64,000 bases of DNA, from contig OY760505.1 of NCBI GenBank assembly GCA_963663545.1, forward strand, positions 448,001-512,000, in the 5' to 3' direction. The stretch is from Candidatus Delongbacteria bacterium (lineage in GTDB: Bacteria > CAIWAD01). Of the stretch, positions 1 through 64,000 are shown piece after piece. Every line of letters begins with the position of its first letter. Position 1 is the first letter of the stretch. The position numbers were made by a program, and so were the translations under genes. Under the pieces are notes generated by a model. The model did not search any database and was not told where the DNA came from. It was given only the letters and a program-made list of their open reading frames with translations.

Positions 1-348
1 CTCCGCGAAGGAGTAATTCAGAAAACTGTCAAAGCACTCCAACTTGAGGTGGTACGTGCCTGGTTCGGCCTCGACAAGCCAGGCGAACTCCATGCGCCCT
101 TGGCTATTGTACAGTTCCTGCTCCGCTCCGCTTTGGGAGACCAGGGTCAGCGTGTAGTATTCCTGCCCGTTTCCTTCGTCACTGACCGAATACTCAATCT
201 GCTGCACAGACATGAGCTGCACCACAGGTGGCAGGTCGGCCAATGCTACTTGCGGCAAGGAAGTGTCAAGTACTCCCATTGCACTGTCTGCATACTCGGC
301 ATACACTGAAGCTGCGCACAAGAAGAAAGCCAGAACGAGAAGCCTCAT
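1..348 (-). CDS. Secreted hypothetical protein, partial (runs off window start)
   Basis: Hand translation from ATG at 348 (AGGAG RBS upstream): MRLLVLAFFLCAASVYAEYADS..., signal-peptide-like and open to position 1; not in the ORF track. Confidence 0.75.
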   Translation of the reverse strand, partial: MRLLVLAFFLCAASVYAEYADSAMGVLDTSLPQVALADLPPVVQLMSVQQIEYSVSDEGNGQEYYTLTLVSQSGAEQELYNSQGRMEFAWLVEAEPGTYHLKLECFDSFLNYSFAE

Positions 349-713
349 GGTTGTTCTCCTTATTCCGTACACGCACAAGCCATCTCCCGTTGATGGAGCA
401 CGCGAGTCTCTGGATGTTTAGTGAAAAGTGATTTTGCTGCCACAGCCAAGGGCAAATGCTGTGCCTGAATGATAACAGTGAGTTTTAACCGGAAGTTGCC
501 ACTTCTGACAACCAAATATTGCGCTAACGGTTGTTCAATTCAGGTCTGTGGTTGTTCCAAATCCAACAATACCAATTCGGCATTCTCGCTATGGATCTCA
601 CCTGTCTATGGGTATTCTTGCTCAAGACGGTCAGCAGTCTTGATCTCGCTACTATCGACGGCTCTTTGGCGCTGTGACACTGTTATGAAAACGCGTGTCG
701 TGTTACAAGAGAT

Positions 714-3104
714 CTACTCCAGCGTGCTCACCGCCACCACTCGATACCAGGCCTGCTCCCTCTGCAGCGCGTCGTGATCCAGATAAGAAGGCGAGTACAC
801 AGTCGCGATCAGATCGGCCGCGCTCGGCTCGGCCCAGGGAGTGGGCACGCGGTACACCAGCCAGTGGTCGATCGGACGCGGATCCTCCCAGCCAAGAAGG
901 ACACTGTTCTCACTGAGCTCGATTGTAAGCCTGACTGGACTCGCTGCCAAGGTGGATTCGTTTCTGGCAATCATCACCATGCCGGTATAGGCACTACAGA
1001 AGAGCAGACTTGGACGCGGATCACCAGGTAGCGTCACCCACTCGAAAATCCCCACGCTCTCGATGTTCCAGGGACAGGACTGCCGCAGTCCCATGCCAGT
1101 CCAACCGCCCAGATTCTCGTAGTGATACAATGCTGTGTGGACGAACTTAAAGAAATCCAGATCGCCGTCCAGGTCTGCATCACACATGCTCACAGGTCCA
1201 TAGTCGTTGTGCAGGTCGGCAAAGGGCAGATCTACTTCGTCGAAACCTTCTATCCCGTGATTGACAAGAGTCCGTACATAGGGGCGAGAGTACATCCCAC
1301 CATAAGCCCACAGATCCAGATCACCATCGCCCTCAACATCCAGCATCCGAATCTCTTCACCGGCAAAGGACCTGAACTCATAACCAAAGTGATCCTCTAT
1401 CCAGCCTCCAGCCGTTCCCCACCAGACAGTGAAGCCGATGAGGGGAGAACTGGCGGCAATGTCAAGCAGACCGTCGCCATTCAGGTCGCCGACTTCGAGC
1501 TGGTACACAATATCTTCCTGATCGAATGGCTGAATTGCAGGCACCATACTTCCCGCGCCGTCCGAATTCCACATGAGAATACCTGTGCCGCTTCCGCCAA
1601 CAAACAGATCCTGATCGCCGTCACCGTCGATATCGTGGATGCAAACCCGCTCCGGTTGAAGCTGAGTCGGCAGTTCATGACGGGTCCAAACACACGCCGG
1701 ATGTCCATTCTCGAACCATTGCACATAGCCGTCCTCATCCCTGCCGAAAACAAGATCCAAGTCTTCATCACCATCCAGGTCCGCACTGAAAAAGGGCAGA
1801 GTAGCTGGAATACACTCAGCGATGGTGGTCAGCCGGTAGCACCCGGCATGGCTCAAGGTCGGGTCGTACAGGATCAGGCAGGAGTCCGCTGCATCGCAGA
1901 CGATGATTTCCGGTTCGCCGTCCAGGTCCGTGTCACACATGGTTGCAGAAGTGGCGCTCCGTGGCTTGTAGGCAACAGGACGGAAGACGAGCTCCTGGTC
2001 GCTACGGCGTACAACGGAAACTTGATCCATCGAGGCCACTACCGCACCAGACAGCTGTCCCTCCTCCGGATCGAGTGAAGCCAGCGCAGATATACTGCCA
2101 GCATTCGTACGAATCAGCTGTGTCGGCCAGTCTGCGCCTGTCTGCTGTGGATTCTGCGAAAAGTAGATCTCGCCATTGCTGGAACCTGAAAGCAGGTCAG
2201 GCGCTCCGTCTGCGTTCCAATCGAGTAGCTGGACTTCCATCGATCGCCCAGTATTCGCCGGGACTCTGTGTGACAGCCACGTTCCCTCATCCGACAGACG
2301 ATTCTCGTACCACATTAGGCATGTCTGCGACATGCAAAAGCTGACAATGTCCGGATCCCCGTCTTCGTCCAGATCCGCGATATCGAGACACTTCATGCGG
2401 TTTCTGTTTTCTGAAAGCTGCTCCTCTGCGCCCATCTCCCCATGGCCAAGATTCCTCCAGCCAAGCAGGTAGCCATCGTTGGAAGTCATCGCCAGCAAGT
2501 CAGGCGCTCCATCCGTATCCAGATCCACGCTGCAAAGATGGATCAGTGCCGTTGTGCAATTTCCCAGTACTTCGGGCGCGGTGAAATGCAGCCCGGGCAC
2601 TTGCAGGCAGCGTCGCAGAGTCTGTCCGCTAGCATAGCCGCAGACCAGATCCGGCAGGCCGTCCGAGTTCAAATCGGTGACACACAGGGAGAGCAGTGCC
2701 TCATCAACAAGCACTTCGTGATACATGAAAGTGGCCACCTGGTTCTCGTAAACAGCCAGCACTCCTTCGCCCGGGCTGAGCAGCACCAGATCCAGATCGC
2801 CGTCGCCCTCCAGGTCCACCAGCACCGGCTGCTCCGGGTTTGCCAGCTGCTCGCCAATGAGATGAACGGCTGCGCCCGGCATGTCGGCCTCGTCGGACTC
2901 GTACCAGTACACGCCGCCGGGATCGCTGTAACACACCAGCAGGTCCTGGTGGCCGTCGCCGTTCAGGTCGCCGCTAGCAACCGCAGTGGGCTCACCGGGC
3001 AGGAAGTCAACTTCCTCCGGATGATGAAACTGGATGTGCTGGGCGTGTGCGGCTGTAAAGCAGCCTGCCAGTGAAAGACAAAGAAGCGTTGCCCTGGTGT
3101 TCAT
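714..3104 (-). CDS. Secreted FG-GAP/VCBS repeat protein with C-terminal 'YRVxA' domain
   Basis: Many DxD/NGDGxxDL repeats; signal peptide MNTRATLLCLSLAG; GGAGG RBS before ATG 3104. Confidence 0.9.
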   Translation of the reverse strand: MNTRATLLCLSLAGCFTAAHAQHIQFHHPEEVDFLPGEPTAVASGDLNGDGHQDLLVCYSDPGGVYWYESDEADMPGAAVHLIGEQLANPEQPVLVDLEGDGDLDLVLLSPGEGVLAVYENQVATFMYHEVLVDEALLSLCVTDLNSDGLPDLVCGYASGQTLRRCLQVPGLHFTAPEVLGNCTTALIHLCSVDLDTDGAPDLLAMTSNDGYLLGWRNLGHGEMGAEEQLSENRNRMKCLDIADLDEDGDPDIVSFCMSQTCLMWYENRLSDEGTWLSHRVPANTGRSMEVQLLDWNADGAPDLLSGSSNGEIYFSQNPQQTGADWPTQLIRTNAGSISALASLDPEEGQLSGAVVASMDQVSVVRRSDQELVFRPVAYKPRSATSATMCDTDLDGEPEIIVCDAADSCLILYDPTLSHAGCYRLTTIAECIPATLPFFSADLDGDEDLDLVFGRDEDGYVQWFENGHPACVWTRHELPTQLQPERVCIHDIDGDGDQDLFVGGSGTGILMWNSDGAGSMVPAIQPFDQEDIVYQLEVGDLNGDGLLDIAASSPLIGFTVWWGTAGGWIEDHFGYEFRSFAGEEIRMLDVEGDGDLDLWAYGGMYSRPYVRTLVNHGIEGFDEVDLPFADLHNDYGPVSMCDADLDGDLDFFKFVHTALYHYENLGGWTGMGLRQSCPWNIESVGIFEWVTLPGDPRPSLLFCSAYTGMVMIARNESTLAASPVRLTIELSENSVLLGWEDPRPIDHWLVYRVPTPWAEPSAADLIATVYSPSYLDHDALQREQAWYRVVAVSTLE

Positions 3105-3374
3105 GATTCCCTCCCTGCTACAGTTCACGGTGGCACCGGTTGCGCATAAGACAGCGGCGTTCCGTTTAACCGAGGCGCATGAGCTGACCTGTGAGTTGTG
3201 CAGGGGAAAATAGGGTGCGTTCTACGCTCATCCAAGAGGATTCTGGCCGGACAGGTCAAACGGGTTGGCGCAAGTGGGCGTGTTTCAGGGAAAAAGCTGA
3301 ATTGCTCTATCGCGCTGTGACACATGTCGAGTCTAGAGACGTCAGCGGTTGTGTCACCTGCCACTAGAGAAGAA

Positions 3375-3396
3375 AGAGCGGGATGGCTCCCGCTCT
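3375..3396 (-). terminator. Probable intrinsic terminator after ftcd
   Basis: AGAGCGGGA-tggc-TCCCGCTCT hairpin with T-rich tail on the minus strand. Confidence 0.6.
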
Positions 3397-3466
3397 GGTT
3401 GTTTGCAATCTGGGACTCCGATACCGATCCGACTCCATAGGAGTCGGCACCGATACCGATCAGAAG

Positions 3467-5161
3467 CTAGCCTTTGTACGACAGCTTCTCCTCCACGGCC
3501 TTCAGCAGTGCGCTGCGGCGCTCATGCAGCTTCTGCTGGATCTCCGCCGTGCGGGTGTTGATGTCGGCGGCCCAGGCTTTGTCGGTGATGTCGGCCAGGT
3601 TGATGCGCACGTTCATGGCGGCGCCGTCACACGCAGTGCCCAGACACAGCGCGGCCACACCGGCATCGGAAAGCGAATTCTGGTTGCCACGGGCGGCGAC
3701 GGCCTCGATCAGGTCCAGCACCGGCAGGCAACGCTCGACCACCTCGAAGGGCACCAGGGTCACATGCTGCTGCGCCTCTTCCATCGCTGTAGCACGAAGG
3801 GCTTCCTGCTCCGCCGTGTCCTTGGGAAGACGTCGGGCGGCGATCATGGCGTCAAAGGCTTCTGTATCACGGTCAACGGCGGCCAGGAAGAATTCCTTGT
3901 GGCCCTGTCCCTCGACGGAGATGCGATCCATCTCCTCGTTGTACTTGGTATAGCCCTTCTTGCCGTGGGTCAGATTGGCTACCATGGCCGCCAGCGAAGC
4001 CGCCAGCGCACCACAGAGGGCCGCCGTGCTGCCTCCGCCGGGCGCCATTGCGTCACTGGCCAGCAGATCGTTGAAGTCGTTGATCTTGAGGTCCACCAGG
4101 CGACCGCTGCGCTTCTGCACACGGTAGTCGACGATCTTCTTCTCGATCTCGAAGGGGTAAAGATCGGCCAGGCCCATGGAACGTACGGCGCACTCCACCA
4201 GCTCGCGCTCGCTGACGCCGGCGGGTTTGCCCTGCTTGCGCAAGTAGAAGCGCCCGGCCTCCAGCAGGCTAGCCAGTGGTACCAGGCCGACGATCTCGGC
4301 ACCCGTGACACGCATGCCGCGCTTCTCCGCCTCGGCGCAGATGGTGTCGAAGCACTGGTGCAGCGGCGTCAGCTTGTAGTTGGTCAGATTCATCGAGATC
4401 TGCGCACGACCGCCGAAGTCGTCGATGTACCAGCCGACGGCCTTGGTGTTCTTCAGCAGGCCGTCCTGCTTCAGGCGATTGCCTTCTGCATCACGCAGGA
4501 ATTTGCCGCTCTCGTCACGGGCAAAACGACCGCTCTCACGCACCGTCAGCGCGATATCGTGTGCCAGCGCGGCGTCGCGCGTATTCAGATTGAAATTCCA
4601 GGCAATCAGGAATTCGCGGGCGCTGATGGCGGTTGCCCCGCTCTTCTGCTGACGCTCGCCGAACGCTGCCGGACCGCAGTCGGGCTTCCACTCGGGATCG
4701 GCCAGTTTGTGACCCAGGCCTTCGTACTCGCCACTGCGCACGGTGGCCAAGTTGCGGCGCTGCTTGCTGGTGGCGGCGTGCTCGTAGAAGTAGACGGGAA
4801 TCTGCAGCTCGGCACCGACGCGCTCGCCCAGCTGGTGGGCCAGCTCGGCACACTCTTCCATGCTGATGTTGCTCACAGGCACGAAGGGGCAAACGTCAGT
4901 GGCGCCAAAACGCGGATGCTCGCCGTGATGATGACGCATATCGATGACTTCGGCGGCCTTCTGGATCACGCGGAAAGCGGCCTCCTTGACGGCCTCGGGC
5001 TCGCCGACAAATGTGATCACCGTGCGGTTGGTGGTCTCGCCGGGGTCCACATCCAGCAGCACCACGCCCTCGACGGTCTCAACCACATCGGTCACCGCCT
5101 TGATTTTCGCCTTGTCACGGCCTTCCGAGATGTTGGGTACACACTCAACAATGCGCTTCAT
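3467..5161 (-). CDS. ftcd: Bifunctional glutamate formimidoyltransferase / formiminotetrahydrofolate cyclodeaminase
   Basis: N-terminus MKRIVECVPNISEGRD, HxGEHPRFGATDVCPF motif, C-terminal APGGGS cyclodeaminase domain. Confidence 0.95.
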   Translation of the reverse strand: MKRIVECVPNISEGRDKAKIKAVTDVVETVEGVVLLDVDPGETTNRTVITFVGEPEAVKEAAFRVIQKAAEVIDMRHHHGEHPRFGATDVCPFVPVSNISMEECAELAHQLGERVGAELQIPVYFYEHAATSKQRRNLATVRSGEYEGLGHKLADPEWKPDCGPAAFGERQQKSGATAISAREFLIAWNFNLNTRDAALAHDIALTVRESGRFARDESGKFLRDAEGNRLKQDGLLKNTKAVGWYIDDFGGRAQISMNLTNYKLTPLHQCFDTICAEAEKRGMRVTGAEIVGLVPLASLLEAGRFYLRKQGKPAGVSERELVECAVRSMGLADLYPFEIEKKIVDYRVQKRSGRLVDLKINDFNDLLASDAMAPGGGSTAALCGALAASLAAMVANLTHGKKGYTKYNEEMDRISVEGQGHKEFFLAAVDRDTEAFDAMIAARRLPKDTAEQEALRATAMEEAQQHVTLVPFEVVERCLPVLDLIEAVAARGNQNSLSDAGVAALCLGTACDGAAMNVRINLADITDKAWAADINTRTAEIQQKLHERRSALLKAVEEKLSYKG

Positions 5162-5289
5162 ATCTGCTCCTTGTGCATTTGTCTGCTCAAGCCACTCACT
5201 GGCTGCAAAGTAGCAAACGGCAAGTGGCCACCAATTCGTGATACACGAAAAGAAAAGGCCGACTTGCGCCGGCCTCAATCAATCGTTTG

Positions 5290-6531
5290 CTAGAAGCGGT
5301 ACCCGGAGGGAATCTGCGTTGAGCGCGCAACGACGATAATGCCGTCCACGACTTCGATGAACTCGTCGCGGTACTCCGTCAGCCGCTTCTCGTTGATCAG
5401 TTTGACGTCGGCGCCAATGCGCGCACCCTTGTCGATAATGGCGCCGCGGATGTGTGTATCACGACCGATGGCCTGAGGCAGCATGCCCTCCGGCGGCGAC
5501 TGGAAATCGTACTCGTCCGCACCCATCAGGATGCTGTCCTCGATCACCGCGCCCTGGCCGATGACGCTGCGGATGCCGATCACGCTGTGCCAGATGCGAC
5601 CGCCGTTGATAAAGCAGCCGTCGCAGATCACCGATTCTGTCACACGGCAGTCGTGCAGTTTGCTGGGCGGCAGGTAGCGCGCGTTGGTATAGATCGGGCG
5701 CTCCTGGTGATACAATTCCACCTCAGGCACACGGCGCGTCAGCATCAGGTTGGCCTCGTAGAAGGAGCGGATGGTTCCGATGTCCTCCCAGTAGCCGTCG
5801 TGCATGAAGGCATGTACGCGATCGCTGTCGATCGCGTGGGGAATGATCTCGCGGCCAAAGTCGGTGCAGTCCTCGTGCGTGTCCAGCAGCCGCGTCAAGG
5901 CTTCGGTATCAAAGACGTAGATGCCCATGCTGGCCAGATAGCGACCGTCCGCTTGCGCAAGCTCGCGCAGCTCCTCTTCGGTTTTGGGCTTTTCAACGAA
6001 GCGGCGAATGCTGCCGTCGGCGTTGGTGTGCATGATGCCGAAGCCCTTGGCTGCATCACGCTTCACCGCCGTCGTGGCCACGGTCACCGGGCACTCACAG
6101 CGGATGTGTGACAGCACGAGTTCGCCTAGATCCATGGTGTAGAGCTGGTCACCGGATAGGATCAGCACGTGTGTCGGATTGTACGCGCGCAGATGCGGCA
6201 GCACCTGGCGCACCGCGTCCGCCGTGCCCTGGAACCAGTTGGCGTTGTCCGGCGTCTGCTCTGCCGCGAAGACCTCGACGAAACTGTCGCGGAAATCGCG
6301 CATGTAGTAGCTGTTGTGGATGTGGCGGTTCAGCGAATAGCTATTGAACTGCGTCAACACATAGACCTTGGTCAGGCCCGCGTGAATGCAATTGGAAAGG
6401 GGAATATCCACCAAGCGGTACTTGCCGCCGAAGGAAACCGCTGGCTTGCTGCGGCGACGCGTCAGTGGCATCAGGCGCGAGCCCTGTCCACCGCCGAGGA
6501 TTACGGTCACGACCCTGTCGAGTCTCTCCAT
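5290..6531 (-). CDS. glgC: Glucose-1-phosphate adenylyltransferase
   Basis: ILGGGQGSRLMPLT...KPAVSFGGKYRLVDIPLSNC, WFQGTADAV, FVEKP. Confidence 0.97.
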   Translation of the reverse strand: MERLDRVVTVILGGGQGSRLMPLTRRRSKPAVSFGGKYRLVDIPLSNCIHAGLTKVYVLTQFNSYSLNRHIHNSYYMRDFRDSFVEVFAAEQTPDNANWFQGTADAVRQVLPHLRAYNPTHVLILSGDQLYTMDLGELVLSHIRCECPVTVATTAVKRDAAKGFGIMHTNADGSIRRFVEKPKTEEELRELAQADGRYLASMGIYVFDTEALTRLLDTHEDCTDFGREIIPHAIDSDRVHAFMHDGYWEDIGTIRSFYEANLMLTRRVPEVELYHQERPIYTNARYLPPSKLHDCRVTESVICDGCFINGGRIWHSVIGIRSVIGQGAVIEDSILMGADEYDFQSPPEGMLPQAIGRDTHIRGAIIDKGARIGADVKLINEKRLTEYRDEFIEVVDGIIVVARSTQIPSGYRF

Positions 6532-6591
6532 CTCTTCCCCCTGTCCATCTTGCCCAAAGTTGTATCACGTCAACATCAATGTAACACAGGT

Positions 6592-7251
6592 TCACATCAT
6601 CGTTGCCAGGCGCTCCACCAAGTGGTGAATGCCGCGCTCTACTTGCAAGGGAGACACCGCGCTGTTCCAGGCGGAAACCGTGACCAGCCGGTTGCCCTTG
6701 TCGACGCAGATTTCATCGGCGGCGCAATTCTGATGGGTGGCTCCCCAGCCCTCAACCATGCCTGCCAACTCCGCATTGTCACCCAAGGTGACTAGCGGAT
6801 AGCGACCCGCCTTTCCCAATACATGCGCAGCGATAACCGGTGCAATGCAAATGAAGCCCAGGCATCCATGCTGTCGATGCATACTCAACACCGCCGCTTC
6901 CACCTGCGGATGCACACTCATGGCTTGTCCGTCGTAGGCGAAGGAACACAGATTTTTAGCCACACCAAAACCGCCCGGGAAGATCAAACCCTGGAAATCT
7001 GCCGGTGTGAGCTCACTCAAGGGACGAATGGCACCGCGCACAATGCGGGCCGCCTCACGCATCTGGTTGCGTCCCTCCTGAGCCGCCTCTCTGCCTGTGT
7101 GATCCACCACATCGCGCTGCGCCTCATCGGGCGCAAACCATTCCACCGCAATCTCGTTTCGCGCAAGTGCAAGCAGCGTGCAAACGACTTCCTGAATCTC
7201 GGAGCCGTCATATACACCGCAGCCGGTGAGAATTCCAGCGACCTTTTTCAC
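6592..7251 (-). CDS. elbB: ElbB/ES1-type glyoxalase (DJ-1/PfpI superfamily)
   Basis: GCGVYDGSEIQE, FPGGFGVAKNLC, ICIAP; GTG start at 7251 after AGGAGG. Confidence 0.9.
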   Translation of the reverse strand: MKKVAGILTGCGVYDGSEIQEVVCTLLALARNEIAVEWFAPDEAQRDVVDHTGREAAQEGRNQMREAARIVRGAIRPLSELTPADFQGLIFPGGFGVAKNLCSFAYDGQAMSVHPQVEAAVLSMHRQHGCLGFICIAPVIAAHVLGKAGRYPLVTLGDNAELAGMVEGWGATHQNCAADEICVDKGNRLVTVSAWNSAVSPLQVERGIHHLVERLATMM

Positions 7252-7290
7252 AAGTCCTCCTATTGCAAAACGGAGAGTAGCACTCAATAC

Positions 7291-7319
7291 AAACCGGCCC
7301 CCCTTGCGGGTGGGCCGGT
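7291..7319 (-). terminator. Probable intrinsic terminator
   Basis: ACCGGCCC...GGGCCGGT stem followed by TTT on the minus strand. Confidence 0.55.
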
Positions 7320-7366
7320 AGCGTGTTCAGACAAGATAGGATCGCAGCAGGTGGGAATCAGGCTTC

Positions 7367-7576
7367 TCAAGCCTCCACATCGGGATTCTGCTCCAGACCC
7401 TTCTCTACCATTTGATCCTGGATCCTAGCGCGCGACCAACAAGTCTCGCAATAATAGGTCTCCGGAATGCTGAAATCGGGGTAGTACATTTCCTGATCAT
7501 TCTCGGTCAAACACACAGCGCACTGCATGCCGGGCTGCCAAGGGACAGCGCGTTCCTGGTTGACGGGTTCAAACAT
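7367..7576 (-). CDS. Small putative zinc-binding protein (CxxC...CxxC)
   Basis: 69 aa with CAVC and CETC; GGAGG RBS; directly downstream of rny. Confidence 0.7.
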   Translation of the reverse strand: MFEPVNQERAVPWQPGMQCAVCLTENDQEMYYPDFSIPETYYCETCWSRARIQDQMVEKGLEQNPDVEA

Positions 7577-7626
7577 AGTCTACCTCCAGGGTTGGTAACA
7601 ACCGCCTCGGATGGCTATCAACTGCC

Positions 7627-9165
7627 TCAGACCGCGGTAGCTACAGCCTTCGTTTCACGTATCACGACAACCTTGATTGAGCCAGGAAACTCCATCTCCT
7701 GGCTTATCTTCTGAGCAATATCGCTGGACAGCACGTCAGCCATGCTGTCGCTGATTTTCTCTGATTCGGCAACGATGCGGATTTCGCGGCCAGCATAAAG
7801 GGCGTAAACACGATGCACGCCGGGAAAAGCCTCGGCGATGGATTCCAGCTTCTCCACGCGCTTGGTGTAGCTGTCCACACTGTCGCGGCGGCTGCCGGGA
7901 CGTGCCGAGCTGATGATGTCGGCGGCGGTGACAAGTTCGCTGATGGGATCGATGGGCGGCGCTTCGTTGTGATGCGCCATCACCGAGTTAATGACGATGG
8001 GGTGCTCGCGCACGCGCTTCGTGACTTCGACACCAATGGCCACATGGCTGCGCTCGCTGCCGTTGCTCTCGGCCTTGCCAACGTCGTGCAGCAAACCCGC
8101 GCGCTTGGCCAGCATGACATCCAGGCCCAACTCGGCGGCCATGGCTCCCGCAATGCTCGCCACTTCGCGGCTGTGATCCAGCACGTTCTGACCGTAACTG
8201 GTACGATAGCGCAAGCGGCCCAGCATACGCTTCAGATCAGGATGCACGTTCAGTTTGAGCTCGCGCAGCACCTTGCCCGCAGCCTCGTTCATCACACCAT
8301 CTACCTGGCGCGTGGCCTTGGCAACTGCCTCCTGAATGGTCTTGGGTGAGAAGTTGCGGCTCTTGATCAGGGCTTCCAGCGCAATGCGCGCAATTTCGCG
8401 TCTGACGGGATCGAAGCAGCTGAGCACGATGGTGTCCGGCGTTTCGTCCACGATCATTTTGGCGCCGGTGATTTGCTCAAAGCTCTTGATGTTACGGCCT
8501 TCGCGACCGATGATCATGCCCTTGATGCGATTGTTGGGGATCTCCACCTCTTTGATGGTGGCTTCGCCAGCCGTATCGGCCGCCTGCTTCTCGATGGCGG
8601 TGATGATGATCTCGCGTGCTTCTCGGGAGGCGGTTTCGCGTGCGCGGTTCTTGATTTCCGCGACCTGCTCGGCGGCTTCCTGCTCAAAACGCTCGGTGGC
8701 GATTTCCAGCACCTCGCGGCGCGCCTCATCCATGGTCAGCCCGGCGATGCTGGTCAGGCGATCCACCTGTTCATCGATGCGCTGTTTCAGCTCAATCTTG
8801 AGCTGCTCCTGCTCCTCTTCGCGATGGTCAAGCTCCTTCAGGCGCAGCTTGGTTTCCATCTCCAGATCGTGCGCGGCCTTAGCCTGTGCGCGAATTTCGG
8901 TCTCGCGACCGCGAATTTGCTGTTCGCGCTGCTGAAGCTTCTTCTCACGACGACGCAGGTCCTCCTTGCGGCGATTCTCCTTCTGCGCCCACTCCTCGCG
9001 GGCACTGATCAGAGCTTGCTTGCGGATGGTGTCTGCCTCGCGCTTGGCGTGAGTCAGAATATCTTCAGCTGCACTGCGCTGGCGGCGATTGTAGGCCACA
9101 ACAACAGCGGCGCTCAATCCAGCTCCAACCAGCAGTCCCAGCAGCAATGTCAACCCGTAATACAT
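7627..9165 (-). CDS. rny: Ribonuclease Y
   Basis: N-terminal TM, coiled coil, KH domain (KGMIIGREGRNIK), HD domain (GLLHDVGK), ISSARPGSR. Confidence 0.97.
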   Translation of the reverse strand: MYYGLTLLLGLLVGAGLSAAVVVAYNRRQRSAAEDILTHAKREADTIRKQALISAREEWAQKENRRKEDLRRREKKLQQREQQIRGRETEIRAQAKAAHDLEMETKLRLKELDHREEEQEQLKIELKQRIDEQVDRLTSIAGLTMDEARREVLEIATERFEQEAAEQVAEIKNRARETASREAREIIITAIEKQAADTAGEATIKEVEIPNNRIKGMIIGREGRNIKSFEQITGAKMIVDETPDTIVLSCFDPVRREIARIALEALIKSRNFSPKTIQEAVAKATRQVDGVMNEAAGKVLRELKLNVHPDLKRMLGRLRYRTSYGQNVLDHSREVASIAGAMAAELGLDVMLAKRAGLLHDVGKAESNGSERSHVAIGVEVTKRVREHPIVINSVMAHHNEAPPIDPISELVTAADIISSARPGSRRDSVDSYTKRVEKLESIAEAFPGVHRVYALYAGREIRIVAESEKISDSMADVLSSDIAQKISQEMEFPGSIKVVVIRETKAVATAV

Positions 9166-9274
9166 CAGTTCTCCGTATATGTACGTTTCCTTCTGGGGAA
9201 GCAAACAAGAGTACTAAATGGTACGCTGATTTCGGAGCACAAAGTGTTATCGACCGAGGAATCTGAAGCTGGGA

Positions 9275-10153
9275 TCAGAGACGGCACGCTCGCCGCAACC
9301 GACGAGTGAAGCGGTCCGAAAGGTCCTGAAGACTGAATCGAGGCGGATGATAATCACTTCCATCGTCGCGAACGCCGTGATAATCGCTGCCTGCGGTCCA
9401 GATCAGTTTATTACGCCTTGCAAGCTCCATCAGCAGCTTGCTTTGTCCGCCCTTGTGCCCGGGATGCCGCGCCTCCAGGCCGTCCACACCGCAATGCAAA
9501 GCTGGCAGAAACTCACTGTCCGGCAGGCTTTTGCCCGGATGGGCCAGCACCACCAGGCCGTCCTGGGCGTGAGCGATGCGCACCACTTCAGCGGCCGCGG
9601 GTAATTCCTTAGCGACGCCAGCAGGCTTATCGTTGGCCAAATAACGATGAAATGCCTGTGCAAAGTTATTGACAACTCCCAGCCTGAGCAGCTCGGCGGC
9701 CAGATGCGGGCGACCGGCGCTTCCCGTGGCCAGCAGCTCACTGAAACGGGCACGCTCCACCTCAACCCCCTCGGCGTACAGACACTCAAGCATGCGGTCG
9801 AAGCGACGCACGCGCTCTTGACGGATGGCGCTCAGCAGCCTATCGAAATCGCCTTCGCCTGCAGGAATGCCGTAGACGAGCAAGTGGACCTCGGCCCCCT
9901 CCGCCGAAAACACAGGCAGTTGATTGGAGGAAGCCCGCTTCTCTACCGGACGCAGCCGAGCCGAGACCTCGACGCCTGGCAAAGCGTACATGCCGCATGC
10001 GTGAGCGGCCCGGCAGAATTCCTCGCTGCCCGCCTGAGTATCATGGTCGGTGAGTGCAGCACCAAGAATGCCGCGAGCGTGCAAGAGCTCCACCAGTCGA
10101 GTTGGACTGTGGCGACCATCGCTGCAGGTAGAATGCAGGTGCAGATCGATCAC
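9275..10153 (-). CDS. PHP domain phosphoesterase (TrpH/YciV-like)
   Basis: DLHLHSTCSDG, ALTDHDT, LAHP, GSDYHG. Confidence 0.93.
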   Translation of the reverse strand: MIDLHLHSTCSDGRHSPTRLVELLHARGILGAALTDHDTQAGSEEFCRAAHACGMYALPGVEVSARLRPVEKRASSNQLPVFSAEGAEVHLLVYGIPAGEGDFDRLLSAIRQERVRRFDRMLECLYAEGVEVERARFSELLATGSAGRPHLAAELLRLGVVNNFAQAFHRYLANDKPAGVAKELPAAAEVVRIAHAQDGLVVLAHPGKSLPDSEFLPALHCGVDGLEARHPGHKGGQSKLLMELARRNKLIWTAGSDYHGVRDDGSDYHPPRFSLQDLSDRFTRRLRRACRL

Positions 10154-11193
10154 CGGCAGATGTCCAGCATGCGCGTCAGGGCGCTGCGAGCGCCTGCGGC
10201 GTCGGCGTCGGCGACTTCCACCAGGTTGCGCTGGCCCAGATCCTCAAGCACTTCCAACAGAGCAAGGGGCGTACTCATGCTCATGGTGTTACAGATCGAG
10301 CTTCTGCCCAGCAGGCGGATTTCGCGATCTGGCAACTCGGCATTCAACCGTGCCACCAGCTTCTCTTCGGTGCCCACGTAGATCACGCTTCCTTCAGGCG
10401 CGCGGCGGCAATAATCGATGATGTAGCTGGTGCTGCCGGCATCGTCACAAAGCGCAACGATCTCGCGGGGACATTCGGGATGTACAATGACAAGCGCCTT
10501 GGGCTCGGCAGCACGAGCCTCGCGCACCATGTCTTCCGTGAAGTAGGTGTGCACGCAGCAATGGCCTTGCCACAGGATGATTCTGGCGCTCTGGATCTGC
10601 TCCGGCGTCACTCCTCCCAGAGGCCGGAAAGGATCGTAGACCACCACTTCCTCACCGCTGATGCCGCGCTTGAAGGCCGTGTTGCGCCCAAGATGCTGAT
10701 CGGGCGCAAAGAGGACGCGCTCGCCGCGACTGAATGCCCAGTCCAGCACACGCTCCGCGTTGGAGCTCGTACAGACAGCGCCCCCGTGCGTGCCGCAGAA
10801 GGCCTTGGTGCCCACATCGGAATTCACGTAGGTTACCGGTGTCACGGCGTTCATGTCACCCAGCACGTCGCCCAGCGCGGACCAGGCTCGCTCGATGGCC
10901 GGGCGATCGGCCATGTCCGCCATCGGGCAGCCCGCTTCCGGCACGGGATGAATGACCAGCTGATCCTCACGGGCGAGCACACGGGCGCTTTCGGCCATGA
11001 AGCGCACACCGCAAAAAACGATGTAGCGCGCTTTGCTGGCGGCGGCCTCGCGGGCGAGTTGAAAACTGTCGCCGCGCAAATCGGCGTATTGTATCACATC
11101 GTCACTCTGATAATGGTGACCCAGAATCAGGAGCTCTTCGCCGTACTGCAGTTTGAGTTCAGCGATGCGGGTGTGAATCTGTTGGCTTCTCAT
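10150..11193 (-). CDS. nadA: Quinolinate synthase
   Basis: ILGHHYQ, FCGVRFMAE, AGCPMADM, CTSSNA, VHPEC. Confidence 0.96.
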   Translation of the reverse strand: MRSQQIHTRIAELKLQYGEELLILGHHYQSDDVIQYADLRGDSFQLAREAAASKARYIVFCGVRFMAESARVLAREDQLVIHPVPEAGCPMADMADRPAIERAWSALGDVLGDMNAVTPVTYVNSDVGTKAFCGTHGGAVCTSSNAERVLDWAFSRGERVLFAPDQHLGRNTAFKRGISGEEVVVYDPFRPLGGVTPEQIQSARIILWQGHCCVHTYFTEDMVREARAAEPKALVIVHPECPREIVALCDDAGSTSYIIDYCRRAPEGSVIYVGTEEKLVARLNAELPDREIRLLGRSSICNTMSMSTPLALLEVLEDLGQRNLVEVADADAAGARSALTRMLDICR

Positions 11194-11230
11194 GCCGCTT
11201 TCCAAGTACATGCAGGGTTCTAAAAACCCC

Positions 11231-11252
11231 GCGGGGTCCAAGCGGACCCCGC
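11231..11252 (-). terminator. Probable intrinsic terminator after pepA
   Basis: GCGGGGTCC-aagc-GGACCCCGC hairpin with TTTTT nearby on the minus strand. Confidence 0.55.
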
Positions 11253-11285
11253 AGGCAACTGTTTCTCGTTTGCGAACCGGAAGAA

Positions 11286-12797
11286 CTACTCGGCGAAGTT
11301 GGCCGCAAAGTTCTCCAGCAGGTCGTAGACCATGTGCACACCAACGCCGGTGGCACCGGTCACATAACCGGACTTCTTGGGAACCCAGGCGGTTCCGGCG
11401 ATGTCAACGTGCGCCCAGGGGGTTTCCTCGCTGACGGCCTCGTTCAGGAAGGCGCCCGCGGTGATAGTACCCGCCTGACGGTCATTGGTGCTGTTGCAAA
11501 TGTCGGCGATACGCGACTTGATCATGTCGCGATATTCCTCGCTCATGGGCAAGGGCCAACAGGTATCACCAGAGCTGGCACCCGCCTCGACAACGGCTTC
11601 CACCATGCCCGGATCGTTGCCCACCACGGCACTCATCACATGCCCCAGGGCAATCAGCACCGCACCGGTCAGCGTGGCGAAATCCATCATGGCATCGGGC
11701 TTGTAGGTGCGCTCGGCGTAGGTCAGCGCGTCGCACAGCAGCAGACGGCCTTCGGCATCGGTATTGATGATTTCCACTTTCTTGCCGCACAGCAGCTCAA
11801 TAATGTCACCGGGCTTGTAGCTGGTGCCATCGGGCAGGTTTTCGGCAGCCGGAATCACGCCAAAGACATCCACATCGGGCTGGATCTCGTTGATCACCGA
11901 AAAGACGCCGAGCACGGCGGCGGCGCCGCACATATCGTACTTCATGTCTTCCATCTTGGCGCCCGGCTTCAAGCTGATACCGCCGGAATCGAAGGTGATG
12001 CCCTTGCCGATGACCGCAAGCTTGCGCGCATTGCGCTTGCCGCAACGGTACTCGAGAGCAATCAGCTTGCTTTCTTGTGCGCTGCCCTGCCCCACGGCCA
12101 GAATGCCGCCGGCGCCCATCTTCTTGAGCTGGGCCTCGCCCATCACCTTGACCTTGATCTTGCTAGTCTTGCCGCTGGCAAAGGAGAGCGCCGTCTTGGC
12201 CAGATACTCGGGAGTGGCGGTGTTGCCGGGATGGGTGCCCAGATCGCGGGCTACGTTCACACCGCGGCCAATGGTGTCACCGCGCTTGAGAGCTGCGACG
12301 AGCTCCTTGGCGGGTTTCTCGCCGGCGCGAACAACGATGGTCTTCAGCGAGCTGGTCTTCGGCTTGCTGCGATAGTGTTCAAACTCCCAGTTGCCAGTGC
12401 GCAGGCTGCGGGCCATGGTCACGGCTACGGAGACGGCCTCGGGGCCCTGCTCATCCAGCTCAGGCATTTCGATTGCAACAGCCTTGTAGTGCTGGTTCTT
12501 CAGCCAGATACTTAAGCCACCGAAGGCGGTGGTTACGGTCTTGAGTGCAAAACGCTCGCGATCGCCCAGACCAAGCAGCAGCAAACGCTGAATGCCAGCC
12601 TTGGAATCGTTGGGATACAGCATGAAGCGCTCAGAAGTCTTGCCACAGAAATCGCCAGCCTTTAGTACGCGGGCGACGTCGAAATACTGGTCCAGACCCG
12701 CCAACTCGGCCGGAAGGCCTTCGCCTTTGTACAAACACACTACATAGAGTTCTGTCTTCAGCTTGTTCAGCGCGTCTTTTTTAATGACCAGTTCCAT
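11286..12797 (-). CDS. pepA: Leucyl aminopeptidase (M17)
   Basis: GKGITFDSGG, MKYDMCG, NTDAEGRL, ATLTGA. Confidence 0.96.
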   Translation of the reverse strand: MELVIKKDALNKLKTELYVVCLYKGEGLPAELAGLDQYFDVARVLKAGDFCGKTSERFMLYPNDSKAGIQRLLLLGLGDRERFALKTVTTAFGGLSIWLKNQHYKAVAIEMPELDEQGPEAVSVAVTMARSLRTGNWEFEHYRSKPKTSSLKTIVVRAGEKPAKELVAALKRGDTIGRGVNVARDLGTHPGNTATPEYLAKTALSFASGKTSKIKVKVMGEAQLKKMGAGGILAVGQGSAQESKLIALEYRCGKRNARKLAVIGKGITFDSGGISLKPGAKMEDMKYDMCGAAAVLGVFSVINEIQPDVDVFGVIPAAENLPDGTSYKPGDIIELLCGKKVEIINTDAEGRLLLCDALTYAERTYKPDAMMDFATLTGAVLIALGHVMSAVVGNDPGMVEAVVEAGASSGDTCWPLPMSEEYRDMIKSRIADICNSTNDRQAGTITAGAFLNEAVSEETPWAHVDIAGTAWVPKKSGYVTGATGVGVHMVYDLLENFAANFAE

Positions 12798-13686
12798 GCT
12801 CGTCCTCACTTGTTTCTATTTGTATTGGAATCTCTCTTACTACGCCGCCAAAACCGATCAGCCTGTCGACGACATGAGAAATGAGCACCTCCGGGGTGGA
12901 CGCACCGGCGGAGACACCTACTGTGGCCAAGCCCTGCAATTCTTCTTCGCGCAGTGCATCGGCATTTTCAATCAAGCGCGCATCGGCTCCGCAATCGCGG
13001 GCGATGTCACACAGACGGTTGGCATTTGCGCTCGACGTGGACCCGACCACAAAAATGACCTGGCAGCAGCGCGCCAGCTCTCGAATGGCGCGTTGACGGC
13101 GAGCGGTCGCATCGCAAATGGTGTCGAAGACCTGAAGCTGCGGAAACCGCGTTTTCAAACGATCTACCATTGTAGCGAATTGCGCTCTGTCCTGGGTGGT
13201 CTGCGAGAGCAATGCGACGTCCTCCCACTCGGCGGGAAGGGTGTCAACCTGATCAGGGCTATGTATCACGAGGACCTGGTCTGGCGCCTGACCAACGATT
13301 CCGGTGACTTCACTGTGGCCTTCATCTCCCAGCAAAATCACGTGTTTGCCCTGTTCGGCAAGCTGGCGCACAATACGATGAATGCGTGTTACAAGCGGGC
13401 AGGTCGCATCCAGCACGTGCAGGCCGCGGGCGCGTGCTGTTCGTACGACTTCAGGTGATACACCGTGTGCGCTAACCACCATGCGCCCGGAGGGAATCTC
13501 GTCCAGCGCTTCAACGCAGCGAATACTCTTTTGCTCCAGCTCGCGTATCACGTGCTTATTATGCACGATTTCGTGCAACACACAGATCTCGCCTTCAGGG
13601 TCCTCTTCACGCGCTTGATATACCAGTGAAATGGCGCGCTCAACACCAAAACAGAATCCCATTTCTCTGGCAAGCAGGATTTCCAT
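12781..13686 (-). CDS. ispH: 4-hydroxy-3-methylbut-2-enyl diphosphate reductase
   Basis: GFCFGVERA, DATCPLV, TICDAT, SAGASTP. Confidence 0.96.
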   Translation of the reverse strand: MEILLAREMGFCFGVERAISLVYQAREEDPEGEICVLHEIVHNKHVIRELEQKSIRCVEALDEIPSGRMVVSAHGVSPEVVRTARARGLHVLDATCPLVTRIHRIVRQLAEQGKHVILLGDEGHSEVTGIVGQAPDQVLVIHSPDQVDTLPAEWEDVALLSQTTQDRAQFATMVDRLKTRFPQLQVFDTICDATARRQRAIRELARCCQVIFVVGSTSSANANRLCDIARDCGADARLIENADALREEELQGLATVGVSAGASTPEVLISHVVDRLIGFGGVVREIPIQIETSEDEHGTGH

Positions 13687-15569
13687 CAGTTCTCCAGCAA
13701 GGCAAGCACGCGCTCGGCGATGCGCTGTCCGGTCAGACCAACCTGATCAAGCAACAGCCGACGCCCGCCGTGTTCCACCCACTGATCGGGCAGACTCATG
13801 TGATACAAGCCTCTGGTACGGCCCAGGCAGGCAAGCTCACCGCGCAGGGCCTCGCCAAATCCACCTCGCGGACAGTTTTCCTCGACCGTGATCAGCGGTA
13901 GCGGACAAGCGGCGAGTTCAGCCAGTATCTGTTGATCCATAGGTTTGATAAAACGGCAGTTGATGACTTCCGCCTCGACCTTGTGCTCGGCCAGCAGCTC
14001 GGCGGCATCCAGACATTCACGTACCATCGATCCAACCGCAAGGAATCGCAGGCGATTGCCTACTCGCAAGCGCTTCCAGCTGCCCAGCGCAATGGGCTCC
14101 ACCGGTAGTGCTGGGTCAAAGGCGTAGGAGTTATCCTTGGGGTAGCGGATGCAGAAGGGACCGCTGTGTGATACAGCCAGATGCAACAGGGCGCGAAACT
14201 CGTTGCCATCCGCTGGCGCTGTAACCACCATACCGGGCACCATACCCATGTAGGACAAGTCGAAATTGCCGTGATGCGTCGGGCCATCCGCACCCACCAG
14301 ACCGGCACGGTCCAGCGCAAAAATCACCGGCAGCTTCTGCAAGGCTACATCGTGTATCACATTGTCCACTGCGCGTTGCATGAACGTGGAATAGACGGCG
14401 ACAACCGGAAGCTGCCCGGCCGCAGCAGCGCCCGCGGCGAAGGTGACGGCGTGCCCCTCGGCGATGCCCACATCCACAACTCGCTCAGGATGCGCGGCCG
14501 CCAGCGGCGCCAGCCCCGTCCCTTCGGCCATGGCAGCGGTAATGGCAAAGAGCCCCTCATGCTTGGGCAACAATTCTTCCAGAATCACGGGTAGCAGATT
14601 GTTGTAACTGGGCGCTTTGGGCTGCTCGGTTTCCAGCATATCCTGCGGTGCTGTCTCCCGCAGGTTGCCGCCAATGCCGTGATACTTCACGGGATTGCGC
14701 TCCGCGATGGGCAGCCCCTTGCCCTTCTTGGTGACGACATGCAGCAGGCGCGGACCGCGGATTTTGTGCAGGCGCTCAAGAGTGTGAGTCATGGCGCTCA
14801 GATCGTGGCCGTCGATCGGACCGAAATACCGATAGCCAAGTTCGTTGAAGAAAATGCCCGGCAGCACCAGAGAGCTCAGACTCTCGAACATGCGACGCGC
14901 CAGCTCGCGGCTGCGGTCCTTGTTGCGTCCGCCCAGCTTGCCGGTGGCTTCCCATACTTGGTCGCGCAAGCGATTAACAAAGGGATGCAGGTTGACTTCG
15001 GTAAAGTAGTGTGACAGCGCGCCCACATTGGGACTAATGGACATCTGGTTGTCGTTGAGGATCACGAGCAAATCCAGTCCGCTGGCTCCGCCGTGATTCA
15101 AACCCTCAAAAGCCAGGCCGCCCGTCAGACTGCCATCGCCGATGATGGCAATTGTCTCACGCCGCTCTTTGCGCCGCTTGGCTGCGTAGGCAAAACCTAG
15201 TGCGGCCGAGATGGAAGTGGACGCGTGACCTGCGCCAAAAGCATCGTGCTCCGATTCTTCCCGTTTGAGAAAGCCGGAAAGCCCGCCAAACTGGCGCACG
15301 GTTTCGAACTCGCTCTGGCGCCCCGTCAACAGCTTATGGATATAGCCCTGATGACCGACATCCCAAATCATCTTGTCGCGAGGGCTATCGAACACGCGAT
15401 GCAGGGCAACGGTGAGTTCAACCACACCCAGGCTGGCAGCCAGATGGCCACCGGAGCTAGTGATAACGCGTATCACCTCGTTGCGCAGCTCTCGACAAAG
15501 CTGGGGCAGGTCCTCTTCGGGCAACAGTTTCAGGTCGCCGGGGCCCTGGATCCGTTCCAGCAAACTCAT
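13686..15569 (-). CDS. dxs: 1-deoxy-D-xylulose-5-phosphate synthase
   Basis: GGHLAASLG, WDVGHQ, GDGSLTGG, LNDN, DRAGLVGADGPTH. Confidence 0.97.
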   Translation of the reverse strand: MSLLERIQGPGDLKLLPEEDLPQLCRELRNEVIRVITSSGGHLAASLGVVELTVALHRVFDSPRDKMIWDVGHQGYIHKLLTGRQSEFETVRQFGGLSGFLKREESEHDAFGAGHASTSISAALGFAYAAKRRKERRETIAIIGDGSLTGGLAFEGLNHGGASGLDLLVILNDNQMSISPNVGALSHYFTEVNLHPFVNRLRDQVWEATGKLGGRNKDRSRELARRMFESLSSLVLPGIFFNELGYRYFGPIDGHDLSAMTHTLERLHKIRGPRLLHVVTKKGKGLPIAERNPVKYHGIGGNLRETAPQDMLETEQPKAPSYNNLLPVILEELLPKHEGLFAITAAMAEGTGLAPLAAAHPERVVDVGIAEGHAVTFAAGAAAAGQLPVVAVYSTFMQRAVDNVIHDVALQKLPVIFALDRAGLVGADGPTHHGNFDLSYMGMVPGMVVTAPADGNEFRALLHLAVSHSGPFCIRYPKDNSYAFDPALPVEPIALGSWKRLRVGNRLRFLAVGSMVRECLDAAELLAEHKVEAEVINCRFIKPMDQQILAELAACPLPLITVEENCPRGGFGEALRGELACLGRTRGLYHMSLPDQWVEHGGRRLLLDQVGLTGQRIAERVLALLEN

Positions 15570-16615
15570 GCTTCTTCACCTTCCTCACGCAGCGTCAGTA
15601 GCTGTCGTGTATCACGAATGTGATTCAGTGTCGCTTCCAGCACAGCGCTTTCTACATCGGCGCGTGCTTTTTCCAGACTTGCACCGGCGGCAAAGCGGTG
15701 CCCACCCCCACCGAAGAGACCTGCAACGGCATTAACGTCGTAGGGTTCCTTGCAGCGGAAGTTCAACTTGGTTCCCCCCTGCTCCGCATCGCTAAAGGTC
15801 AGGGTCATCCGACATCCTTGGACACTCAGGCCCATGTTGACGAAGCCTTCGCTTAGTTGGCGCGTGGCCCCTGTTTCCGCCAGCATCTCCTGCGTGATCC
15901 GAAAGACCAGCAGTTCGCCGTCCGCGTGGCTTTGCATGGATTCCAGATAGCGGCCCATTAGTTTGAAGCGTGCTAGCGGATAGCGCTGATTGACCAGCTC
16001 GTGCAGGCGCGCGGGAACGACGCCCAGCCGCACCAGTTCTGCAGCCATTTCCAGCGTTTCGGCTCGGGTTGCAGGAAAACTGAATCCGCCGGTGTCGGTG
16101 CTGATGGAAACGTAAAGCGCTTCGGCACTGGCCTTGTCAGGCTTCATCTCCATCGCCCGCAACAGCTCCCACAGGACTTCGCCTGTAGATCCGATTTGCG
16201 GAAATGTGTAAAGCAATCCCTGGCCGATGTCGTTGGAAAGGTGATGATCGATCACCAGCAGCGGCAAGCCGCTTTCTTCGAGCCTCTGGCGTACACCACC
16301 CGTGCGATGCATAGTGGACACATCGAGCACAAGACAGCCATCCAGCGAGTCCGGCAGTGTGGCCGATTCGGGTTGCCAGCACGTGGGGCAATCCAGATCC
16401 TCGAAGAGGAAAGTGTAAACGTCCGGTACCGGCCCCTGGCTGACAATGTGGACGTCGCAGCCACGCTTCTTCAGCAGACGCGCCATCGCCGCAAGCGATC
16501 CCAGAGCGTCGCCGTCCGGATTCAGATGCGTGCAAAGCAAGAGCCGTTTTCCAGGCTGGAGGAAGTCTATGGCTGGCCGCCAATCGGCGTCACGGGGATT
16601 CGCTGGCAAGTGCAT
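15566..16615 (-). CDS. DHH/DHHA1 phosphoesterase (NrnA-like)
   Basis: HLNPDGDALGS, IDHH, TDTG, GGGGH. Confidence 0.92.
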   Translation of the reverse strand: MHLPANPRDADWRPAIDFLQPGKRLLLCTHLNPDGDALGSLAAMARLLKKRGCDVHIVSQGPVPDVYTFLFEDLDCPTCWQPESATLPDSLDGCLVLDVSTMHRTGGVRQRLEESGLPLLVIDHHLSNDIGQGLLYTFPQIGSTGEVLWELLRAMEMKPDKASAEALYVSISTDTGGFSFPATRAETLEMAAELVRLGVVPARLHELVNQRYPLARFKLMGRYLESMQSHADGELLVFRITQEMLAETGATRQLSEGFVNMGLSVQGCRMTLTFSDAEQGGTKLNFRCKEPYDVNAVAGLFGGGGHRFAAGASLEKARADVESAVLEATLNHIRDTRQLLTLREEGEEA

Positions 16616-16712
16616 GATTCACCTCTTGTGCCTCCGCAGCACAGCATCTTCAAATGTAGAAGACCGGCGCGAGCAGTCGAGAAAGATAGGCTTTTCACAA
16701 TGAGAGGCAAAC

Positions 16713-17534
16713 TCAGGCGCGTCGGAAGTGATTGCGCAACTCCTCTGCCTGCCAGCCAAGACGTAACATGCGCTGTAGTGCGTGACTGTAGTACACGGGG
16801 TCGTCTTCGCGCAGCAGCGCCAGAGAGCGTGTCGCCTCAATAACGGCACCGCGATCCGGGAGCTCGCGGGTCACCAGCTTCAGCCAGTGAAGGAGTTGTA
16901 ACCGTTCGCCATCGAGCGGCAGCAGTAGTTCAGTGGGGCGCAGACATTGCCAGAGCCCCAAATCCAGCTCGTCATCGGGACGAACCACCGTGCGCAGAAA
17001 CAGATGCAGGCGCATCACGGAGCTACCCTTGGCGGGTCGCGGAAGCAAATGGGCAGCACGGCATTCGCGGCGTTCTTCCTCGCTGACGCTGCGCTGCAGT
17101 TGCTTCATGAAGCGGTCGCAACACTCCAGATAACGTCGTCCGGGCGCCTGACCTTCGCTGAAGAGCTCTTCCAGGGTATTGCTGCGCTTCAGGCTTACCC
17201 GCAGAGCGTGCAACCACAAATACACGCCCTCTGGCGGAATGAAACTGAACTGCATGTCCTGGCAGAGCTCCTGCAACATCTGCTGGCTCAGGCGGGACAG
17301 CGTGCGGGCGGGCTGTTTGCCCAGACGTCCAAGCAGGAGTTTGATCCAGCCGCGGCGCTCCTCTTCGGGGCCGAATTGGAGCATGGCCACAAGAAAGGCA
17401 ACCAGTTCGCGATCGCGCGGATGCGCGTATTGACGGGCCAGCTGCCCGGGTGACATGGCATCGGGCTGGTGAAGGTGATCCTCCACCAACCCGCCCAAAA
17501 ATCGTTGCAAACGCGCAATGCGATCAGGTTTCAC
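16713..17534 (-). CDS. DUF2400/TIGR02757-like protein
   Basis: DRELVAFLVA, RLHLFLRTVVR, DLGLW, LLLPLD, DDPVYY pattern. Confidence 0.75.
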   Translation of the reverse strand: MKPDRIARLQRFLGGLVEDHLHQPDAMSPGQLARQYAHPRDRELVAFLVAMLQFGPEEERRGWIKLLLGRLGKQPARTLSRLSQQMLQELCQDMQFSFIPPEGVYLWLHALRVSLKRSNTLEELFSEGQAPGRRYLECCDRFMKQLQRSVSEEERRECRAAHLLPRPAKGSSVMRLHLFLRTVVRPDDELDLGLWQCLRPTELLLPLDGERLQLLHWLKLVTRELPDRGAVIEATRSLALLREDDPVYYSHALQRMLRLGWQAEELRNHFRRA

Positions 17535-18124
17535 TGAGCGATCTCGCTCACTTTGTCAAAATCGATGCCTTGTGCGAAGCTGCGGAGCTCGTCTTCGCTG
17601 ACGCCGTTGCCGTCAACGGAGACCAGCACATTCTGGTTGAGCACAATCTGGATGCTGCCGCTGCGGTCTTCGGCATCGTACTCCAGCAGCGCTTTCTGGC
17701 CGTTGATCTTGATCATCCTCTGGCCATCGCCCGACATGAACATGGGATTGGCAAAGGCCATGCTCACCATGCTCAACATGGGACTGTCGGTTGTGATGCT
17801 GATGTTGACGTTATCGTAGATGCCTTCGCTTTCGCGCTCGTAGCTAGTAGTGGCGCCGGTGGCTCCGCCCAGCAAACTGGAAGCGACCGCCGTGCCTTCA
17901 GCATCCAGCTGCGTCCATCCCGCGGGAGCCTTGGGAAAGACGGCCGTAAACGCTTCGCCCTTCTGCTGGCGAATCAATTGTGCCGCGTACTCCAGGGACT
18001 GAGCCGCTTCGCTGAAATTTCCGGCCTTGTAAGCCTTCAAACCGTCGTCGACCCAATCTGTCACATCATCGGCCCTGAGGGGCAGGACCAACATCAACAG
18101 CAGCAGTGCTGTCAACAAACGCAT
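17531..18124 (-). CDS. Secreted hypothetical protein
   Basis: Signal peptide MRLLTALLLLMLVLPLRA; GGAGG RBS. Confidence 0.8.
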   Translation of the reverse strand: MRLLTALLLLMLVLPLRADDVTDWVDDGLKAYKAGNFSEAAQSLEYAAQLIRQQKGEAFTAVFPKAPAGWTQLDAEGTAVASSLLGGATGATTSYERESEGIYDNVNISITTDSPMLSMVSMAFANPMFMSGDGQRMIKINGQKALLEYDAEDRSGSIQIVLNQNVLVSVDGNGVSEDELRSFAQGIDFDKVSEIAQ

Positions 18125-18272
18125 ACTCCACCTCCAAAGACTCCGCGGCAGCCGGACCTACCGGCCGGGGGCAAATCTGCCATCCCTGTGTCCGCGACAA
18201 TAATGTACAAAGACAAAGCATTTGCCTGTATTGGCTCGCGCTTTGTATCACTGATCGAAAAGGCCGCGCCTC

Positions 18273-19925
18273 CTACTCTGCAGCACGCACACGGTAATAG
18301 ATGGCCTCCGCCCCCGTGCCACGCTCGATCTCCAGCAATGTATCACGGGTTGTGGCCAGCTCGCTAAAGCCAGTATAGGGCGCCGACGAAGACTCGACGA
18401 TATAATGATCCGCACCGGCAACGGAAGTCCAGGAGAGGGTTAGCGTGATACCTTGGACGCCAAGTTGCAATTCCGGCGCCGTCAGACCAGAAGGCAGCAG
18501 AGTGCAAGTGTGAGGATCTAGGGCCGCGCAGCCAATGGGATGTGATACACTGCGACCACTTTCGTCAACCGCACGCAGATAGTACTCCAGAGTGCCGCCG
18601 TTCGCAGGCAGGGTCGCCGTCCACAGGTGACCAGGTTGGGCTTGCATCTGGGTCTGCTGCCAACTGCCGCCGTCCAGGCGCCAGCCAACGTAAACGCTGT
18701 CGGAGATCAGGGTGTGATTCCCCAGCGAGTGAACCTCCGCCTGTATCACAGGATTTCCCGCCTGCTCACCAAACAAAGGCTGGTGTGCGATGCGCAGCAT
18801 TTCGCGATCGGCGATTCCGCGCGTTCGGCAATGCAGAGCGTCGGTGCTCTCCCAGCCCCCGCCGGCGCCCTCCGACAGGATGCCGTGCACGGTGTAGCCG
18901 GGCAGCGCCGTTTCATATACCGCCAGAGCAGCATTGTCGTAGCTGCTGCTCATGATGGGCACATAAACATGCTGCCCTAAGATCAGACTGTTGGTGTAGG
19001 GCTGATTGGAAGGTGTCTGCACGCGATACACACGCCAGGGATAGCCCCAGCTGCAGTTGTGTGTCACAAACCAATCGGCGGTCTCTTCGATCTCGTCATA
19101 CTGCGCGTGAGACGTTGGCACCTGACGGATGAGCACCTTGTCCGGTGCCAGGAACTTGCCCCAGCAGTCAATGTGATCGATGTAGGTATTGTTGGGGTCG
19201 GGCAGTTTGTAATACTCTTCGACACCCAGGAAGTGGGCCATTAGCGTGTCGACTTCGGCCGCCGTCAAGCCGGGGTTCTCCTCCAGCACCAGGTCGCTGG
19301 ACGCCGCCTGGCCACAACCATTGACCATATAATTGCCGCCGGTGTGAGACAGATCCATGCCAAAGACAGGCAGATTGTACATGTCGCCCACCTCGATCGG
19401 AATCTCGTCATCGGCAGGGCGCGGACGGTTGTAAGGAAAGTCCACCACAGCCAGCGCGCTATCGCTCATGCAGACAAACCAGGGGCCATAATCGCGCGTC
19501 CACCAGGAGTTGCTGGAAGCGTAGAGGAAATCGCAATTGGCCAGGTTGACCGACTGTGCGGTGTAAAGGCTGCGTACGGTGCTCTCCTGGCTGCTTCCGG
19601 AGACAATAGTTGTAACACGGCTGTGCTGGCTCATCAGGCGGATCAAGGTCACGGGAATGCCGAAGGGATAGCGCACCAGTACGCTCTCCATCGGATCAAA
19701 CTCAGCGACAGCGCGCAGGTCTCCGGGCGGTGGCGTAGTAGGAGTGAAGTCACGACCGATCTCGTCCATGCGCCCCAGCTCATCGGGGGTCAGCCAGTGC
19801 GGAGCGGAGTCCGGATAGCGACTCTGCCACTCGGCTGTGCGGGCTAGCAGTTCGGGTGTCACACTGCGCTCGGCGGAAAGGGCCACAAACGGCAGCGCCA
19901 GTATCAGGGCCAGCGGTGTCTTCAT
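18273..19925 (-). CDS. Secreted agmatine/peptidylarginine deiminase family protein with C-terminal 'YRVxA' domain
   Basis: WTRDYGP, GGN, HIDCW, YTN, DALHC catalytic motifs; signal peptide. Confidence 0.9.
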   Translation of the reverse strand: MKTPLALILALPFVALSAERSVTPELLARTAEWQSRYPDSAPHWLTPDELGRMDEIGRDFTPTTPPPGDLRAVAEFDPMESVLVRYPFGIPVTLIRLMSQHSRVTTIVSGSSQESTVRSLYTAQSVNLANCDFLYASSNSWWTRDYGPWFVCMSDSALAVVDFPYNRPRPADDEIPIEVGDMYNLPVFGMDLSHTGGNYMVNGCGQAASSDLVLEENPGLTAAEVDTLMAHFLGVEEYYKLPDPNNTYIDHIDCWGKFLAPDKVLIRQVPTSHAQYDEIEETADWFVTHNCSWGYPWRVYRVQTPSNQPYTNSLILGQHVYVPIMSSSYDNAALAVYETALPGYTVHGILSEGAGGGWESTDALHCRTRGIADREMLRIAHQPLFGEQAGNPVIQAEVHSLGNHTLISDSVYVGWRLDGGSWQQTQMQAQPGHLWTATLPANGGTLEYYLRAVDESGRSVSHPIGCAALDPHTCTLLPSGLTAPELQLGVQGITLTLSWTSVAGADHYIVESSSAPYTGFSELATTRDTLLEIERGTGAEAIYYRVRAAE

Positions 19926-20082
19926 TCTGGTACCTCAATTGCGGTTGCGGGTGAAAGGCCCGTGCGATGCGAAACACCGTTGGATCACACGCCGATCGCT
20001 TCGGGCAGCTTCCATCGGCAAGAGAGTGAATCCTTGGGGTTGATGCAAGGCAGGAAAGCGGATTCTGAAGTGAGTGTTTGTG

Positions 20083-20499
20083 TTACAAGAGGCCGCTGGC
20101 TGCATGCCACTGACGCACTGCGCGGCCTGTGATCCAGGCCTTTCCGTCACTGCCGGCAACGAACCAATAGACGCTGACGCCCTCTCCTTCGCGATGCTGT
20201 AACAGGTCGCCGGAACGCGTCTCCGCCTCCTCGAGGTATATGTCCGGTGCCAGCTCGAGGGAGCACAGATCGCCGCGCTTCAGCTCGCATTCTAGGTACA
20301 GCCGTCCGCCAGCGTCGAAAAGACTAGGGCACTCGCGCAGCATCATATGGTTCTCGGCGCGGGCGAAATCCACGGCGGCATAGCATTCTTCGATGGGCAG
20401 CATGCAGGGTTTGACCTCACGGGGCTGATCGAAACGAAAGTCGATGCGCAGCGAGATCCTGGCTCCCTCGACGAAGTGGATGTGGTGCGTGATGAGCAT
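20083..20499 (-). CDS. Hypothetical protein
   Basis: 138-aa ORF with GGAG/GAGG RBS; no recognised motif. Confidence 0.55.
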   Translation of the reverse strand: MLITHHIHFVEGARISLRIDFRFDQPREVKPCMLPIEECYAAVDFARAENHMMLRECPSLFDAGGRLYLECELKRGDLCSLELAPDIYLEEAETRSGDLLQHREGEGVSVYWFVAGSDGKAWITGRAVRQWHAASGLL

Positions 20500-20595
20500 C
20501 CTCTACTCCAGTTGCAGTTGTCCACGGAAAGTATCGACCTTTTGGGTGGGCAACTGGAATGGGACGCTGTCAGGGAGGATGGACGGAATCGAGCT

Positions 20596-20654
20596 CGAGG
20601 TGCCAGACCCGGGTCAGACCCGGGTCAGATCCGGGTCAGATCCGTATCAGGTTC
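20596..20654. repeat. Five degenerate 11-bp tandem units (GGGTCAGAYCC)
   Basis: gtgccagaccc|gggtcagaccc|gggtcagatcc|gggtcagatcc|gtatcaggttc. Confidence 0.85.
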
Positions 20655-20691
20655 AAACATCCAGTATTTCATTTAATATCAGTGTGTTACT

Positions 20692-22719
20692 CTAGCGAAG
20701 AAGCAGTCCCTTCTTCTGCATGGTCAAGCCGTCTGATGTGGATAACTGCAGCAGGTAATAGCCCGATGCGACGTTGCGTCCGTGCCCGTTGCAGCCATTC
20801 CAGGTGGCGCGGTGCTCGCCGGCCGGCAGGTGACCCAACTCGCGACGCAACACGCAGGCGCCCTGCAGATCGAAAACCGCCAGCGTCACCTCGGCCGCGC
20901 TCTTCAGAGCGAATCGCAGCTGTGTTGTTGGATTGAAGGGATTCGGATAGAGTTCGCAGAGCTCGTGGCTACCGGGATGCGATGTGTCACGGCCAGGCGA
21001 TGCGACACCGACCGCGTCCTCATCGCGCAGAGCAATGATGTAGTTATTGCCAGCAGCCAGGCTGTGCCAGCCCGTGTTGGGCTCGGGAATCGTGCACTGG
21101 CCAAGACTGTTTTCACCCCATGCGAGGATGCGGCCCTCCTCCAGCAGACCCGCGCTGAACTGCAGCCCGGCCGTCAGCGCTACATAGGTCTCGCCAGTAG
21201 GTGCGTCCAACTGTCCGGCGCTGTTGTCGCCCCAACCATCAATACCGCCGTCGGCGCGCAGCGCCAGCGCGTGATCCCAGCCGAGGGCGAAATCCAGGTA
21301 ACCGCTGCTCGCAGGCGCTTCGCCAAGCAGGCTATCGGCGTCGCCCCACTGCACAATGCTGCCGTCGCTTCTCATCGCCAGCCGGATGTTGCCGTTGGCC
21401 AATACCTTGATGAAGTCCGCGTTGGGCTCGGGAAGGGGTAGTTCGCCCAGACTCTCCATTCCCCAAGTGCAGATCGACCCATCTTCGCGCAGGCCAAGCC
21501 CGTAGCCAAGTCCGGCAGCGACTTCGACAAATCCACTATTAGGTTCGGGTATCTGGTACAGCTCAGGAAGATCAATGCCCCAACCATCAAGCGAGCCATC
21601 CTCTCGTAGGGCAAAGGCATGAGCGTAGTTGCTCCACACGTTCGCAACACCAGATTCAGAATCGGGGGAAAACGCGTCACTGAAAAGGTGTGTGAACCAT
21701 TGTCGCACGCGTCCATCGTCAAGCACAGCTCCCAGGGGCATGCTCCCGGCAAACAGAGCGCTGACATCCAGCTCCTGATCGTAGGGAAAACCCTCGCCGT
21801 AGGTTGAGTTCGCAAGACTGATCAAGACCAGCTCGCCGCTGTTGTTCAAACCGATGCACCTGTCGTACCCATCGAGGTACTCTGCAGCGATCTGAACCAC
21901 ACCCTCGGCCAGGGGAGTGTGATTGCCGCCGAAGTAGTCGTCCACTTCGAATACATCCCCATTTGAGCGTAATGCATATCCGTGCCAGCGTGCAGCTGCG
22001 ATCTTCGTGTAGATCTCATCTTGGTTCGAGAACAAGTAATCGCCTGTCCAGAGGTTCATAGCATACACTCGTCCAGCAGGCGTCAATCCGATGTAGTCCC
22101 GGAAGGCCAGGTCAATGTGGGCAAACGGGGCTGCAGCAATCCAGGGAGACAGCATTTGCTCTACACCGGGAGCTACAACGCTTCCGTCATCTCGCAAGGC
22201 GATCCAGCCATAATCGCCGATGGCGATTTCGACGAAACCGGAATTGGGTTGTGGAACGGTAGCCATACCGTTAGGTGCCTCACCCCAGACTACGATGCTG
22301 CCATCCTCGCGCAGTGCGATGCAAGTATTGCTCCAGCAGTCAACCGCCAGGAAGCCAGTATTGGATTGCGGCAGATCGCACTGGCCATATTCGTTTTCGC
22401 CAATGGCCAAAAGACTGCCCCCTTCCAACAACAGCACCGCATAAGAGTAGCCGATGGCAATATCCAGCACGGGTAGCGGGATCTCGGGGAGCGTGACCAG
22501 GTGCTCGGGGGTGTATCCCCAGTGTAGCAGCTCGCCTTCTGTGTTTACTCCGAAGTGCATGCCATAGCGACAGCCAAGCTTGTTCAGGTTTTGCAGCTCG
22601 GCGCGAGGCAGGATGCGCGAACTCCCCCAGGCCAGCACTTCGTCCCGAGCTGGCAGACCGCGCAGGCCCATTGCACCGAGCAGGCAAAGACAAAGGATCG
22701 TGATACATCTGTGATTCAT
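20692..22719 (-). CDS. Secreted RCC1-repeat protein with FlgD-Ig/T9SS type A-like C-terminal domain
   Basis: Repeats AxGxxHxLALRxDGSxxxWG; C-terminal YPNPFNPTT...SGYYL...KKGLLLR. Confidence 0.9.
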   Translation of the reverse strand: MNHRCITILCLCLLGAMGLRGLPARDEVLAWGSSRILPRAELQNLNKLGCRYGMHFGVNTEGELLHWGYTPEHLVTLPEIPLPVLDIAIGYSYAVLLLEGGSLLAIGENEYGQCDLPQSNTGFLAVDCWSNTCIALREDGSIVVWGEAPNGMATVPQPNSGFVEIAIGDYGWIALRDDGSVVAPGVEQMLSPWIAAAPFAHIDLAFRDYIGLTPAGRVYAMNLWTGDYLFSNQDEIYTKIAAARWHGYALRSNGDVFEVDDYFGGNHTPLAEGVVQIAAEYLDGYDRCIGLNNSGELVLISLANSTYGEGFPYDQELDVSALFAGSMPLGAVLDDGRVRQWFTHLFSDAFSPDSESGVANVWSNYAHAFALREDGSLDGWGIDLPELYQIPEPNSGFVEVAAGLGYGLGLREDGSICTWGMESLGELPLPEPNADFIKVLANGNIRLAMRSDGSIVQWGDADSLLGEAPASSGYLDFALGWDHALALRADGGIDGWGDNSAGQLDAPTGETYVALTAGLQFSAGLLEEGRILAWGENSLGQCTIPEPNTGWHSLAAGNNYIIALRDEDAVGVASPGRDTSHPGSHELCELYPNPFNPTTQLRFALKSAAEVTLAVFDLQGACVLRRELGHLPAGEHRATWNGCNGHGRNVASGYYLLQLSTSDGLTMQKKGLLLR

Positions 22720-22863
22720 GGTGGCTCCCGCTGTGTGTCGGATTCCATGTGATACATAATGGGTAGCAGTACGGTTGTGCTCCTCGCACTGTCGCCAGTA
22801 TCGGATTGAGAGCCTAACCCGTCAAGGAGAATTCTTGCCCTTCGCGCATAAATGGGCATAGAG

Positions 22864-23052
22864 TTATGCCGTGCGGCAGCCCCTTAACTGATAGCGTCGC
22901 TCCAACTCTGCCCGTGCTTCAGGACTCTGCTCGGCCAAGTGTTTCTTCCAGCCCGGGCAAAAATTGATGTGCCAGCGCCAGAAGCGGCCCAGCAGAGAGC
23001 GTGGTGAGTTTTCGTAACGCTTTCGTAAAGGGCAGTTGTCGCAGGTACTCAT
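22864..23052 (-). CDS. Small conserved-looking hypothetical protein
   Basis: MSTCDNCPLRKRYE...RFWRWHINFCPGW; start refined to ATG 23052. Confidence 0.7.
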   Translation of the reverse strand: MSTCDNCPLRKRYENSPRSLLGRFWRWHINFCPGWKKHLAEQSPEARAELERRYQLRGCRTA

Positions 23053-23093
23053 CGGCCACAATTCCTCGATGATTTCGTCTCGTCCGCCGTACA

Positions 23094-23152
23094 CGAGGTG
23101 CCAGACGGGGGTCAGATGGGGGTCAGACACTGCTCTGACACGTGTCAGACCC
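23094..23152. repeat. Five degenerate 11-bp tandem units homologous to the 20596 array
   Basis: gtgccagacgg|gggtcagatgg|gggtcagacac|tgctctgacac|gtgtcagaccc; includes palindrome TCTGACACGTGTCAGA at 23134-23149. Confidence 0.8.
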
Positions 23153-23153
23153 C

Positions 23154-23837
23154 TCAGTCCTCAAGCGTATGCTTCCATTCAGGATAATGCTCGCGCAAAC
23201 AATCGGGGCAGATGCTGTGGCTGATGTCAGCCATGGTGCTGCGGCTGAGGTAGACCTCTACCTTTTCCCAATAACCCTTGTCGTCGCGCACGCGCTTGCA
23301 GAAAGAGCAGACAGGCAGAATTCCGCGCAAGGCCGTGATCTCGGCGGCCGCCTCCTGCAACTGGTGCAGTAGGGCCTCGCGCTCTTCAGAGGCGTGTTTG
23401 GCTTCGGTGACATCACGACAAATGCAGAAGACGAATTTCTGCCCCTGGTAGGTGGTCCCGCTGTTGCTGAGCTCTACATCAATCAGGCGGCCATCCTTGC
23501 GGCGATGCATTGTCAGAAAACGATGCCCCTTTTCGTCTACCTCGCGAATCAGCCCGGCTACGACTTCACCTGAATGCTTGGCCTCCCAATCCATCACATG
23601 CAAGCGCTTCACTTCTTCCAGTGAGTAGCCCAGCATCTCAGCAAACTGACGGTTTGCCTCGTGCACAAATCCATCAATGTTCAGCACGACGATGCTGTCA
23701 ATGGACTCCTCCACCAACATGCGACGCCAATTGATTTCGTCTTGAAGTTGAGCACGAACCTGGCGCAGCTCATCCTCGGCCGCTTCCAGCTCCCGGACAC
23801 GGAGTTCCAGATCCTCATAGCAGGGCTTGTCACACAT
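23154..23837 (-). CDS. PAS sensor protein with C-terminal CxxC...SHxICPxC domain
   Basis: Coiled coil, PAS (ANRQFAEMLGYS, HRRKDG, RDVT), ILPVCSFCKRVRD...SHSICPDC. Confidence 0.88.
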   Translation of the reverse strand: MCDKPCYEDLELRVRELEAAEDELRQVRAQLQDEINWRRMLVEESIDSIVVLNIDGFVHEANRQFAEMLGYSLEEVKRLHVMDWEAKHSGEVVAGLIREVDEKGHRFLTMHRRKDGRLIDVELSNSGTTYQGQKFVFCICRDVTEAKHASEEREALLHQLQEAAAEITALRGILPVCSFCKRVRDDKGYWEKVEVYLSRSTMADISHSICPDCLREHYPEWKHTLED

Positions 23838-24176
23838 GGCCAGCAACCATCCATTCGTAGGGGGAGAGGGCAAACGAATCAGGGCTTGGGTTCATGGGTC
23901 GGGCATGGATTCATGAAGGAATCACGGGCATGGCCAACGGCAACAACGGTAGGAAAGAAACGGCGGGATCGCAAAGCAAAAACGCTTTCAGGTTACTCCG
24001 TACGACATCCCTGGAGCAGATCATCAAAGCCGAGAAAGACACTTTTGCTGTGTATCAGAAAAACTTGCTCGTCTTCGGTCAAGCACATATCGATAGCCGC
24101 TAAGCGGCCCGGGCACCTGTTAGCTTGAAGTCAAAGGAGCAAATGATTGGATTTCGAATGGCAGACGAACTCCAGA

Positions 24177-24866
24177 TCAGCTAATACCAAGATGTCCTGC
24201 TTCGCGCTCGTAGCACTCGGGACAGATGCCATGGGAAGCATGCGCGCCGGACAGTCTTTCCACAACGACTTCCACCGGTAGCCAACGGCCTTCAGGATCG
24301 CACACCTTCTTGCAGTAGCAGCAGATGGGGTAGATACGACTGAGCCCGCAGAGTACCCGATCGCGGCGTTCCAGTTCTTCTTTGTCCCAAAGTACGCGAA
24401 GCGTAAGCTCGATTATACGCTTTACCTGCTGAATCAGGTGGATGTGAATCTCGTTGTGTGCATTGGCCTTGTTGTCTAAAAAGCAGACGGTGCCAAACTG
24501 TCCACCACCGGGCAGGTTGATGGGCATACCCGCGTAGGAAACCATGCTCAGATTGGTGACGGCCGAATTGTTATGCCAATTCGGATCGTGCTCTGCATCC
24601 GGAATAAGATTCAACGCGCGACTTTTCAGCGTATGCTCACAGAACCAACCCGAATTGGGATAAGGCTCCACCACGTCTACCGGATAAGGATTCCCCTCCG
24701 TATGACTGGAAAGTAGAATCTCGATGGTGCTGCCGTCCACACGAGTAATCAGACCCGCAGGAACGGCTAGGATCTCAGCCGCACGATCCAGCAGGTTCTG
24801 CCACTCTTGCAGCAGCTCGACGGAGAGACGCTTGCGACTGAAGGGGTTCGGTTCGGGCGTTGACAT
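24177..24866 (-). CDS. GAF sensor protein with C-terminal CxxC...SHxICPxC domain
   Basis: GAF (FCEH, YAGMPI, GTVCFLD), PICCYCKKV...SHGICPEC. Confidence 0.88.
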   Translation of the reverse strand: MSTPEPNPFSRKRLSVELLQEWQNLLDRAAEILAVPAGLITRVDGSTIEILLSSHTEGNPYPVDVVEPYPNSGWFCEHTLKSRALNLIPDAEHDPNWHNNSAVTNLSMVSYAGMPINLPGGGQFGTVCFLDNKANAHNEIHIHLIQQVKRIIELTLRVLWDKEELERRDRVLCGLSRIYPICCYCKKVCDPEGRWLPVEVVVERLSGAHASHGICPECYEREAGHLGIS

Positions 24867-24907
24867 GGATGCCTCGAGATAAGTGGATTACCGCCATTGG
24901 CCAAATG

Positions 24908-25756
24908 CTATTCGGTACTTAGGGGAAGCGTCTGAAGCGATTGCTTCAGTCTGTACAGACAGACTAACGTTTGCTGTATCACATGATCCGCTTTGTCAAA
25001 CTCTAGCACACGCACGCCAGCCAGTCGCGGGTGAAAATACACATCAGGAGGTGCAGATTCCAGCTTGATCTTCGTCAGATGCTCCACCAGCAAATCAAAC
25101 ATGCCCAGCGTGGCATCGATCATGTTGGGGGCCTGGCTATCCGCACTTCCTCTGCTTGGTGATACATCCACCGCTATGGTGTGGGAACACTCCTTGAGCA
25201 GATCATAGGGCAGATTATTACTGATACCGCCGTCCACCAGCACACGCCCCTCGTGTTCCACCGGAACAAAAATGCCGGGAATGGCCATGCTCGCCTCCAG
25301 GGCAGGCCGCAGAGGTCCCTGATCAAAGACGACGCACTCCCCCGTATAAAAATCGGTAGCTGTCACACGCAGGGGAATCTGCAGGTCCTCGAACTGTGTC
25401 ACGCCCATTCGTTGAATCAAGTAGTGCAGGAACCCGTCGGCGCGCAGTAGGCCGCTGCCCGTCCAGGCCACATGAATGGCACTGACCCATTTCAGCAGCG
25501 TGGACTTCTTCGCCAGCAGATCCTTCAGCCCATCGTCCCGCGTGATACGATGCTCCTCAACAAGCTGCCGGATCTCGCGCCCACGATAACCGGAAGCGTA
25601 GAGGGCGCCAACAATGGCTCCCATGCTGGTTCCACTGACGATGGCAGGGCGCAGGTTCAATTCGTCAAGCGCCTCCAGAACGGGGATGTGCGCCAGACCG
25701 CGAACACCGCCACCACCAAGGGCAAGGCCCAAACTTGTGTGTTTGCCTTGGCTCAT
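24908..25756 (-). CDS. Patatin-like phospholipase (RssA/NTE family)
   Basis: LGGGGVRG, GTSMG, DGG. Confidence 0.93.
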   Translation of the reverse strand: MSQGKHTSLGLALGGGGVRGLAHIPVLEALDELNLRPAIVSGTSMGAIVGALYASGYRGREIRQLVEEHRITRDDGLKDLLAKKSTLLKWVSAIHVAWTGSGLLRADGFLHYLIQRMGVTQFEDLQIPLRVTATDFYTGECVVFDQGPLRPALEASMAIPGIFVPVEHEGRVLVDGGISNNLPYDLLKECSHTIAVDVSPSRGSADSQAPNMIDATLGMFDLLVEHLTKIKLESAPPDVYFHPRLAGVRVLEFDKADHVIQQTLVCLYRLKQSLQTLPLSTE

Positions 25757-26472
25757 GCTTGTCCCGGCTGTTTGTTGTCGGCAGGCAAAGCCTCCACGCG
25801 ATAGCGCCCTCCAGCACGATCTACATAGATATCGTCGCGCAGCTTATGCAATTGTAAGTCTGTCGGCGAGCCGTCGGCAGGGCTTCGTCTCCAGTGATAC
25901 AAACCCAGCAATGGAATCAGCAGGGTCAACAGCCCAGCCAGTATCCCTTGTATCACAAGAATCTTCAAGGACGTCTTCTTTTCGTACTCAAAAAGAACAA
26001 TCAGGGAAGTATGCGCAGCAAACAGAAGGTCATTGGTCCACATCAAAGTGAGCAAGTGTCTTAATCTGAAAGGCAGCTGCACCGATTGTAACACGAAACA
26101 GTGGGCGAAGATGGCGGCCCAAACGGACACGACAAGAACCCACTTCCAATAGGAGTCATTGAAATGCTCCATCCAAAGGCCACCAATGCCAAGCACGGCC
26201 GCTACTAGCGCCAATGACATGCCGAACGCGCTGACCGCCCGGTTCCCATGTTTGCGCACGTACACGCTGGCACAGAGAAAGCAGAGACTGGCCAGTATGA
26301 TGATGCCATTCGTCGCCAGGACTTTGCCCTCAAACTCGCCGAAATTGCCTACCAACACGTAGTAAACGGCCAGCAGCGCGCTTAGCACCAATAAGCCCAC
26401 AAAAGTACGCAGCGAAATAAGCCTGATGCGATCTGCGATGCCGGATCCAATGGCGGTTACTGTGTTCGACAT
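25753..26472 (-). CDS. Multi-pass membrane hypothetical protein
   Basis: About seven hydrophobic segments; start refined to ATG 26472. Confidence 0.7.
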   Translation of the reverse strand: MSNTVTAIGSGIADRIRLISLRTFVGLLVLSALLAVYYVLVGNFGEFEGKVLATNGIIILASLCFLCASVYVRKHGNRAVSAFGMSLALVAAVLGIGGLWMEHFNDSYWKWVLVVSVWAAIFAHCFVLQSVQLPFRLRHLLTLMWTNDLLFAAHTSLIVLFEYEKKTSLKILVIQGILAGLLTLLIPLLGLYHWRRSPADGSPTDLQLHKLRDDIYVDRAGGRYRVEALPADNKQPGQA

Positions 26473-26494
26473 GAACTCTAACCCTCCGATAGGT

Positions 26495-27712
26495 CTAGCG
26501 ATCCTGCGTGACACGGCGAGCAGCACACAACAGCCCCAGAGTAGCGATACCTGCAAAAAGAGCACCCGCGTAGAAGGTGGCAGCCGCCCCCTGCGTCTTC
26601 CAGAGGAATCCCGCCAGCACACTCGCCAGAATCAGCATCAGTCCGCTGATCAAATGAAACACACCAAAGGCGGTGCCGCGCAGCTCGCTCGGTGCGCTGT
26701 CGGCGACCAGCTTGGACAGCAGTCCCTGTGTCAACGCCAAGTGCAGGCCCCAAAGGGCTACACCGCCCATGACGACTGTGTAGGTATCCGCGATAGCCAG
26801 CGTCAGATCGGCAAGCACGAGCACAACCAGACCGACGGCCAGCAAGGGGCGGGCCGGCAAACGGTCTGAGGCAATTCCGGCTGGATACGCCAGCGCAGAG
26901 TACACCAGGTTCATGACAATCATCACCAGCGGAACCAGAGAAATAGAGAGCCCCACCTCCTGCGCCCGCAGAATCAGAAAGGCCTCGCTGAAACGAGCCA
27001 GCGAAAAGACTCCGCCTAATAGCACCACAAACCAATAGGAAGCAGGAAGGCTGCGTGCCGTTCGCAGATTCAATGCTCGGCGCGCTGTCTGTGTATCACA
27101 CTTCCGATCAGGCTCCTTGACCGCAACAAGCAGCATGAAGACGGCCAGAAACGCCGGTAACACAGCCAACCAGAGCACGGCGCGCAGGTTCTGCGCCAAC
27201 AGAATCATGCCGGCGATGGCCAGCAAGGGTCCAAGAAAGGCTCCCACAGAGTCCAGGCTCTGGCGCAGTCCGTAGGCGGCTCCGCGCAATTCGGGGGGCG
27301 CAATATCCGCCACCAGTGCATCACGGGGAGCACCGCGAATGCCTTTGCCGATGCGGTCGGTGAAACGCGCAGCAAAGACCCAGCCCAGGCTGCTTGCCAG
27401 TGGAAAAACCGGCTTCGTCAGCGCCGCCAGGCCGTATCCCAACACGGCCAGAAATTTGCGGCGGCGAAAATAGTCACTCAGTGCGCCGGAAAACACTTTG
27501 GTGATGGCGGCAATTCCCTCGGCGAAGCCTTCAATAAGACCGATGCTGAGCATCGAAGCCCCCAGTACCGAGGTCATCAGAACGGGTAGCAGACTGTGCA
27601 CCAGCTCCGAACTGACGTCCATCAGCAGGGAGACAACTCCCAGTGCCCAGATACTTCGTGGTAGTTTGTGATACATCACTTTCGTAGCAGACTCCCCGTT
27701 GGATTCACTCAA
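26495..27712 (-). CDS. MFS transporter
   Basis: 12-TM pattern; GALSDYFRRRK, DRIGKGIRGAPRDAL. Confidence 0.92.
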   Translation of the reverse strand: MSESNGESATKVMYHKLPRSIWALGVVSLLMDVSSELVHSLLPVLMTSVLGASMLSIGLIEGFAEGIAAITKVFSGALSDYFRRRKFLAVLGYGLAALTKPVFPLASSLGWVFAARFTDRIGKGIRGAPRDALVADIAPPELRGAAYGLRQSLDSVGAFLGPLLAIAGMILLAQNLRAVLWLAVLPAFLAVFMLLVAVKEPDRKCDTQTARRALNLRTARSLPASYWFVVLLGGVFSLARFSEAFLILRAQEVGLSISLVPLVMIVMNLVYSALAYPAGIASDRLPARPLLAVGLVVLVLADLTLAIADTYTVVMGGVALWGLHLALTQGLLSKLVADSAPSELRGTAFGVFHLISGLMLILASVLAGFLWKTQGAAATFYAGALFAGIATLGLLCAARRVTQDR

Positions 27713-27797
27713 TCAGGGAAAAGGTAATCGAGGCAACCGGGATCAGCAGGCGATGCTGGTTCTATCTCGAGGACCTCAAAGGCCACTTTGTCTCAGT

Positions 27798-28193
27798 CTA
27801 TTCTTCCTCGATCAACCAAGCATACGCTTCGTCCATTGTCCGAAAGACACGACGAGTGCGCGGCGCTCCGTCCTCGGCATAGACCTCCCACATGCGCAGT
27901 ACGCCGAAATCCACATCACTACCGGCGACCAGAGCGACTCGCGCGGCTGCTCTTTCCAAGTAGGGGCCAACCTTGGTGGCCAGAATCTTGAGGCTATCGC
28001 TGTTGAAGTTGACCAGGCTGGATTCGCGGTAATCCCAGAGCTCGATCATGCCCGGCGTGTGACGTGGATCCTCCAACAACTCAAGCAAGGCAGCGAGTAC
28101 ATCATCCGGTCCGGGTGTTCCCGTTATGACAATAACCGCAAGGCGTCCATCTCGTTCAAAACGTATCACGTCCAGATCCTCCCCTGAGTGCAT
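27798..28193 (-). CDS. STAS/SEC14-like hypothetical protein
   Basis: 131 aa with ELWDYRE, RVALVA, VFRTMDEAYAWL pattern. Confidence 0.7.
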   Translation of the reverse strand: MHSGEDLDVIRFERDGRLAVIVITGTPGPDDVLAALLELLEDPRHTPGMIELWDYRESSLVNFNSDSLKILATKVGPYLERAAARVALVAGSDVDFGVLRMWEVYAEDGAPRTRRVFRTMDEAYAWLIEEE

Positions 28194-28391
28194 GCAATAT
28201 CACATCCGTGTGTCACAGCAACAAGGTCAGGATGTCATGTATTGATATTTCCTGTATAAGGAATGCGAGGGCGTATTGTACAGACATGCCAAGATCCGCG
28301 TCTCAAATGCACAACCACGAATCACGCTCGATCAGTACGGCGCTCATGCCCTGATTGTTTTGTGTCACATTTCACTTCCCGCACACTCAGA

Positions 28392-29318
28392 TTATTGCCA
28401 GAGGAAGGCGAGGGCACGCTTACCCAAAATGTAGTCGTCAAAGACAATCTCGGCGGGATTGTTACCGGCCAGGCCAACACACACATGCAAGGGCAGTAGG
28501 TGTTCCTCGCGAGGATGGCAATAACGGGCGCCGGGGGCGTCCTCCCAGTACAGCAGCCGCTGGAAACGCTTCGACTCCTCGGACGCATCCGTGCAGGCCT
28601 CTATAAGCCAGTTCTGAAAAGCATCATTCTCCGCATCGGGTTCGCGCCCTCCCTCAAAACGGAAAGCGCGCATGTTGTGAAAGGAGAAGCCGGAGCCGAT
28701 GATCAACACATTCTCCTGCAGCAAGGGTCGCAGGGCCTTGCCCAACTCCAGATGTGCCTGCGGATCCAGTCCACGCAGCAGCGAAAGTTGGGTCGAGGGG
28801 ATATCCGCTTCGGGGTAAGTCATCAACAGAGGCGCATACAGCCCGTGATCATACCCGCGCTCCTCATTGATGCTGGCGGGAATTCCCGCCTCCTGCAATA
28901 GCTCCAGCGCACGCGCTGCCAGGGTTGTATCACCAAGAGCAGGATACTGCAGCTGGTAGCTCTCCGGGGGAAAGCCGTAGTAGTCGTAGAACATGGAGGG
29001 CTGCTTTGCGCCAAGTAGTGTTGCAACTGATTCTTCCCAGTGTGCGCTGATGACGAGTATGTGATCTGGCCGGCGAAGGCGCTGGCTCAGGCCGCTCATG
29101 AATTCCACCATCGCTGCATGCGATGTATCACTTAGCAGCGGCAGCGGACCACCGCCGTGGGAGAAGTAGATCACCTGTCCCGGAGTCGCCATGGCCTGCT
29201 CCCCGTTTGGTTCAGATTCCGCGCCCCTTGCCTGTGCGCCAAAGACCACCAGCATTGCAGTGACACAGCCGAAAAGGCACTTCGCCGACGATCGCAGAAT
29301 CATCATTCTCATCTGCAT
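28392..29318 (-). CDS. Class III extradiol dioxygenase (LigB/DODA-type); start uncertain
   Basis: FSHGG, ISAHW, YDYYGFP, DHG, GSGFSFHN, HPREEHLLPL. Confidence 0.92.
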   Translation of the reverse strand: MQMRMMILRSSAKCLFGCVTAMLVVFGAQARGAESEPNGEQAMATPGQVIYFSHGGGPLPLLSDTSHAAMVEFMSGLSQRLRRPDHILVISAHWEESVATLLGAKQPSMFYDYYGFPPESYQLQYPALGDTTLAARALELLQEAGIPASINEERGYDHGLYAPLLMTYPEADIPSTQLSLLRGLDPQAHLELGKALRPLLQENVLIIGSGFSFHNMRAFRFEGGREPDAENDAFQNWLIEACTDASEESKRFQRLLYWEDAPGARYCHPREEHLLPLHVCVGLAGNNPAEIVFDDYILGKRALAFLWQ

Positions 29319-29378
29319 TTGCCTTCACGTGTGTTGCAAACTACGATCTGCCAATGGAATTGACAGCTCTGGGCCACT

Positions 29379-30128
29379 CTAGTGAAGTGGACCTTGCCCG
29401 ACTAGACTGCCATCCAGTGCAATCACGGCTTCCTCCAAAGGAAGACTGGTTCCGGAGAGCTCTCTGGCCTTAAGCGCCATGTAGCTCAAGCCGCCACAAC
29501 AGGGCACTTGCATGCGTACTACAATCACTTTCGTGATACCGCTACCCGCCATCATGGCAGCCAGTTTTTCCACATACCCCTCGGTTCGATCAAGTTTCGG
29601 ACAGGCCATGGCAATTGCGCGTCCTCGAATGAAGCGCCACTGTACATCGGGAGACGCGACGGCGGCACAGCTCGCCAGCAGCACAAGCTCCTTGCCGCGC
29701 AAGAAGGGAGCGTTTGTCGGCAGCAAGTGCAATTGAATCGGCCATTGCCCCAGCTCTGCCTGCATCACGCGTGCAGGAGCATCCGTCGTCGCGGCCTGTG
29801 TTGCAACCGAAGCGTCCGCCGTCAGGGTCATCAATCGGCTTCCGGGACAGCCTCCCGCCGCGTGATGCGCCGATGGATGTGCATTGGCAGAACCCGCCTG
29901 TGTCACATTCGCGGAACACACAGCGGAATCGTCAGTCGCCTCTGTGTCAACAATCCTCAGCGCTCCGGTTGGGCAAGTGCCGATGCAGGCGCCGAGACCG
30001 TCACAAAATTCTTGGCGCACAAGACGCGCCTTTCCTTCGATCACTTTGAGGGCACCATGCTCACAGCCCGTCTCACAATTCCCGCAGCCAGTACATAATT
30101 CTTCGTTGATGCTGATCCGCTTGCTCAT
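29379..30128 (-). CDS. 2x[4Fe-4S] ferredoxin domain protein
   Basis: CTGCGNCETGC, CDGLGACIGTCP, QWPIQL, ACPKLD, VPCCGG. Confidence 0.92.
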   Translation of the reverse strand: MSKRISINEELCTGCGNCETGCEHGALKVIEGKARLVRQEFCDGLGACIGTCPTGALRIVDTEATDDSAVCSANVTQAGSANAHPSAHHAAGGCPGSRLMTLTADASVATQAATTDAPARVMQAELGQWPIQLHLLPTNAPFLRGKELVLLASCAAVASPDVQWRFIRGRAIAMACPKLDRTEGYVEKLAAMMAGSGITKVIVVRMQVPCCGGLSYMALKARELSGTSLPLEEAVIALDGSLVGQGPLH

Positions 30129-30215
30129 GGCCTCACTGCCTTTCGTAGCTTCTTGTGTCGCAGCATCTGCAGCTCGCGACTCGACAACAAATTGGCTTGT
30201 GCAGCTTTGCCGCAC

Positions 30216-30231
30216 CTTGACATGAGTCAAG
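30216..30231. promoter_or_regulatory. FNR/Crp-type operator
   Basis: Inverted repeat CTTGAC-atga-GTCAAG between the divergent ferredoxin and Crp/Fnr genes. Confidence 0.75.
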
Positions 30232-30255
30232 CCATGACGAAGGGAAAGGGAACTG

Positions 30256-30942
30256 ATGCAGAATCTTCGCGCCGATGTGAAGGAGCTGATGCAGCTTCTG
30301 CAACAGACAGAACTTTTTGCTGAGACCGATCTGGAGGCTCTGGAAACTCTGGCTGCTGCAGCGGAATTGCGTGCTTGTGCGAGAGGAGAAATCCTCTTCA
30401 ACGCTGGCGATCGTGCCACAGGGCTTTATGTTGTTGCAGAAGGCCGCGTGCTGGTCAGTCGCGTGGGACGCGATGGCCGCGAGCAGATTCTGCACGATTT
30501 CGGACCCGGTGAATTGGTTGGCGAAGTGGCCATGTTCTCAGGAGGTGACTTTCCGGCAGGCGCCCAGGCAGCCGAAGCCGCCCGCGTACTGTTCTTGTCT
30601 CGTGATACATTCGTACGCTTGGCCCACGACCAGCCCGATTTGTTGCTGGGTTTGATTGCCGTACTGTCGCGGCGCCTGCGGCATTTCGTCCACCTTGTGG
30701 ATGATCTTTCGCTGAAGGAAGTTGACGCAAGGCTGGCGCGCATTCTGCTTGAAATGGCTGCAGGTGAAATCACATTCGAACTGCCGATGAGCAAAGCGCA
30801 ACTGGCAGCGCGCATCGGCACGATTCCCGAAACCCTGAGTCGTTGTCTGAAACGCCTTCAAAACAACGGCGTGATACAAGTTCAGGGACCGAAGCTGGAG
30901 CTGCTGAAGGTTCGCGTTCTGCAGCAGCTTGCCGGAGAATGA
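30256..30942 (+). CDS. Crp/Fnr family transcriptional regulator
   Basis: cNMP-binding-like N-terminus (GELVGE) and HTH IGTIPETLSRCL. Confidence 0.94.
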   Translation: MQNLRADVKELMQLLQQTELFAETDLEALETLAAAAELRACARGEILFNAGDRATGLYVVAEGRVLVSRVGRDGREQILHDFGPGELVGEVAMFSGGDFPAGAQAAEAARVLFLSRDTFVRLAHDQPDLLLGLIAVLSRRLRHFVHLVDDLSLKEVDARLARILLEMAAGEITFELPMSKAQLAARIGTIPETLSRCLKRLQNNGVIQVQGPKLELLKVRVLQQLAGE

Positions 30943-31003
30943 AGAACGGAAGCCCGGTTTGCAGACCCCTGTCCTCCCCCCAACTGCCGTCCTATTTATC
31001 GAT

Positions 31004-34000
31004 TCACATTCCGGACTGCGCTGAACTCTTTGCGGACTTCTGTGTCACGGGAAGCGCTTCCGGAGATCCCACGGGACCGGTTCCACTAGCCGTCACACGA
31101 TAGACGCCGGAACAAACCTGCTGCCAATCCAACTCGTGTACAGCCATCGTATCCGTCACACTGAACAACAGGCTCTCTGCGCCAAGGCCCACAGGGAGTT
31201 GCTGTGCCCAGTACACGTTGTACCCGTCGTGAAAGAGTAGCTCAGCTCCCTGGACATCTTGTATCACCGGCGACCACCTCAGCTGCACGCCACGCGGAAC
31301 AAGATTCAGCTGTAGATTCTGCACTTTGGCGGGTTGAACCTCGGGTAACACATGAACCTCGCATTCGGCCGAAACGGGTGCATTGACGCCATCCATCGCA
31401 ACAAAGGCGAAGACCTCCTCGCCCAGCCATGCACTCTGTGAGCAGATCTCAACCAGGCCGTCCTCCACACTGATCATCAGGTTTTCACAGTCCGTCCACG
31501 CAAAAGTCAGCTCTTGCTCTTCGGGATCTCTGAACACATAATGCAGATCAATGCTCGTGTTACAACGGCTATTGGGCAGCCAGATTTCGCCTGGAGCCTG
31601 GACCACAAAGGGCGGTAGATTCGGTTCCTCCACCTGAATACCCGTCACGTCCTGCACTGTCTCATTTCCGGCATGGTCACGAACCAGCAAGCGAAGGTCT
31701 AGCAAGCATCCAGCAGCCTCAACCGGAACGGTGATACTCTGCATGCCATCGTTTTCGGTAGCCTCCAACAGAATCTCCCACTCGCCACCGTCGAGGCTAA
31801 AAGCTACGCTCACCGGCTGTGATACAAAGCCGCTGCCTCCGCTGTCGGTAGCCGACCACATCAGATCAACGATCTCGCCCGTCAGCCAACTCTCACCACC
31901 TTCGGGATAGGTCCAGGCTGCCACCGGTGAAGTACCATCCCAACGCAGGTTGCACTCGGCACGCTGAGTATGATCACGATTACCACGACCATCCTCCAGC
32001 CAAAGATAGAGGCTTTGACCTCCCTGGATGCCAGCTTCCACATTGAAATCGCCGCCTGTGATACGAACGCCATCGGAGTCACTGACGGGCACACTTCCCA
32101 GTTTGTACCACGCTGCAGCAATTCCGCTGACATCATAGGGATCCTCCCACTCGATCTCGAAGTCGTTTTCATTGGTCCACGAACTGGGATCCTCATCAGC
32201 ATCAATGGGCGCACCCGGCGCCGTGTGATCCACCGTCGCCAGCACCACTAGATCCAAGGTGGATTCATCCGGATCATCACTCTGCACACGTACACTCCCG
32301 CTGTCATCGCCACTCAGAAGATCCCAGCGAACGCTTGCACTCAGCTCTTGCTCAGTTCCCGGCTGCAGAGTCATGGGCAAGTCAGGAAGAGCGCCCAGCT
32401 CAATCCAATTCTGCTGCGGTGCAATACTGCTCACGGTCAAGGCAGCCGCTCCCGTATTACGAATAGCAAACGTTCCGCCCAGGGAAGCCATCGCCGCAGC
32501 CAGATCAAGACGTCCCGCTCCCAGCTCTCCGAGATAGGAAGGGTTCTCGTCGTCAATACTCAGTGCGGTGCTGGTTAGCGTGTTCATCACCTCCGTCGGC
32601 GTGAGTGCGGGGTTGCGACTCAACAGCAGAGCCGCAGCTCCCGCCGTCAAGGGACAAGCCATCGAAGTCCCGCTCATGGTGCAGTAGCCACCGGTGTTAC
32701 AAGTGCTGAGAATGCTGACTCCCGGAGCGGTGATATCGATCCAGTCGCCGTAATTGCTGAAGCTCGCCTTTTGGTCTAAGTCGTCGCTGGCTGCCACACT
32801 CAGGGTTTGCACGATTCCATCAATGGCACTGGGTGAATCCAGATTGTCATTGCCGGCAGCGTGACACACAACAACACCTTGATTGAAGGCATACGTGATC
32901 GGTGAACTCAACAGACTGCCACCACCAAAACTGAGGGAAACAACACGGGCTCCGTGTTCCACCGCATACTCGATGGCCGCTGCAGCAAAGGAAAAAACAA
33001 CAGTGCCCTGGCCCAGGGTGTTCTCGTAACCGGCTCGTAGCGCCATTACAGGGCAACCGAAGCTGGCCCCGGCCACACCGATGCCGTTATCGGTGCTCGC
33101 CGCAGCGATCCCCGCACAATGCGTTCCGTGGCCGTTGAAATCGGCGGGATCATTGTCCTCTTCGTCACTGTCTTCTCCGCTGGCCGCCCCGCCGATGTTG
33201 TCCACCCAATCCCAGCCGCGTACATCGTCGATGTAGCCATTGCCGTCGTCGTCCACACCATTGTCAGCAATCTCACCCGCGTTCGTCCAGATATCGCCCG
33301 CCAGATCCGTGTGATCCCACTCCACGCCGGTATCGATTATCGCAATGGGTGCCTGACTGTTGCCATGACCGTAGTCCCAGGCCATCTGCGCCCCGATCTG
33401 CGCAAGGTGCCACTGATCATCGTAGCGCGGGTCATCGGGGACCTCCGTCACGGGATAGAGGTAATTGTACTCCGCCCATTCTATGCCGTCGATGGCGGCC
33501 AGCTTCTCGCGAAGAGCTTCCAGATCTGTGTCACCGGCAAGCTGTAGTCGAAGTGTATTACGCAGATAAGCAGGCAATCGTTTGCTGCGATAAACAAAGG
33601 AAAGCGTCTTCACTCCGGGATCGCAAAGAGCTTCATCAGCCTCCTTAATACTAAGCAACCCCTTCTCCACCCGTGGTGACACAGTGTTTGACAGCTTCAG
33701 GATCAACTCACCGGGCAGGTGATCCCAGGTGGCGTCCGGCACGGGAGGCGCTGGCCTTAGCGAATTGCCGCGCTCCGCATCCTGCGGATCCTCGTAGAAC
33801 TCCAGTGTGGCCGGATACAAGTCGATATCGCCGGGCGTGTTCTGCACTGTGATACGACCGGGAGCGTAGTCGTGCTGAATGAACCCGTCGTGTGACACCA
33901 TGCCAGCGATGTAATAGCTGCCTGGTGATACACCTGCTGTATTCCAGTTGTAGAGGTAGCTTCCATTCACGGGCTGAGCCAACACCAGCCAACTCTCGTT

Positions 34001-36664
34001 GCCCGAATCCCAGATTTGGTCGGCATCAAGCCGAAGCGCAACAGTGGCCTCTTGTGGTGCTCCCGCCTCGTACGCCAGGCTGATCACATCGCCCTGCATC
34101 ACGGTTACGTTGGTTGACGGTTGCAGCACATCGATATACATCTGTGTCACGTGAACGGTAATTGAATAGCTGCCGAAGCCCAGGCAATCGGGATTGCTAC
34201 CAGGGTAGCCATCAGTGGGATCGTAGCTGCATCCGGTCCAGCCGCTGCCGCACAGTCCCATGCGATAGTGGACGATGAAACTGCCCCAGTTCTTCGGACT
34301 GCAGTTGACATAGAGATTGTTGCTCTCACCCGACGACCAGCCACCAGCATCCATACCCTCGATCATCCAGTAGTCGGCGTATTGATCGCCGCTGACGATG
34401 GGCGTACTGCCATCCACCAGGTTCTGAAAGGCAGTGTGCGTCGTCAGGTCACTGCTCGTTGAAGCGCTGACACTGAAGCGCGCGTTGTCTGTGCTGGCCG
34501 TGTATTGAGTGAAGGCCAGTGTCAGATTGGAATTTTCAGCAGGGGAAGTATCGGTACCATCGTTTTCACCGCGCAGTCGTAGCTCAAAGGACTGCGACAG
34601 ATCCGCCAGACAGACCTCTACGCTACCGCCATTAGCTACGCTGTAACCTTCAACCGTGATGTACTCCACATCCGCAACCAGATCCAATGCTGCGGATTGT
34701 ATCACGACACTTCCCGCTGCGTACTCCCAAGTGTAGTAGCCGCCCTGTGATACCATTCCAGCGATGTAGTACGTGCCCGGCTCCATTGGGCTGGTATCCC
34801 AGTAATGGATGTAGCTGCCATTGACTCCCATGCCAAGAATGATCCAGCCTTCGTTGCCGGAATCCCAACTTGTATCACCATCGTAACGCAGCGAGACACT
34901 GGCATCCAAGGGAGCGCCGCTTTCGTACCCCAGAAGCACCTGCTCGCCTTGTGTCACCGTGACGGTGGAAGCGGGAGACAGCATGTCGAGGTACATGGGT
35001 TGCACGTCCACGGTAACCGAGTAGCTGCCAAATCCCAGACAGTCCGGATTGCTGCCAGGGTAGCCGTCTGCGGGATCATAGCTGCAACCAGTCCAGCCGC
35101 TGCCGCAAAGACCCATACGCGCATGGATTACAAAATCGCCCCACGTGCGCGGCACACAGTCGACGTATAGATTGTTGCTTTCTCCAGCAGACCAGCCGCC
35201 GCTATCCCAGCCTTCCACCATCCAGTAGTCGGCGTATTGGTCTCCGCCACCAAGGGTCGTGGCTCCGTCCAGCAACGTGGCGTATCCCGTGTGCACCTCA
35301 AGATCGCTGGAGGTAGAAGCACCCACACTGATGTAGGATGCGTCTCCCGAATTGGTGTATTGCTCAAAAGCGAGAGTCAGATTGCTCACGTTGGCAGGGG
35401 CCGCATCAGTGCCATCATTCTCTCCACGTAAACGCACTTCCAGGCTCTGTGAAAGGTCGGAGAGAAAAACGGTTGTACTGCCGCCTAGTGATACACTGCT
35501 GCCATTGATGTAGAGGTATTCCACGTCCGCCTGCAAATCCAGCACTGCAGTGGCGGTCATGGAGAGCGAGTAGGAGTCGATCTCGTTGTTGTTGCCGAAC
35601 TCATCCACTTTGATGTAGTACGTGCCTGCGGCAAGTGTAGCTGTAAGATCTGAAAAGGCACCCGAACCGCCATCATCATCGTAGGCCACTTCGCTCAGGG
35701 CGCCGTCGTACACCCAAAGACGTGTATCACCGGAAGCACCATCGGTCCAAACGCGCACCTCGCTCGTTGAGGAAAGCACAAAGCGTGACCAGTCCTGATC
35801 GTCCTCCGGGCAGATGTTGTGTGTGTGTGATACACCCGAGCTGATGTTTGTGTACTGGCTGTAACTATCATCGGGCTCATACGTGTCGGCACGGCATCCG
35901 GCATCCTGATCCGCAAGCAGTTCGATGCTGTCCACCTGCGCGCCTTCGGACTTGACCACGCTGTCATCGCTCTGAAAGACGAAGGCAATCCAGACCTCGC
36001 TCTGGCCGCAGAGATTGCCAATTGTGGGCACGGCCGTCAGGTCGAAACTGTAGTCCCAGGGCCCCTGGCCTTCACCCGACCACTGATAGCCATAATACGT
36101 GGCGTCATCGATCGAGGCCAGCACTTTGAAGTAATCGTAGCCCGCCTCGCTGTTGTTGCTGAAGACAAAATTTAACTCGGCATCGCTGGCATCGGCCAGG
36201 CTGAATGGGCCGTAGACCATCCACGAATTCATCTCTAGCGGATAGTCCTCGCCGCAGTCGATGCCCAAAGCTCCCAGATCCGCACAACCGGCACTCTCAT
36301 CTTCGCTATCGTACCAGCAGGACCAGTCGTCCCAGTAAGCATCGGCACCATAGATGCGAATGTCCCAGTCCAGCGGAGAGCCGGCTGGCAGGGTTTCACA
36401 ATCCTCCTCCATAAGAGTCACCCAGTCGCGCTGGGGTGCAGGAAGGGTTCCGGCATCATCATCCCATTCGCCTGGCAACGGGCGCCGTGCTTCGCCCGTC
36501 GGGTGTTCAACGACCGTTGCTTCTTTCACCTGGGGCTTACGCCCTTTGCCGTTGCCCAAAGTCTGAGCCACCGTAGCGGACGCTGTGATACTTAGCAGCA
36601 AAGCGCCGAGTAGCACTCTAAATGGAGCTGTGAAAAACAAGCTACGCCGTGGAGTCATCGCCAT
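31004..36664 (-). CDS. Large secreted S8 subtilisin-like protease with PPC domain, a tandem internal repeat and a C-terminal 'YRVxA' domain
   Basis: Catalytic AIIDTG, HGTHCAG, GTSMACP; signal peptide; GGAGG RBS before ATG 36664. Confidence 0.92.
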   Translation of the reverse strand: MAMTPRRSLFFTAPFRVLLGALLLSITASATVAQTLGNGKGRKPQVKEATVVEHPTGEARRPLPGEWDDDAGTLPAPQRDWVTLMEEDCETLPAGSPLDWDIRIYGADAYWDDWSCWYDSEDESAGCADLGALGIDCGEDYPLEMNSWMVYGPFSLADASDAELNFVFSNNSEAGYDYFKVLASIDDATYYGYQWSGEGQGPWDYSFDLTAVPTIGNLCGQSEVWIAFVFQSDDSVVKSEGAQVDSIELLADQDAGCRADTYEPDDSYSQYTNISSGVSHTHNICPEDDQDWSRFVLSSTSEVRVWTDGASGDTRLWVYDGALSEVAYDDDGGSGAFSDLTATLAAGTYYIKVDEFGNNNEIDSYSLSMTATAVLDLQADVEYLYINGSSVSLGGSTTVFLSDLSQSLEVRLRGENDGTDAAPANVSNLTLAFEQYTNSGDASYISVGASTSSDLEVHTGYATLLDGATTLGGGDQYADYWMVEGWDSGGWSAGESNNLYVDCVPRTWGDFVIHARMGLCGSGWTGCSYDPADGYPGSNPDCLGFGSYSVTVDVQPMYLDMLSPASTVTVTQGEQVLLGYESGAPLDASVSLRYDGDTSWDSGNEGWIILGMGVNGSYIHYWDTSPMEPGTYYIAGMVSQGGYYTWEYAAGSVVIQSAALDLVADVEYITVEGYSVANGGSVEVCLADLSQSFELRLRGENDGTDTSPAENSNLTLAFTQYTASTDNARFSVSASTSSDLTTHTAFQNLVDGSTPIVSGDQYADYWMIEGMDAGGWSSGESNNLYVNCSPKNWGSFIVHYRMGLCGSGWTGCSYDPTDGYPGSNPDCLGFGSYSITVHVTQMYIDVLQPSTNVTVMQGDVISLAYEAGAPQEATVALRLDADQIWDSGNESWLVLAQPVNGSYLYNWNTAGVSPGSYYIAGMVSHDGFIQHDYAPGRITVQNTPGDIDLYPATLEFYEDPQDAERGNSLRPAPPVPDATWDHLPGELILKLSNTVSPRVEKGLLSIKEADEALCDPGVKTLSFVYRSKRLPAYLRNTLRLQLAGDTDLEALREKLAAIDGIEWAEYNYLYPVTEVPDDPRYDDQWHLAQIGAQMAWDYGHGNSQAPIAIIDTGVEWDHTDLAGDIWTNAGEIADNGVDDDGNGYIDDVRGWDWVDNIGGAASGEDSDEEDNDPADFNGHGTHCAGIAAASTDNGIGVAGASFGCPVMALRAGYENTLGQGTVVFSFAAAAIEYAVEHGARVVSLSFGGGSLLSSPITYAFNQGVVVCHAAGNDNLDSPSAIDGIVQTLSVAASDDLDQKASFSNYGDWIDITAPGVSILSTCNTGGYCTMSGTSMACPLTAGAAALLLSRNPALTPTEVMNTLTSTALSIDDENPSYLGELGAGRLDLAAAMASLGGTFAIRNTGAAALTVSSIAPQQNWIELGALPDLPMTLQPGTEQELSASVRWDLLSGDDSGSVRVQSDDPDESTLDLVVLATVDHTAPGAPIDADEDPSSWTNENDFEIEWEDPYDVSGIAAAWYKLGSVPVSDSDGVRITGGDFNVEAGIQGGQSLYLWLEDGRGNRDHTQRAECNLRWDGTSPVAAWTYPEGGESWLTGEIVDLMWSATDSGGSGFVSQPVSVAFSLDGGEWEILLEATENDGMQSITVPVEAAGCLLDLRLLVRDHAGNETVQDVTGIQVEEPNLPPFVVQAPGEIWLPNSRCNTSIDLHYVFRDPEEQELTFAWTDCENLMISVEDGLVEICSQSAWLGEEVFAFVAMDGVNAPVSAECEVHVLPEVQPAKVQNLQLNLVPRGVQLRWSPVIQDVQGAELLFHDGYNVYWAQQLPVGLGAESLLFSVTDTMAVHELDWQQVCSGVYRVTASGTGPVGSPEALPVTQKSAKSSAQSGM

Positions 36665-36996
36665 CTCCTCCCGCCCGTGATACATCCGATCACGGGAATC
36701 CGTCTTGTGATACACGTTTCGTTCAGTGGTAGATCACACCAGAGTCGGCGCGTGTGACGAGCGCGCCTGTTCGCTCTTGGCGGGCACGGACCCAACCACT
36801 TTGAGGAAGTCGACCTCCCAGATCTGAAGTAGGAGGTCAAGGGTTAATGAAGGATGAGCAAGGCATGTGGGCAAGAGAATCCTGTTCGTGAAGAAAGCTC
36901 ACGGACAAGTAGAAGCCCGTTTGCACATGCAATTGCGAACAGAATCGGTTAGCAGACGCAATTCAATAGCCGGTCGTAGCGGAGACGGCGTTTTGG

Positions 36997-37551
36997 CTAG
37001 AAGCACAATTCCAAACGAAGGCCAACACCGCTACCGCAGCGCGCCAATGCACAATGATACAGCAGGCTTTTGCTGTCGGTGTGTTGCTGTCCTCCGCTGT
37101 AGAGGGTCTTCCATACGGGCTGGGTGGACCCCACGATGGCTCCCAGCAGGGCACCGGTTCCTGCAAAAGCCGCAACAATGGGCCAGCCGTTCACATCATC
37201 GTCGATCTCGGGATCATCCTTCGCATCCTCGACTCCACGATAGGCGGGAATGCCAAAGGCCAGCGCGCCTAGCAAGGCATAGGGTAGAGCATATGAACCC
37301 CGCTGCACCTTGATCGAGTTCAGCTCAGCCAGGTTCAATGTATCACCTGGAATCTGGTTCAACTTGTAGCTCAGCACGTCATTCTCAATCACTAGGTCGC
37401 GTACATCCATTCGGCCAATTCCCTGCACATACAAGGTTGCCTTGGAATACTCACTTCTGCCCGGAAAGACAAGCTCCTGTGAAAAGGCAGACTGCGTGTG
37501 ACACAAGCCTCCCAGCAACAACGCAGCCAAGCAAACAACGGCGTGTTTCAT
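36997..37551 (-). CDS. Secreted/outer-membrane hypothetical protein with Gly-zipper segments
   Basis: Signal peptide; GALLGAIVG; C-terminal aromatic residue. Confidence 0.7.
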   Translation of the reverse strand: MKHAVVCLAALLLGGLCHTQSAFSQELVFPGRSEYSKATLYVQGIGRMDVRDLVIENDVLSYKLNQIPGDTLNLAELNSIKVQRGSYALPYALLGALAFGIPAYRGVEDAKDDPEIDDDVNGWPIVAAFAGTGALLGAIVGSTQPVWKTLYSGGQQHTDSKSLLYHCALARCGSGVGLRLELCF

Positions 37552-37616
37552 CCCCTCACTCCTGCATTACTCTTTCGCAACAACATACAGATAATTATAG
37601 ATAGCCTTGCTCGGAA

Positions 37617-38000
37617 TCAAAAGCCCTCCGCTGGTTCCCACAGCTCCACGTTGTTGCCTTCTGGATCTATGACCCAGCCGAACTTGCCGAATTCCGAATT
37701 CTCTGTCTTCTCTACCACTTCGCAGCCCTCGGCACGCAATGCCGCCAGCAGCGCGTCCAGATCGGCCACGCGATAGTTGATCATGAAGGGGCGCCGCGCC
37801 GGTCCAAAGCTCTCTTTCTCGTCCATGACGGACCAGACGGTGCTTCCGCCGGTAGGCTGTCCCGCCGAGTCTGTCCAGGTGAAGTAGGTGCCGCCCCAGT
37901 CCTGCATGTCGAAGTCCAGGTGGCGCTTGTACCAGTCGCGCAGGGCGGAGGGATCTTTGGCGGTAAAGAAAATGCCGCCGATGCCGGTGACTCGCTGCAT
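37617..38000 (-). CDS. VOC/glyoxalase family protein
   Basis: RVTGIGGIFF, MINYRV, DPEGNNVELWE. Confidence 0.92.
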   Translation of the reverse strand: MQRVTGIGGIFFTAKDPSALRDWYKRHLDFDMQDWGGTYFTWTDSAGQPTGGSTVWSVMDEKESFGPARRPFMINYRVADLDALLAALRAEGCEVVEKTENSEFGKFGWVIDPEGNNVELWEPAEGF

Positions 38001-38085
38001 GAAGCTCTCCATTGCTAAAGGATTCCGGGGCTGCTGACGGATCGTGACACATGATAGTTGATAAACGCGGACTCATCTAGAGCAA

Positions 38086-38112
38086 AAAGCCCGGCAGGGT
38101 GCCGGGCCGGGG
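38086..38112 (-). terminator. Probable intrinsic terminator
   Basis: GCCCGGCA-c/cc-TGCCGGGC stem followed by TTTTT on the minus strand. Confidence 0.55.
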
Positions 38113-38132
38113 AATTCTTGGATTTCCGAAGC

Positions 38133-38741
38133 CTAGAAGAAGGTGTAAATGCTGATCCCAGTGGGCGGGCCCGTAGCGATGATGTACTTGGAGAAATGGT
38201 CCACCAGACCATAGACCCAGACATTCTGCACAACGGTTCCATCCTCAAGCCGCTCCGGCTCGACTGCAATTCGCGTCGGGATCGGTTCATACGTGCCGTC
38301 TTCGCGATCGTAAAAAAGCTGCAGGCTTTCGCGGTCCAGGTCGCCCATGTTGTCCACTAAACCAAACTCATAGCCGATTTCAACGCTCTGGCTGAAGACC
38401 AAACCTTCGGGACCGAACTGATAGCCAAAGACCGGCTCATCCCAATCACCCATCCAGTCTGCGTTAATCTCGGTATCCTCGTCGACGGAATTCGGCCTGG
38501 CGTGAAAACGGAAGCCGTTGCTTTCGAAATTGGTGTGGCCACGCTTGGTCAGGGTGAAAAACTGATCCTGATCGACAGCGTTGCCCTTGGCAACTGTAGC
38601 GACGGGTACGATCAGAGTAATCTCGTCTGCTGTGAAGATATTGTCGGTCTGTGAAGGCTGGGTACTGCTGTTTTCGCAGCCAATGAATACGCCCAACATC
38701 CCCAGTAGAGCTATACAAAATCCGATTCTTGCGCTTTTCAT
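38133..38741 (-). CDS. Lipoprotein with ZU5-like domain
   Basis: Lipobox VFIGC; FGPEGLVFSQSVEI, VDHFSKY. Confidence 0.75.
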   Translation of the reverse strand: MKSARIGFCIALLGMLGVFIGCENSSTQPSQTDNIFTADEITLIVPVATVAKGNAVDQDQFFTLTKRGHTNFESNGFRFHARPNSVDEDTEINADWMGDWDEPVFGYQFGPEGLVFSQSVEIGYEFGLVDNMGDLDRESLQLFYDREDGTYEPIPTRIAVEPERLEDGTVVQNVWVYGLVDHFSKYIIATGPPTGISIYTFF

Positions 38742-38790
38742 CGTGGGCTCCTTCGAGTTGTCACCGCTTCCCGGTGGATACCCGAAGGAT

Positions 38791-38808
38791 AAGCAAAGCG
38801 CGTGCCAA
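38791..38808 (-). promoter_or_regulatory. Sigma54 (-24/-12) promoter
   Basis: Minus strand TTGGCACGCGCTTTGCTT (GG-N10-GC consensus); IHF-like TATCAGTACTTTA at 38836-38848. Confidence 0.85.
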
Positions 38809-39006
38809 TCATGTCACAAATAGCGCATTTATGATTATCAGTACTTTATGCAAAGAATGAAAGCTATCGATATTCTTAAAGCTGTGCTCAGATGAACCGG
38901 ATTGTGCAATTCCACCACATAAGTTGACATGCACCAACTGAGCCAGGTGTGTAATTTCTAACTTCTAACTTTGTTATCCACAATGTTTACTGTATATAGA
39001 GACCCA

Positions 39007-39819
39007 TCAGCCCAGGGCAACGTCCAGGACCATCATCACAGCAAATCCAACCATTGCACCCAGCGTCGCTGTGTCGGTATCACTATCCTGCTGCGCTTCG
39101 GGAATGAGCTCCTCCACCACAACGTAGATCATCGCACCTGCAGCAAAGGCCAGTGCCCAAGGCAGAATCGGGCGCATGGCCAGCACGGCCCAGGCTCCCA
39201 GCACACCAAAGATGGGTTCCACCACACCCGAGGCCTGGCCGTAGAAGAAGGAGCGTGTCCGCGACAGGCCCTCTCGACGCAGGGGCACGGAGACCGCCGC
39301 ACCCTCGGGCAGGTTCTGAATACCGATGCCGATGGCCAGCGCCACCGCTCCCGCCATGGAAGCCGCCGGCAATCCGGCCGCCACTGCACCAAAGGCAACG
39401 CCCACAGCCAATCCCTCAGGCGCATTGTGCAGAGTGATGGCCAGCACCAGCAGCACGCTGCGTTGCCAGCTCGTCTTTACACCCTCGGCATTGTCCATCG
39501 ACTGCCCCAAATGCAGATGCGGCAGTAGACGATCGACCAGATAGAGGAAAGCGCCGCCCAGCAGAAAACCACCTGCAGCAGCCACCCAGGCCGTATTACC
39601 CATGGCCTCGCTCATCTCGATGGCAGGTGCCAGCAGCGACCAGAAACTGGCCGCGATCATCACTCCCGCCGCAAAGCCCAGCATCGAGTTCAGCGCATGT
39701 CGTTCGATGCGCTTGAAGAAAAACACCATCGCCGCGCCCAACGCTGTCATCGCCCAAGTGAAGAGCGTGGCCAGCAGCGCCTGTGTCACAGGATGGAAGT
39801 TGGTGATCCAGTCAAACAT
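39007..39819 (-). CDS. ZIP family metal transporter (GufA/ZupT-like)
   Basis: [30 protein letters not shown]. Confidence 0.94.
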
Positions 39820-40131
39820 GCAGCCTCCAGATTCAGGTCCTCAAGATAGCGGCCCAAGGGAAAACATGCTGCACGTGTCTGTTTGTATCACAAGCATTCG
39901 TGGTTTGCGAGCAACATCACCAAGAGCTGATGCTTAGAAGCGATGTCGGCGATCGCAAAAGAGCGAGTCCCATATCCTCTGTTCCGCAAAGGGCCTTCTC
40001 TTCTGGCTACCTTGTCGCATTCATGTGAGACAGGAAATGGGCTCCCGGGCTGCCCTGGCAAGGGACCGACGGGTTGGGGAAACAGAGTCGGTTGGAGAGC
40101 GCCAGGACAGCCGGGAAATCCCGAGCCAAGA

Positions 40132-43100
40132 TCAAGGTCTTGGCTGTGTTCCAGAGGGAGTAGGAACACGGTAGAAGAGGGAGTAGAGAATTGGGACGAA
40201 AATCAGGGTCAGCACCGTGGCGAAGAGCAGACCAAACATGATCGTGATCGCCATGCTTTCCCACAGCGGTCCGCCGCCAAGACAGAGAGGCACCAGACCG
40301 CCCACGGTGGTCGCCGTGGTCAGAATGATCGGACGCAGACGCCCCCGTCCGGCGGCAATAATGCCTTCGACGGGTTCCATGCCGTTTTCATCGATTTCAA
40401 TTCGTATCCGATCCAGCAGCACATTGCCGTTGTTGATCAAGATGCCGAAGAGGCTGATGACGCCCAGAATCGCCAGAAAGCCCATGTCGCCGCGTAATAC
40501 AAAGAGACCGACATTGACTCCGATCATGGACAGCGGCAACGTTAACAGAATGATCGCCGGTCCACGCAGGTTATTGAACTGTAACACGAGCAGGAAGACG
40601 ATCAGCATCAGCGCAATGGGCAGCTTCTCAAAGATGGAGTCCTGCGCCTCCTTGGAGCTCTCCTCCTCGCCACCAAGCTCGTAACGATAACCGAGGGGCC
40701 ATTGCTTGGCGTGCTCGGCGAGCCGAGGTCCAAAACGCGTCAGGAATTCGGTTGGTGTGAGACCGGCCTCCAGGTGCGAGCCCACAGTCAAGGTCTTCAT
40801 GCGATCGCGACGTGGAATACGCGAGTAATCCCAGTGAGGCACCAAATCGGCCACTTGCCGCAGGGGCACCGAAATGCCGCGACTCTGCGAACTGATGGGC
40901 AGAGTTTCCAGGCGACCGATGCTCAGATCCTCCGCCGCTTCACTTCGTAACACAATGGGCAGACGATCTTCGCCTTCGCGATACTCGCTGATGGTCAGGC
41001 CGCTCAGGGTTCCTTGCAGAGCCAGAGCCACGTCCTGGTGGGTGATTCCCGCACGCTGGGCGCGGTAGGCGTCCACATCCACGACCAGCTTCTTGACGCG
41101 GCGCCCCCAGTCATCGCTGATCTGCTGTGATCCAGGAGTACTGGCCAGCAGAGACTGTACTTCCGCAGACAGGGCAAAGAGCTGCTCCGCATCCGGACCC
41201 GAAATGCGCACCTCGATCGGTGTACTTACGGGTACGCCCATGGGTAAACCTTCGACTACTCGATCCACGTCGGCAAAGTGATGATCGATGAAGTTCGTGA
41301 TACGTTGGATAGCCTCCTCGGCTGCTTTGTAGCTGGTGGCGTCAAACAAGTAGCGGATCTGCTCTTCGCCGGGAGGAGTTGCGTCGGCAGAAAGTTTGTA
41401 ACGCGGCATACCACCACCAATGAAGGCGGCCCAATGCGTGATACCGGTCTCGCGACCCTCAGCGACCAGCAGACTATCGCGCATGAAGGCTTCGAGCTCG
41501 TTGTTCATGGCCAGCGTCCGTATATACGGGCTGCCTTTCGGCAGGTCGATCTTGGCGTGGAACACGCTTACTTCGTCATGCGGGAAGAAGGTCTTGGGCA
41601 CAAATCGTCCCAGATAGTTCCCTCCGACAAAAAGCCCCAGAATGACGAGCAGAGTTGTAACACGGTGCTGCAAAAGCACACGCAGTGTATCACCGTACCA
41701 GCGGGTCAGCCCCTCCAATCCGGATTTGGTGCTCTTCGACGGCTTCAAAAAGCGCACGCAGAGCAAGGGAATCATGGTCTGGGAAAGCAGCCAGCTGCAA
41801 ACCAGGGCCAGCGCGATAACGCGAAACAGATCCAGGCAGAACTCGCCCACATTGCTCTCCGCCAGCGAAATGGGCAGAAAGGCGCTGATAATGGAAAGCG
41901 AGGAAGTCAGCAGCGGAAAACCGAGCTGACGGCTGGCGGCCAGCGCCGCATCCTCCACGGGAACGCCCTGTTCCATCTGCACCAGAATGGACTCGGACAT
42001 CACGATGGAATTGTCCACCAGAATGCCCAGCGCAATCATCAGCGCCGCCAGACTGACCATGTTGATGGTGATACCAAACACGGGCATCGCGGCGATGCTC
42101 ATCAGCACGGTCATGGGAATCAGCGTGCCGACAATCAGACCTGTGCGACGCCCCAGCCAGAGCAGCATGACGCCAAAGACGATGGCGATGGACTGCAGCA
42201 GGTTGATCACAAAATTGTCGACCACACCGCGAACGACTTCCGACTCCTGATAGACGGGGTGCATGTGCAATCCAAGTGGCAGCGATTGTTTGAGCTCGTC
42301 AAGACGCGCGTGCACAATGTCGCCCAGCTCAATAATGTTGCCTCCGTCGCTCATGGAAATGCCCATGCCCAGCGCGGGTTCGCCACTGAAATGCAATCCG
42401 CTGGAAGCCGGGTCCACCGTGCGTCGTGATACATTGGCAATGTCACCTAGCTGTATCACACCGTCGCCGCCGGGAAGAGTGAAGCTCAACTCCCGTAGTG
42501 CCTGCACCGACTCCAGGTTTCCCGTGGGCTCAATCAGCACCTGCTCCAGGCCTATGTCGACGCGACCGCCGGGCATAAGAATGTTGTGCGCCGCCAGAAT
42601 CTGACGCAACTGGCCTGAAGTGAGATTGTAGCGTGCCAGTCGTGCCGGATCGTACTCCAGATAGACGCGCTCTTCCTGACTGCCGTAAATCTCCACCTTG
42701 GCTACATGGGGCAGGCGCAGCAGCTCGTCGCGGATCTGGTCGGCGTAGTGCTTCAATTCGACAAGGTCATAGCCCTCGCCTGTGAGACAGTAGAGCAGAC
42801 CGTAGACGTCGCCGAAGTCGTCGTTGACGATGGGACCGATAACGCCTGCGGGCAAGCTTCCGCTGACGGCTTCCACCTTGCGACGCAGCTCATCCCAGAT
42901 GGGACGAAGGTTGTCCTCGCTGGCCTTGATGTTGACATAGACGGTGCTGATGCCTGCACTGGATTCGCTGCTGACGTAGTCCAGCGTAGAGATTTCCTGG
43001 ATCTTCTTCTCCAGCGGATCCGTGATCAGCTCCTCGACGCGCTCGGGGCTGGCACCGGGGAATAGGGTGGTGATGGCCGCCGTACGAATGATGAACTCGG

Positions 43101-43212
43101 GCGTTTCCTTTTTCGTGATTGAGAAATAAGTCTGCACCCCCATCAGCGCAAGCATGACCAGCAGAATGGCCGTCACCGTGCGCTTTCGCAGGCTGAACTC
43201 GGTGAGATTCAT
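40132..43212 (-). CDS. RND efflux permease (AcrB family)
   Basis: About 1026 aa; PGASPERVE, LGILVDNSIV, RLRPIILTT. Confidence 0.95.
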   Translation of the reverse strand: MNLTEFSLRKRTVTAILLVMLALMGVQTYFSITKKETPEFIIRTAAITTLFPGASPERVEELITDPLEKKIQEISTLDYVSSESSAGISTVYVNIKASEDNLRPIWDELRRKVEAVSGSLPAGVIGPIVNDDFGDVYGLLYCLTGEGYDLVELKHYADQIRDELLRLPHVAKVEIYGSQEERVYLEYDPARLARYNLTSGQLRQILAAHNILMPGGRVDIGLEQVLIEPTGNLESVQALRELSFTLPGGDGVIQLGDIANVSRRTVDPASSGLHFSGEPALGMGISMSDGGNIIELGDIVHARLDELKQSLPLGLHMHPVYQESEVVRGVVDNFVINLLQSIAIVFGVMLLWLGRRTGLIVGTLIPMTVLMSIAAMPVFGITINMVSLAALMIALGILVDNSIVMSESILVQMEQGVPVEDAALAASRQLGFPLLTSSLSIISAFLPISLAESNVGEFCLDLFRVIALALVCSWLLSQTMIPLLCVRFLKPSKSTKSGLEGLTRWYGDTLRVLLQHRVTTLLVILGLFVGGNYLGRFVPKTFFPHDEVSVFHAKIDLPKGSPYIRTLAMNNELEAFMRDSLLVAEGRETGITHWAAFIGGGMPRYKLSADATPPGEEQIRYLFDATSYKAAEEAIQRITNFIDHHFADVDRVVEGLPMGVPVSTPIEVRISGPDAEQLFALSAEVQSLLASTPGSQQISDDWGRRVKKLVVDVDAYRAQRAGITHQDVALALQGTLSGLTISEYREGEDRLPIVLRSEAAEDLSIGRLETLPISSQSRGISVPLRQVADLVPHWDYSRIPRRDRMKTLTVGSHLEAGLTPTEFLTRFGPRLAEHAKQWPLGYRYELGGEEESSKEAQDSIFEKLPIALMLIVFLLVLQFNNLRGPAIILLTLPLSMIGVNVGLFVLRGDMGFLAILGVISLFGILINNGNVLLDRIRIEIDENGMEPVEGIIAAGRGRLRPIILTTATTVGGLVPLCLGGGPLWESMAITIMFGLLFATVLTLIFVPILYSLFYRVPTPSGTQPRP

Positions 43213-43222
43213 ACCGGCCTCC

Positions 43223-44308
43223 TTACTGCAGTCGCACGCGCAGGCCGTCGTGGACCTGGCTGACACCGGCTGTTACCACCACATCGCCCTCGCTCAGGCC
43301 ATCCAGTACCTGAAGGCCATGCTCACCCAGGCTGCCCACCTCAACCGTGACACGCCGTGCCACGGCCAGGCTGTCACCGATTTCCTGTAACACGTAGACA
43401 TAGCGACCGTCTTGATCCTCGCCCACAGCGTAGGCGTTGACCCACAGACTGCCGACTTCGCTACCTGCCTCCAGGCTGACTTCGGCCGCCATGCCGGAAC
43501 GGGCTCCCTTGGGCCATTCCGTAAGGTCGAGTGTCACGGGATAGGTAGCACCAACGCCCACGGAAGCGGTTCCTGTCTCACGCACAACGGCCAGGATTTC
43601 ACTTCGACCCAGAGCAGGCAAATCCACCAGCGCACTCTGACCGACCACCACGTCGGCGATCATCGACTCAGGAACATGTATCACCACCTCCATGGCGTCC
43701 TGTGAGACAAGCTCAATGACAGGATCCCCGGGTGACACATTCTCGCTTTCCTCTACCATCAGCTTGGCTACAGTAGCACGATACGGTGCCCGAAGAATGG
43801 TGTAATCAAGCTGCCGTCGAGCCAGCTCCATCTGGCTGCGAGCCTGTGTCACACCCGCAATGGCAGATTCCGCCTGCGCTCGTGCGCCGTCCAGATCCTG
43901 TCGGGACGCATTTCCTGAGGCATAGAGCTGCTGCGTGCGGTGCCAGGTCTGACTGGCGCTGCGCTCCATCGCCTCGGCTCGTGTAGACGCAGCACTGGCC
44001 TGCTCGTATTGCAGGCTTGCATCTTCGTCTTCAAGGCGAATCAGCTCCTGGCCAACCAGCACTTGCTGGCCGACGCGTACCAACACATCCTTGACCACGC
44101 CACCTGTGCGGAAGGAGACCTTGCTCTCATTGCCAGCCTGAATCGAGCCGTTGTAAACACGCTCTCCGCCGTGGGCGGCGCGTGTCACCTGTTCGTGTCT
44201 CACCAGCGGTGGCAAAGACTGAGTGTCCATACTCTCCTTTGCGCAACCCGCCAGCAGAACCAATGCTGCCAGTAGGGCCAATGTCTGTCGATGTATCACG
44301 TGTTTCAT
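43223..44308 (-). CDS. RND periplasmic adaptor (membrane fusion lipoprotein)
   Basis: Lipobox LAGC; biotinyl-like halves and hairpin; GLSEGDVVVTAG. Confidence 0.94.
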   Translation of the reverse strand: MKHVIHRQTLALLAALVLLAGCAKESMDTQSLPPLVRHEQVTRAAHGGERVYNGSIQAGNESKVSFRTGGVVKDVLVRVGQQVLVGQELIRLEDEDASLQYEQASAASTRAEAMERSASQTWHRTQQLYASGNASRQDLDGARAQAESAIAGVTQARSQMELARRQLDYTILRAPYRATVAKLMVEESENVSPGDPVIELVSQDAMEVVIHVPESMIADVVVGQSALVDLPALGRSEILAVVRETGTASVGVGATYPVTLDLTEWPKGARSGMAAEVSLEAGSEVGSLWVNAYAVGEDQDGRYVYVLQEIGDSLAVARRVTVEVGSLGEHGLQVLDGLSEGDVVVTAGVSQVHDGLRVRLQ

Positions 44309-46713
44309 TTTGTTTCTCCTTCACTACTGCGCATTGCCTCATTGTAGCGGGCAAGGCGAGCTGCGGCTTCTTCCTGATCCAACAGCAAGCTGAAGCTTCC
44401 CGTCAACCGTTCAACACCCAGCACGTTGGCCAGAAAGGTGTAAATGGCCAGATCTGCAGCCTCCTGTGCCGATCGATCCGCGTTCTGCGCGTCGATCAGA
44501 TCCAGTACGCCAACGGCTCCCTGTGCGTAGGCGCGTACAATGGCTTCACGCGCAGCGCTTGTCTCACGGGCAGCGCGTTCGGCATGGCTGATGTTGCGCC
44601 AGGCGGCTGCGGTCTCCTGAAACTGCCCGCGTAGTGCGGATTCCAGTTTCTGCGCTGCAAAAGCCTTTGTCACACGCGACTGCTGCAGTTCATAGCGCGA
44701 AGTGCGCATCTCGGCCAGCGAACTTCCACCTGTAAACAGCGGCAGACTGGCACCGACGCCCACCTGCCAGTTCTCATCCGGGGCTTCGCTAATCAGCGCC
44801 GAAACGAGCGGAGCGAACTCGGCGGGTACACTGGAAGCATCAAAGCCCTCACTTCCGGCACCGGAGCGGTCATGAATCCAATTGTACTGTGCCTCAACGC
44901 CAATGACGGGTACGAAGAACTTCAGCCGGCTCGACAACAGCGCACGCTCGCGCAGTGCGACTACTTCGTCCAACTGCTTAAGCGCTGGTGCATGCGCCAG
45001 GCAATCGGCCACTAGCATATCCTCGATCTGCTGGAAGCGCGCGGGATTGTCCACCGCCAGCGCCAGCGGTGCGTAACGGCGCACCAGACTGTCCGCGGGA
45101 ACAAGGCCATCGCTCAATTCCAGGCTCTCATCCAGGGGCAGGTTGAGTTGCCGAGACAGCTCTAGACGTGTTTTGGCAGCACGCGCCTTGGCCGTAACCA
45201 ATTCCTGTCGCGTCTGGGCCAGCTGCGCCTCCCAGCGGTGCAGTTCGGCGGTGCCCGCTCCTCCCGCAGACTCGCGCAGGCGAGCCAGGTCGCGATACTC
45301 GCGGCTGCGATCCAGATGCTCGCTTAACACGCGTACCTGCACCTCGGTCATCAGGACTTGCAGATAGGCCAGGCCCGCAGCCAGTTCGGCATCAAGAGTC
45401 TGATCCGCAAGCCCTAGTTCGCGTGATACAGCCAGGCGTTTCTGAATGCTCAGATTAGCCCAGGCACCTTCAGCAAACACCGTCTGTTTAACACTGAAGT
45501 GGCTGGACAAGGTCTGCTCCGCAGTCTGTCCCATACTGGCGGAAGCACGATCCTCATCGATGCGCGCCAGGCTGCTACCCACCTCCAGTTCGGGCAGGAG
45601 CAGTGCACGCGCTTGTGTCACATCGCCGCGCGCTGCATCCACTTCTAGGCGATGGCCCTCCAATTCCAGCCCCTGAGAACCGGCGAGTTGCATGCTCTGA
45701 CGCAGATCCAGTTTGTGAGTGCCGCCCTTGCCGCCCTCAAGCAGAACCGCTTCGTCCAGCAGATCCCAGCCGGGACTGAAGTGCACTGTGGCCGCGACAC
45801 GCTGGTTCAATACCGGACGGCGGCGCTGCTCCACGTTTACTTCCACGCTCATCGCCATTCCTAGCTGGCTATCTTCAAGCAGATTCTGCACGCGCAAGGC
45901 AAGCATGCGCGAGACTTCACGCTTTACCTGCTGCAGAGAAAACCCGAGCATCGCGCCAGCGAGGACTTCCTGTTCACCCATTCCGGTAGCTGTTTTTACA
46001 CCGCGCAGACTCAGGCGCGCGTAGAGCTCCTTGCGCTGCAACAGGCTCATCTGTGTATACCAGGGCACATACACCAAGTCGCAGTCTGCGGGGATGGACT
46101 GCATCACGGTGGCAACATCCACTGGTGAAGGCAGCAGTGTGACCCGCAATGGATCACGCCCATCTTCACTTGTTGCCTTGGCGATCTCCCTCAGCAGAGC
46201 CTGCTGACGAACAAGGCCAGTCTCGTCCTGCCAAACCGGCAGTACAACGGCGGCGTGTGATACATGCAGCGCATCACGCATCAGCATCAGATCCACTGCA
46301 GTTGGATCGGGAGCGCCACCGCAATCAACGCCCTTGTGACACAAACCAAGACTCAGCTTCTGGGTCGTGTTGCTCAAACCCGCCTCAGCGGCACGCAGGA
46401 CTTCTGCTCCCAGAAAGACAGCCAGGTCAGCGGGATTGGCATCAAGCAGGCTGTCCAGGCGCGCGTTCAGCGGGTAAGGCGCGCAGGCCGTTCCTGGCAG
46501 TTCCAGGGTTGTAACACGCGGTGCCGGCTGGCCGTCGTAGAGAGCCAGTATCTCCTGGCGCAACTCGGGACGCAGATCCAAGGTTGTTTCGGCGGCATCA
46601 CTAAGTAGCAGGATTCGGGGTGATTCAGGCGTGTTCTGAGCGAAAAGGGGTACTGCGAGCACTGCACCCAGCAGCAGCGTCAACAGCCCGGAAGGTACTC
46701 TAGGCATTTGCAC
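44305..46713 (-). CDS. TolC family outer membrane factor with about 330-aa N-terminal extension
   Basis: Two OEP repeats in the C-terminal ~460 aa (ALLLPELEV, YAQGAVGVLDLIDAQ); signal peptide. Confidence 0.88.
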   Translation of the reverse strand: MQMPRVPSGLLTLLLGAVLAVPLFAQNTPESPRILLLSDAAETTLDLRPELRQEILALYDGQPAPRVTTLELPGTACAPYPLNARLDSLLDANPADLAVFLGAEVLRAAEAGLSNTTQKLSLGLCHKGVDCGGAPDPTAVDLMLMRDALHVSHAAVVLPVWQDETGLVRQQALLREIAKATSEDGRDPLRVTLLPSPVDVATVMQSIPADCDLVYVPWYTQMSLLQRKELYARLSLRGVKTATGMGEQEVLAGAMLGFSLQQVKREVSRMLALRVQNLLEDSQLGMAMSVEVNVEQRRRPVLNQRVAATVHFSPGWDLLDEAVLLEGGKGGTHKLDLRQSMQLAGSQGLELEGHRLEVDAARGDVTQARALLLPELEVGSSLARIDEDRASASMGQTAEQTLSSHFSVKQTVFAEGAWANLSIQKRLAVSRELGLADQTLDAELAAGLAYLQVLMTEVQVRVLSEHLDRSREYRDLARLRESAGGAGTAELHRWEAQLAQTRQELVTAKARAAKTRLELSRQLNLPLDESLELSDGLVPADSLVRRYAPLALAVDNPARFQQIEDMLVADCLAHAPALKQLDEVVALRERALLSSRLKFFVPVIGVEAQYNWIHDRSGAGSEGFDASSVPAEFAPLVSALISEAPDENWQVGVGASLPLFTGGSSLAEMRTSRYELQQSRVTKAFAAQKLESALRGQFQETAAAWRNISHAERAARETSAAREAIVRAYAQGAVGVLDLIDAQNADRSAQEAADLAIYTFLANVLGVERLTGSFSLLLDQEEAAARLARYNEAMRSSEGETK

Positions 46714-46993
46714 TCTCCCTGTTGAGGGATACTTCCACTAGACAGTCACGTTCTAGAATACCGTAATTCTTCATGCGAGTCGCGATCTCCTGCCCAAATA
46801 CTGAGGGCAATTCAGCTTCTTCCGACCAGTCCAGAGCCAGCACCAGATCCCAGTCAGCGGCCATGCGACGGAATACCCTCATGGACTTCAAGCCCCTGAC
46901 TCCCGCAGCGAGGGCACCAATCTGGCGCAGCTCCTGCACCAAATCAGCACTCATGGCCGTTCGTAGACGAATCAGCATACATTCCAATCGCAT
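46700..46993 (-). CDS. Small hypothetical protein, first gene of the efflux operon
   Basis: AGGAG RBS before ATG 46993; overlaps the TolC start. Confidence 0.7.
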   Translation of the reverse strand: MRLECMLIRLRTAMSADLVQELRQIGALAAGVRGLKSMRVFRRMAADWDLVLALDWSEEAELPSVFGQEIATRMKNYGILERDCLVEVSLNRESANA

Positions 46994-47018
46994 GGTCGCT
47001 CCTGAAAGACCGGCCACA

Positions 47019-47036
47019 TAGCAAAGCTAGGGCCAG
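47019..47036 (-). promoter_or_regulatory. Sigma54 promoter of the efflux operon
   Basis: Minus strand CTGGCCCTAGCTTTGCTA (GG-N10-GC). Confidence 0.75.
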
Positions 47037-47089
47037 TTAGATATCTCCTTTGTTTTCAGCGTGATAACCCAAAGGCGGGTAAACCTATC

Positions 47090-47152
47090 GCGATATTTCG
47101 CAATTCCGCCTCAGCCTACTGGCGATATTTCGCTCTCATCGCGATATTTCGC
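47090..47152. promoter_or_regulatory. Three exact GCGATATTTCGC copies, probable enhancer/operator sites
   Basis: Copies at 47090-47101, 47122-47133 and 47141-47152; near-palindromic. Confidence 0.8.
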
Positions 47153-47154
47153 GC

Positions 47155-48699
47155 ATGAACAATGCAGAATTCTTTCGCGATGTGACCCTGCGAATTGCGG
47201 GCGATCTTGAAATCGCACCGGCCATGCACTCGGTGTTTGCCTACCTGCGCTCCCTGTTACCGCTGGACACCCTGCGCTTGATTTTTGTGGATGAGGAAAA
47301 CGACCGGCTTTCGATCATAGCACGCGTGGATCACAAGGGCGTCAATGCGCCTGAGGATCATGATTTGGGCACGCTCTCGCCTGAATTCGTCGCCTGGATT
47401 GAAAAGAAGATGTATCACATGCTCGATAAGCAGTGTGAGTGTGTGAACTACCCCTACCCGGATCCCGACCTCTCGCAGCTCATCTCACGTATGCCGGGCA
47501 TCTCCGATCTGGATGGGCACAGCCTGATGGTAGTCAATCTTCGCCTGCAGGAGCGCGATCTGGGGAAGCTGATCTTCTCGTCCGTCAAACCGCAGGCCTA
47601 CACGAACGAGCATCTTGATCTCGTACGCCAGCTCAACGACCCTTTCGCCCTCGCGCTGACCAACGCGCTGCGCTACCGCGAGCTGGAGCGACTGCATCGG
47701 CGTCTGCAGGACGACAACCGGCAGATCCAACTCGAACTGGCGCAGCGTACCGGTGACCAGGTCGTTGGCTCTGATTTCGGCCTGCGTGGCGTGATGCAAC
47801 TCGTACGACAAGTGGCCCCCTTGTCCAGCCCTGTGTTGCTGCTGGGTGAGACCGGCACAGGAAAGGAAGTGATTGCACAGACGATCCATCAGTTCAGCGA
47901 CCGGCGCGAAGGGCCGCTGGTGCGCGTGCAGTGCGGGGCCATCCCCGACAGCCTGCTGGACAGTGAGCTTTTCGGCCACGAGGCGGGGGCCTTTACCGGC
48001 GCCATCAGCACTCAGCGTGGCCGCTTCGAGCGCGCGCACGGCGGTACGATCTTCCTGGATGAAATCGGTGAGCTGACGTTGCCGGCGCAGGTCAAGCTCT
48101 TGCGCATCCTGCAGGAGAAGGAGTTCGAGCGCCTGGGGTCGGCTGAAACACGCAAGGTCGATGTTCGCGTCATCGCAGCCACGCATCGCGATCTGCCCGC
48201 ACTTGTACGCGCCGGACAGTTCCGTGAGGATCTGTGGTTTCGCCTCAACGTCTTCCCCATACTGCTGCCACCCTTGCGTGAGCGCATCGAGGACTTGCCG
48301 GTTCTTGTGCAACACTTCATTCGTCGCAAAGGCCAGGAAATGGGTCTCAGTACTCTGCCCCTTCTTCGTGCTGAAGATCTTGAACTCTTGCGTAGCTACA
48401 ATTGGCCGGGCAATGTGCGCGAGCTGCAAAACATCATTGAACGCTCTCTGATACTGGGAGGAGGTCGCGAACTGGCACTGCCCCCCTTGCGGCTGCGCGA
48501 GTCGCCGTCTACCGGCGATGTCACACAGGAACAGAAGTGGCCTGACTTGGACAGCGTGATACGTCGACATATTCGTGATACACTGAACAGGTGTCACGGC
48601 CGCATCAGTGGAAAAGAGGGTGCTGCGAGTGTGCTGGGAGTGAACGCCAGCACACTGCGTTCGCGCATGAAAAAGCTGGGGATTGCTTCACCGCACTAA
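47155..48699 (+). CDS. Sigma54-dependent activator (GAF-AAA+-HTH, FhlA/NifA-like)
   Basis: GETGTGKE, ELFGHEAGAFTGA, FLDEIGE, WPGNVREL, Fis-type HTH. Confidence 0.96.
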   Translation: MNNAEFFRDVTLRIAGDLEIAPAMHSVFAYLRSLLPLDTLRLIFVDEENDRLSIIARVDHKGVNAPEDHDLGTLSPEFVAWIEKKMYHMLDKQCECVNYPYPDPDLSQLISRMPGISDLDGHSLMVVNLRLQERDLGKLIFSSVKPQAYTNEHLDLVRQLNDPFALALTNALRYRELERLHRRLQDDNRQIQLELAQRTGDQVVGSDFGLRGVMQLVRQVAPLSSPVLLLGETGTGKEVIAQTIHQFSDRREGPLVRVQCGAIPDSLLDSELFGHEAGAFTGAISTQRGRFERAHGGTIFLDEIGELTLPAQVKLLRILQEKEFERLGSAETRKVDVRVIAATHRDLPALVRAGQFREDLWFRLNVFPILLPPLRERIEDLPVLVQHFIRRKGQEMGLSTLPLLRAEDLELLRSYNWPGNVRELQNIIERSLILGGGRELALPPLRLRESPSTGDVTQEQKWPDLDSVIRRHIRDTLNRCHGRISGKEGAASVLGVNASTLRSRMKKLGIASPH

Positions 48700-48833
48700 T
48701 CGAACTTGGGGCTTAAAGCACCTGACAGCAGCTCGCTACTCTTCTCATTCGAAGCTCAGGTTTGATCTGCTCACGAGGAGTGAATTGATGTGTCACGTAC
48801 TGCTGATCCAATTGCTGAAAATGTGTCCGCTCA

Positions 48834-49277
48834 CTAGACTCCGCTTCGAAGAGTATCAGCCCTCATCGTGGCCAGCGACCCGACCACCAGATCGACTCCA
48901 GGGCAAGTTTGAGAACGCTCCGGAATCCATGTATCTCCACTGCGCGGCGCAGGAAGCACTTCACGTGTTACACCGCTATGGGACCCGGCCGCCCCGAAGC
49001 CAAGCACAACACCAAGCAGTAGCGTCGCCACCATGCCTGCAACCCGGCGCGGCAACCTGGTGCGCATGCTGGTTCGCGCTCGCGGGAGTACGGGTACAGC
49101 CAAGGGGGGCAACCCCAGACCGAAATCTGCGATCCCGGCCACTTCCTGCTGAACCTGTGTAACACGGGTGGCACATGTCTCACAGCGCTCAAGGTGGGCG
49201 TGACACGCTTCCCCTTCGGCTTCGCTTAGCGTATCCAGGCAGAAGGCCAGAATTTGATCTTCGCTCAGATGTTCCAT
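48834..49277 (-). CDS. Zinc-finger (HxxxCxxC) anti-sigma factor
   Basis: HLERCETC followed by one TM helix; overlaps the end of the ECF sigma gene. Confidence 0.88.
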   Translation of the reverse strand: MEHLSEDQILAFCLDTLSEAEGEACHAHLERCETCATRVTQVQQEVAGIADFGLGLPPLAVPVLPRARTSMRTRLPRRVAGMVATLLLGVVLGFGAAGSHSGVTREVLPAPRSGDTWIPERSQTCPGVDLVVGSLATMRADTLRSGV

Positions 49278-49816
49278 GGATGCAGTCCTTCTTTTCGCAA
49301 GCGCTCGCGTATGCTTTGAACGGCGTGATACAGACGGGACTTGACGGTTCCCGGAGGAATGGATAGCTGCTCCGCCGTTTCTTCAACGGATAGGCCAGCG
49401 ACAAGCCGCAGCACGATCACTTGTCGTTGGGGCTCTGGCAGCTGCTCCAGGGCCCTTCCCAGATGGTGATCGCGCTCACGGGTCAGCAAGCGCTGATCGC
49501 TTTGCTGACTTCCCGCTGGCTCAGGAAGCGGCTCCCAGTCACAGACGCGCCGATGTCGCTGGCTCTCCTTGATCGCCAATCGCCAGGCGGCTGTTGCCAG
49601 ATAGCCGCGCAGACTTTCCGTGACACACGGCGGATCACGGCGCAGAAGCCTTAGGAAACACTCCTGTGCTACATCCGCCGCCAGATCCCGTGATCCAAGA
49701 ACGGCGAAGGCGGTGCGCTGCAGCGCATCGCCATGCCGGGCTACCAGGGTGGCCCAAGCCTTCTGCTCACCCCGGCGTGCCGCGGCAAGCAAATCCCGGT
49801 CGCTCAGGGCTTCCAT
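49265..49816 (-). CDS. ECF sigma-70 factor
   Basis: ADVAQECF (region 2); LSVEETAEQLSIPPGTVKSRL (region 4). Confidence 0.94.
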   Translation of the reverse strand: MEALSDRDLLAAARRGEQKAWATLVARHGDALQRTAFAVLGSRDLAADVAQECFLRLLRRDPPCVTESLRGYLATAAWRLAIKESQRHRRVCDWEPLPEPAGSQQSDQRLLTRERDHHLGRALEQLPEPQRQVIVLRLVAGLSVEETAEQLSIPPGTVKSRLYHAVQSIRERLRKEGLHPWNI

Positions 49817-51021
49817 CCCTGCTCCTTGAGCCAGATATCAACTTCCGGCAGATCAGCTCCCCGTCCAAAGGCAGCGGCCAGTTGCTGCTGCACGGGAACC
49901 GGAAACTGTGGTGCCAGATGCCGGGTGAACCAATAAAAGAGCGCGCGTCTGGTATCTAAGGAAGGAACCCGCTGAGGATCAGTGGCTGTGGCCAAAGCAC
50001 TCAAGTAATTGCGCAGCATCAGGCGGTCGGCGTTCGTCGCGGACTGGTAGCGCAGGCTGTAACTGTCCATGCCCGCCGTGCGCCACTGACTGATCCAGCA
50101 GGCCGGATCAAAAATGGACTTGTGCTCTCCCGTCTGTACCAGCGTCGCCAGGCCTAGGCTTTCCCCCCGCTCCATTAGCGACTCAAGCCCGGAAGTGGGT
50201 GCAAGCGTACTGGCAAAACACACAGGACGGCCCTGAAGCTGAGCTTCCTGCAGCACGCGCTCCATCAACACTTCGCTCAAGGGCCGCGTAAGCTTCGTCT
50301 GAAGCTGCTCCAGCTCAGAAGCCGTGATACACAGGGGCAAGCCCTGGCGGATCATGTAGAGCGGGTACCAGTTCGTGTTCATCAGACTCTGGTTGATCAC
50401 CGTCAGATCCGGGCGCACATCCAGCACACGCTGCAGAATCCAGCAGGGATAAGTGTCATTGTCACCATTGGTCAGCAGCACACTACCCAGCGGCAGACAG
50501 GCCAGCATGTTGTAGCCGTAATCGAGGATCACATCGGAAATCGCACCCATGCTCAGTAGATCGGACAGCGCTTGATCGGTAGCAGCGTCATCCCCCTGCT
50601 GCATGTACATCACGCTTAGCATGAAGAGAGGATCGTCGTAGGCAGGATCCAAACGGTGCGCCAACTCCAGGTATTCCAGCGCCTGCGCCCGTGTATCACT
50701 CTGATACCGCACCGCCAGCTCAAGCCCCTGCAGATAAAGCAGCGTCGGATTGGCCGGGTACTTGCGCAGCGCTTTGGCCAGCTCCTTCTCGTACTTTTCG
50801 TCCTGGGCGTAGCGCATGGCGTAGAGTCGGTTGGCAGCCGCGTACTCAGAGGGCTGCTCGCGGTAATAATTCTGCCATTGCTGAGCCAGCTCCTGGTAGG
50901 CGCCTGGCTCCAGGCATTCACGACGCTTGCTCAGCACCTCGCGCGGTCGCAGCAGCGCATCGGCGGCCACCGCCACTCCGGCGCTGATGAGCAGAAGCAG
51001 CAAAACGGTTTTCTTCCACAT
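49804..51021 (-). CDS. Secreted TPR-like protein with GDNDTYP motif
   Basis: Signal peptide MWKKTVLLLLLISAG; helical repeats; LLTNGDNDTYPCW. Confidence 0.8.
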   Translation of the reverse strand: MWKKTVLLLLLISAGVAVAADALLRPREVLSKRRECLEPGAYQELAQQWQNYYREQPSEYAAANRLYAMRYAQDEKYEKELAKALRKYPANPTLLYLQGLELAVRYQSDTRAQALEYLELAHRLDPAYDDPLFMLSVMYMQQGDDAATDQALSDLLSMGAISDVILDYGYNMLACLPLGSVLLTNGDNDTYPCWILQRVLDVRPDLTVINQSLMNTNWYPLYMIRQGLPLCITASELEQLQTKLTRPLSEVLMERVLQEAQLQGRPVCFASTLAPTSGLESLMERGESLGLATLVQTGEHKSIFDPACWISQWRTAGMDSYSLRYQSATNADRLMLRNYLSALATATDPQRVPSLDTRRALFYWFTRHLAPQFPVPVQQQLAAAFGRGADLPEVDIWLKEQGWKP

Positions 51022-51184
51022 GGCATCACTCCTGATTAGGCACGGGTCACTCCGTACTACACAGAGAATCCGCGAGGAGGGCAAAGGTTCAGCGGCGCAC
51101 GAAAAAACATCTGTGTTGCGTGGGACAAAGTAACACGAGCAAAGAAAAGGGCGACCCAAGGGCCGCCCGTGTGACACATCATGA

Positions 51185-52810
51185 TCAGGCCAACTGCCTT
51201 CGCAGCATGAAATCCAGCAATAGCATGCGCAGGAAGGTGACAGCGAAAAAGCCCATCAGTACCGCGGCGATCCAGTCGACGCCCATCACGAAACCCGCAA
51301 AGAGGCAGACGCCCACCATGGCGAAGGGGGTGAGGATATCAACCAGCTTCTTGCCCCCCGCCAGCGGCTGCCAGCGCTCCGGTCCCGTGTACATCTCTTC
51401 GGAATCGGCGGTGGCCAGTGTCTCACGCCGGTCGGGAAGCTTGTGTGACGCAACAAAGCTCAGCAGGTAGGCGACGGATCCCGCCAGAATGAGCATGCTG
51501 ATGCTAAGGTTGTCACCCGGAACTCCCGGCACGCCGAAAAGGCCCTCCTGAAGACTTGCGATCCAGCCGTAATTCAAACCGTGCTCGTAAAGCCAGGCGC
51601 CACTGCTGTAGCTGAAGGAATAGGCCAGGTTGCTGATGGACATGAAGCCCGCAAACAGACTGCCAGCAGCAGCGACCGGAATCACAGCGCCCACCAGACT
51701 GAAGGTACTCATGCGAATGATGCTGATGGCAACGGCCAGCAGCATGTTGTAGGACGCCATGAAGCCCAGGCGAACCGTATCGAGCTCGAGGAAGGGCAGC
51801 ATTTTTGCCAGGCCGTTCGTGATACGCGTGAACCAGGGATCCACCAGCGCGTACTGGCTCAGGTTGATCAGCACGCTGATCAGGATGAAAATCTTGAAGA
51901 GGTTGCGCAGACCGAAGCGATCCTGCCAGCGAATTCCTACGCCGGCAAACAGCAGCACGCCTACGAAAAAGCCAATGTAGCTGGCGCCATCGGAGAGACC
52001 GATCTGCGTCTGCGTAAAGTGCAGATCTTCGATCATGTAGTTCGTCCAGAGCGCGCCCATGGCCGGTTGGAAGTGGAACACGAAGTAGAAGAGCATCACC
52101 CAGAGAATCGGCCCCGTGTGCAGACCATGCCAGAAGCCCAGCACCGATTGCTTGATGGGAATCGGCACCGCTTTGTCCTTGGGCAGACGTAACACAAAGA
52201 GCAGCACCAGAATGGGCACGATGGCCAAGACCGGTAGCAGGTTTTTGACTTCCATGTTGTCGGCGATCCAGCCACCGGAGACCGCCGCGAGGATGCTGGT
52301 GCCGTAGATGGCCGCCCAGCAGATGGCCTGATTCAGGCCGACGGTGGTTGACTTGCTGCGACCGGTTTCCTGCGCTTCTTCTTCGCCGGAGATCACCGTG
52401 GCACGGTCGACGGCTACATCGGTGGCGGCCAGAATGATGCTCAGGGTGAACATCATGCCGAAGAAGACCATGGCGCTTGTATCGACAAAGGGCGTCAGAA
52501 AGTAGAAGACCAGAGCCATGGAGAGCAGCGCCGTCAGCGCGACCTTGGTTTTGCCGTAGGCGTCCATGAAGAAGCCCAGGATGGGCTTGAAACTCCAGGC
52601 CAGGTAGGACTTGCTGAAGAAGGCCTGGGTCTGTGCCTCCGTCAGGCCGTAATCAACGCGGAAGTGCTTGAAGAAGGGCTGGTAGGTGACTCCCTGAAAA
52701 GGGTTCGAGAGGCCCTGTAACACGTACTCGAGGCCAAAGACCCACTTCAGTGCACGGCGTCCGCGCAATTCCTCTTCACGACTGATCTGAACGTCCTGTT
52801 CCTGGCTCAT
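51185..52810 (-). CDS. MFS transporter, BT1/folate-biopterin-like
   Basis: AWSFKPILGFFMD, AATDVAVD; multiple TM; AGGAGG RBS before ATG 52810. Confidence 0.8.
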   Translation of the reverse strand: MSQEQDVQISREEELRGRRALKWVFGLEYVLQGLSNPFQGVTYQPFFKHFRVDYGLTEAQTQAFFSKSYLAWSFKPILGFFMDAYGKTKVALTALLSMALVFYFLTPFVDTSAMVFFGMMFTLSIILAATDVAVDRATVISGEEEAQETGRSKSTTVGLNQAICWAAIYGTSILAAVSGGWIADNMEVKNLLPVLAIVPILVLLFVLRLPKDKAVPIPIKQSVLGFWHGLHTGPILWVMLFYFVFHFQPAMGALWTNYMIEDLHFTQTQIGLSDGASYIGFFVGVLLFAGVGIRWQDRFGLRNLFKIFILISVLINLSQYALVDPWFTRITNGLAKMLPFLELDTVRLGFMASYNMLLAVAISIIRMSTFSLVGAVIPVAAAGSLFAGFMSISNLAYSFSYSSGAWLYEHGLNYGWIASLQEGLFGVPGVPGDNLSISMLILAGSVAYLLSFVASHKLPDRRETLATADSEEMYTGPERWQPLAGGKKLVDILTPFAMVGVCLFAGFVMGVDWIAAVLMGFFAVTFLRMLLLDFMLRRQLA

Positions 52811-52911
52811 GCATCCTCCTATTTGGAAGGCGCAAAAATGGGAAAGGCGCGCCGTACTCCAAAGGTCGGTCGCGCCTTGAAATGTCGCATTCACTGCATT
52901 ACGCGGTTGTA

Positions 52912-54729
52912 TTACGCGCTTTCGGGCTTGGCGCTCTTGCGCATGGCGCGGCGGCGGTCCAACTCGTCCAGCAGGTTCTTGCGCAGTCGCAGGAAATTGG
53001 GGGTCACCTCAAGGTACTCGTCGGCGGCCAGGAACTCCAGGTTCTCCTCCAGGCTGAAGATCACCGGTGGCGCGATGCGCAGGCTGCGATCCGAACCGGA
53101 GGCGCGCATGTTGGTCAGCTTCTTCGACTTGAGCACGTTGACCACCAGATCGTTGTCGCGCGTGTACTCGCCGATCACCTGGCCCATGTAGACCTGGTCT
53201 CCGGGTTTCACGAAGAAGCGACCGCGATCCTGCAGGCCGTCCAGCGCGTAACCCACGGCTTCGCCCGTGGCCATGGCGATGATCGAACCGGACAGGCGTC
53301 CGGGGATGCTGCCCTTGAAGTACTCGTACTGATGGAAACGGTGATACAATACGATCTCGCCGCCGGTGGCCTTGAGCATGCGGCTGCGGAAGCCGATCAG
53401 GCCGCGACTGGGCATGTAGAATTCCATGCGCGTTCGCGAGTCGCCTTGCTCCATGTTGATCATCTCTCCGCGACGCTGGGCCACGGTTTCAATGACCACA
53501 CCGGCGTGTTCGCTGGCCACGTCGACGCTCAAAATCTCGACGGGTTCGGCCTTGCGTCCGTTGATCTCCTTGTAGATCACGCGCGGCTGCCCCACCATGA
53601 ACTCGTAGCCTTCGCGACGCATGGTTTCCATCAGAATGGAGAGATGCAGAATGCCACGTCCCGAGACCTTGAAGGTATCGGCACTGCTGGTTTCCTCGAC
53701 GCGCAGGGCAATGTCGCGCTCTGTCTCACGGAAGAGGCGCTCACGCACTTGTCGGCTGGTGACGTAGCGGCCATCCTTACCGTAGAAGGGACTGTCGTTG
53801 ATCATGAAATACATGGAGAGCGTGGGCTCGTCCATGGCGATCAGCGGCAGTGGTTCGGCGTGTTCCACGTCGGCAATTGTATCACCAATGTCGACACCCT
53901 CAAGCCCGATGATGGCGCAGATCTCGCCGCAGCCGACCTTCTCGATCTCGCAGCGGCCCAGGTTATCAAAGTAGAAGAGCTTGCGCACCTGCTGTTCCTG
54001 TCGGCTGCCATCTCGTTTCAGTACAGAGATGCGCTGTCCCTGCGCCAGCTCGCCGCGGAAAACACGGCCAATGGCAATGCGGCCCACGTACTCGCTGTAA
54101 TCCAGGGCGGTAACCAGCATCTGCAGCGGTCCGGCGTTGAAGCGCGGGGCGGGAATGTGCTCCACAATGGCATCCAGTAGCGGCGCCAGATCAACGCGCT
54201 CGTCGTCGATTTCACGCGCTGCCCAGCCAGCTCGCGCTGAGCTGTAGATCACCGGAAACTCAAGTTGCGCATCGTCGGCACCCAGCTCCATGAAGAGCTC
54301 AAAGACCTCGTCGTGCACCTCCTCCGGTCGCGCGTTTTCGCGATCCATTTTGTTGATCACGACAATGGGCTTCAGGTGTAGCTGCAGCGCCTTCTGTAAC
54401 ACAAAACGCGTCTGCGGCATGGGACCTTCAAATGCGTCGACGAGCAACAGCACGCCGTCGGCCATCTTCAGCACACGCTCCACTTCACCACCGAAATCGG
54501 CGTGCCCGGGAGTATCAATGATGTTGATGCGTGTGTCACCCCAGACCACGGCCAGGTTCTTCGAAGTAATGGTGATACCGCGCTCGCGTTCCAGATCGTT
54601 GCTGTCCATGAAGCGCTCGCGCACTTCCTGTCCTTCGCGGAACACCTTGCAGCTACCGAGGATCTTGTCGACGAGAGTGGTTTTGCCGTGGTCGACGTGG
54701 GCAATGATGGCGACGTTGCGGAGATTCAT
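52912..54729 (-). CDS. typA: Translational GTPase TypA/BipA
   Basis: [42 protein letters not shown]. Confidence 0.98.
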
Positions 54730-54909
54730 CGGGACTTTCCTTGAGAAAAAAGCGAGGAAGGTAGGAAATGCAAAGCTGACTGACACGGTTTGCCGCAAAA
54801 CAGTTTTGGCGGACTCCGCCGGTCCACTAACCAAGGATTGTGTATGGCTGGAATGCGGCCATGCGCTGCAGTAGCGTTCGCCTGTTGATACCGATAGCGA
54901 TTAGGGAGG

Positions 54910-55725
54910 CTACTTCAGGACCAACTCCACCGGGCAATGGTCGCTGCCGGTGATTTGGTCGAGGATGTCGGCCTTCTGCAAACGCGGCTCCAGATCGCGC
55001 GAGGCAAAGAAATAGTCCAGGCGCCAGCCGACGTTCTTGGCGCGCGCGCCACCGCGATTGGACCACCAGGAATAGCGATCAGCTGCATCAGGGTGAAGAT
55101 GACGAAAGCTGTCGATCATGCCCGTGGTGTGTGTGCCGGATAGAAAGCGATCGATCCAGGCGCACTCTTCCGGCAAAAAGCCGCTGTTCTTGCGGTTGGC
55201 CGCGGGGCGCGCAAGGTCGATCTCGCGATGGCTGGTGTTCAGGTCGCCGCAGACGACGACGCTCTCGCCACGTGTGACAAGGTCCTCCACCAAACGTTGG
55301 AAGGCCTCGTAGAAGTTCATCTTGTAGTGCAGCCGCTCTTCACCGGAAGTGCCGTTGGGAAAGTAGATATTGAACAGCAGAAAGCTGCTCTTGCCAAGGG
55401 CATGGCGACTCACGGTGACACGGCCTTCGTTATCCCACTCAGCCAGGGCAGCGTCCAAGGCGGCAAAACCGCTGTGAATCTCCATGGGCGGCGTGAGACA
55501 AAGCGTGGCCGTTCCGCTGTAGCCGGGACGCTCTGCGGGGTTTAGATGGAAGCTGTAGCCCAGCTCCGCCAACTCCTCCAGAAAGCCCTTGGGCAGCTGC
55601 TCTTCGCGCACACGGGTTTCCTGCAGGCAAAGCACATCGGGCCTCTCGGCTTTCAGCTTCACCATGAAATCCTTGCCCAAAACGGAGCGCAGTCCGTTCA
55701 CATTCCACGAAAGCAGGCGTATCAC
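54910..55725 (-). CDS. xth: Exodeoxyribonuclease III
   Basis: SWNVNGLR, LQET, GDLN, GWRLDYF, SDHCP; GTG start at 55725. Confidence 0.95.
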   Translation of the reverse strand: MIRLLSWNVNGLRSVLGKDFMVKLKAERPDVLCLQETRVREEQLPKGFLEELAELGYSFHLNPAERPGYSGTATLCLTPPMEIHSGFAALDAALAEWDNEGRVTVSRHALGKSSFLLFNIYFPNGTSGEERLHYKMNFYEAFQRLVEDLVTRGESVVVCGDLNTSHREIDLARPAANRKNSGFLPEECAWIDRFLSGTHTTGMIDSFRHLHPDAADRYSWWSNRGGARAKNVGWRLDYFFASRDLEPRLQKADILDQITGSDHCPVELVLK

Positions 55726-55726
55726 A

Positions 55727-57544
55727 TCAAATCCTTTCCGGTGTGGGAATGCCCATGATGTCCAGGCCCTGGCGAATGGCGGTGCCGACAGCGTCCACCA
55801 GCGCAATACGCTGCTGCGCCAACTCGGGGTCGTCCACGCGATCAAAGACGCTGTGGGCGTTGAAGAAGCGCGAGAAAGCGCGCGCCAGCTCGTAGGTGCG
55901 GGTAGCCACACGCGAAGGGTTGAACTGCGCCGCCGCCTGCTGTACTTCCAGTGGCCAGAAGGCCAGCTGCTTCAGCAACTCCACTTCCTCTTCGTTGCCC
56001 AGCTTGTCGAATTGTGTCACAGCGGCAGCATCTACTCCGCTCTTGCGAATCAGACTGCGAATACGCGCCTGGGCGTACTGCAGATAGGGGCCGGTATTTC
56101 CCTGCAGGTCGATGGACTCCTTGGGATCGTAGAGCATGTCCAGCTTGGGATTCACCTTGAGCACGAAGTACTTCAGCGCGCCCAGCGCCAAGGCGTGGAC
56201 CACTTCTTCCTGCTCTTCCACAGGCATATCCAGACGACGTTCGCCCTGCTGCATCACCTCGCGACAGGCATCCTTCAGCTCCTGCAGCAGATCGTCGGCA
56301 TCCACTACGCGGCCCTCGCGACTCTTCATCTTGCCGGTGGTCAAGTTGACCATGCCGTAGCTGAAGTGCAGCAGCCGGTCAGCCCAGTCGTAGCCCAGCT
56401 TTTGTAACACGTGAAAGAGCACGCGAAAGTGGTGTTCCTGCTCGTTGCCGACGACGTAGATCATGCGCTGAAAGTCCAGCTCGCGCTGACGTGCTACAGC
56501 GGTGCCGATGTCCTGCGTCATGTAGAGACTGGTACCGTCGCTGCGCAACAACACCTTGGGTTGCAGCTTGAGTTCTTCCAGAGAGCAAACCACAGCGCCC
56601 GTGTCATTGCGCTCAAGCGAACCCTTATCCAGGCCTGCTTCAATGATATCCCGGCCCAGCAAGTAGGTGTTGCTTTCGTAATACACGCGATCGAAGTGCA
56701 CGCCAAGTTCGCTGTAGGTCTGCTCAAAACCATCGAACACCCAACTATTCATCCTTTCCCAGAGCTGGCGTACGGCTGTATCACCGGCCTCCCAGTCACG
56801 CAGCATTTGCCGCACGGCCGACAGCAACTCGCTCTTCTCGCCAAACTCCTGCTCCAGCGCATCCTGCTCGTCGCGCGGGAGAACTTTCGGGTCCACACCC
56901 TTGGCCGTGTACCAAGCGTCCTGTTCGGCTTTCAGCTTTTGGGCAAAGAGCACGTAAAAACGGCCCACCAGGTGGTCGCCCTTCTCGCCGGAGCTTTCGG
57001 GTGTAACGCCCTCGCCCCAGCGCTGCCAGGCCAACATGCTGCGGCAGATGTGCACACCACGATCGTTGATCAGATTCACGCGTGTTACATCGTGCCCCGC
57101 CACCGACAGTAGATTGGCCAGGCCCTCGCCCAGGATGTTGTTGCGCACATGGCCCAGGTGCTGGGGCTTGTTGGTGTTGGGACAAGAATACTCCACCACC
57201 ACACGCTCGCGCTCGGCGTCCGGCAGCTGCGGCAGCCCCTCGCGCTGAGCGAGGATCACATCGCTGAACCAGCGGGTCACATCCACCTTGAGGTTGAGGT
57301 AGGGGCCAGCGGCGTTCACCTCTGTCAGTGGCGCTTTGCCTTCGAGCCGCGCAGCCAGCTCCTGGGCGATCTGCTGGGGCGCGCGTCGGCAGGCTTTGGC
57401 CAGCGGAAAACAAGCAAAGGCCAGATGTCCCATGGCAGCGTCGGGCGGCAGTTCGACAGAAAGGCTGCGCGGGTCCAACTCAACATTAAAAGCGTCCTGG
57501 ACACTGTTGCTGATCAGTTTGAGTACTTGTGATACAAGGCTCAT
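55727..57544 (-). CDS. argS: Arginine--tRNA ligase
   Basis: VEYSCPNTNKPQHLGH, KMKSREG, GNTGPYLQYA, IPTPERI. Confidence 0.97.
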   Translation of the reverse strand: MSLVSQVLKLISNSVQDAFNVELDPRSLSVELPPDAAMGHLAFACFPLAKACRRAPQQIAQELAARLEGKAPLTEVNAAGPYLNLKVDVTRWFSDVILAQREGLPQLPDAERERVVVEYSCPNTNKPQHLGHVRNNILGEGLANLLSVAGHDVTRVNLINDRGVHICRSMLAWQRWGEGVTPESSGEKGDHLVGRFYVLFAQKLKAEQDAWYTAKGVDPKVLPRDEQDALEQEFGEKSELLSAVRQMLRDWEAGDTAVRQLWERMNSWVFDGFEQTYSELGVHFDRVYYESNTYLLGRDIIEAGLDKGSLERNDTGAVVCSLEELKLQPKVLLRSDGTSLYMTQDIGTAVARQRELDFQRMIYVVGNEQEHHFRVLFHVLQKLGYDWADRLLHFSYGMVNLTTGKMKSREGRVVDADDLLQELKDACREVMQQGERRLDMPVEEQEEVVHALALGALKYFVLKVNPKLDMLYDPKESIDLQGNTGPYLQYAQARIRSLIRKSGVDAAAVTQFDKLGNEEEVELLKQLAFWPLEVQQAAAQFNPSRVATRTYELARAFSRFFNAHSVFDRVDDPELAQQRIALVDAVGTAIRQGLDIMGIPTPERI

Positions 57545-57582
57545 GGTCTTCCTTTCGGTGCGTGATACAGATCGCACTCGGT

Positions 57583-58038
57583 TCAACTCCAGTCAGATAG
57601 CTGGCGCAGGCCCTCGTAGGCCACAATCGCCACGCTGTTGGCCAGGTTCAAGCTGCGCGTACCACCAGGCATGGGAATGGTTAGCGTCTGGTCGTGATAC
57701 ACTTTCAGCAGATCCTCCGGCAAGCCAGCGGATTCGCGTCCAAAAACCAGCCAGTCTTCGCGCTGAAACACGTGGGTCGTGTAGGAACGTGTTCCCTTGG
57801 TCGAGAAGAAGCGAAAACGGTCCTCGCCGTATCGTTCCAGCAGTAGATCCAGGCTAGGTACTACGGTGAACAGGGTGCGCTCCCAGTAGTCCAGACCGGC
57901 CCGCTTCAAGCGCGCGTCGTCCAGACTGTAGCCCAGAGGTTCCACCAACCACAGGCGCGAACCTGTACAGGCACAAAGGCGAATGATGTTTCCGCTGTTC
58001 TGGGGGATTTCCGGCTCCACCAGCACGATATTGAACAT
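57583..58038 (-). CDS. trmL: tRNA (cytidine/uridine-34-2'-O)-methyltransferase
   Basis: PEIPQNSGNI, KRAGLDYW, FGRES, RSLNLANS. Confidence 0.96.
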   Translation of the reverse strand: MFNIVLVEPEIPQNSGNIIRLCACTGSRLWLVEPLGYSLDDARLKRAGLDYWERTLFTVVPSLDLLLERYGEDRFRFFSTKGTRSYTTHVFQREDWLVFGRESAGLPEDLLKVYHDQTLTIPMPGGTRSLNLANSVAIVAYEGLRQLSDWS

Positions 58039-58250
58039 GGCGTCCTCAAAAAGCATTGAATATCGGGCAGCCAGCCTGCAGGCGCAAGTTTGGCGTGAGT
58101 ATTGCTGCCGTAGCGGTTTGGAATGCAGGAGTCGACATTGCCTGACGCCGCAACAGATTGCCGTCCGGCCTGCACGAGCATTGCCCCTGCGAAGCTTTTT
58201 CCTTACTTCTGAACCAGAGGCGCGAAAGTGCGCGCTTCGAGGAGGTGATC

Positions 58251-59444
58251 ATGTACCGCTATCTGCTCGTTCTTCTGTTGCTACCCGTCATGCTTCTGGC
58301 CAGTGTACGCGGCAAGCCTGCACGCGTGGATCTGCACACGAGCGAAAACAGCCTGTCGCCGGGCCAGAGCTTTCGCGTACTGCTTGATCCCAGCGCCGAT
58401 GGTTTTGTCTACGTCTACAGCCTGGACGGTCGCGGCTACGTAAGCCTACTCTACCCTACCCTACCCGAGGATGGGCGCGGCGAAGTGCAGGCTGGCCAAC
58501 TTGTCGTCCTTGATCCGGTCTATGCCGGCCAGGAAAGCGGCAAGGAAACCCTTGTGGCTGTGCACACCCTGGAGTATCGCCCCATTCGCAGTTCACGGCA
58601 CGAGTTCCTGGCGCCCGATCCCGGCGACCTGCAAGATGTCAACGCGCGCCTGACCCGTGTGGACAAGGAACTGGACGTCTACAGCACCTGGCAGATCGAG
58701 ATCATCGGCCCGCCTGCCGCGGAAGAACAGGTGGGCATTGTGATTCACGATCATGTCTACGATTACTGGTGTCCCTATTGCGGTTGCTGGCACCCGCGCT
58801 GTACGCACAACCATTGCTATTGCGGATGGGAAGTGGTCGGCTACTATCACAGCCACTACCATTACGGCCACTGTTTCCTGTGGGGACATCCGCACTACGG
58901 GTGGCACCCACCGCTGTTCTACAGCTACGCGCCCGGCGGCAGTGACTGGGATTACGACACCAGCATTCCCCGTGAAGAATCGCCGGAAGTCTGGGAACGC
59001 TACCATGGCTTCAGCGAGCAGTGGCGCACGGCGGATCGTGAAGAAATCGATCCCGCGAGCTGGATTGATCCCCCCAAACGCGAAGGACCGCCACATCCCG
59101 ATGAAGCGGACATTCGCTCAGCCATTTCGCGTGTCACATGGAACGGCCCTTTGCCCGATGGTGTGTCACAGTGGAACACTGATCGCGGCTATGAGCCTTC
59201 GCCCCTCAACGCCGTCCAGCCTAGACCGGTGGAAGAGCGCAGCACACGCAGCCGGCAGGTTCAAGTAGCTCCGCGTGTTACAACACAGCCCGCAGCTCCG
59301 GCTGTGGCTGCACCGGATCAGAAGCTGCCCCAGGTCACACCAGCGCCTCCGAAGGCGGAAGAAGCTCCCAAGACGAAGCCGAAAGCGCCGACGAGCCGGA
59401 GCAAACGCACGCGGACTACGGGCAGCGACGACAAGAAGAAATAG
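58251..59444 (+). CDS. Secreted DUF4384-like protein with His/Tyr/Cys-rich middle and Pro/Lys-rich tail
   Basis: GGAGG RBS; signal peptide; DGFVYVYSLDGRGYVSLLYP. Confidence 0.8.
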   Translation: MYRYLLVLLLLPVMLLASVRGKPARVDLHTSENSLSPGQSFRVLLDPSADGFVYVYSLDGRGYVSLLYPTLPEDGRGEVQAGQLVVLDPVYAGQESGKETLVAVHTLEYRPIRSSRHEFLAPDPGDLQDVNARLTRVDKELDVYSTWQIEIIGPPAAEEQVGIVIHDHVYDYWCPYCGCWHPRCTHNHCYCGWEVVGYYHSHYHYGHCFLWGHPHYGWHPPLFYSYAPGGSDWDYDTSIPREESPEVWERYHGFSEQWRTADREEIDPASWIDPPKREGPPHPDEADIRSAISRVTWNGPLPDGVSQWNTDRGYEPSPLNAVQPRPVEERSTRSRQVQVAPRVTTQPAAPAVAAPDQKLPQVTPAPPKAEEAPKTKPKAPTSRSKRTRTTGSDDKKK

Positions 59445-59465
59445 TCGCCTTGGCCAGCCTATCAC

Positions 59466-59492
59466 AAGCCCCGCGCACAGCGGGGCTTTTCG
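59466..59492 (+). terminator. Intrinsic terminator
   Basis: AAGCCCCGC-gcaca-GCGGGGCTTTT. Confidence 0.75.
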
Positions 59493-59653
59493 TTTGTCTA
59501 CAGACAGACGGTAGATCGATGGAAGCTGCGGCTAGCTTTCCCCTGGTTGAAGAGCGGGAACTCGTATCACGAGCACTCAGCAGGAGTGAAGGGAGCGAAC
59601 CACAGGCTCCATGCACACCCTCATGTATCACAAGCCTGCTTGCGATGAAAAGA

Positions 59654-59684
59654 AACACCCCCTATCCGGAGACAGGGGGTGTAT
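59654..59684 (-). terminator. Probable terminator of the 59707-62049 gene
   Basis: ACACCCCCT...AGGGGGTGT stem with T-rich tail on the minus strand. Confidence 0.6.
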
Positions 59685-59706
59685 CACATTCAAATGGCGT
59701 CAGGTC

Positions 59707-62049
59707 TTACTTGACCAGCACCAGCTTCTGAGACAGCGTGTGATGCTCACCCTGCAGACGGGCGAAATACACACCACTGGCCAGCGCGCTGGCGTCAAAG
59801 ACGGCTTCCATCTCACCACCCGTGGCAGAGCCCTCAAAGAGGGTGACCACTTCCTGACCCTGCAGGTTGAAGACCTTCAGGCTGACCTGCTCACCAGCGG
59901 CGGCAGCGTAGCGCAGTGTGGTCGTCGGGTTGAAGGGGTTCGGGAAAGCGGGGCTCAGCGAGAAGAGCTCGGGCTGGGCCACAGGCTGCTCGACACTGTC
60001 GAACCACTCGACGTTGGCGAACATCTGCAGCTCACGGGCCTGGATGCCTTCAGAGAAGCTCAAGTCATAGTCGCCCATGGCGTAGTGACCACCGTTCCAG
60101 ATCATCGGTCCGCCCAGCGGGAAAGGATATCCATCGGGCAACACGACCTCAACCCAGAAGTCACCGGCGATTTCCACGGCGGGCTCAACGGGCAACTCAA
60201 GCAGCACGGCTTGGCCACCGAACTGGTTCAGCGTGAAGCTGTCGTTCACCAGCACTTCACCGGGGGTACCTTCGTTGTCAGCATAGACCTTCAGGGTGAT
60301 GGGCACACCGGCGGTATCCTCATCGGGATCATAGAGGCCGACCACAACCGAGTTCAGTATAACGTTGGTCATGTTCAGTTCGCTCTCGCTGGCAACGAAC
60401 ATGACGGGATTGTCTTCCCAGTAATTGGCGGACTCGCCGTAGCAATAGCTCAGCACGTAGTCACCGGGCGCAAGCACTTCAATGGGGCTGACGTACATGG
60501 TGTCGTTTTCGGGAATGCTGTCCTCGGGATTGTCACAAGCAGCCTTCAGCTCGTGATCGGTGCCAGCAGCTGCGGGCGTCCACCTGGCCGTGGTGCCAGC
60601 TGTGGTCAGACTGGGTAGATCCACGCGGTCAGCGGGCCCCACCAGCTCGCTGTCGGCAAACAGCCAGCTCAGCACCTGCTCGTGATCGTTGGAGCCCATG
60701 TTGCCGATCTGCAGGAAAACCTCGGTCTCGAAACCTTCGGTACGCGGAAAGGCGGGAATCACTTGCAGCATAGCCAAGTCATTGGCCGCTACATCACTGG
60801 CAATAACTTCAAAATCGTCAATGAAGAGGCCTTCGCCAATGCCACCGTCATCGTCGTAATCGGTCTCAACACGGATGCGGATCTGGACATCCATGCCCGA
60901 ATACGCATTCAGGGACATGGCAATATTGCCGTTATACGGCGTCTGGGGTAGGTAGTGCTCCCAGGTCGTATATCCTGGACGTCCAGCATCGCGATAGTCA
61001 TAGAACATCGCGTCCCAGGTCAAACCGCCATCATCCGTAAGATCCACGCGATAGAGGTCTTCCACGTAGGTGTCATCGTTGCCGTCCGCATCCAGCATGT
61101 GGTTGTAGATCCAGAACTGGAACCAGCAATCCATGTCCTCGGGAATGCTGATGACCGGGGTCACCAGTGCGTCGGCCATACCATAAGCGGCAATGGGGCA
61201 ATGGGCAGAAGTGTTGGGGCTGTGAGAGTCTTCGGTAGTAAGCTCCCAAAAATCGCCAGCGCTGCCACCGGAAGCCTGAGTGAAGTCTTCGGGGATAGCG
61301 GTTCCATCGGCATCGTTGTCGAGCAGAGTGTCGGCACCATCGGTAATCAGCACATCGTCAATGATCATGCCCCAGATGTTGGCGTTGTTGCTGGTGTCAT
61401 AGGAACCATCCGCGCAGAAAGCCCAACGCACGACGATGTCGTGACCGACATAGCTGCTCAGATCAACACTCGCATCCACAAAGCTGGGGATGGTGCCGGC
61501 CCAGGCGGGAATGCCCGTGCCCATACCAAACTCGTTGCCAAAGGCGAAGGAGGAAGAGTAGCCGTAAGCGGGAGAGACGTTCTCGAGAACGACAAAGTCA
61601 CCGCCGTCCACGCTGATCCACATGTTGCAGGAATCCCAGCAATCGTAGCCGGTGGGCTCGTCGCCGGGGGCTTCGGTCGCGTAGCGCAGCTTGAAAGTCA
61701 ACGTTGGGCTGCTCAATGCGGACATGTCCATGCTCGGCGTATCCAGATACTGCAAAGTATGGCTGGCATATCCGTGCAAAGCCTCAACGCCCGACCACCA
61801 GGAATTGCCTTCGTAGGAATGGAAAGTACTGGAGTGCCAGGTGGGATCCACTGCGGCCACATCGACGGTGGTCCAGTCACCCAACCCGCTCTCGAAATCC
61901 TCAGAGAAAATCACGGTCTCCAGGCGGGAACCGTCGTTCGACGGCTGTCCGTTCATCCTGAAGGTCTTGTAGTGGTCGGCCTGCGGGGCTGCTGCCATGG
62001 CAGATCCGACAACAACACTAGCGATGCACAACGTGAGGGTTGCTCTCAT
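59707..62049 (-). CDS. Secreted acidic multidomain protein (MAM/immune inhibitor A-like beta sandwiches) with T9SS type A-like C-terminal domain
   Basis: Signal peptide; FSEDFESG, IIDDV/FIDDF; C-terminal FPNPFNPTT...ASGVYF...KLVLVK. Confidence 0.88.
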   Translation of the reverse strand: MRATLTLCIASVVVGSAMAAAPQADHYKTFRMNGQPSNDGSRLETVIFSEDFESGLGDWTTVDVAAVDPTWHSSTFHSYEGNSWWSGVEALHGYASHTLQYLDTPSMDMSALSSPTLTFKLRYATEAPGDEPTGYDCWDSCNMWISVDGGDFVVLENVSPAYGYSSSFAFGNEFGMGTGIPAWAGTIPSFVDASVDLSSYVGHDIVVRWAFCADGSYDTSNNANIWGMIIDDVLITDGADTLLDNDADGTAIPEDFTQASGGSAGDFWELTTEDSHSPNTSAHCPIAAYGMADALVTPVISIPEDMDCWFQFWIYNHMLDADGNDDTYVEDLYRVDLTDDGGLTWDAMFYDYRDAGRPGYTTWEHYLPQTPYNGNIAMSLNAYSGMDVQIRIRVETDYDDDGGIGEGLFIDDFEVIASDVAANDLAMLQVIPAFPRTEGFETEVFLQIGNMGSNDHEQVLSWLFADSELVGPADRVDLPSLTTAGTTARWTPAAAGTDHELKAACDNPEDSIPENDTMYVSPIEVLAPGDYVLSYCYGESANYWEDNPVMFVASESELNMTNVILNSVVVGLYDPDEDTAGVPITLKVYADNEGTPGEVLVNDSFTLNQFGGQAVLLELPVEPAVEIAGDFWVEVVLPDGYPFPLGGPMIWNGGHYAMGDYDLSFSEGIQARELQMFANVEWFDSVEQPVAQPELFSLSPAFPNPFNPTTTLRYAAAAGEQVSLKVFNLQGQEVVTLFEGSATGGEMEAVFDASALASGVYFARLQGEHHTLSQKLVLVK

Positions 62050-62252
62050 GTTGCCTCCTGCGGTTAAGATATGTTGTCCCGTTTGTTCACGATTCGAGTG
62101 GGGGGGGCTGTCTTGTACCCTTTGTAACACGGTTGATAATAGTGAACGGCAAGCCACAGCGCAATACTAAGCCTCTGTTAGAACAAGAAGGAAGCGTTGC
62201 TGGCAGCTTGCGCCCAAGTCTTTACCTTGTAGCCAGCAAACCAGAGGTGAAC

Positions 62253-64000
62253 ATGAATTCCAATCTACTGCGCCTGTTTCTGCTCGCCGCGACAGCGCTT
62301 TCGCTCCAGGCGGAACCCCTGGATGCAATTCTGGATGGCCCGCGCCCCGGATTGCGTGCCGCAGCGGACCGCGCCTGGTTGCTGGAGGAAACAGCCGATC
62401 TGCCCACACCCGTGTGGCCTCGCCCTCGCGCAGACTGGTTGCAGGGATCGCCCAGCCCGGCGCTATTGTGGCACCGTGCCGCCATGCCCTGGCGGCTGGA
62501 ACACGAGTACCGGCACACCGAGGGGTGGGAGGGCTTGCGCGAAGCCATGGCACGCATGCTCTCCAGCCAGGCGCCTGATAGCCTGGTGCTGGAGCCGGAA
62601 GGCCTGCTGGGATTGCACCACGAAGAGCTGCTGTTCAGTCTGGATCTGCGCTTGCCGATGGGCCACTTTGAGGCCGAGACGGACGCGGAAACGCGCTCAA
62701 TAGACGAAAGTGGCATCGGCGCCGACATGGAAGTCTTCTATGGCAACAGACTTGCCGCCTGGATGCGTTTTCGCGACGCGGGCTGGTCGGGGGATCTGGA
62801 GGTGCTCGATCATCCCGCCTTCACGCAGGATGACGAATGGGCCTGGGACCAGTACCAAGTTGGCACCAAAGATGTCAGCCACGACGAAACGCGCGCCGGG
62901 CTGGTATGGATGCCCTGGCGCAAGGAGCACTCGCGTCTGCTGTTGGGCCTGCAGCGGGAGCAGGTCCGTTGGGGTACGGGCCTGTTACGCACCGTGCTGA
63001 TCAACGGGGATCACGCGCCAGCCATGTCCACGGGCGGATTTCGTCTGGATGTGGGCCATTTCGATTTTCAATGGATGACGGCAGACCTGGAAAGCCGCGT
63101 GGCCGATTCGCTGAACGCGCGCACCGATGAGTCCGGTCTGACCAAGATTCCCTTTCGCGAAAAGTGGATGATCGCTCATCGGCTGGGTTGGCATAATCGC
63201 CACTTCAGCCTGGGCGTGGGCGAAATGATCATCATGGGCGATGAAGGCGTCGGCCTGGGCTATCTCAATCCGGTCAACTTCTACTGGAGCGAACAGCACG
63301 CGCGCGGCGATCGCGAAAACACCTTGCTGCTTTTCGATGCCCGAGTGCGCGTGCCCTCGCTTGTGCCCGGCCATTGGATGCTGAACGCGGAGCTGTCGGT
63401 CGACGACTACACCATGGCCGATTGGGGCGATGAACTGGAAGGCCAGAAGACGGCCAGTTTGCTGGGCTTCTCCGGCACGCCGCTGAAGACGAGCGCCGAT
63501 CATCTGGCGATGGAGTTTTTCGGTCTGCGCCTTCCGGGCATCAGTTGGCTGACACTGGAGCAGGTTCGCGTGCGCCCCTATTTCGGCACACACTTCTACG
63601 CTGTCAGCCGTCTGGATCACGGCCTGCGCTCGCTGGGTGCCTGGGAGCACCCCAACACGCGTATCACGGAATGGGAATGGCGGCACGAACTGCTGTTGAC
63701 TCCGCGCTTCCTCGCGGCCAACCAACTATTGTTGACAACGCGTATCACGGGCGGCCATCTGGTACACGGGCAAAACTATCTGGACGAGAACGGCACGCTG
63801 GTGAATGTGGGCGGCGATCGCTTCCTGCCCCATCGCGAGTGGGCCGACGTGCAAGAAAGCCCTTTCCTGGCGGGTGTGCTAGAGACCCACGATTGGCTGA
63901 CCTTCGGCCTGGGCCTCGACTGCGCCCTGATGATGCCGGGCAAGTGGATTCCGCTACTGGGACGTCAGCGCGATCTGGTGGATCTGGGGACACTGAGTTT
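62253..64000 (+). CDS. Wzi-like outer membrane (capsule assembly family) protein, partial
   Basis: Hand translation from ATG 62253 (GAGG RBS): MNSNLLRLFLLAATALSLQA...AHRL...YLNPVNFYWSEQH..GDREN; appears to run off the window end and is not in the ORF track. Confidence 0.7.
   Translation, partial: MNSNLLRLFLLAATALSLQAEPLDAILDGPRPGLRAAADRAWLLEETADLPTPVWPRPRADWLQGSPSPALLWHRAAMPWRLEHEYRHTEGWEGLREAMARMLSSQAPDSLVLEPEGLLGLHHEELLFSLDLRLPMGHFEAETDAETRSIDESGIGADMEVFYGNRLAAWMRFRDAGWSGDLEVLDHPAFTQDDEWAWDQYQVGTKDVSHDETRAGLVWMPWRKEHSRLLLGLQREQVRWGTGLLRTVLINGDHAPAMSTGGFRLDVGHFDFQWMTADLESRVADSLNARTDESGLTKIPFREKWMIAHRLGWHNRHFSLGVGEMIIMGDEGVGLGYLNPVNFYWSEQHARGDRENTLLLFDARVRVPSLVPGHWMLNAELSVDDYTMADWGDELEGQKTASLLGFSGTPLKTSADHLAMEFFGLRLPGISWLTLEQVRVRPYFGTHFYAVSRLDHGLRSLGAWEHPNTRITEWEWRHELLLTPRFLAANQLLLTTRITGGHLVHGQNYLDENGTLVNVGGDRFLPHREWADVQESPFLAGVLETHDWLTFGLGLDCALMMPGKWIPLLGRQRDLVDLGTLS

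What the first reader, a model, noticed from the sequence alone, without database searches (positions are those of the whole stretch)
674..63748. Highly iterated near-palindromic motif GTGWYAC pervades the window
Seen: scanning by eye for GTGATAC/GTATCAC, GTGACAC/GTGTCAC and GTGTTAC/GTAACAC gave about 154 hits, roughly one per 400 bp. Examples are 674, 700, 1122, 2718, 3864, 5238, 6562, 13263, 13455, 18542, 22749, 30602, 36677, 47412, 57562 and 63742. A zero-order estimate at about 58% GC gives about 20 in total. For GTGATAC plus GTATCAC alone I counted about 46 plus 40, against about 6 expected. Flanks are often Y...R (TGTGATACA, TGTATCACG). The sibling GTAATAC/GTATTAC is near background (about 7 seen), so the motif needs GTG on one side. 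There is no strand skew. Established: comparable genome-wide motifs are cyanobacterial HIP1 (GCGATCGC), Neisseria/Pasteurellaceae uptake sequences, and the polar Chi/KOPS sites; this sequence matches none I know. Inference: an undescribed genome-wide recognition system, such as a DNA uptake sequence, a nucleoid-protein site, or a methylation/repair-driven iterated palindrome.
Basis: partly seen in the sequence, partly recalled or inferred. Interest (0 to 1): 0.9.

Follow-up and report, generated by a model that had tools for sequence, protein, structure and literature searches.

The report
Hyper-abundant genome word GTGATAC(A)
A seven-to-eight-letter DNA word, GTGATAC(A), is written about once per 750 bases into this uncultured bacterium's genes and spacers on both strands, even at the cost of altering its proteins, much like the self-recognition words known from Neisseria, Haemophilus and cyanobacteria, and sister genera use altered versions of it.

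Summary
The window holds 46 GTGATAC and 41 GTATCAC against about 6 expected. An amino-acid-preserving codon shuffle gives 12.0±3.1 against 75 in called genes. Genome-wide (3.72 Mb) the word occurs 4934 times and is the commonest 7- to 11-mer.

It is equally dense in coding and non-coding DNA and fills all five stop-free frames. It holds 26% of all ATA codons and raises the dipeptides it encodes. The full motif is b-GT[G>a][A>t][T>c]AC-r, with no longer flanks.

It occurs across the class at 62 to 4934 copies per genome, with dialects. One sister genus uses the palindrome YGTATACR. Low-GC or transposase-bearing islands lack it.

Strand polarity is only 53%, which argues against a Chi- or KOPS-type site. 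Vsr and C5 methyltransferases do not track the word. A full pilus/ComEA/ComEC/DprA kit and a class-wide orphan methyltransferase are present, but also in word-poor relatives.

Best reading (0.4): an uptake-sequence-like self word kept up by DNA-level drive. Main rival (0.3): a HIP1-like word linked to methylation. This scan had already noted the word on neighbouring DNA of this genome and in another genome. My searches found no paper on it.

The parts
674..63748 (.). 87 of them are the core word GTGATAC/GTATCAC.
1122..57700 (+). 46 copies of GTGATAC on the + strand, starting at 1122, 2718, 5238, 5707, 13455, 13800, 14168, 14679, 18445, 18542, 22700, 22749, 25159, 25542, 25894, 27668, 29533, 30602, 30871, 31731, 31819, 32058, 33849, 33925, 34747, 35488, 35827, 36585, 36677, 36707, 41297, 41438, 42068, 42426, 45423, 46257, 48556, 48575, 49325, 50324, 51819, 53341, 54572, 57529, 57562, 57694
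   Evidence: list and flanks
3864..63748 (-). 41 copies of GTGATAC on the - strand (GTATCAC as read on +), starting at 3864, 5456, 6562, 7659, 11091, 11563, 13263, 13545, 14354, 15470, 15609, 18245, 18340, 18743, 24976, 25950, 27093, 28163, 28927, 29125, 31261, 34699, 34872, 35724, 37340, 39077, 39885, 41687, 42453, 43678, 44293, 47412, 50693, 53879, 55719, 56778, 59564, 59625, 59681, 63661, 63742
31004..36715 (-). Gene for a 1902-aa subtilase-domain protein. It is the densest carrier in the window, with 15 core sites (2.63 per kb).
13686..15569 (-). dxs (DXP synthase), a housekeeping gene carrying 5 core sites (2.65 per kb). It shows that the word is written into conserved genes too.
59707..62157 (-). 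Gene for an 815-aa protein with a T9SS sorting tail and no core site in 2.4 kb. It is an example of the site-free genes that make the distribution clumped.
52912..54834 (-). bipA/typA with 3 core sites. It is one of the two window genes whose orthologues were found at 73-75% nucleotide identity in 4 of the 5 sister genomes searched.

Best explanation
GTGATAC(A), with the full preference b-GT[G>a][A>t][T>c]AC-r, is a lineage-specific 'self' word. A drive acting on the DNA itself keeps it at about one copy per 750 bp in all long-resident DNA of this genome. That drive does not act on RNA, protein or codon usage. The most likely drive is the one known for the uptake sequences of Pasteurellaceae (USS) and Neisseriaceae (DUS). 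In that model a component of the type IV pilus/competence machinery binds the word, so DNA from the same species that carries it is taken up and recombined preferentially. Any mutation that creates or perfects a copy is then over-transmitted. Copies pile up wherever protein function tolerates them, decay is corrected, and newly acquired foreign DNA starts without them. Shown here: the excess, its independence of coding, the distortion of the proteome, the siting in weakly constrained protein positions, the all-or-nothing conservation, the dialects, the empty islands, and the presence of the gene kit. Inferred: that uptake is sequence-biased, and which protein reads the word.
For: (1) The excess acts at the DNA level. 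There are 4354 sites in called genes, against 735±14 after synonymous shuffling and 265±12 after shuffling codon order. Density is 1.33 per kb in coding and 1.27 per kb in non-coding DNA. All five stop-free frames are used (948, 1233, 732, 708, 733), and sense and antisense are equal at 2181 and 2173.
(2) The proteome pays for it. 26% of all ATA codons and 13% of TCA codons lie inside the word. The encoded dipeptides VI, DT, VS, IT and YH are raised against orthologues of the word-poor G005 (168/119, 159/90, 211/163, 113/88, 48/26), while controls are flat (VL 333/350, YQ 52/54, HY 32/28, TD 118/122). The abstract of Findlay & Redfield 2009 (PMC2817400) reports that encoded tripeptide frequencies are roughly doubled for USS/DUS.
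(3) Sites sit at poorly conserved residues. Amino-acid identity at word codons is 0.43 against 0.58 overall versus G002, and 0.41 against 0.585 versus G005. The same abstract reports this for USS/DUS.
(4) Conservation is all-or-nothing. 43 of 233 G000 sites are identical in place and orientation in G002 (18.5%, against 7.5% of all 7-mer windows; z about 6 by my arithmetic). One-mismatch states are rare (4.3% against 17.8%).
(5) The word is clade-wide and has dialects.
(6) It is missing from atypical DNA. The stretch at 3.56-3.72 Mb has GC of 46-59% per 20-kb window (seven of nine below the genome's 56.7%), IS200/IS110/IS66 transposases and diverged second copies of housekeeping genes. Other empty patches hold transposases, a glycosyltransferase cluster and an Mrr nuclease.
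(7) The gene kit is present: a complete type IV pilus cluster with PilT, PilB, PilC, PilD, PilMNOPQ, a pilin and three pilin-like ORFs, plus a ComEA-like HHH_3 protein, ComEC and DprA.
(8) Polarity is about 53% on the leading strand. That is roughly what a 4% GC skew gives a word with one net G (my inference).
Against: The competence and pilus genes are also present in the word-poor relatives (ComEC 12 of 12 genomes; secretin 11 of 12), so they explain nothing about the differences in density. There is no habit of close inverted pairs of the kind I recall for DUS/USS terminators: within 60 bp the counts are +- 83, -+ 106, ++ 116 and -- 95. Spacing is clumped and not more even than chance (CV 1.03/1.20/1.37 against 0.90/0.95/0.98 simulated in 10/20/50-kb windows). 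The word is shorter than USS/DUS as I recall them, and it has no flanking AT tracts. One sister genus uses a perfect palindrome (YGTATACR), and the enriched family is the degenerate palindrome GTRWYAC; that is more typical of methyltransferase or restriction sites than of known uptake sequences. The pilus cluster itself is word-poor (5 sites in the 16 kb from the pilin gene to pilD). No uptake experiment exists, and the organism is uncultured.
Confidence: 0.4

Rival explanations
1. HIP1-like word. An orphan DNA methyltransferase marks GTGATAC (GTATAC in the sister genus). A methylation-dependent repair or recombination step then either biases mutation towards the site, as in Elhai's model for cyanobacterial HIPs, or selects for it. 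The word is the footprint of that enzyme's specificity. This may overlap with the main reading: a preprint abstract reports that methylated HIP1 raises natural transformation in Synechococcus (Kamoku & Nielsen 2024).
For: The enriched family is exactly the eight words of the degenerate palindrome GTRWYAC. G003's main word is the perfect palindrome YGTATACR: GTATAC is 10.8 times enriched, CGTATACG 24.6 times and TGTATACA 27.5 times, with 193 copies in genes against 38.7±6.1 codon-shuffled. G002 also carries CGTATACG at 12.5 times. Density is about 1 per kb, as Elhai notes for HIPs (PMC4390886, section 3.4 read). A small beta-class N6/N4 methyltransferase without a nuclease neighbour is conserved at 53-68% identity in 10 of 11 relatives of the class, and as a close homologue in only 1 of 19 outgroup genomes. 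A second orphan, Eco57I-like, of a kind I recall reads asymmetric sites, is present in 8 of 8 relatives of family f1. Conservation above background is also reported for HIP1 (Xu et al. 2018 abstract).
Against: The main word is not a palindrome. The hybrid GTG-A-TAC is about 3 times commoner than independent half-sites would give (my arithmetic). Vsr was not found in G000 (a single contig, 98.9% complete), G001, G004, G007, G009-G011 or G012. C5 methyltransferases were not found in G004 or G009-G011, which carry 911-1870 copies of the word. The conserved small methyltransferase is just as well conserved (64-68%) in genus g6, which has only 62-226 copies. The Eco57I-like enzyme was not found in family f2, which has the word. 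No 'deamination' neighbour is selectively depleted. The specificities of the enzymes are unknown; the closest solved structures are only distant.
Confidence: 0.3
2. Binding site of an abundant chromosome-organising or nucleoid-associated protein. Selection at thousands of places would maintain it for chromosome structure.
For: The outer GT...AC arms are strict and the three central positions are softer, as for a protein that contacts two half-sites. The word is found in coding and non-coding DNA alike. Xu et al. 2018 (abstract) argue for such a role for HIP1.
Against: Maintaining about 5000 exact sites by selection alone is costly (my inference). Nucleoid proteins, as I recall, rarely need exact 7-mers. 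Spacing shows no regularity. Density varies 80-fold among genera of one family, which does not fit an essential architectural role. No candidate protein was identified.
Confidence: 0.1
3. Chi-like signal that tames a RecBCD/AddAB-type nuclease, or otherwise promotes recombination or protects self DNA from degradation.
For: It is a short asymmetric word, abundant in native DNA and absent from foreign DNA. A Chi-like effect is one of the two mechanisms suggested for HIP1 in the preprint abstract.
Against: Known Chi and KOPS words are, as I recall, strongly co-oriented with replication. Here only about 53% of copies lie on the leading strand. A 12- to 13-fold excess at 1 per 750 bp is far above what I recall for Chi. 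The recombination nucleases were not examined here.
Confidence: 0.07
4. No signal at all: a by-product of base composition, codon usage, amino-acid usage or a dispersed repeat element.
For: None beyond the fact that part of the excess survives in high-order Markov models (order 5 gives 1917 against 2507). That is circular.
Against: Codon-aware nulls fail by 6- to 16-fold. Density is equal in non-coding DNA. Only positions -1 to +8 carry information, so it is not part of a longer repeat. A relative at 69% GC shows no excess of the 7-mer (14 against 10 expected in 400 kb), and outgroup genomes hold only 14-95 copies of the 8-mer.
Confidence: 0.01

Closest known systems
DNA uptake sequences: USS of Pasteurellaceae and DUS of Neisseriaceae, including the DUS dialects
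   Same: Thousands of copies of one short asymmetric word on both strands. The word is in genes and spacers and in all usable frames. The encoded peptides are raised. Sites sit at weakly conserved residues. The word is absent from recently acquired DNA. Related genera carry dialects. The pilus/ComEA/ComEC/DprA genes are present (Findlay & Redfield 2009 abstract).
   Different: It occurs in an uncultured lineage that is not proteobacterial; the best named BipA matches are Calditrichota, Melioribacteraceae and Bacteroidales at 58-68%, and earlier scan notes call it Delongbacteria-like. The motif has only 7-9 informative positions and no AT-rich flanks. There are no inverted pairs. It is near-palindromic, and one dialect is a true palindrome. 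Biased uptake has not been tested and no receptor is known.
HIP1 (GCGATCGC) and the alternate HIPs of cyanobacteria
   Same: A hyper-abundant word at about 1 per kb, written into genes in several frames, conserved between genomes above background, and replaced by other words in some lineages. Orphan methyltransferases are present. The function is still debated (abstracts of Elhai 2015, Xu et al. 2018 and Kamoku & Nielsen 2024; Elhai section 3.4).
   Different: The main word here is AT-richer and not a palindrome. C5 methyltransferase and Vsr do not track it. No enzyme of known matching specificity was found. Periodicity was not tested with their method, and local spacing is clumped.
Polar words Chi and KOPS
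   Same: Short, asymmetric, over-represented chromosomal words.
   Different: Those are, as I recall, strongly co-oriented with replication. This word is not: about 53% on the leading strand.
Over-representation of CCWGG in E. coli driven by very-short-patch repair (Dcm/Vsr), recalled from memory
   Same: A repair bias that enriches a methyltransferase site would give an excess at the DNA level in all frames.
   Different: Vsr was not found in G000, and neither Vsr nor a C5 methyltransferase was found in G004 or G009-G011. No T-for-C neighbour is selectively depleted. The excess is far larger.

Membership tests
DNA uptake sequences (USS/DUS) | Hundreds to thousands of copies of one short word, far above composition-based and codon-aware expectation | tested here: met
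   4934 copies against 372-1214 expected on both strands for Markov orders 0-4. 4354 in genes against 735±14 and 265±12 under the two shuffles.
DNA uptake sequences (USS/DUS) | Both orientations, inside and between genes, independent of reading frame | tested here: met
   2507 against 2427. Coding 1.33 and non-coding 1.27 per kb. Five of five stop-free frames are used.
DNA uptake sequences (USS/DUS) | Encoded peptides raised, and sites at poorly conserved residues (Findlay & Redfield 2009, abstract) | tested here: met
DNA uptake sequences (USS/DUS) | Shared by related species, with dialects; scarce in foreign DNA | tested here: met
   12 of 12 genomes of the class hold it at 62-4934 copies. 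Dialects. Empty islands.
DNA uptake sequences (USS/DUS) | Frequent close inverted pairs that act as terminators (recalled for Neisseria and Haemophilus) | tested here: not met
   Within 60 bp there are 189 inverted pairs (83 + 106) and 211 direct pairs (116 + 95). Gaps of 40 bp or less number 246, against 257±15 at random.
DNA uptake sequences (USS/DUS) | Natural competence with uptake biased towards the word, and a receptor (ComP in Neisseria) | not testable with these tools
   Only the gene kit could be shown. It is equally present in word-poor relatives.
Highly iterated palindromes (HIP1 and alternates) | The word is a palindrome | tested here: not met
   GTGATAC is not its own complement. 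It is met only for the sister-genus dialect YGTATACR.
Highly iterated palindromes (HIP1 and alternates) | A methyltransferase of matching specificity is present wherever the word is abundant | tested here: inconclusive
   An orphan beta-class enzyme is present in 10 of 11 relatives of the class, but its specificity is unknown and it is also present in word-poor genera. C5 enzymes and Vsr do not co-occur with the word.
Highly iterated palindromes (HIP1 and alternates) | Sites conserved between genomes above background (Xu et al. 2018, abstract) | tested here: met
   43 of 233 (18.5%) against 7.5% of all 7-mer windows.
Highly iterated palindromes (HIP1 and alternates) | Periodic distribution at the 10-90 kb scale (Xu et al. 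2018, abstract) | not tested
   Only local spacing was examined, and it is clumped.
Chi / KOPS polar words | Strong co-orientation with replication | tested here: not met
   2632 copies on the leading strand against 2296 on the lagging strand (53.4%), by my sum of the bins.
Repeat elements (REP, MITE) | Extended conserved sequence, mostly intergenic | tested here: not met
   No information outside positions -1 to +8. 88% of copies lie in genes.

The most novel reading that the evidence does not exclude
This would be a third, independent origin of a genome-wide self-recognition word, in an uncultured non-proteobacterial phylum. Its dialect series runs from an asymmetric 8-mer (GTGATACA) through GTRATAC to a perfect palindrome (YGTATACR) within one family. 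If one evolving reader, whether a competence protein or an orphan methyltransferase coupled to DNA uptake or recombination, accounts for the whole series, the system would bridge the two classes so far treated as separate. Those are the uptake sequences (asymmetric, bound by a receptor) and the HIPs (palindromic, linked to methylation). It would then point to a common mechanism: a tagged self-word that favours exchange of DNA within the species.
Probability: 0.3. Interest if true: 0.85.

Novelty: new variant of a known kind. Interest (0 to 1): 0.7.

Why it matters
Genome-wide self words are so far known, as I recall, from two proteobacterial families (USS, DUS) and from cyanobacteria (HIP1). 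How HIP1 arises is still debated. A further case in a distant, uncultured lineage shows that the phenomenon is more widespread.

The graded series in one family is useful for comparison. Copy number runs from 62 to 4934. There are three to four dialects, one of them palindromic. That gives a comparative handle for finding the reader protein: one can ask which pilin, ComEA or methyltransferase variant follows the dialects.

There are practical uses too. The word is a sharp marker of native versus foreign DNA in these genomes. It flags islands, and possibly a chimeric contig end at 3.56-3.72 Mb.

Tried and rejected
(1) Polymorphism at word sites. The five public runs that hold the stretch are kept only as contigs. 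In the four that I laid, the long pieces are identical to the window over 20 kb; 0 other letters in all long pieces but one 224-letter piece (5), and the few differences listed lie in short low-depth or foreign contigs. So no gain/loss or methylation-error analysis was possible, and one run may be the source of the assembly.

(2) Closer relatives for polarised substitutions. A metagenome scan with Dxs gave nothing above 52% identity (80 loci kept). A genome scan with BipA gave at most 71%.

(3) Co-distribution of genes with the word. ComEC (12 of 12 genomes), secretin (11 of 12), N6_N4 methyltransferase (12 of 12) and N6_Mtase (12 of 12) are universal and therefore uninformative. Vsr (4 of 12) and C5 methyltransferase (5 of 12) are scattered and do not follow the word.

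(4) Specificity of the conserved methyltransferase from solved structures. Only distant matches came back (CcrM, RsrI, DpnA, an N4-cytosine enzyme; E 5e-13 to 7e-7), so no inference was possible.

(5) Coupling of the -1 and +8 flanks, which an extended palindrome would predict. There is none: A at +8 follows 61% of C and 62% of T at -1.

(6) Regular spacing. Rejected.

(7) A PilT protein search in relatives failed on a reference format and was not repeated.

(8) Literature searches on the bare word return primers only.

(9) Periodicity in the sense of Xu et al. and the position of sites within genes were not examined.

Full report
OBSERVATION. The window (64 kb, 58.3% G+C) holds GTGATAC 46 times and its complement GTATCAC 41 times, against 3.0 each expected from base composition. 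Together they are the commonest 7-mer of the window. I called genes with a simple codon-statistics caller (2665 genes, 87.7% coding; it misses some genes). I then shuffled synonymous codons within each window gene 200 times. The 75 core sites in called genes compare with 12.0±3.1 (maximum 22), and the six words give 134 against 29.1±4.6. The window itself is ordinary chromosome: ftcD, glgC, rny, nadA, pepA, ispH, dxs, bipA, argS, an AcrB-type efflux pump, sigma-54 activators and a 1902-aa subtilase.

WHOLE GENOME. The window is G000:C1:448001-512000 of a single 3,721,866-bp contig. GTGATAC/GTATCAC occurs 4934 times (2507 + 2427), and GTGATACA with its complement 3149 times. Extensions of the word are the commonest 7-, 8-, 9-, 10- and 11-mers. 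Markov expectations per strand are 186 (order 0), 205 (order 2), 321 (order 3) and 614 (order 4). Orders 5 and 6 come close (1917; 1459 for the 8-mer) only because their sub-words are made of the motif itself.

In called genes there are 4354 sites, against 735±14 after synonymous shuffling and 265±12 after shuffling codon order. Density is 1.33 per kb in coding and 1.27 per kb in non-coding DNA. The five frames without a stop are all used: GTG ATA C 948, xGT GAT ACx 1233, and 732, 708 and 733 on the antisense strand. The frame that would read TGA has none. Sense and antisense are equal, 2181 against 2173. This excludes explanations based on RNA, peptides, codon usage or transcription.

ANATOMY. 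Only positions -1 (C .42, T .31, G .21, A .05) and +8 (A .64, G .22) add information to the seven core letters. Twenty-five bases on either side are otherwise at background, so the word is not part of a longer repeat. The two flanks are independent of each other.

Among the 21 single-letter variants, changes at positions 1, 2 and 7 are all at or below expectation. Three central variants are enriched: GTGACAC 1994 (4-5 times), GTGTTAC 1155 (3-6.5 times) and GTAATAC 539 (1.9-4.3 times). With the core word these are exactly the eight words of GTRWYAC, a degenerate palindrome. The hybrid GTG-A-TAC is nevertheless about three times commoner than independent half-sites would give (my arithmetic). 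The optimum is therefore truly asymmetric, with a strict GT...AC frame and a softer centre.

No neighbour that would be a C-to-T deamination product is selectively depleted. Polarity with replication is weak: 2632 copies lie on the leading strand and 2296 on the lagging strand (53.4%, my sum). That is about what the 4% GC skew predicts for a word with one net G (inference).

COST TO THE PROTEOME AND CONSERVATION. 26% of all ATA codons and 13% of all TCA codons lie inside the word. I fetched 400 kb each of G002 (word-rich) and G005 (word-poor), choosing contigs that had shown earlier hits, not at random. From these I built 141 and 88 orthologue pairs (mean amino-acid identity 58%, nucleotide identity 61-63%).

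The dipeptides the word encodes are raised in G000 against G005: VI 168/119, DT 159/90, VS 211/163, IT 113/88 and YH 48/26. Control dipeptides are flat. Codons under the word are less conserved than average (0.43 against 0.58 versus G002; 0.41 against 0.585 versus G005).

Of the 233 G000 sites in the G002 alignments, 43 (18.5%) are the same word at the same place and orientation, against 7.5% of all 7-mer windows. States with one mismatch are rare (4.3% against 17.8%), and most of the rest differ at 3-6 letters. A site is therefore either kept perfect or unrelated. That fits a force that creates sites in tolerant positions and then holds them perfect. It cannot separate true conservation from repeated gain at permissive places. 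These features match what the abstract of Findlay & Redfield 2009 reports for USS/DUS, and conservation is what the abstract of Xu et al. 2018 reports for HIP1.

DISTRIBUTION ALONG THE GENOME. Spacing is clumped: the genome-wide CV is 1.83, and within 10/20/50-kb windows it is 1.03/1.20/1.37 against 0.90/0.95/0.98 simulated. 97 of 667 genes of 1.5 kb or more have no site, against 36.8 expected. Density is lowest in the genes with the strongest codon bias (0.78 per kb) and in the lowest-GC genes (1.00 per kb). Close inverted pairs are not in excess.

Thirteen 20-kb windows hold six sites or fewer, against a mean of 26.5. Nine of them (eight full windows and the 1.9-kb remnant at the contig end) form one block at 3.56-3.72 Mb with G+C of 46-59% per window, seven below the genome's 56.7%. 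That block carries IS200, IS110 and IS66 transposases, a Rha-like regulator, and diverged second copies of xseA, cca, add, rnfC and a dnaA-like gene, at 25-59% identity to the copies elsewhere. It is either a large foreign island or a chimeric contig end; I could not tell which. Other empty patches hold transposases, a glycosyltransferase/polysaccharide cluster, a che plus [FeFe]-hydrogenase cluster and an Mrr nuclease.

RELATIVES AND DIALECTS. All 12 genomes held for the class carry the 7-mer, at very different levels: G000 4934, G002 3176, G004 1870, G010 1563, G009 1515, G003 1032, G011 911 (67% complete), G001 539, G005 226, G008 188, G006 79 and G007 62. Nineteen outgroup genomes hold 14-95 copies of the 8-mer.

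In 400-kb samples:
- G002 (58% GC) has GTGATAC at 14 times expectation, with 78% of copies followed by A. It also has CGTATACG at 12.5 times.
- G004 (65% GC) has GTGATAC at 10 times and GTAATAC at 18 times, with a strong 5' C and a weak 3' A. That makes its word CGTRATAC.
- G009, of the other family (51% GC), has GTGATAC at 2.9 times, GTGATACA at 7 times and TGTGATACA at 14 times.
- G001 has GTGATAC at 2.2 times and GTAATAC at 10.8 times.
- G005 (69% GC) has 14 copies of the 7-mer against 10 expected, but 12 of the 14 are followed by A.
- G003 (63.5% GC) has the palindrome GTATAC as its top word: 214 sites, 10.8 times expectation, flanked Y...R, with CGTATACG at 24.6 times and TGTATACA at 27.5 times. 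It also has GTGATAC at 6.8 times, GTAATAC at 14 times and CGTGATCC at 3.9 times.

In G003, GTATAC is again a DNA-level word. There are 193 copies in genes against 38.7±6.1 after synonymous shuffling, all three frames are used (109/19/65), and density is 0.556 per kb in coding against 0.399 per kb in non-coding DNA. In G000, G004 and G009, GTATAC is at 0.5-0.6 times expectation. The common theme is Y-GT(-/G/A)ATAC-R. The expectations for these samples are second-order Markov.

GENES THAT MIGHT READ THE WORD. G000 has a complete type IV pilus cluster (2,732,806-2,748,836) with a pilin, PilT, three pilin-like ORFs, PilMNOPQ, PilB, PilC and PilD. It also has a ComEA-like HHH_3 protein, ComEC and DprA. 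ComEC is in 12 of 12 and the secretin in 11 of 12 genomes searched, including the word-poor ones.

Vsr was found only in G002, G003, G005 and G006 (4 of 12). It was not found in G000, G001, G004, G007, G009-G011 or G012. C5 methyltransferases were found in 5 of 12 genomes and not in G004 or G009-G011. A classical m5C/Vsr patch-repair drive therefore does not fit.

Two orphan-looking adenine/N4 methyltransferases are conserved. The first is a small beta-class enzyme (G000:381006-382118), with 53-68% identity in 10 of 11 relatives of the class and one 43% homologue among 19 outgroups. In most relatives of family f1 (7 of the 8) it sits next to a TPR-like lipoprotein gene and no nuclease. The second is an Eco57I-like enzyme (G000:1575133-1576860), with 40-47% identity in 8 of 8 relatives of family f1; no orthologue was found in family f2. 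Both are equally present in the word-poor genus g6. Their specificities cannot be read from sequence.

INTERPRETATION. The word is a real DNA-level signal specific to the lineage. I have very high confidence in that. I favour the uptake-sequence mechanism (0.4) for several reasons. The optimum is asymmetric. Every population-genetic signature reported for USS/DUS except terminator pairs is present. The uptake machinery is complete.

The methylation-linked, HIP1-type reading (0.3) is a serious rival. The enriched family is near-palindromic, G003 has a palindromic dialect, and an orphan methyltransferase is conserved across the class. The two readings may merge, since a preprint abstract reports that methylated HIP1 improves natural transformation. 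A nucleoid-protein site (0.1) and a Chi-like signal (0.07) are less likely, and an artefact is excluded.

EARLIER NOTES OF THIS SCAN. The same word was already reported on a neighbouring window of this genome (e1-1522067). A word-free patch of this genome was reported too (e1-354012). The word TGTATCAC was reported in another genome (e1-4998832). I re-tested the core claims independently.

New here are the following points:
- the GTRWYAC structure of the family;
- the dialect series, including the palindromic YGTATACR;
- the all-or-nothing conservation;
- the clumped spacing;
- the failure of Vsr and C5 methyltransferases to track the word;
- the two conserved orphan methyltransferases as testable candidates.

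The label 'Delongbacteria-like' comes from those notes. I saw only that the best named BipA relatives are Calditrichota, Melioribacteraceae and Bacteroidales.

LITERATURE SEEN. I read the abstracts (outline view) of Xu et al. 2018, Kamoku & Nielsen 2024, Elhai 2015 and Findlay & Redfield 2009. I read part 1 of section 3.4 of Elhai 2015 and one passage of PMC4417156. All other papers were seen only as search listings. Statements about DUS terminators, ComP, Chi/KOPS polarity and Dcm/Vsr are recalled from memory. No supplementary files were opened.

Noticed in passing
G000:C1:3556000-3721866 (loci L116-L123), outside the window: The last ~165 kb of the contig has almost no copies of the word. 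Its G+C is 46-59% per 20-kb window (seven of nine below the genome's 56.7%). It carries four IS200-type transposase copies plus IS110 and IS66 transposases. It also carries diverged second copies of xseA, cca, add, rnfC and a dnaA-like gene. It is either a very large foreign island or a chimeric assembly end.
   Followed up: partly
G000:C1:2732806-2748836 (locus L124): The complete type IV pilus gene cluster is itself poor in the word: 5 sites in 16 kb, where about 21 would be average.
   Followed up: no
G000:C1:381006-382118 (L125:5006-6115): A small beta-class DNA methyltransferase is conserved at 53-68% identity across the class and has no nuclease neighbour. In most relatives of its own family it sits beside a TPR-like lipoprotein gene. 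In G000 the closest homologue of that gene lies 18 kb away.
   Followed up: partly
G000:C1:1575133-1576860 (locus L175): An orphan Eco57I-like (gamma-class, NPPY) methyltransferase of 575 aa has orthologues in all eight relatives of the family. No orthologue was found in the second family of the class.
   Followed up: partly
G003 sample (loci L155-L174); also G002 (L011-L030): A sister genus has the palindrome YGTATACR as its main hyper-abundant word, and also CGTGATCC at 3.9 times expectation. GTATAC is at 0.5-0.6 times expectation in G000, G004 and G009, which may reflect restriction avoidance there.
   Followed up: partly
whole genome G000 and G009 sample: GAAGAG/CTCTTC-containing words are 2.4 times over-represented in G000 (CGAAGAG, CTTCTTC). 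CTCTTC is the top 6-mer by z-score in G009. The cause was not examined.
   Followed up: no
whole genome G000 (location not determined): The commonest 12-mers are phases of a tandem hexamer, ACCGATACCGAT, at 66-81 copies. That indicates a GATACC-type tandem repeat somewhere in the genome.
   Followed up: no
window 24001-44000: Contigs from public runs of two studies carry this stretch with no differences in the long pieces. Essentially one clone is seen in the three samples.
   Followed up: partly
window 30256-30942 (+): This is a Crp/Fnr-family regulator gene. The word preceded by T begins with TGTGA, which I recall as the Crp-type half-site. Only 31% of copies have that T, and no second half-site follows.
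   Followed up: no

Follow-up and report, generated by a model that had tools for sequence, protein, structure and literature searches.

The octamer GTGATACA, with its reverse complement TGTATCAC, is a lineage-specific DNA word. A sequence-specific process, acting on DNA and not on protein or RNA, keeps it at a density of roughly one per 1.2 kb. The word forces rare codons, and even changes of amino acid, on ordinary genes, just as the uptake signals of Haemophilus and Neisseria and the cyanobacterial HIP1 do in theirs. We analysed a stretch of 64,000 nucleotides (the window) and the 3.72-Mb genome of the uncultured bacterium from which it comes (G000); gene coordinates are those of a crude, uncurated caller based on open reading frames and a codon score, made for this analysis. 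GTGATACA/TGTATCAC is the top-ranking 8-mer of G000, with 3149 copies against 80.6 expected by composition (39x) and a mean spacing of 1182 bp, or about one per 1.18 kb. The same letters read backwards occur 36 times. A literature search found no paper that names the word.

The excess is equally plain within the window (Table 1). GTGWTACA occurs there 84 times on both strands, against 1.95 ± 1.57 (largest value 7) in 100 dinucleotide-preserving shuffles, and 101 of the GTGWTAC copies lie inside called genes and 14 between them. Codon usage does not account for these numbers, as 300 synonymous-codon shuffles of the 44 genes wholly within the window gave 17.1 ± 3.9 copies of GTGWTAC (maximum 28; 99 observed) and 4.9 ± 2.0 of GTGATACA (maximum 13; 56 observed). 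An earlier note on this DNA had described the motif as GTGWTAC; its excess is real, and the word is better written as the 8-mer GTGATACA with graded variants than as a 7-mer.

Table 1. Positions of the word and of the genes discussed, counted from the first nucleotide of the window.
Feature	Position	Strand	Evidence
Dispersed word copies, both strands counted (62 GTGATACA, 22 GTGTTACA, 115 GTGWTAC)	1..64000	.	word counts and dinucleotide shuffles
Motif in rny (RNase Y), GTG ATA CGT (V-I-R), rare Ile codon ATA	7659..7665	-	TIGR03319, 544 bits
dxs, full 8-mer GTGATACA, GTG ATA CAC (V-I-H), cited as 14354	14353..14360	-	dxs TIGR00204, 705 bits
dxs, second motif, GTG ATA CGC (V-I-R)	15470..15476	-	site list
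Subtilisin-like protein gene (1903 aa), with GTGWTAC 20 times in four frames	31004..36715	-	site list; protease domain matches
Membrane transporter-like gene, variant GTGTTACA, GTG TTA CAG (V-L-Q), rare Leu codon TTA, cited as 52717	52716..52723	-	weak MFS (fbt) match only
typA, variant GTGTTACA, GTG TTA CAG (V-L-Q), cited as 54396	54395..54402	-	TypA TIGR01394, 890 bits
xth, GTG ATA CGC, GTG ATA C at the probable start	55719..55725	-	start codon inferred
argS, variant GTGTTACA, GTG TTA CAA (V-L-Q), cited as 56404	56403..56410	-	argS TIGR00456, 427 bits

The seven sites cited in the earlier note were all recovered at their positions and in their reading frames, on the minus strand. The names rny, dxs, typA, xth and argS are backed by NCBIfam matches above the curated cut-offs, while the supposed MFS gene gave a weak folate/biopterin-transporter match alone (29 bits against a cut-off of 216). 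The proposal that xth itself starts with GTG ATA C is plausible. In the longest open reading frame the profile match starts at residue 65, which is compatible with a start at codon 63 and thus fits the candidate GTG at 55725-55723, one base past the argS stop (55729-55727). The subtilisin-like gene shows the frame-independence of the word inside a single gene, where the copies are read as VIQ, GDT, [MV]YH, and V-S-x or x-I-T.

The word-maintaining process makes genes take the rare codons ATA, TTA, GTA, TCA and ACA. Genome-wide, ATA makes up 74.2% of the isoleucine codons in V-I-[Q/H] and 5.9% of those elsewhere, and TTA makes up 33.7% of the leucine codons in V-L-[Q/H] and 2.2% elsewhere; far from being equally used outside motif contexts, the two codons are 13-15 times rarer there. 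Within the window, isoleucine is encoded by ATA at 18 of 25 positions in V-I-[QHRP] and at 34 of 819 others (Fisher p = 2.5e-18), and leucine by TTA at 12 of 29 positions in V-L-[QHRP] and at 28 of 2100 others (p = 1.3e-14), with 18 of the 52 ATA codons and 11 of the 40 TTA codons lying inside the motif. Given the encoded proteins and the codon usage of the genome, the expectation is about 193 copies in frame, whereas 2804 are seen. Of 749 V-I-[QH] occurrences, 535 are written with the motif (23 expected), and of 2000 x-V-S-[RQPHL], 631 read ..T GTA TCA C.. (4.3 expected). Frames that need rare codons are heavily used, with 627 copies as GTA TCA and 543 as GTG ATA. Codon or protein selection opposes the word: its density is 1.0-1.24 per kb in the three quintiles of genes with the least typical codon usage and 0.44 per kb in the most typical one, so that the force is damped about 2.3- to 2.8-fold in the most codon-biased genes.

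The word is carried almost equally by both strands of G000 (1599 forward and 1550 reverse copies) and at similar density by coding and intergenic DNA, with 2813 coding copies (about 0.85 per kb) and 289 intergenic ones (about 0.72 per kb) under our own gene calls. All five stop-free reading frames are occupied, as the earlier note had observed for several; the sixth would include TGA. Together with the contrast in ATA and TTA and the in-frame excess, these counts support its proposal that the force acts on DNA and overrides codon bias. From -25 to +32 around the word, the flanks hold at most 0.03 bit of information everywhere except at -1 (0.18) and +8 (0.08). With nothing informative outside -1 to +8, the word does not belong to a longer repeat. 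Among neighbouring copies at most 60 nt apart, inverted pairs are not in excess (++ 40, -- 38, +- 28, -+ 37). With origin and terminus placed by GC skew, the orientation of the word is weakly tied to replication: the leading strand carries 1753 of the 3149 copies (55.7%), where gene orientation would predict 52.8%. Around the inferred origin its density is about 1.5x that around the terminus.

The one-mismatch variants of the word in G000 form a pattern that resembles the recognition profile of a protein. Positions 1, 2 and 7 (G, T and C) are strict, with variants at 0.4-1.0x expectation, whereas positions 3, 4, 5, 6 and 8 accept certain bases. Enriched variants are 4T (8.6x), 5C (10.8x), 6C (6.7x) and 8G (10.4x). 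As the transversion variant 4T is enriched and the transition variant 4G is not (0.8x), the variants are not a product of simple mutational decay.

The peptides that the word can encode are made more frequent by the process that maintains it. The enrichment over orthologs from motif-poor relatives that the earlier note had proposed to look for was found, at about 1.6x: in the comparison with G001 orthologs, G000 has 164 motif-compatible tripeptides and G001 has 101, and in that with G006 orthologs the counts are 121 and 73, while control peptides of reversed order are flat (72 against 71 and 55 against 62, respectively). Within G000, compatible tripeptides are 1.6-5.3x commoner than their own reversed controls. 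The word falls on poorly conserved residues, with an identity of 0.42 at motif codons and 0.55 overall; across the ortholog alignments the ranges are 0.41-0.45 and 0.50-0.58. The force goes beyond synonymous codon choice to amino-acid changes, as relatives encode a different peptide at most orthologous motif positions.

At least 7 of the 12 genomes of the phylum that were examined are enriched in the word, and both families of the phylum carry it in enriched form; samples of two relatives gave 47x (G002) and 13x (G009). The ATA/TTA anomaly is also seen in motif-rich relatives and is absent from motif-poor ones. In the clade of G001 and G003, GTGATCCA is dominant and replaces GTGATACA. Individual positions are mostly unconserved, with 31 of 243 aligned word sites shared between G000 and G002, and these 31 are explained by shared compatible peptides. 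A low-GC stretch of G000 (3,567,311-3,686,051; 118.7 kb, GC 0.502) contains no copy of the word. It holds IS200-like transposases and a further, diverged copy each of xseA (37% identity) and of the gene for the CCA-adding enzyme (38%). The word is thus scarce in what is probably recently acquired DNA, although an assembly chimera is possible.

As a candidate mechanism, we tentatively prefer an uptake-signal-like mark of self-DNA under molecular drive, as one possible explanation. In a naturally transformable bacterium, the machinery for DNA uptake or recombination would recognise the word, and fragments that bear it would be preferentially taken up and recombined. New copies arising by mutation would then spread in the population, opposed weakly by selection on codons and proteins, up to an equilibrium density. 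In high-GC lineages the word would be lost, or its tolerant sixth base changed from A to C. To our knowledge, uptake specificity has been demonstrated only in two proteobacterial families. The predicted machinery is in place in G000: a type IV pilus cluster (prepilin, the retraction ATPase PilT, three pilin-like proteins, PilM/O, the secretin PilQ, PilB, PilC and PilD), ComEC, DprA and a small HHH_3 ORF resembling ComEA. Such machinery is necessary for transformation and not diagnostic of a signal. ComEC was found in 11 of the 12 genomes, and DprA, HHH_3 and the three pilin-like proteins in all 12, motif-poor relatives included; matches to the competence and pilus profiles also occur in non-specific control genomes, so gene content gives no discrimination. 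As candidates for a receptor of the ComP kind, the pilin-like proteins encoded next to PilT are present whatever the motif density; the one of 224 aa is the most diverged (30-44% identity), a divergence that says nothing about specificity.

The earlier note had likened the motif to uptake sequences and HIP1; the likeness is apt, and we keep it at the level of analogy, short of class membership. Like the uptake signal sequence (USS) of the Pasteurellaceae (9-bp core AAGTGCGGT), GTGATACA is a short non-palindromic word found about once per kb, in both orientations about equally, mostly in genes as well as in non-coding DNA, and in several frames. Published work describes a few critical and other weaker bases in the Haemophilus USS (Mell et al. 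2012, PMC3458573) and, for USS and the DNA uptake sequence (DUS) of the Neisseriaceae, a rough doubling of the encoded tripeptides and a placement at poorly conserved residues, with USS absent from genes without homologs in relatives (Findlay & Redfield 2009, PMC2817400); all have counterparts in GTGATACA. The USS differs in that its frames correlate with preferred codons, as PMC2817400 reports, whereas GTGATACA uses rare-codon frames heavily. The USS also has T-rich flanks, and known USS and DUS are 9-12 bp long with flanking signal, whereas GTGATACA is, like HIP1, a bare 8-mer, has hardly any signal in its flanks and belongs to another phylum. With the DUS, whose receptor in Neisseria is ComP (the subject of PMC3868556), it shares hyper-abundance as a self word, a strict core, and a genome with a type IV pilus and minor pilin-like proteins. 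The shift to GTGATCCA resembles the clade-specific DUS dialects that track phylogeny (PMC3630211). As the two forms differ by one tolerant base and GTGATCCA goes with a higher GC content, base-composition pressure, rather than a changed receptor, may lie behind this dialect. Neisserial terminators use inverted pairs of DUS, whereas GTGATACA shows neither inverted-pair enrichment nor a terminator arrangement.

The patterns listed for an uptake signal would all be expected also under sequence-specific repair bias or site-by-site selection. The main rival is a HIP1-like origin, a doubtful though serious possibility, in which the 8-mer is made or kept without DNA uptake, either through a sequence-specific bias of mismatch repair that is linked to methylation or through selection for a role at the level of the chromosome, as proposed for GCGATCGC in cyanobacteria. 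The lengths are equal (8 nt), both words occur roughly once per gene, and the density of GTGATACA with its 39x excess falls inside the 15-300x over-representation given for HIP1 in PMC5861425. Conservation across both families, with another word in some lineages, recalls the alternate HIPs of certain cyanobacterial lineages (PMC5861425, PMC4390886), whose function is described there as still unknown; a preprint reportedly links HIP1 to transformation efficiency (10.1101/2024.09.10.611283). The one-mismatch deviations cluster at certain positions, a pattern used by Elhai to infer an inner recognised core, and the density gradient from origin to terminus fits as well. All described HIPs, however, are palindromes, GC-rich and tied to orphan methyltransferases for their inner palindromes, whereas GTGATACA is asymmetric and AT-rich relative to its own genome. 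All five genomes tested have a small, conserved N6_N4 methyltransferase, the motif-poor ones included. Four Pfam DNA methyltransferase families, searched in five genomes (motif-rich G000, G002 and G009; motif-poor G001 and G006), include none that tracks the word, and their specificities cannot be read from sequence. Very-short-patch repair of the Vsr type was rejected as the driver, since PF03852 gave no match in motif-rich G000 and G009 and did match in G002 and motif-poor G006.

It seems unlikely that each copy is a binding site for an abundant chromosome protein (one that is nucleoid-associated, loads condensin or acts in segregation) and is retained because chromosome organisation is under selection. 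The sharp recognition profile and the spread over the whole chromosome with its gradient would suit such a site, and GTGATACA is one base away from what we take to be the parS half-site consensus; the exact parS-like half-site GTGAAACA, in contrast, is not enriched (83 copies, 1.0x). No bacterial protein known to us binds thousands of exact 8-bp sites. Selection that alters codons and residues at about 3000 places would also be very costly, and the poor conservation of positions between G000 and G002 speaks against it. A role of this kind has been argued for HIP1 by Xu et al. 2018 (PMC5861425). A Chi-like hotspot for RecBCD or AddAB, over-represented because it protects and repairs the cell's own DNA, is very improbable. 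GTGATACA shares with Chi and KOPS-type octamers that it is short, asymmetric and frequent in core DNA, it is missing from foreign-looking DNA, and it has a slight leading-strand excess. Known Chi sites and KOPS-type octamers are strongly co-oriented with replication, whereas the leading-strand share given above barely exceeds that expected from gene orientation, and we rejected an oriented octamer of the Chi/KOPS type on this count. A 39x excess of an AT-rich, codon-overriding word is far above that of any Chi known to us. Hardly credible is the absence of any special force, in which case the word would follow from codon usage, peptide motifs or mutational bias, or from a dispersed mobile repeat (REP/MITE). 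Some frequent 8-mers are indeed codon-driven, one of them in G001 (below), but GTGATACA occupies five frames and both strands at similar intergenic and coding densities, exceeds the synonymous shuffles and uses rare codons, and the contrast between 4T and 4G is not that of mutational decay. A REP/MITE repeat was rejected because no conserved sequence extends beyond the core.

The frequent 8-mer CAGCAGCA of G001 is driven by codon usage, with 124 of its 141 coding copies in one frame.

Within the window (58.3% GC), GTGATAC and GTGTTAC occur 87 and 28 times on both strands. The earlier note had given the motif as the 7-mer GTGWTAC; k-mer ranking places its core at the 8-mer GTGATACA/TGTATCAC (hereafter the word), which has 62 copies where base composition predicts 1.2 and is followed in the ranking by GTGACACA (29 copies) and GTGTTACA (22). 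GTGWTACA was found 84 times, compared with 1.95 ± 1.57 in 100 dinucleotide-preserving shuffles. Counts at genome scale were made on the single 3,721,866-bp contig (G000) of which the window forms bases 448,001-512,000. The word is the top-count 8-mer of G000, with 3149 copies (1599 forward, 1550 reverse) where composition predicts 80.6, a 39-fold excess, while its letters in backwards order occur 36 times. The flanks from -25 to +32 hold almost no information, apart from an avoidance of A at -1 and a slight bias towards A at +8, and therefore the word is not the core of a longer repeat.

By our own crude gene calls for G000 (2677 genes, 89% coding), 2813 copies are genic, 289 intergenic and 47 span a gene border, which corresponds to about 0.85 per kb of coding and 0.72 per kb of intergenic sequence. 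The genic copies occupy all five stop-free frames, namely nGT GAT ACA (1010 copies), nnT GTA TCA Cnn (627), GTG ATA CAn (543), nTG TAT CAC (462) and TGT ATC ACn (171); the sixth frame would contain TGA.

The earlier note had claimed that the motif forces rare codons into housekeeping genes through a force on the DNA that overrides codon bias. Genes of G000 favour G- and C-ending codons (GC3 0.66), and overall ATA makes up 7% of Ile, TTA 2% of Leu, GTA 12% of Val and TCA 8% of Ser codons. In the tripeptide V-I-[QH] (n = 749), however, Ile is ATA in 74.2% of cases, against 5.9% of the other 50,164 Ile codons, and in V-L-[QH] (n = 686) Leu is TTA in 33.7%, against 2.2% elsewhere. The sequence ..T GTA TCA C.. 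encodes 631 of 2000 x-V-S-[RQPHL] peptides where 4.3 were expected, and the five frames together hold 2804 in-frame copies against about 193 expected from the peptides and codon usage. The window itself gives the same picture: ATA is used for 18 of 25 Ile codons in V-I-[QHRP] and 34 of 819 elsewhere, TTA for 12 of 29 Leu codons in V-L-[QHRP] and 28 of 2100 elsewhere, and the 44 complete genes contain 56 copies of the word, compared with 4.9 ± 2.0 in synonymous shuffles. Usage of ATA and TTA outside motif-compatible contexts is thus far lower rather than equally high. Word density varies with how codon-typical the genes of G000 are: the three least typical quintiles have 1.0-1.24 per kb, the fourth 0.71 and the most typical 0.44 per kb, and therefore codon or protein selection pushes back.

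All seven motif sites quoted in the earlier note lie at the positions and in the frames it gave, on the minus strand of the window, and NCBIfam bears out the gene names rny, dxs, typA, xth and argS. The site in the gene called MFS is likewise present; the identity of that gene is a weak transporter match. The candidate GTG start of xth belongs to a motif copy and lies one base after the argS stop codon (see the table of coordinates). This start is plausible, as the xth profile alignment, starting at residue 65 of the long ORF, agrees with it.

Twelve species-level genomes from two families of the phylum, G000 and its relatives G001-G011, served for comparison, and the codon tests in relatives used 162-400 kb samples of G001, G002, G003, G006 and G009.

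Copies of the word, GC content (sampled) and codon choice in motif-compatible tripeptides across the phylum
Genome	Copies of GTGATACA	GC	ATA in V-I-[QH] (% of Ile)	ATA elsewhere (% of Ile)	V-S-[RQPHL] as GTA TCA
G000	3149	0.567			
G002	2460	0.582	69	3	123/242
G010	1030				
G009	1004	0.507	79	19	45/170
G004	809				
G011 (67% complete)	524				
G003	408	0.642	10	3	13/145
G001	137	0.635	3	2	0/83
G005	131				
G008	99				
G006	45	0.674	0	1	0/52
G007	29				

Across the five sampled relatives, the codon anomaly is seen only in genomes rich in the word. Where a compatible peptide is kept at the orthologous position, the motif encodes it in 31 of 41 cases in G002 and 3 of 10 in G009, and in none of the 14 cases in G001 or the 4 in G006. 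The frames, the rare-codon contexts and the motif-poor relatives bear out a force on the DNA acting against codon preference: a sequence-specific, DNA-level process keeps the word despite codon and protein preferences. A search of metagenome contigs for close strains, with a lineage-specific 1903-aa protein as query, returned one match at 51% identity and hence no strains for a population-level comparison of gain and loss. With TypA as query, genome contigs yielded distant MAGs only, their best-segment identity being 71% or less.

The word also leaves its mark on proteins. In the G000 proteome, the compatible tripeptides exceed their reversed-order counterparts: V-I-[QH] 749 versus 232, [RGSC]-D-T 1866 versus 620, C-I-T 195 versus 37, [LVM]-Y-H 511 versus 149 and V-S-[RQPHL] 2004 versus 1283. 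Orthologs were taken as the best tblastn match (at least 35% identity and at least 60% coverage) from the sample of each relative rather than from whole genomes. In this comparison, which the earlier note had proposed, compatible tripeptides in the alignments are more frequent in G000 than in motif-poor orthologs, with 164 against 101 in G001 (reversed controls 72 and 71) and 121 against 73 in G006 (55 and 62); the comparison with motif-rich G002 gave 381 against 339 (152 and 153). Amino-acid identity at motif-touched codons is below the alignment average in G002 (0.418 versus 0.549), G009 (0.420 versus 0.501), G001 (0.446 versus 0.577) and G006 (0.410 versus 0.583), and the relative has a different peptide at 194 of 243, 88 of 105, 76 of 93 and 65 of 70 aligned motif sites, respectively. 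The word may settle at unconstrained residues or may change the residues. The same three protein-level patterns are described for USS and DUS by Findlay & Redfield 2009 (PMC2817400).

Single mismatches to the word follow a graded profile in G000. Variants at positions 1, 2 and 7 stand at 0.4-1.0 times expectation (0.45 times for the backwards control word), and the tolerated variants, named by position and base, are enriched: 3A 5.1-fold, 4T 8.6-fold, 4C 3.5-fold, 5C 10.8-fold, 6C 6.7-fold and 8G 10.4-fold. The transition 4G is at only 0.8 times expectation while the transversion 4T is enriched, so the profile is not a simple mutational decay of the consensus. G002 has the same profile as G000; in G009 the variants are near background.

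The 6C variant, GTGATCCA, exceeds the canonical word in G003 (1380 versus 408) and in G001 (984 versus 137). Of its 68 coding copies in the G001 sample, 55 fall in two frames built on common codons. A purely codon-driven origin was set aside, as these frames are several-fold over a hand estimate from amino-acid and codon frequencies and GTGATCCA is the highest-ratio 8-mer of G003 (15.7-fold, 356-kb sample). GTGATCCA is probably a dialect of the word in these two genomes. A single-gene tree of TypA, with a midpoint root only and G009 on a very long branch, groups G000 with G002 (support 81/85) and G001 with G003 (83/100). On the simplest reading of these 12 related, non-independent genomes, GTGATACA would be ancestral and retained in the moderate-GC lineages, its tolerant position would have shifted to C in one higher-GC clade, and the word would have been lost in the highest-GC genus.

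Other words were seen alongside. The palindrome GTATAC is over-represented 4.4-fold in the 356-kb sample of G003 (166 copies; 0.3-fold in G000), with the extended forms CGTATACA (12.9-fold) and ATGTATAC (15.3-fold), and could represent a further, HIP-like word confined to G003. Words containing GATC are moderately enriched in G000 and in the samples of G001, G002, G003 and G006 (GATC 1.5-2.4-fold, TGATCA 2.3-4.8-fold, GTGATC up to 4.1-fold).

The longest gap between copies in G000 spans 118,740 bp, with a GC content of 0.502 versus 0.567 genome-wide. By Pfam it holds mostly metabolic and housekeeping-type genes, among others those for Rnf subunits, a PEP-utilising enzyme, the exonuclease VII large subunit, phosphatidylserine decarboxylase, a CCA-adding or poly(A) polymerase-type enzyme and MoxR ATPases, together with three IS200-like transposases and a few phage-related domains. 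It has 66 proteins with a length of about 150 aa or more, and 25 of them have a paralog elsewhere in G000; among these are diverged second copies of xseA (37% identity), of the CCA-type enzyme (38%) and of adenosine deaminase (59%). With such genes, diverged duplicates and transposases with repeat arrays, the stretch is not a clear prophage; the alternatives are a large acquisition from another lineage and a chimeric assembly. The arrays, of consensus GATGCCTGGCACCATT, flank the three IS200-like (Y1_Tnp) transposase genes and look like a REP and RAYT-type arrangement. CTGGCACC was considered as a second dispersed word and rejected, being clustered in REP-like arrays beside transposases; 62 of its 338 genome copies lie inside the stretch, most of them in the arrays.

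Coordinates of the features discussed (G000 contig, or window where stated)
Feature	Position	Detail
Likely origin	near 1.94 Mb	minimum of cumulative GC skew, 248-kb bins
Likely terminus	near 0.12 Mb	maximum of cumulative GC skew, 248-kb bins
Longest gap without the word	3,567,311-3,686,051	
GATGCCTGGCACCATT arrays	~3.631-3.636 Mb and ~3.683 Mb	
Type III-like pair	~1.118-1.127 Mb	980-aa Mod, 1018-aa Res
Eco57I-like methyltransferase	~1.575-1.577 Mb	
Type I HsdM and HsdS	~1.698-1.702 Mb	adjoin IS integrase
Type IV pilus cluster	~2.7328-2.7495 Mb	
Three pilin-like proteins of the cluster	2,734,492-2,737,536	
Pilin-like protein	2734975-2735649	224 aa, adjoins PilT
xth candidate GTG start	window 55725-55723	minus strand
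argS stop codon	window 55729-55727	minus strand
argS stop and xth start together	window 55723-55729	
Proteins with T9SS C-terminal sorting domain	window 20692-22719 and 59707-62157	large, secreted

What keeps the word in place can be weighed against several known systems. A Chi-like site is very improbable: with origin and terminus taken from GC skew, the leading strand carries 76.5% of coding bases and 55.7% of the copies, against 52.8% expected from gene orientation, and a Chi or KOPS type was rejected on this weak tie of orientation to replication. Word density is about 1.5 times higher at the inferred origin (244-278 per 248-kb bin) than at the terminus (159-184). That the word is a selected binding site of an abundant chromosome protein appears improbable, and an artefact, given the counts against shuffled sequence, is hardly credible. 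A terminator pair of the neisserial type was also rejected, as inverted pairs are not in excess among adjacent copies up to 60 nt apart. A HIP1-like process, in which methylation, repair or selection of the word maintains it, is a rather unlikely alternative. Two defining features of the HIP/VSP models are missing: the word is non-palindromic, and no matching pattern of Vsr or, among the families searched, of a cognate methyltransferase was seen. Vsr endonuclease does not track the word, being absent from motif-rich G000 and G009 and present in G002 and motif-poor G006; nor does any of four methyltransferase families among the three rich and two poor genomes searched, a small N6_N4 methyltransferase being present in all five. 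The restriction-modification genes of G000 are not shared across genomes in a pattern that tracks the word.

A molecular drive of the uptake-signal type is our tentative choice. It leads because the word shows every testable published sequence-level hallmark of USS and DUS: it is asymmetric, lies on both strands at about one per kb irrespective of frame, inflates tripeptides, sits at residues of poor conservation, combines a strict core with tolerant positions, has clade variants and is missing from DNA that looks foreign. A single type IV pilus cluster is present in G000, with a prepilin, a PilT-like ATPase and, next to the ATPase, three proteins with pilin-like N-termini, and further PilM, PilO with flanking small proteins, a secretin, PilB, PilC and prepilin peptidase; ComEC, DprA and a small HHH_3 (ComEA-like) ORF are also present. 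ComEC was found in 11 of the 12 genomes, and DprA, HHH_3 and the three pilin-like proteins in all 12, motif-poor ones included; secretin and T2SSF likewise occur in nearly every genome searched, whatever the motif density. The competence and pilus profiles also match ordinary control genomes. As the machinery is equally present in motif-poor and control genomes, it permits the uptake reading and does not select it. Set against motif density, the content of competence and pilus genes, of the four methyltransferase families and of Vsr discriminates no mechanism.

To our knowledge, only a handful of lineages carry hyper-abundant self words (USS, DUS and HIP1), and whether these arise by uptake-based molecular drive, by repair bias or by selection has been debated for decades. 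The word adds an independent instance in an uncultured phylum, and it appears ancient because it is common to both families. We hold as a more doubtful proposition that GTGATACA might be a genuine and ancient DNA-uptake or self-recognition signal of this non-proteobacterial phylum, with drift to the C-dialect GTGATCCA in one clade and loss in the highest-GC genus. Pasteurellaceae and Neisseriaceae would then no longer be the only groups with an uptake-sequence system, sequence-specific natural transformation would be old and independently arisen in distant bacteria, and such words could flag it in genomes of organisms never grown. Neither GTGATACA nor TGTATCAC was found in the literature searched, which excluded subscription journals; in the same literature, no title or abstract among the matches listed contained "Delongbacteria". 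A search combining uptake sequences, over-representation and Bacteroidetes returned, among the matches listed, only Neisseria/Haemophilus or unrelated topics. The word is asymmetric, is AT-rich within a GC-rich genome, and shows its cost directly in rare codons and altered peptides. Strong, weak, lost and shifted (A to C at position 6) states all occur among the 12 genomes, a comparative series of the kind that phyletic profiling needs to trace the responsible gene. For these metagenome-derived genomes the word is a sharp marker of native versus foreign or mis-assembled DNA, and annotators' codon-usage and peptide statistics are distorted by it.

The 224-aa pilin-like protein beside PilT evolves much faster than its neighbours: its identity is 30-44% over the phylum as a whole, and in the other family no more than the N-terminal 100 residues can be detected; its 624-aa neighbour has 45-54% identity within the same family. 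The T9SS C-terminal sorting domains on two large secreted proteins of the window are consistent with an FCB-type cell envelope.
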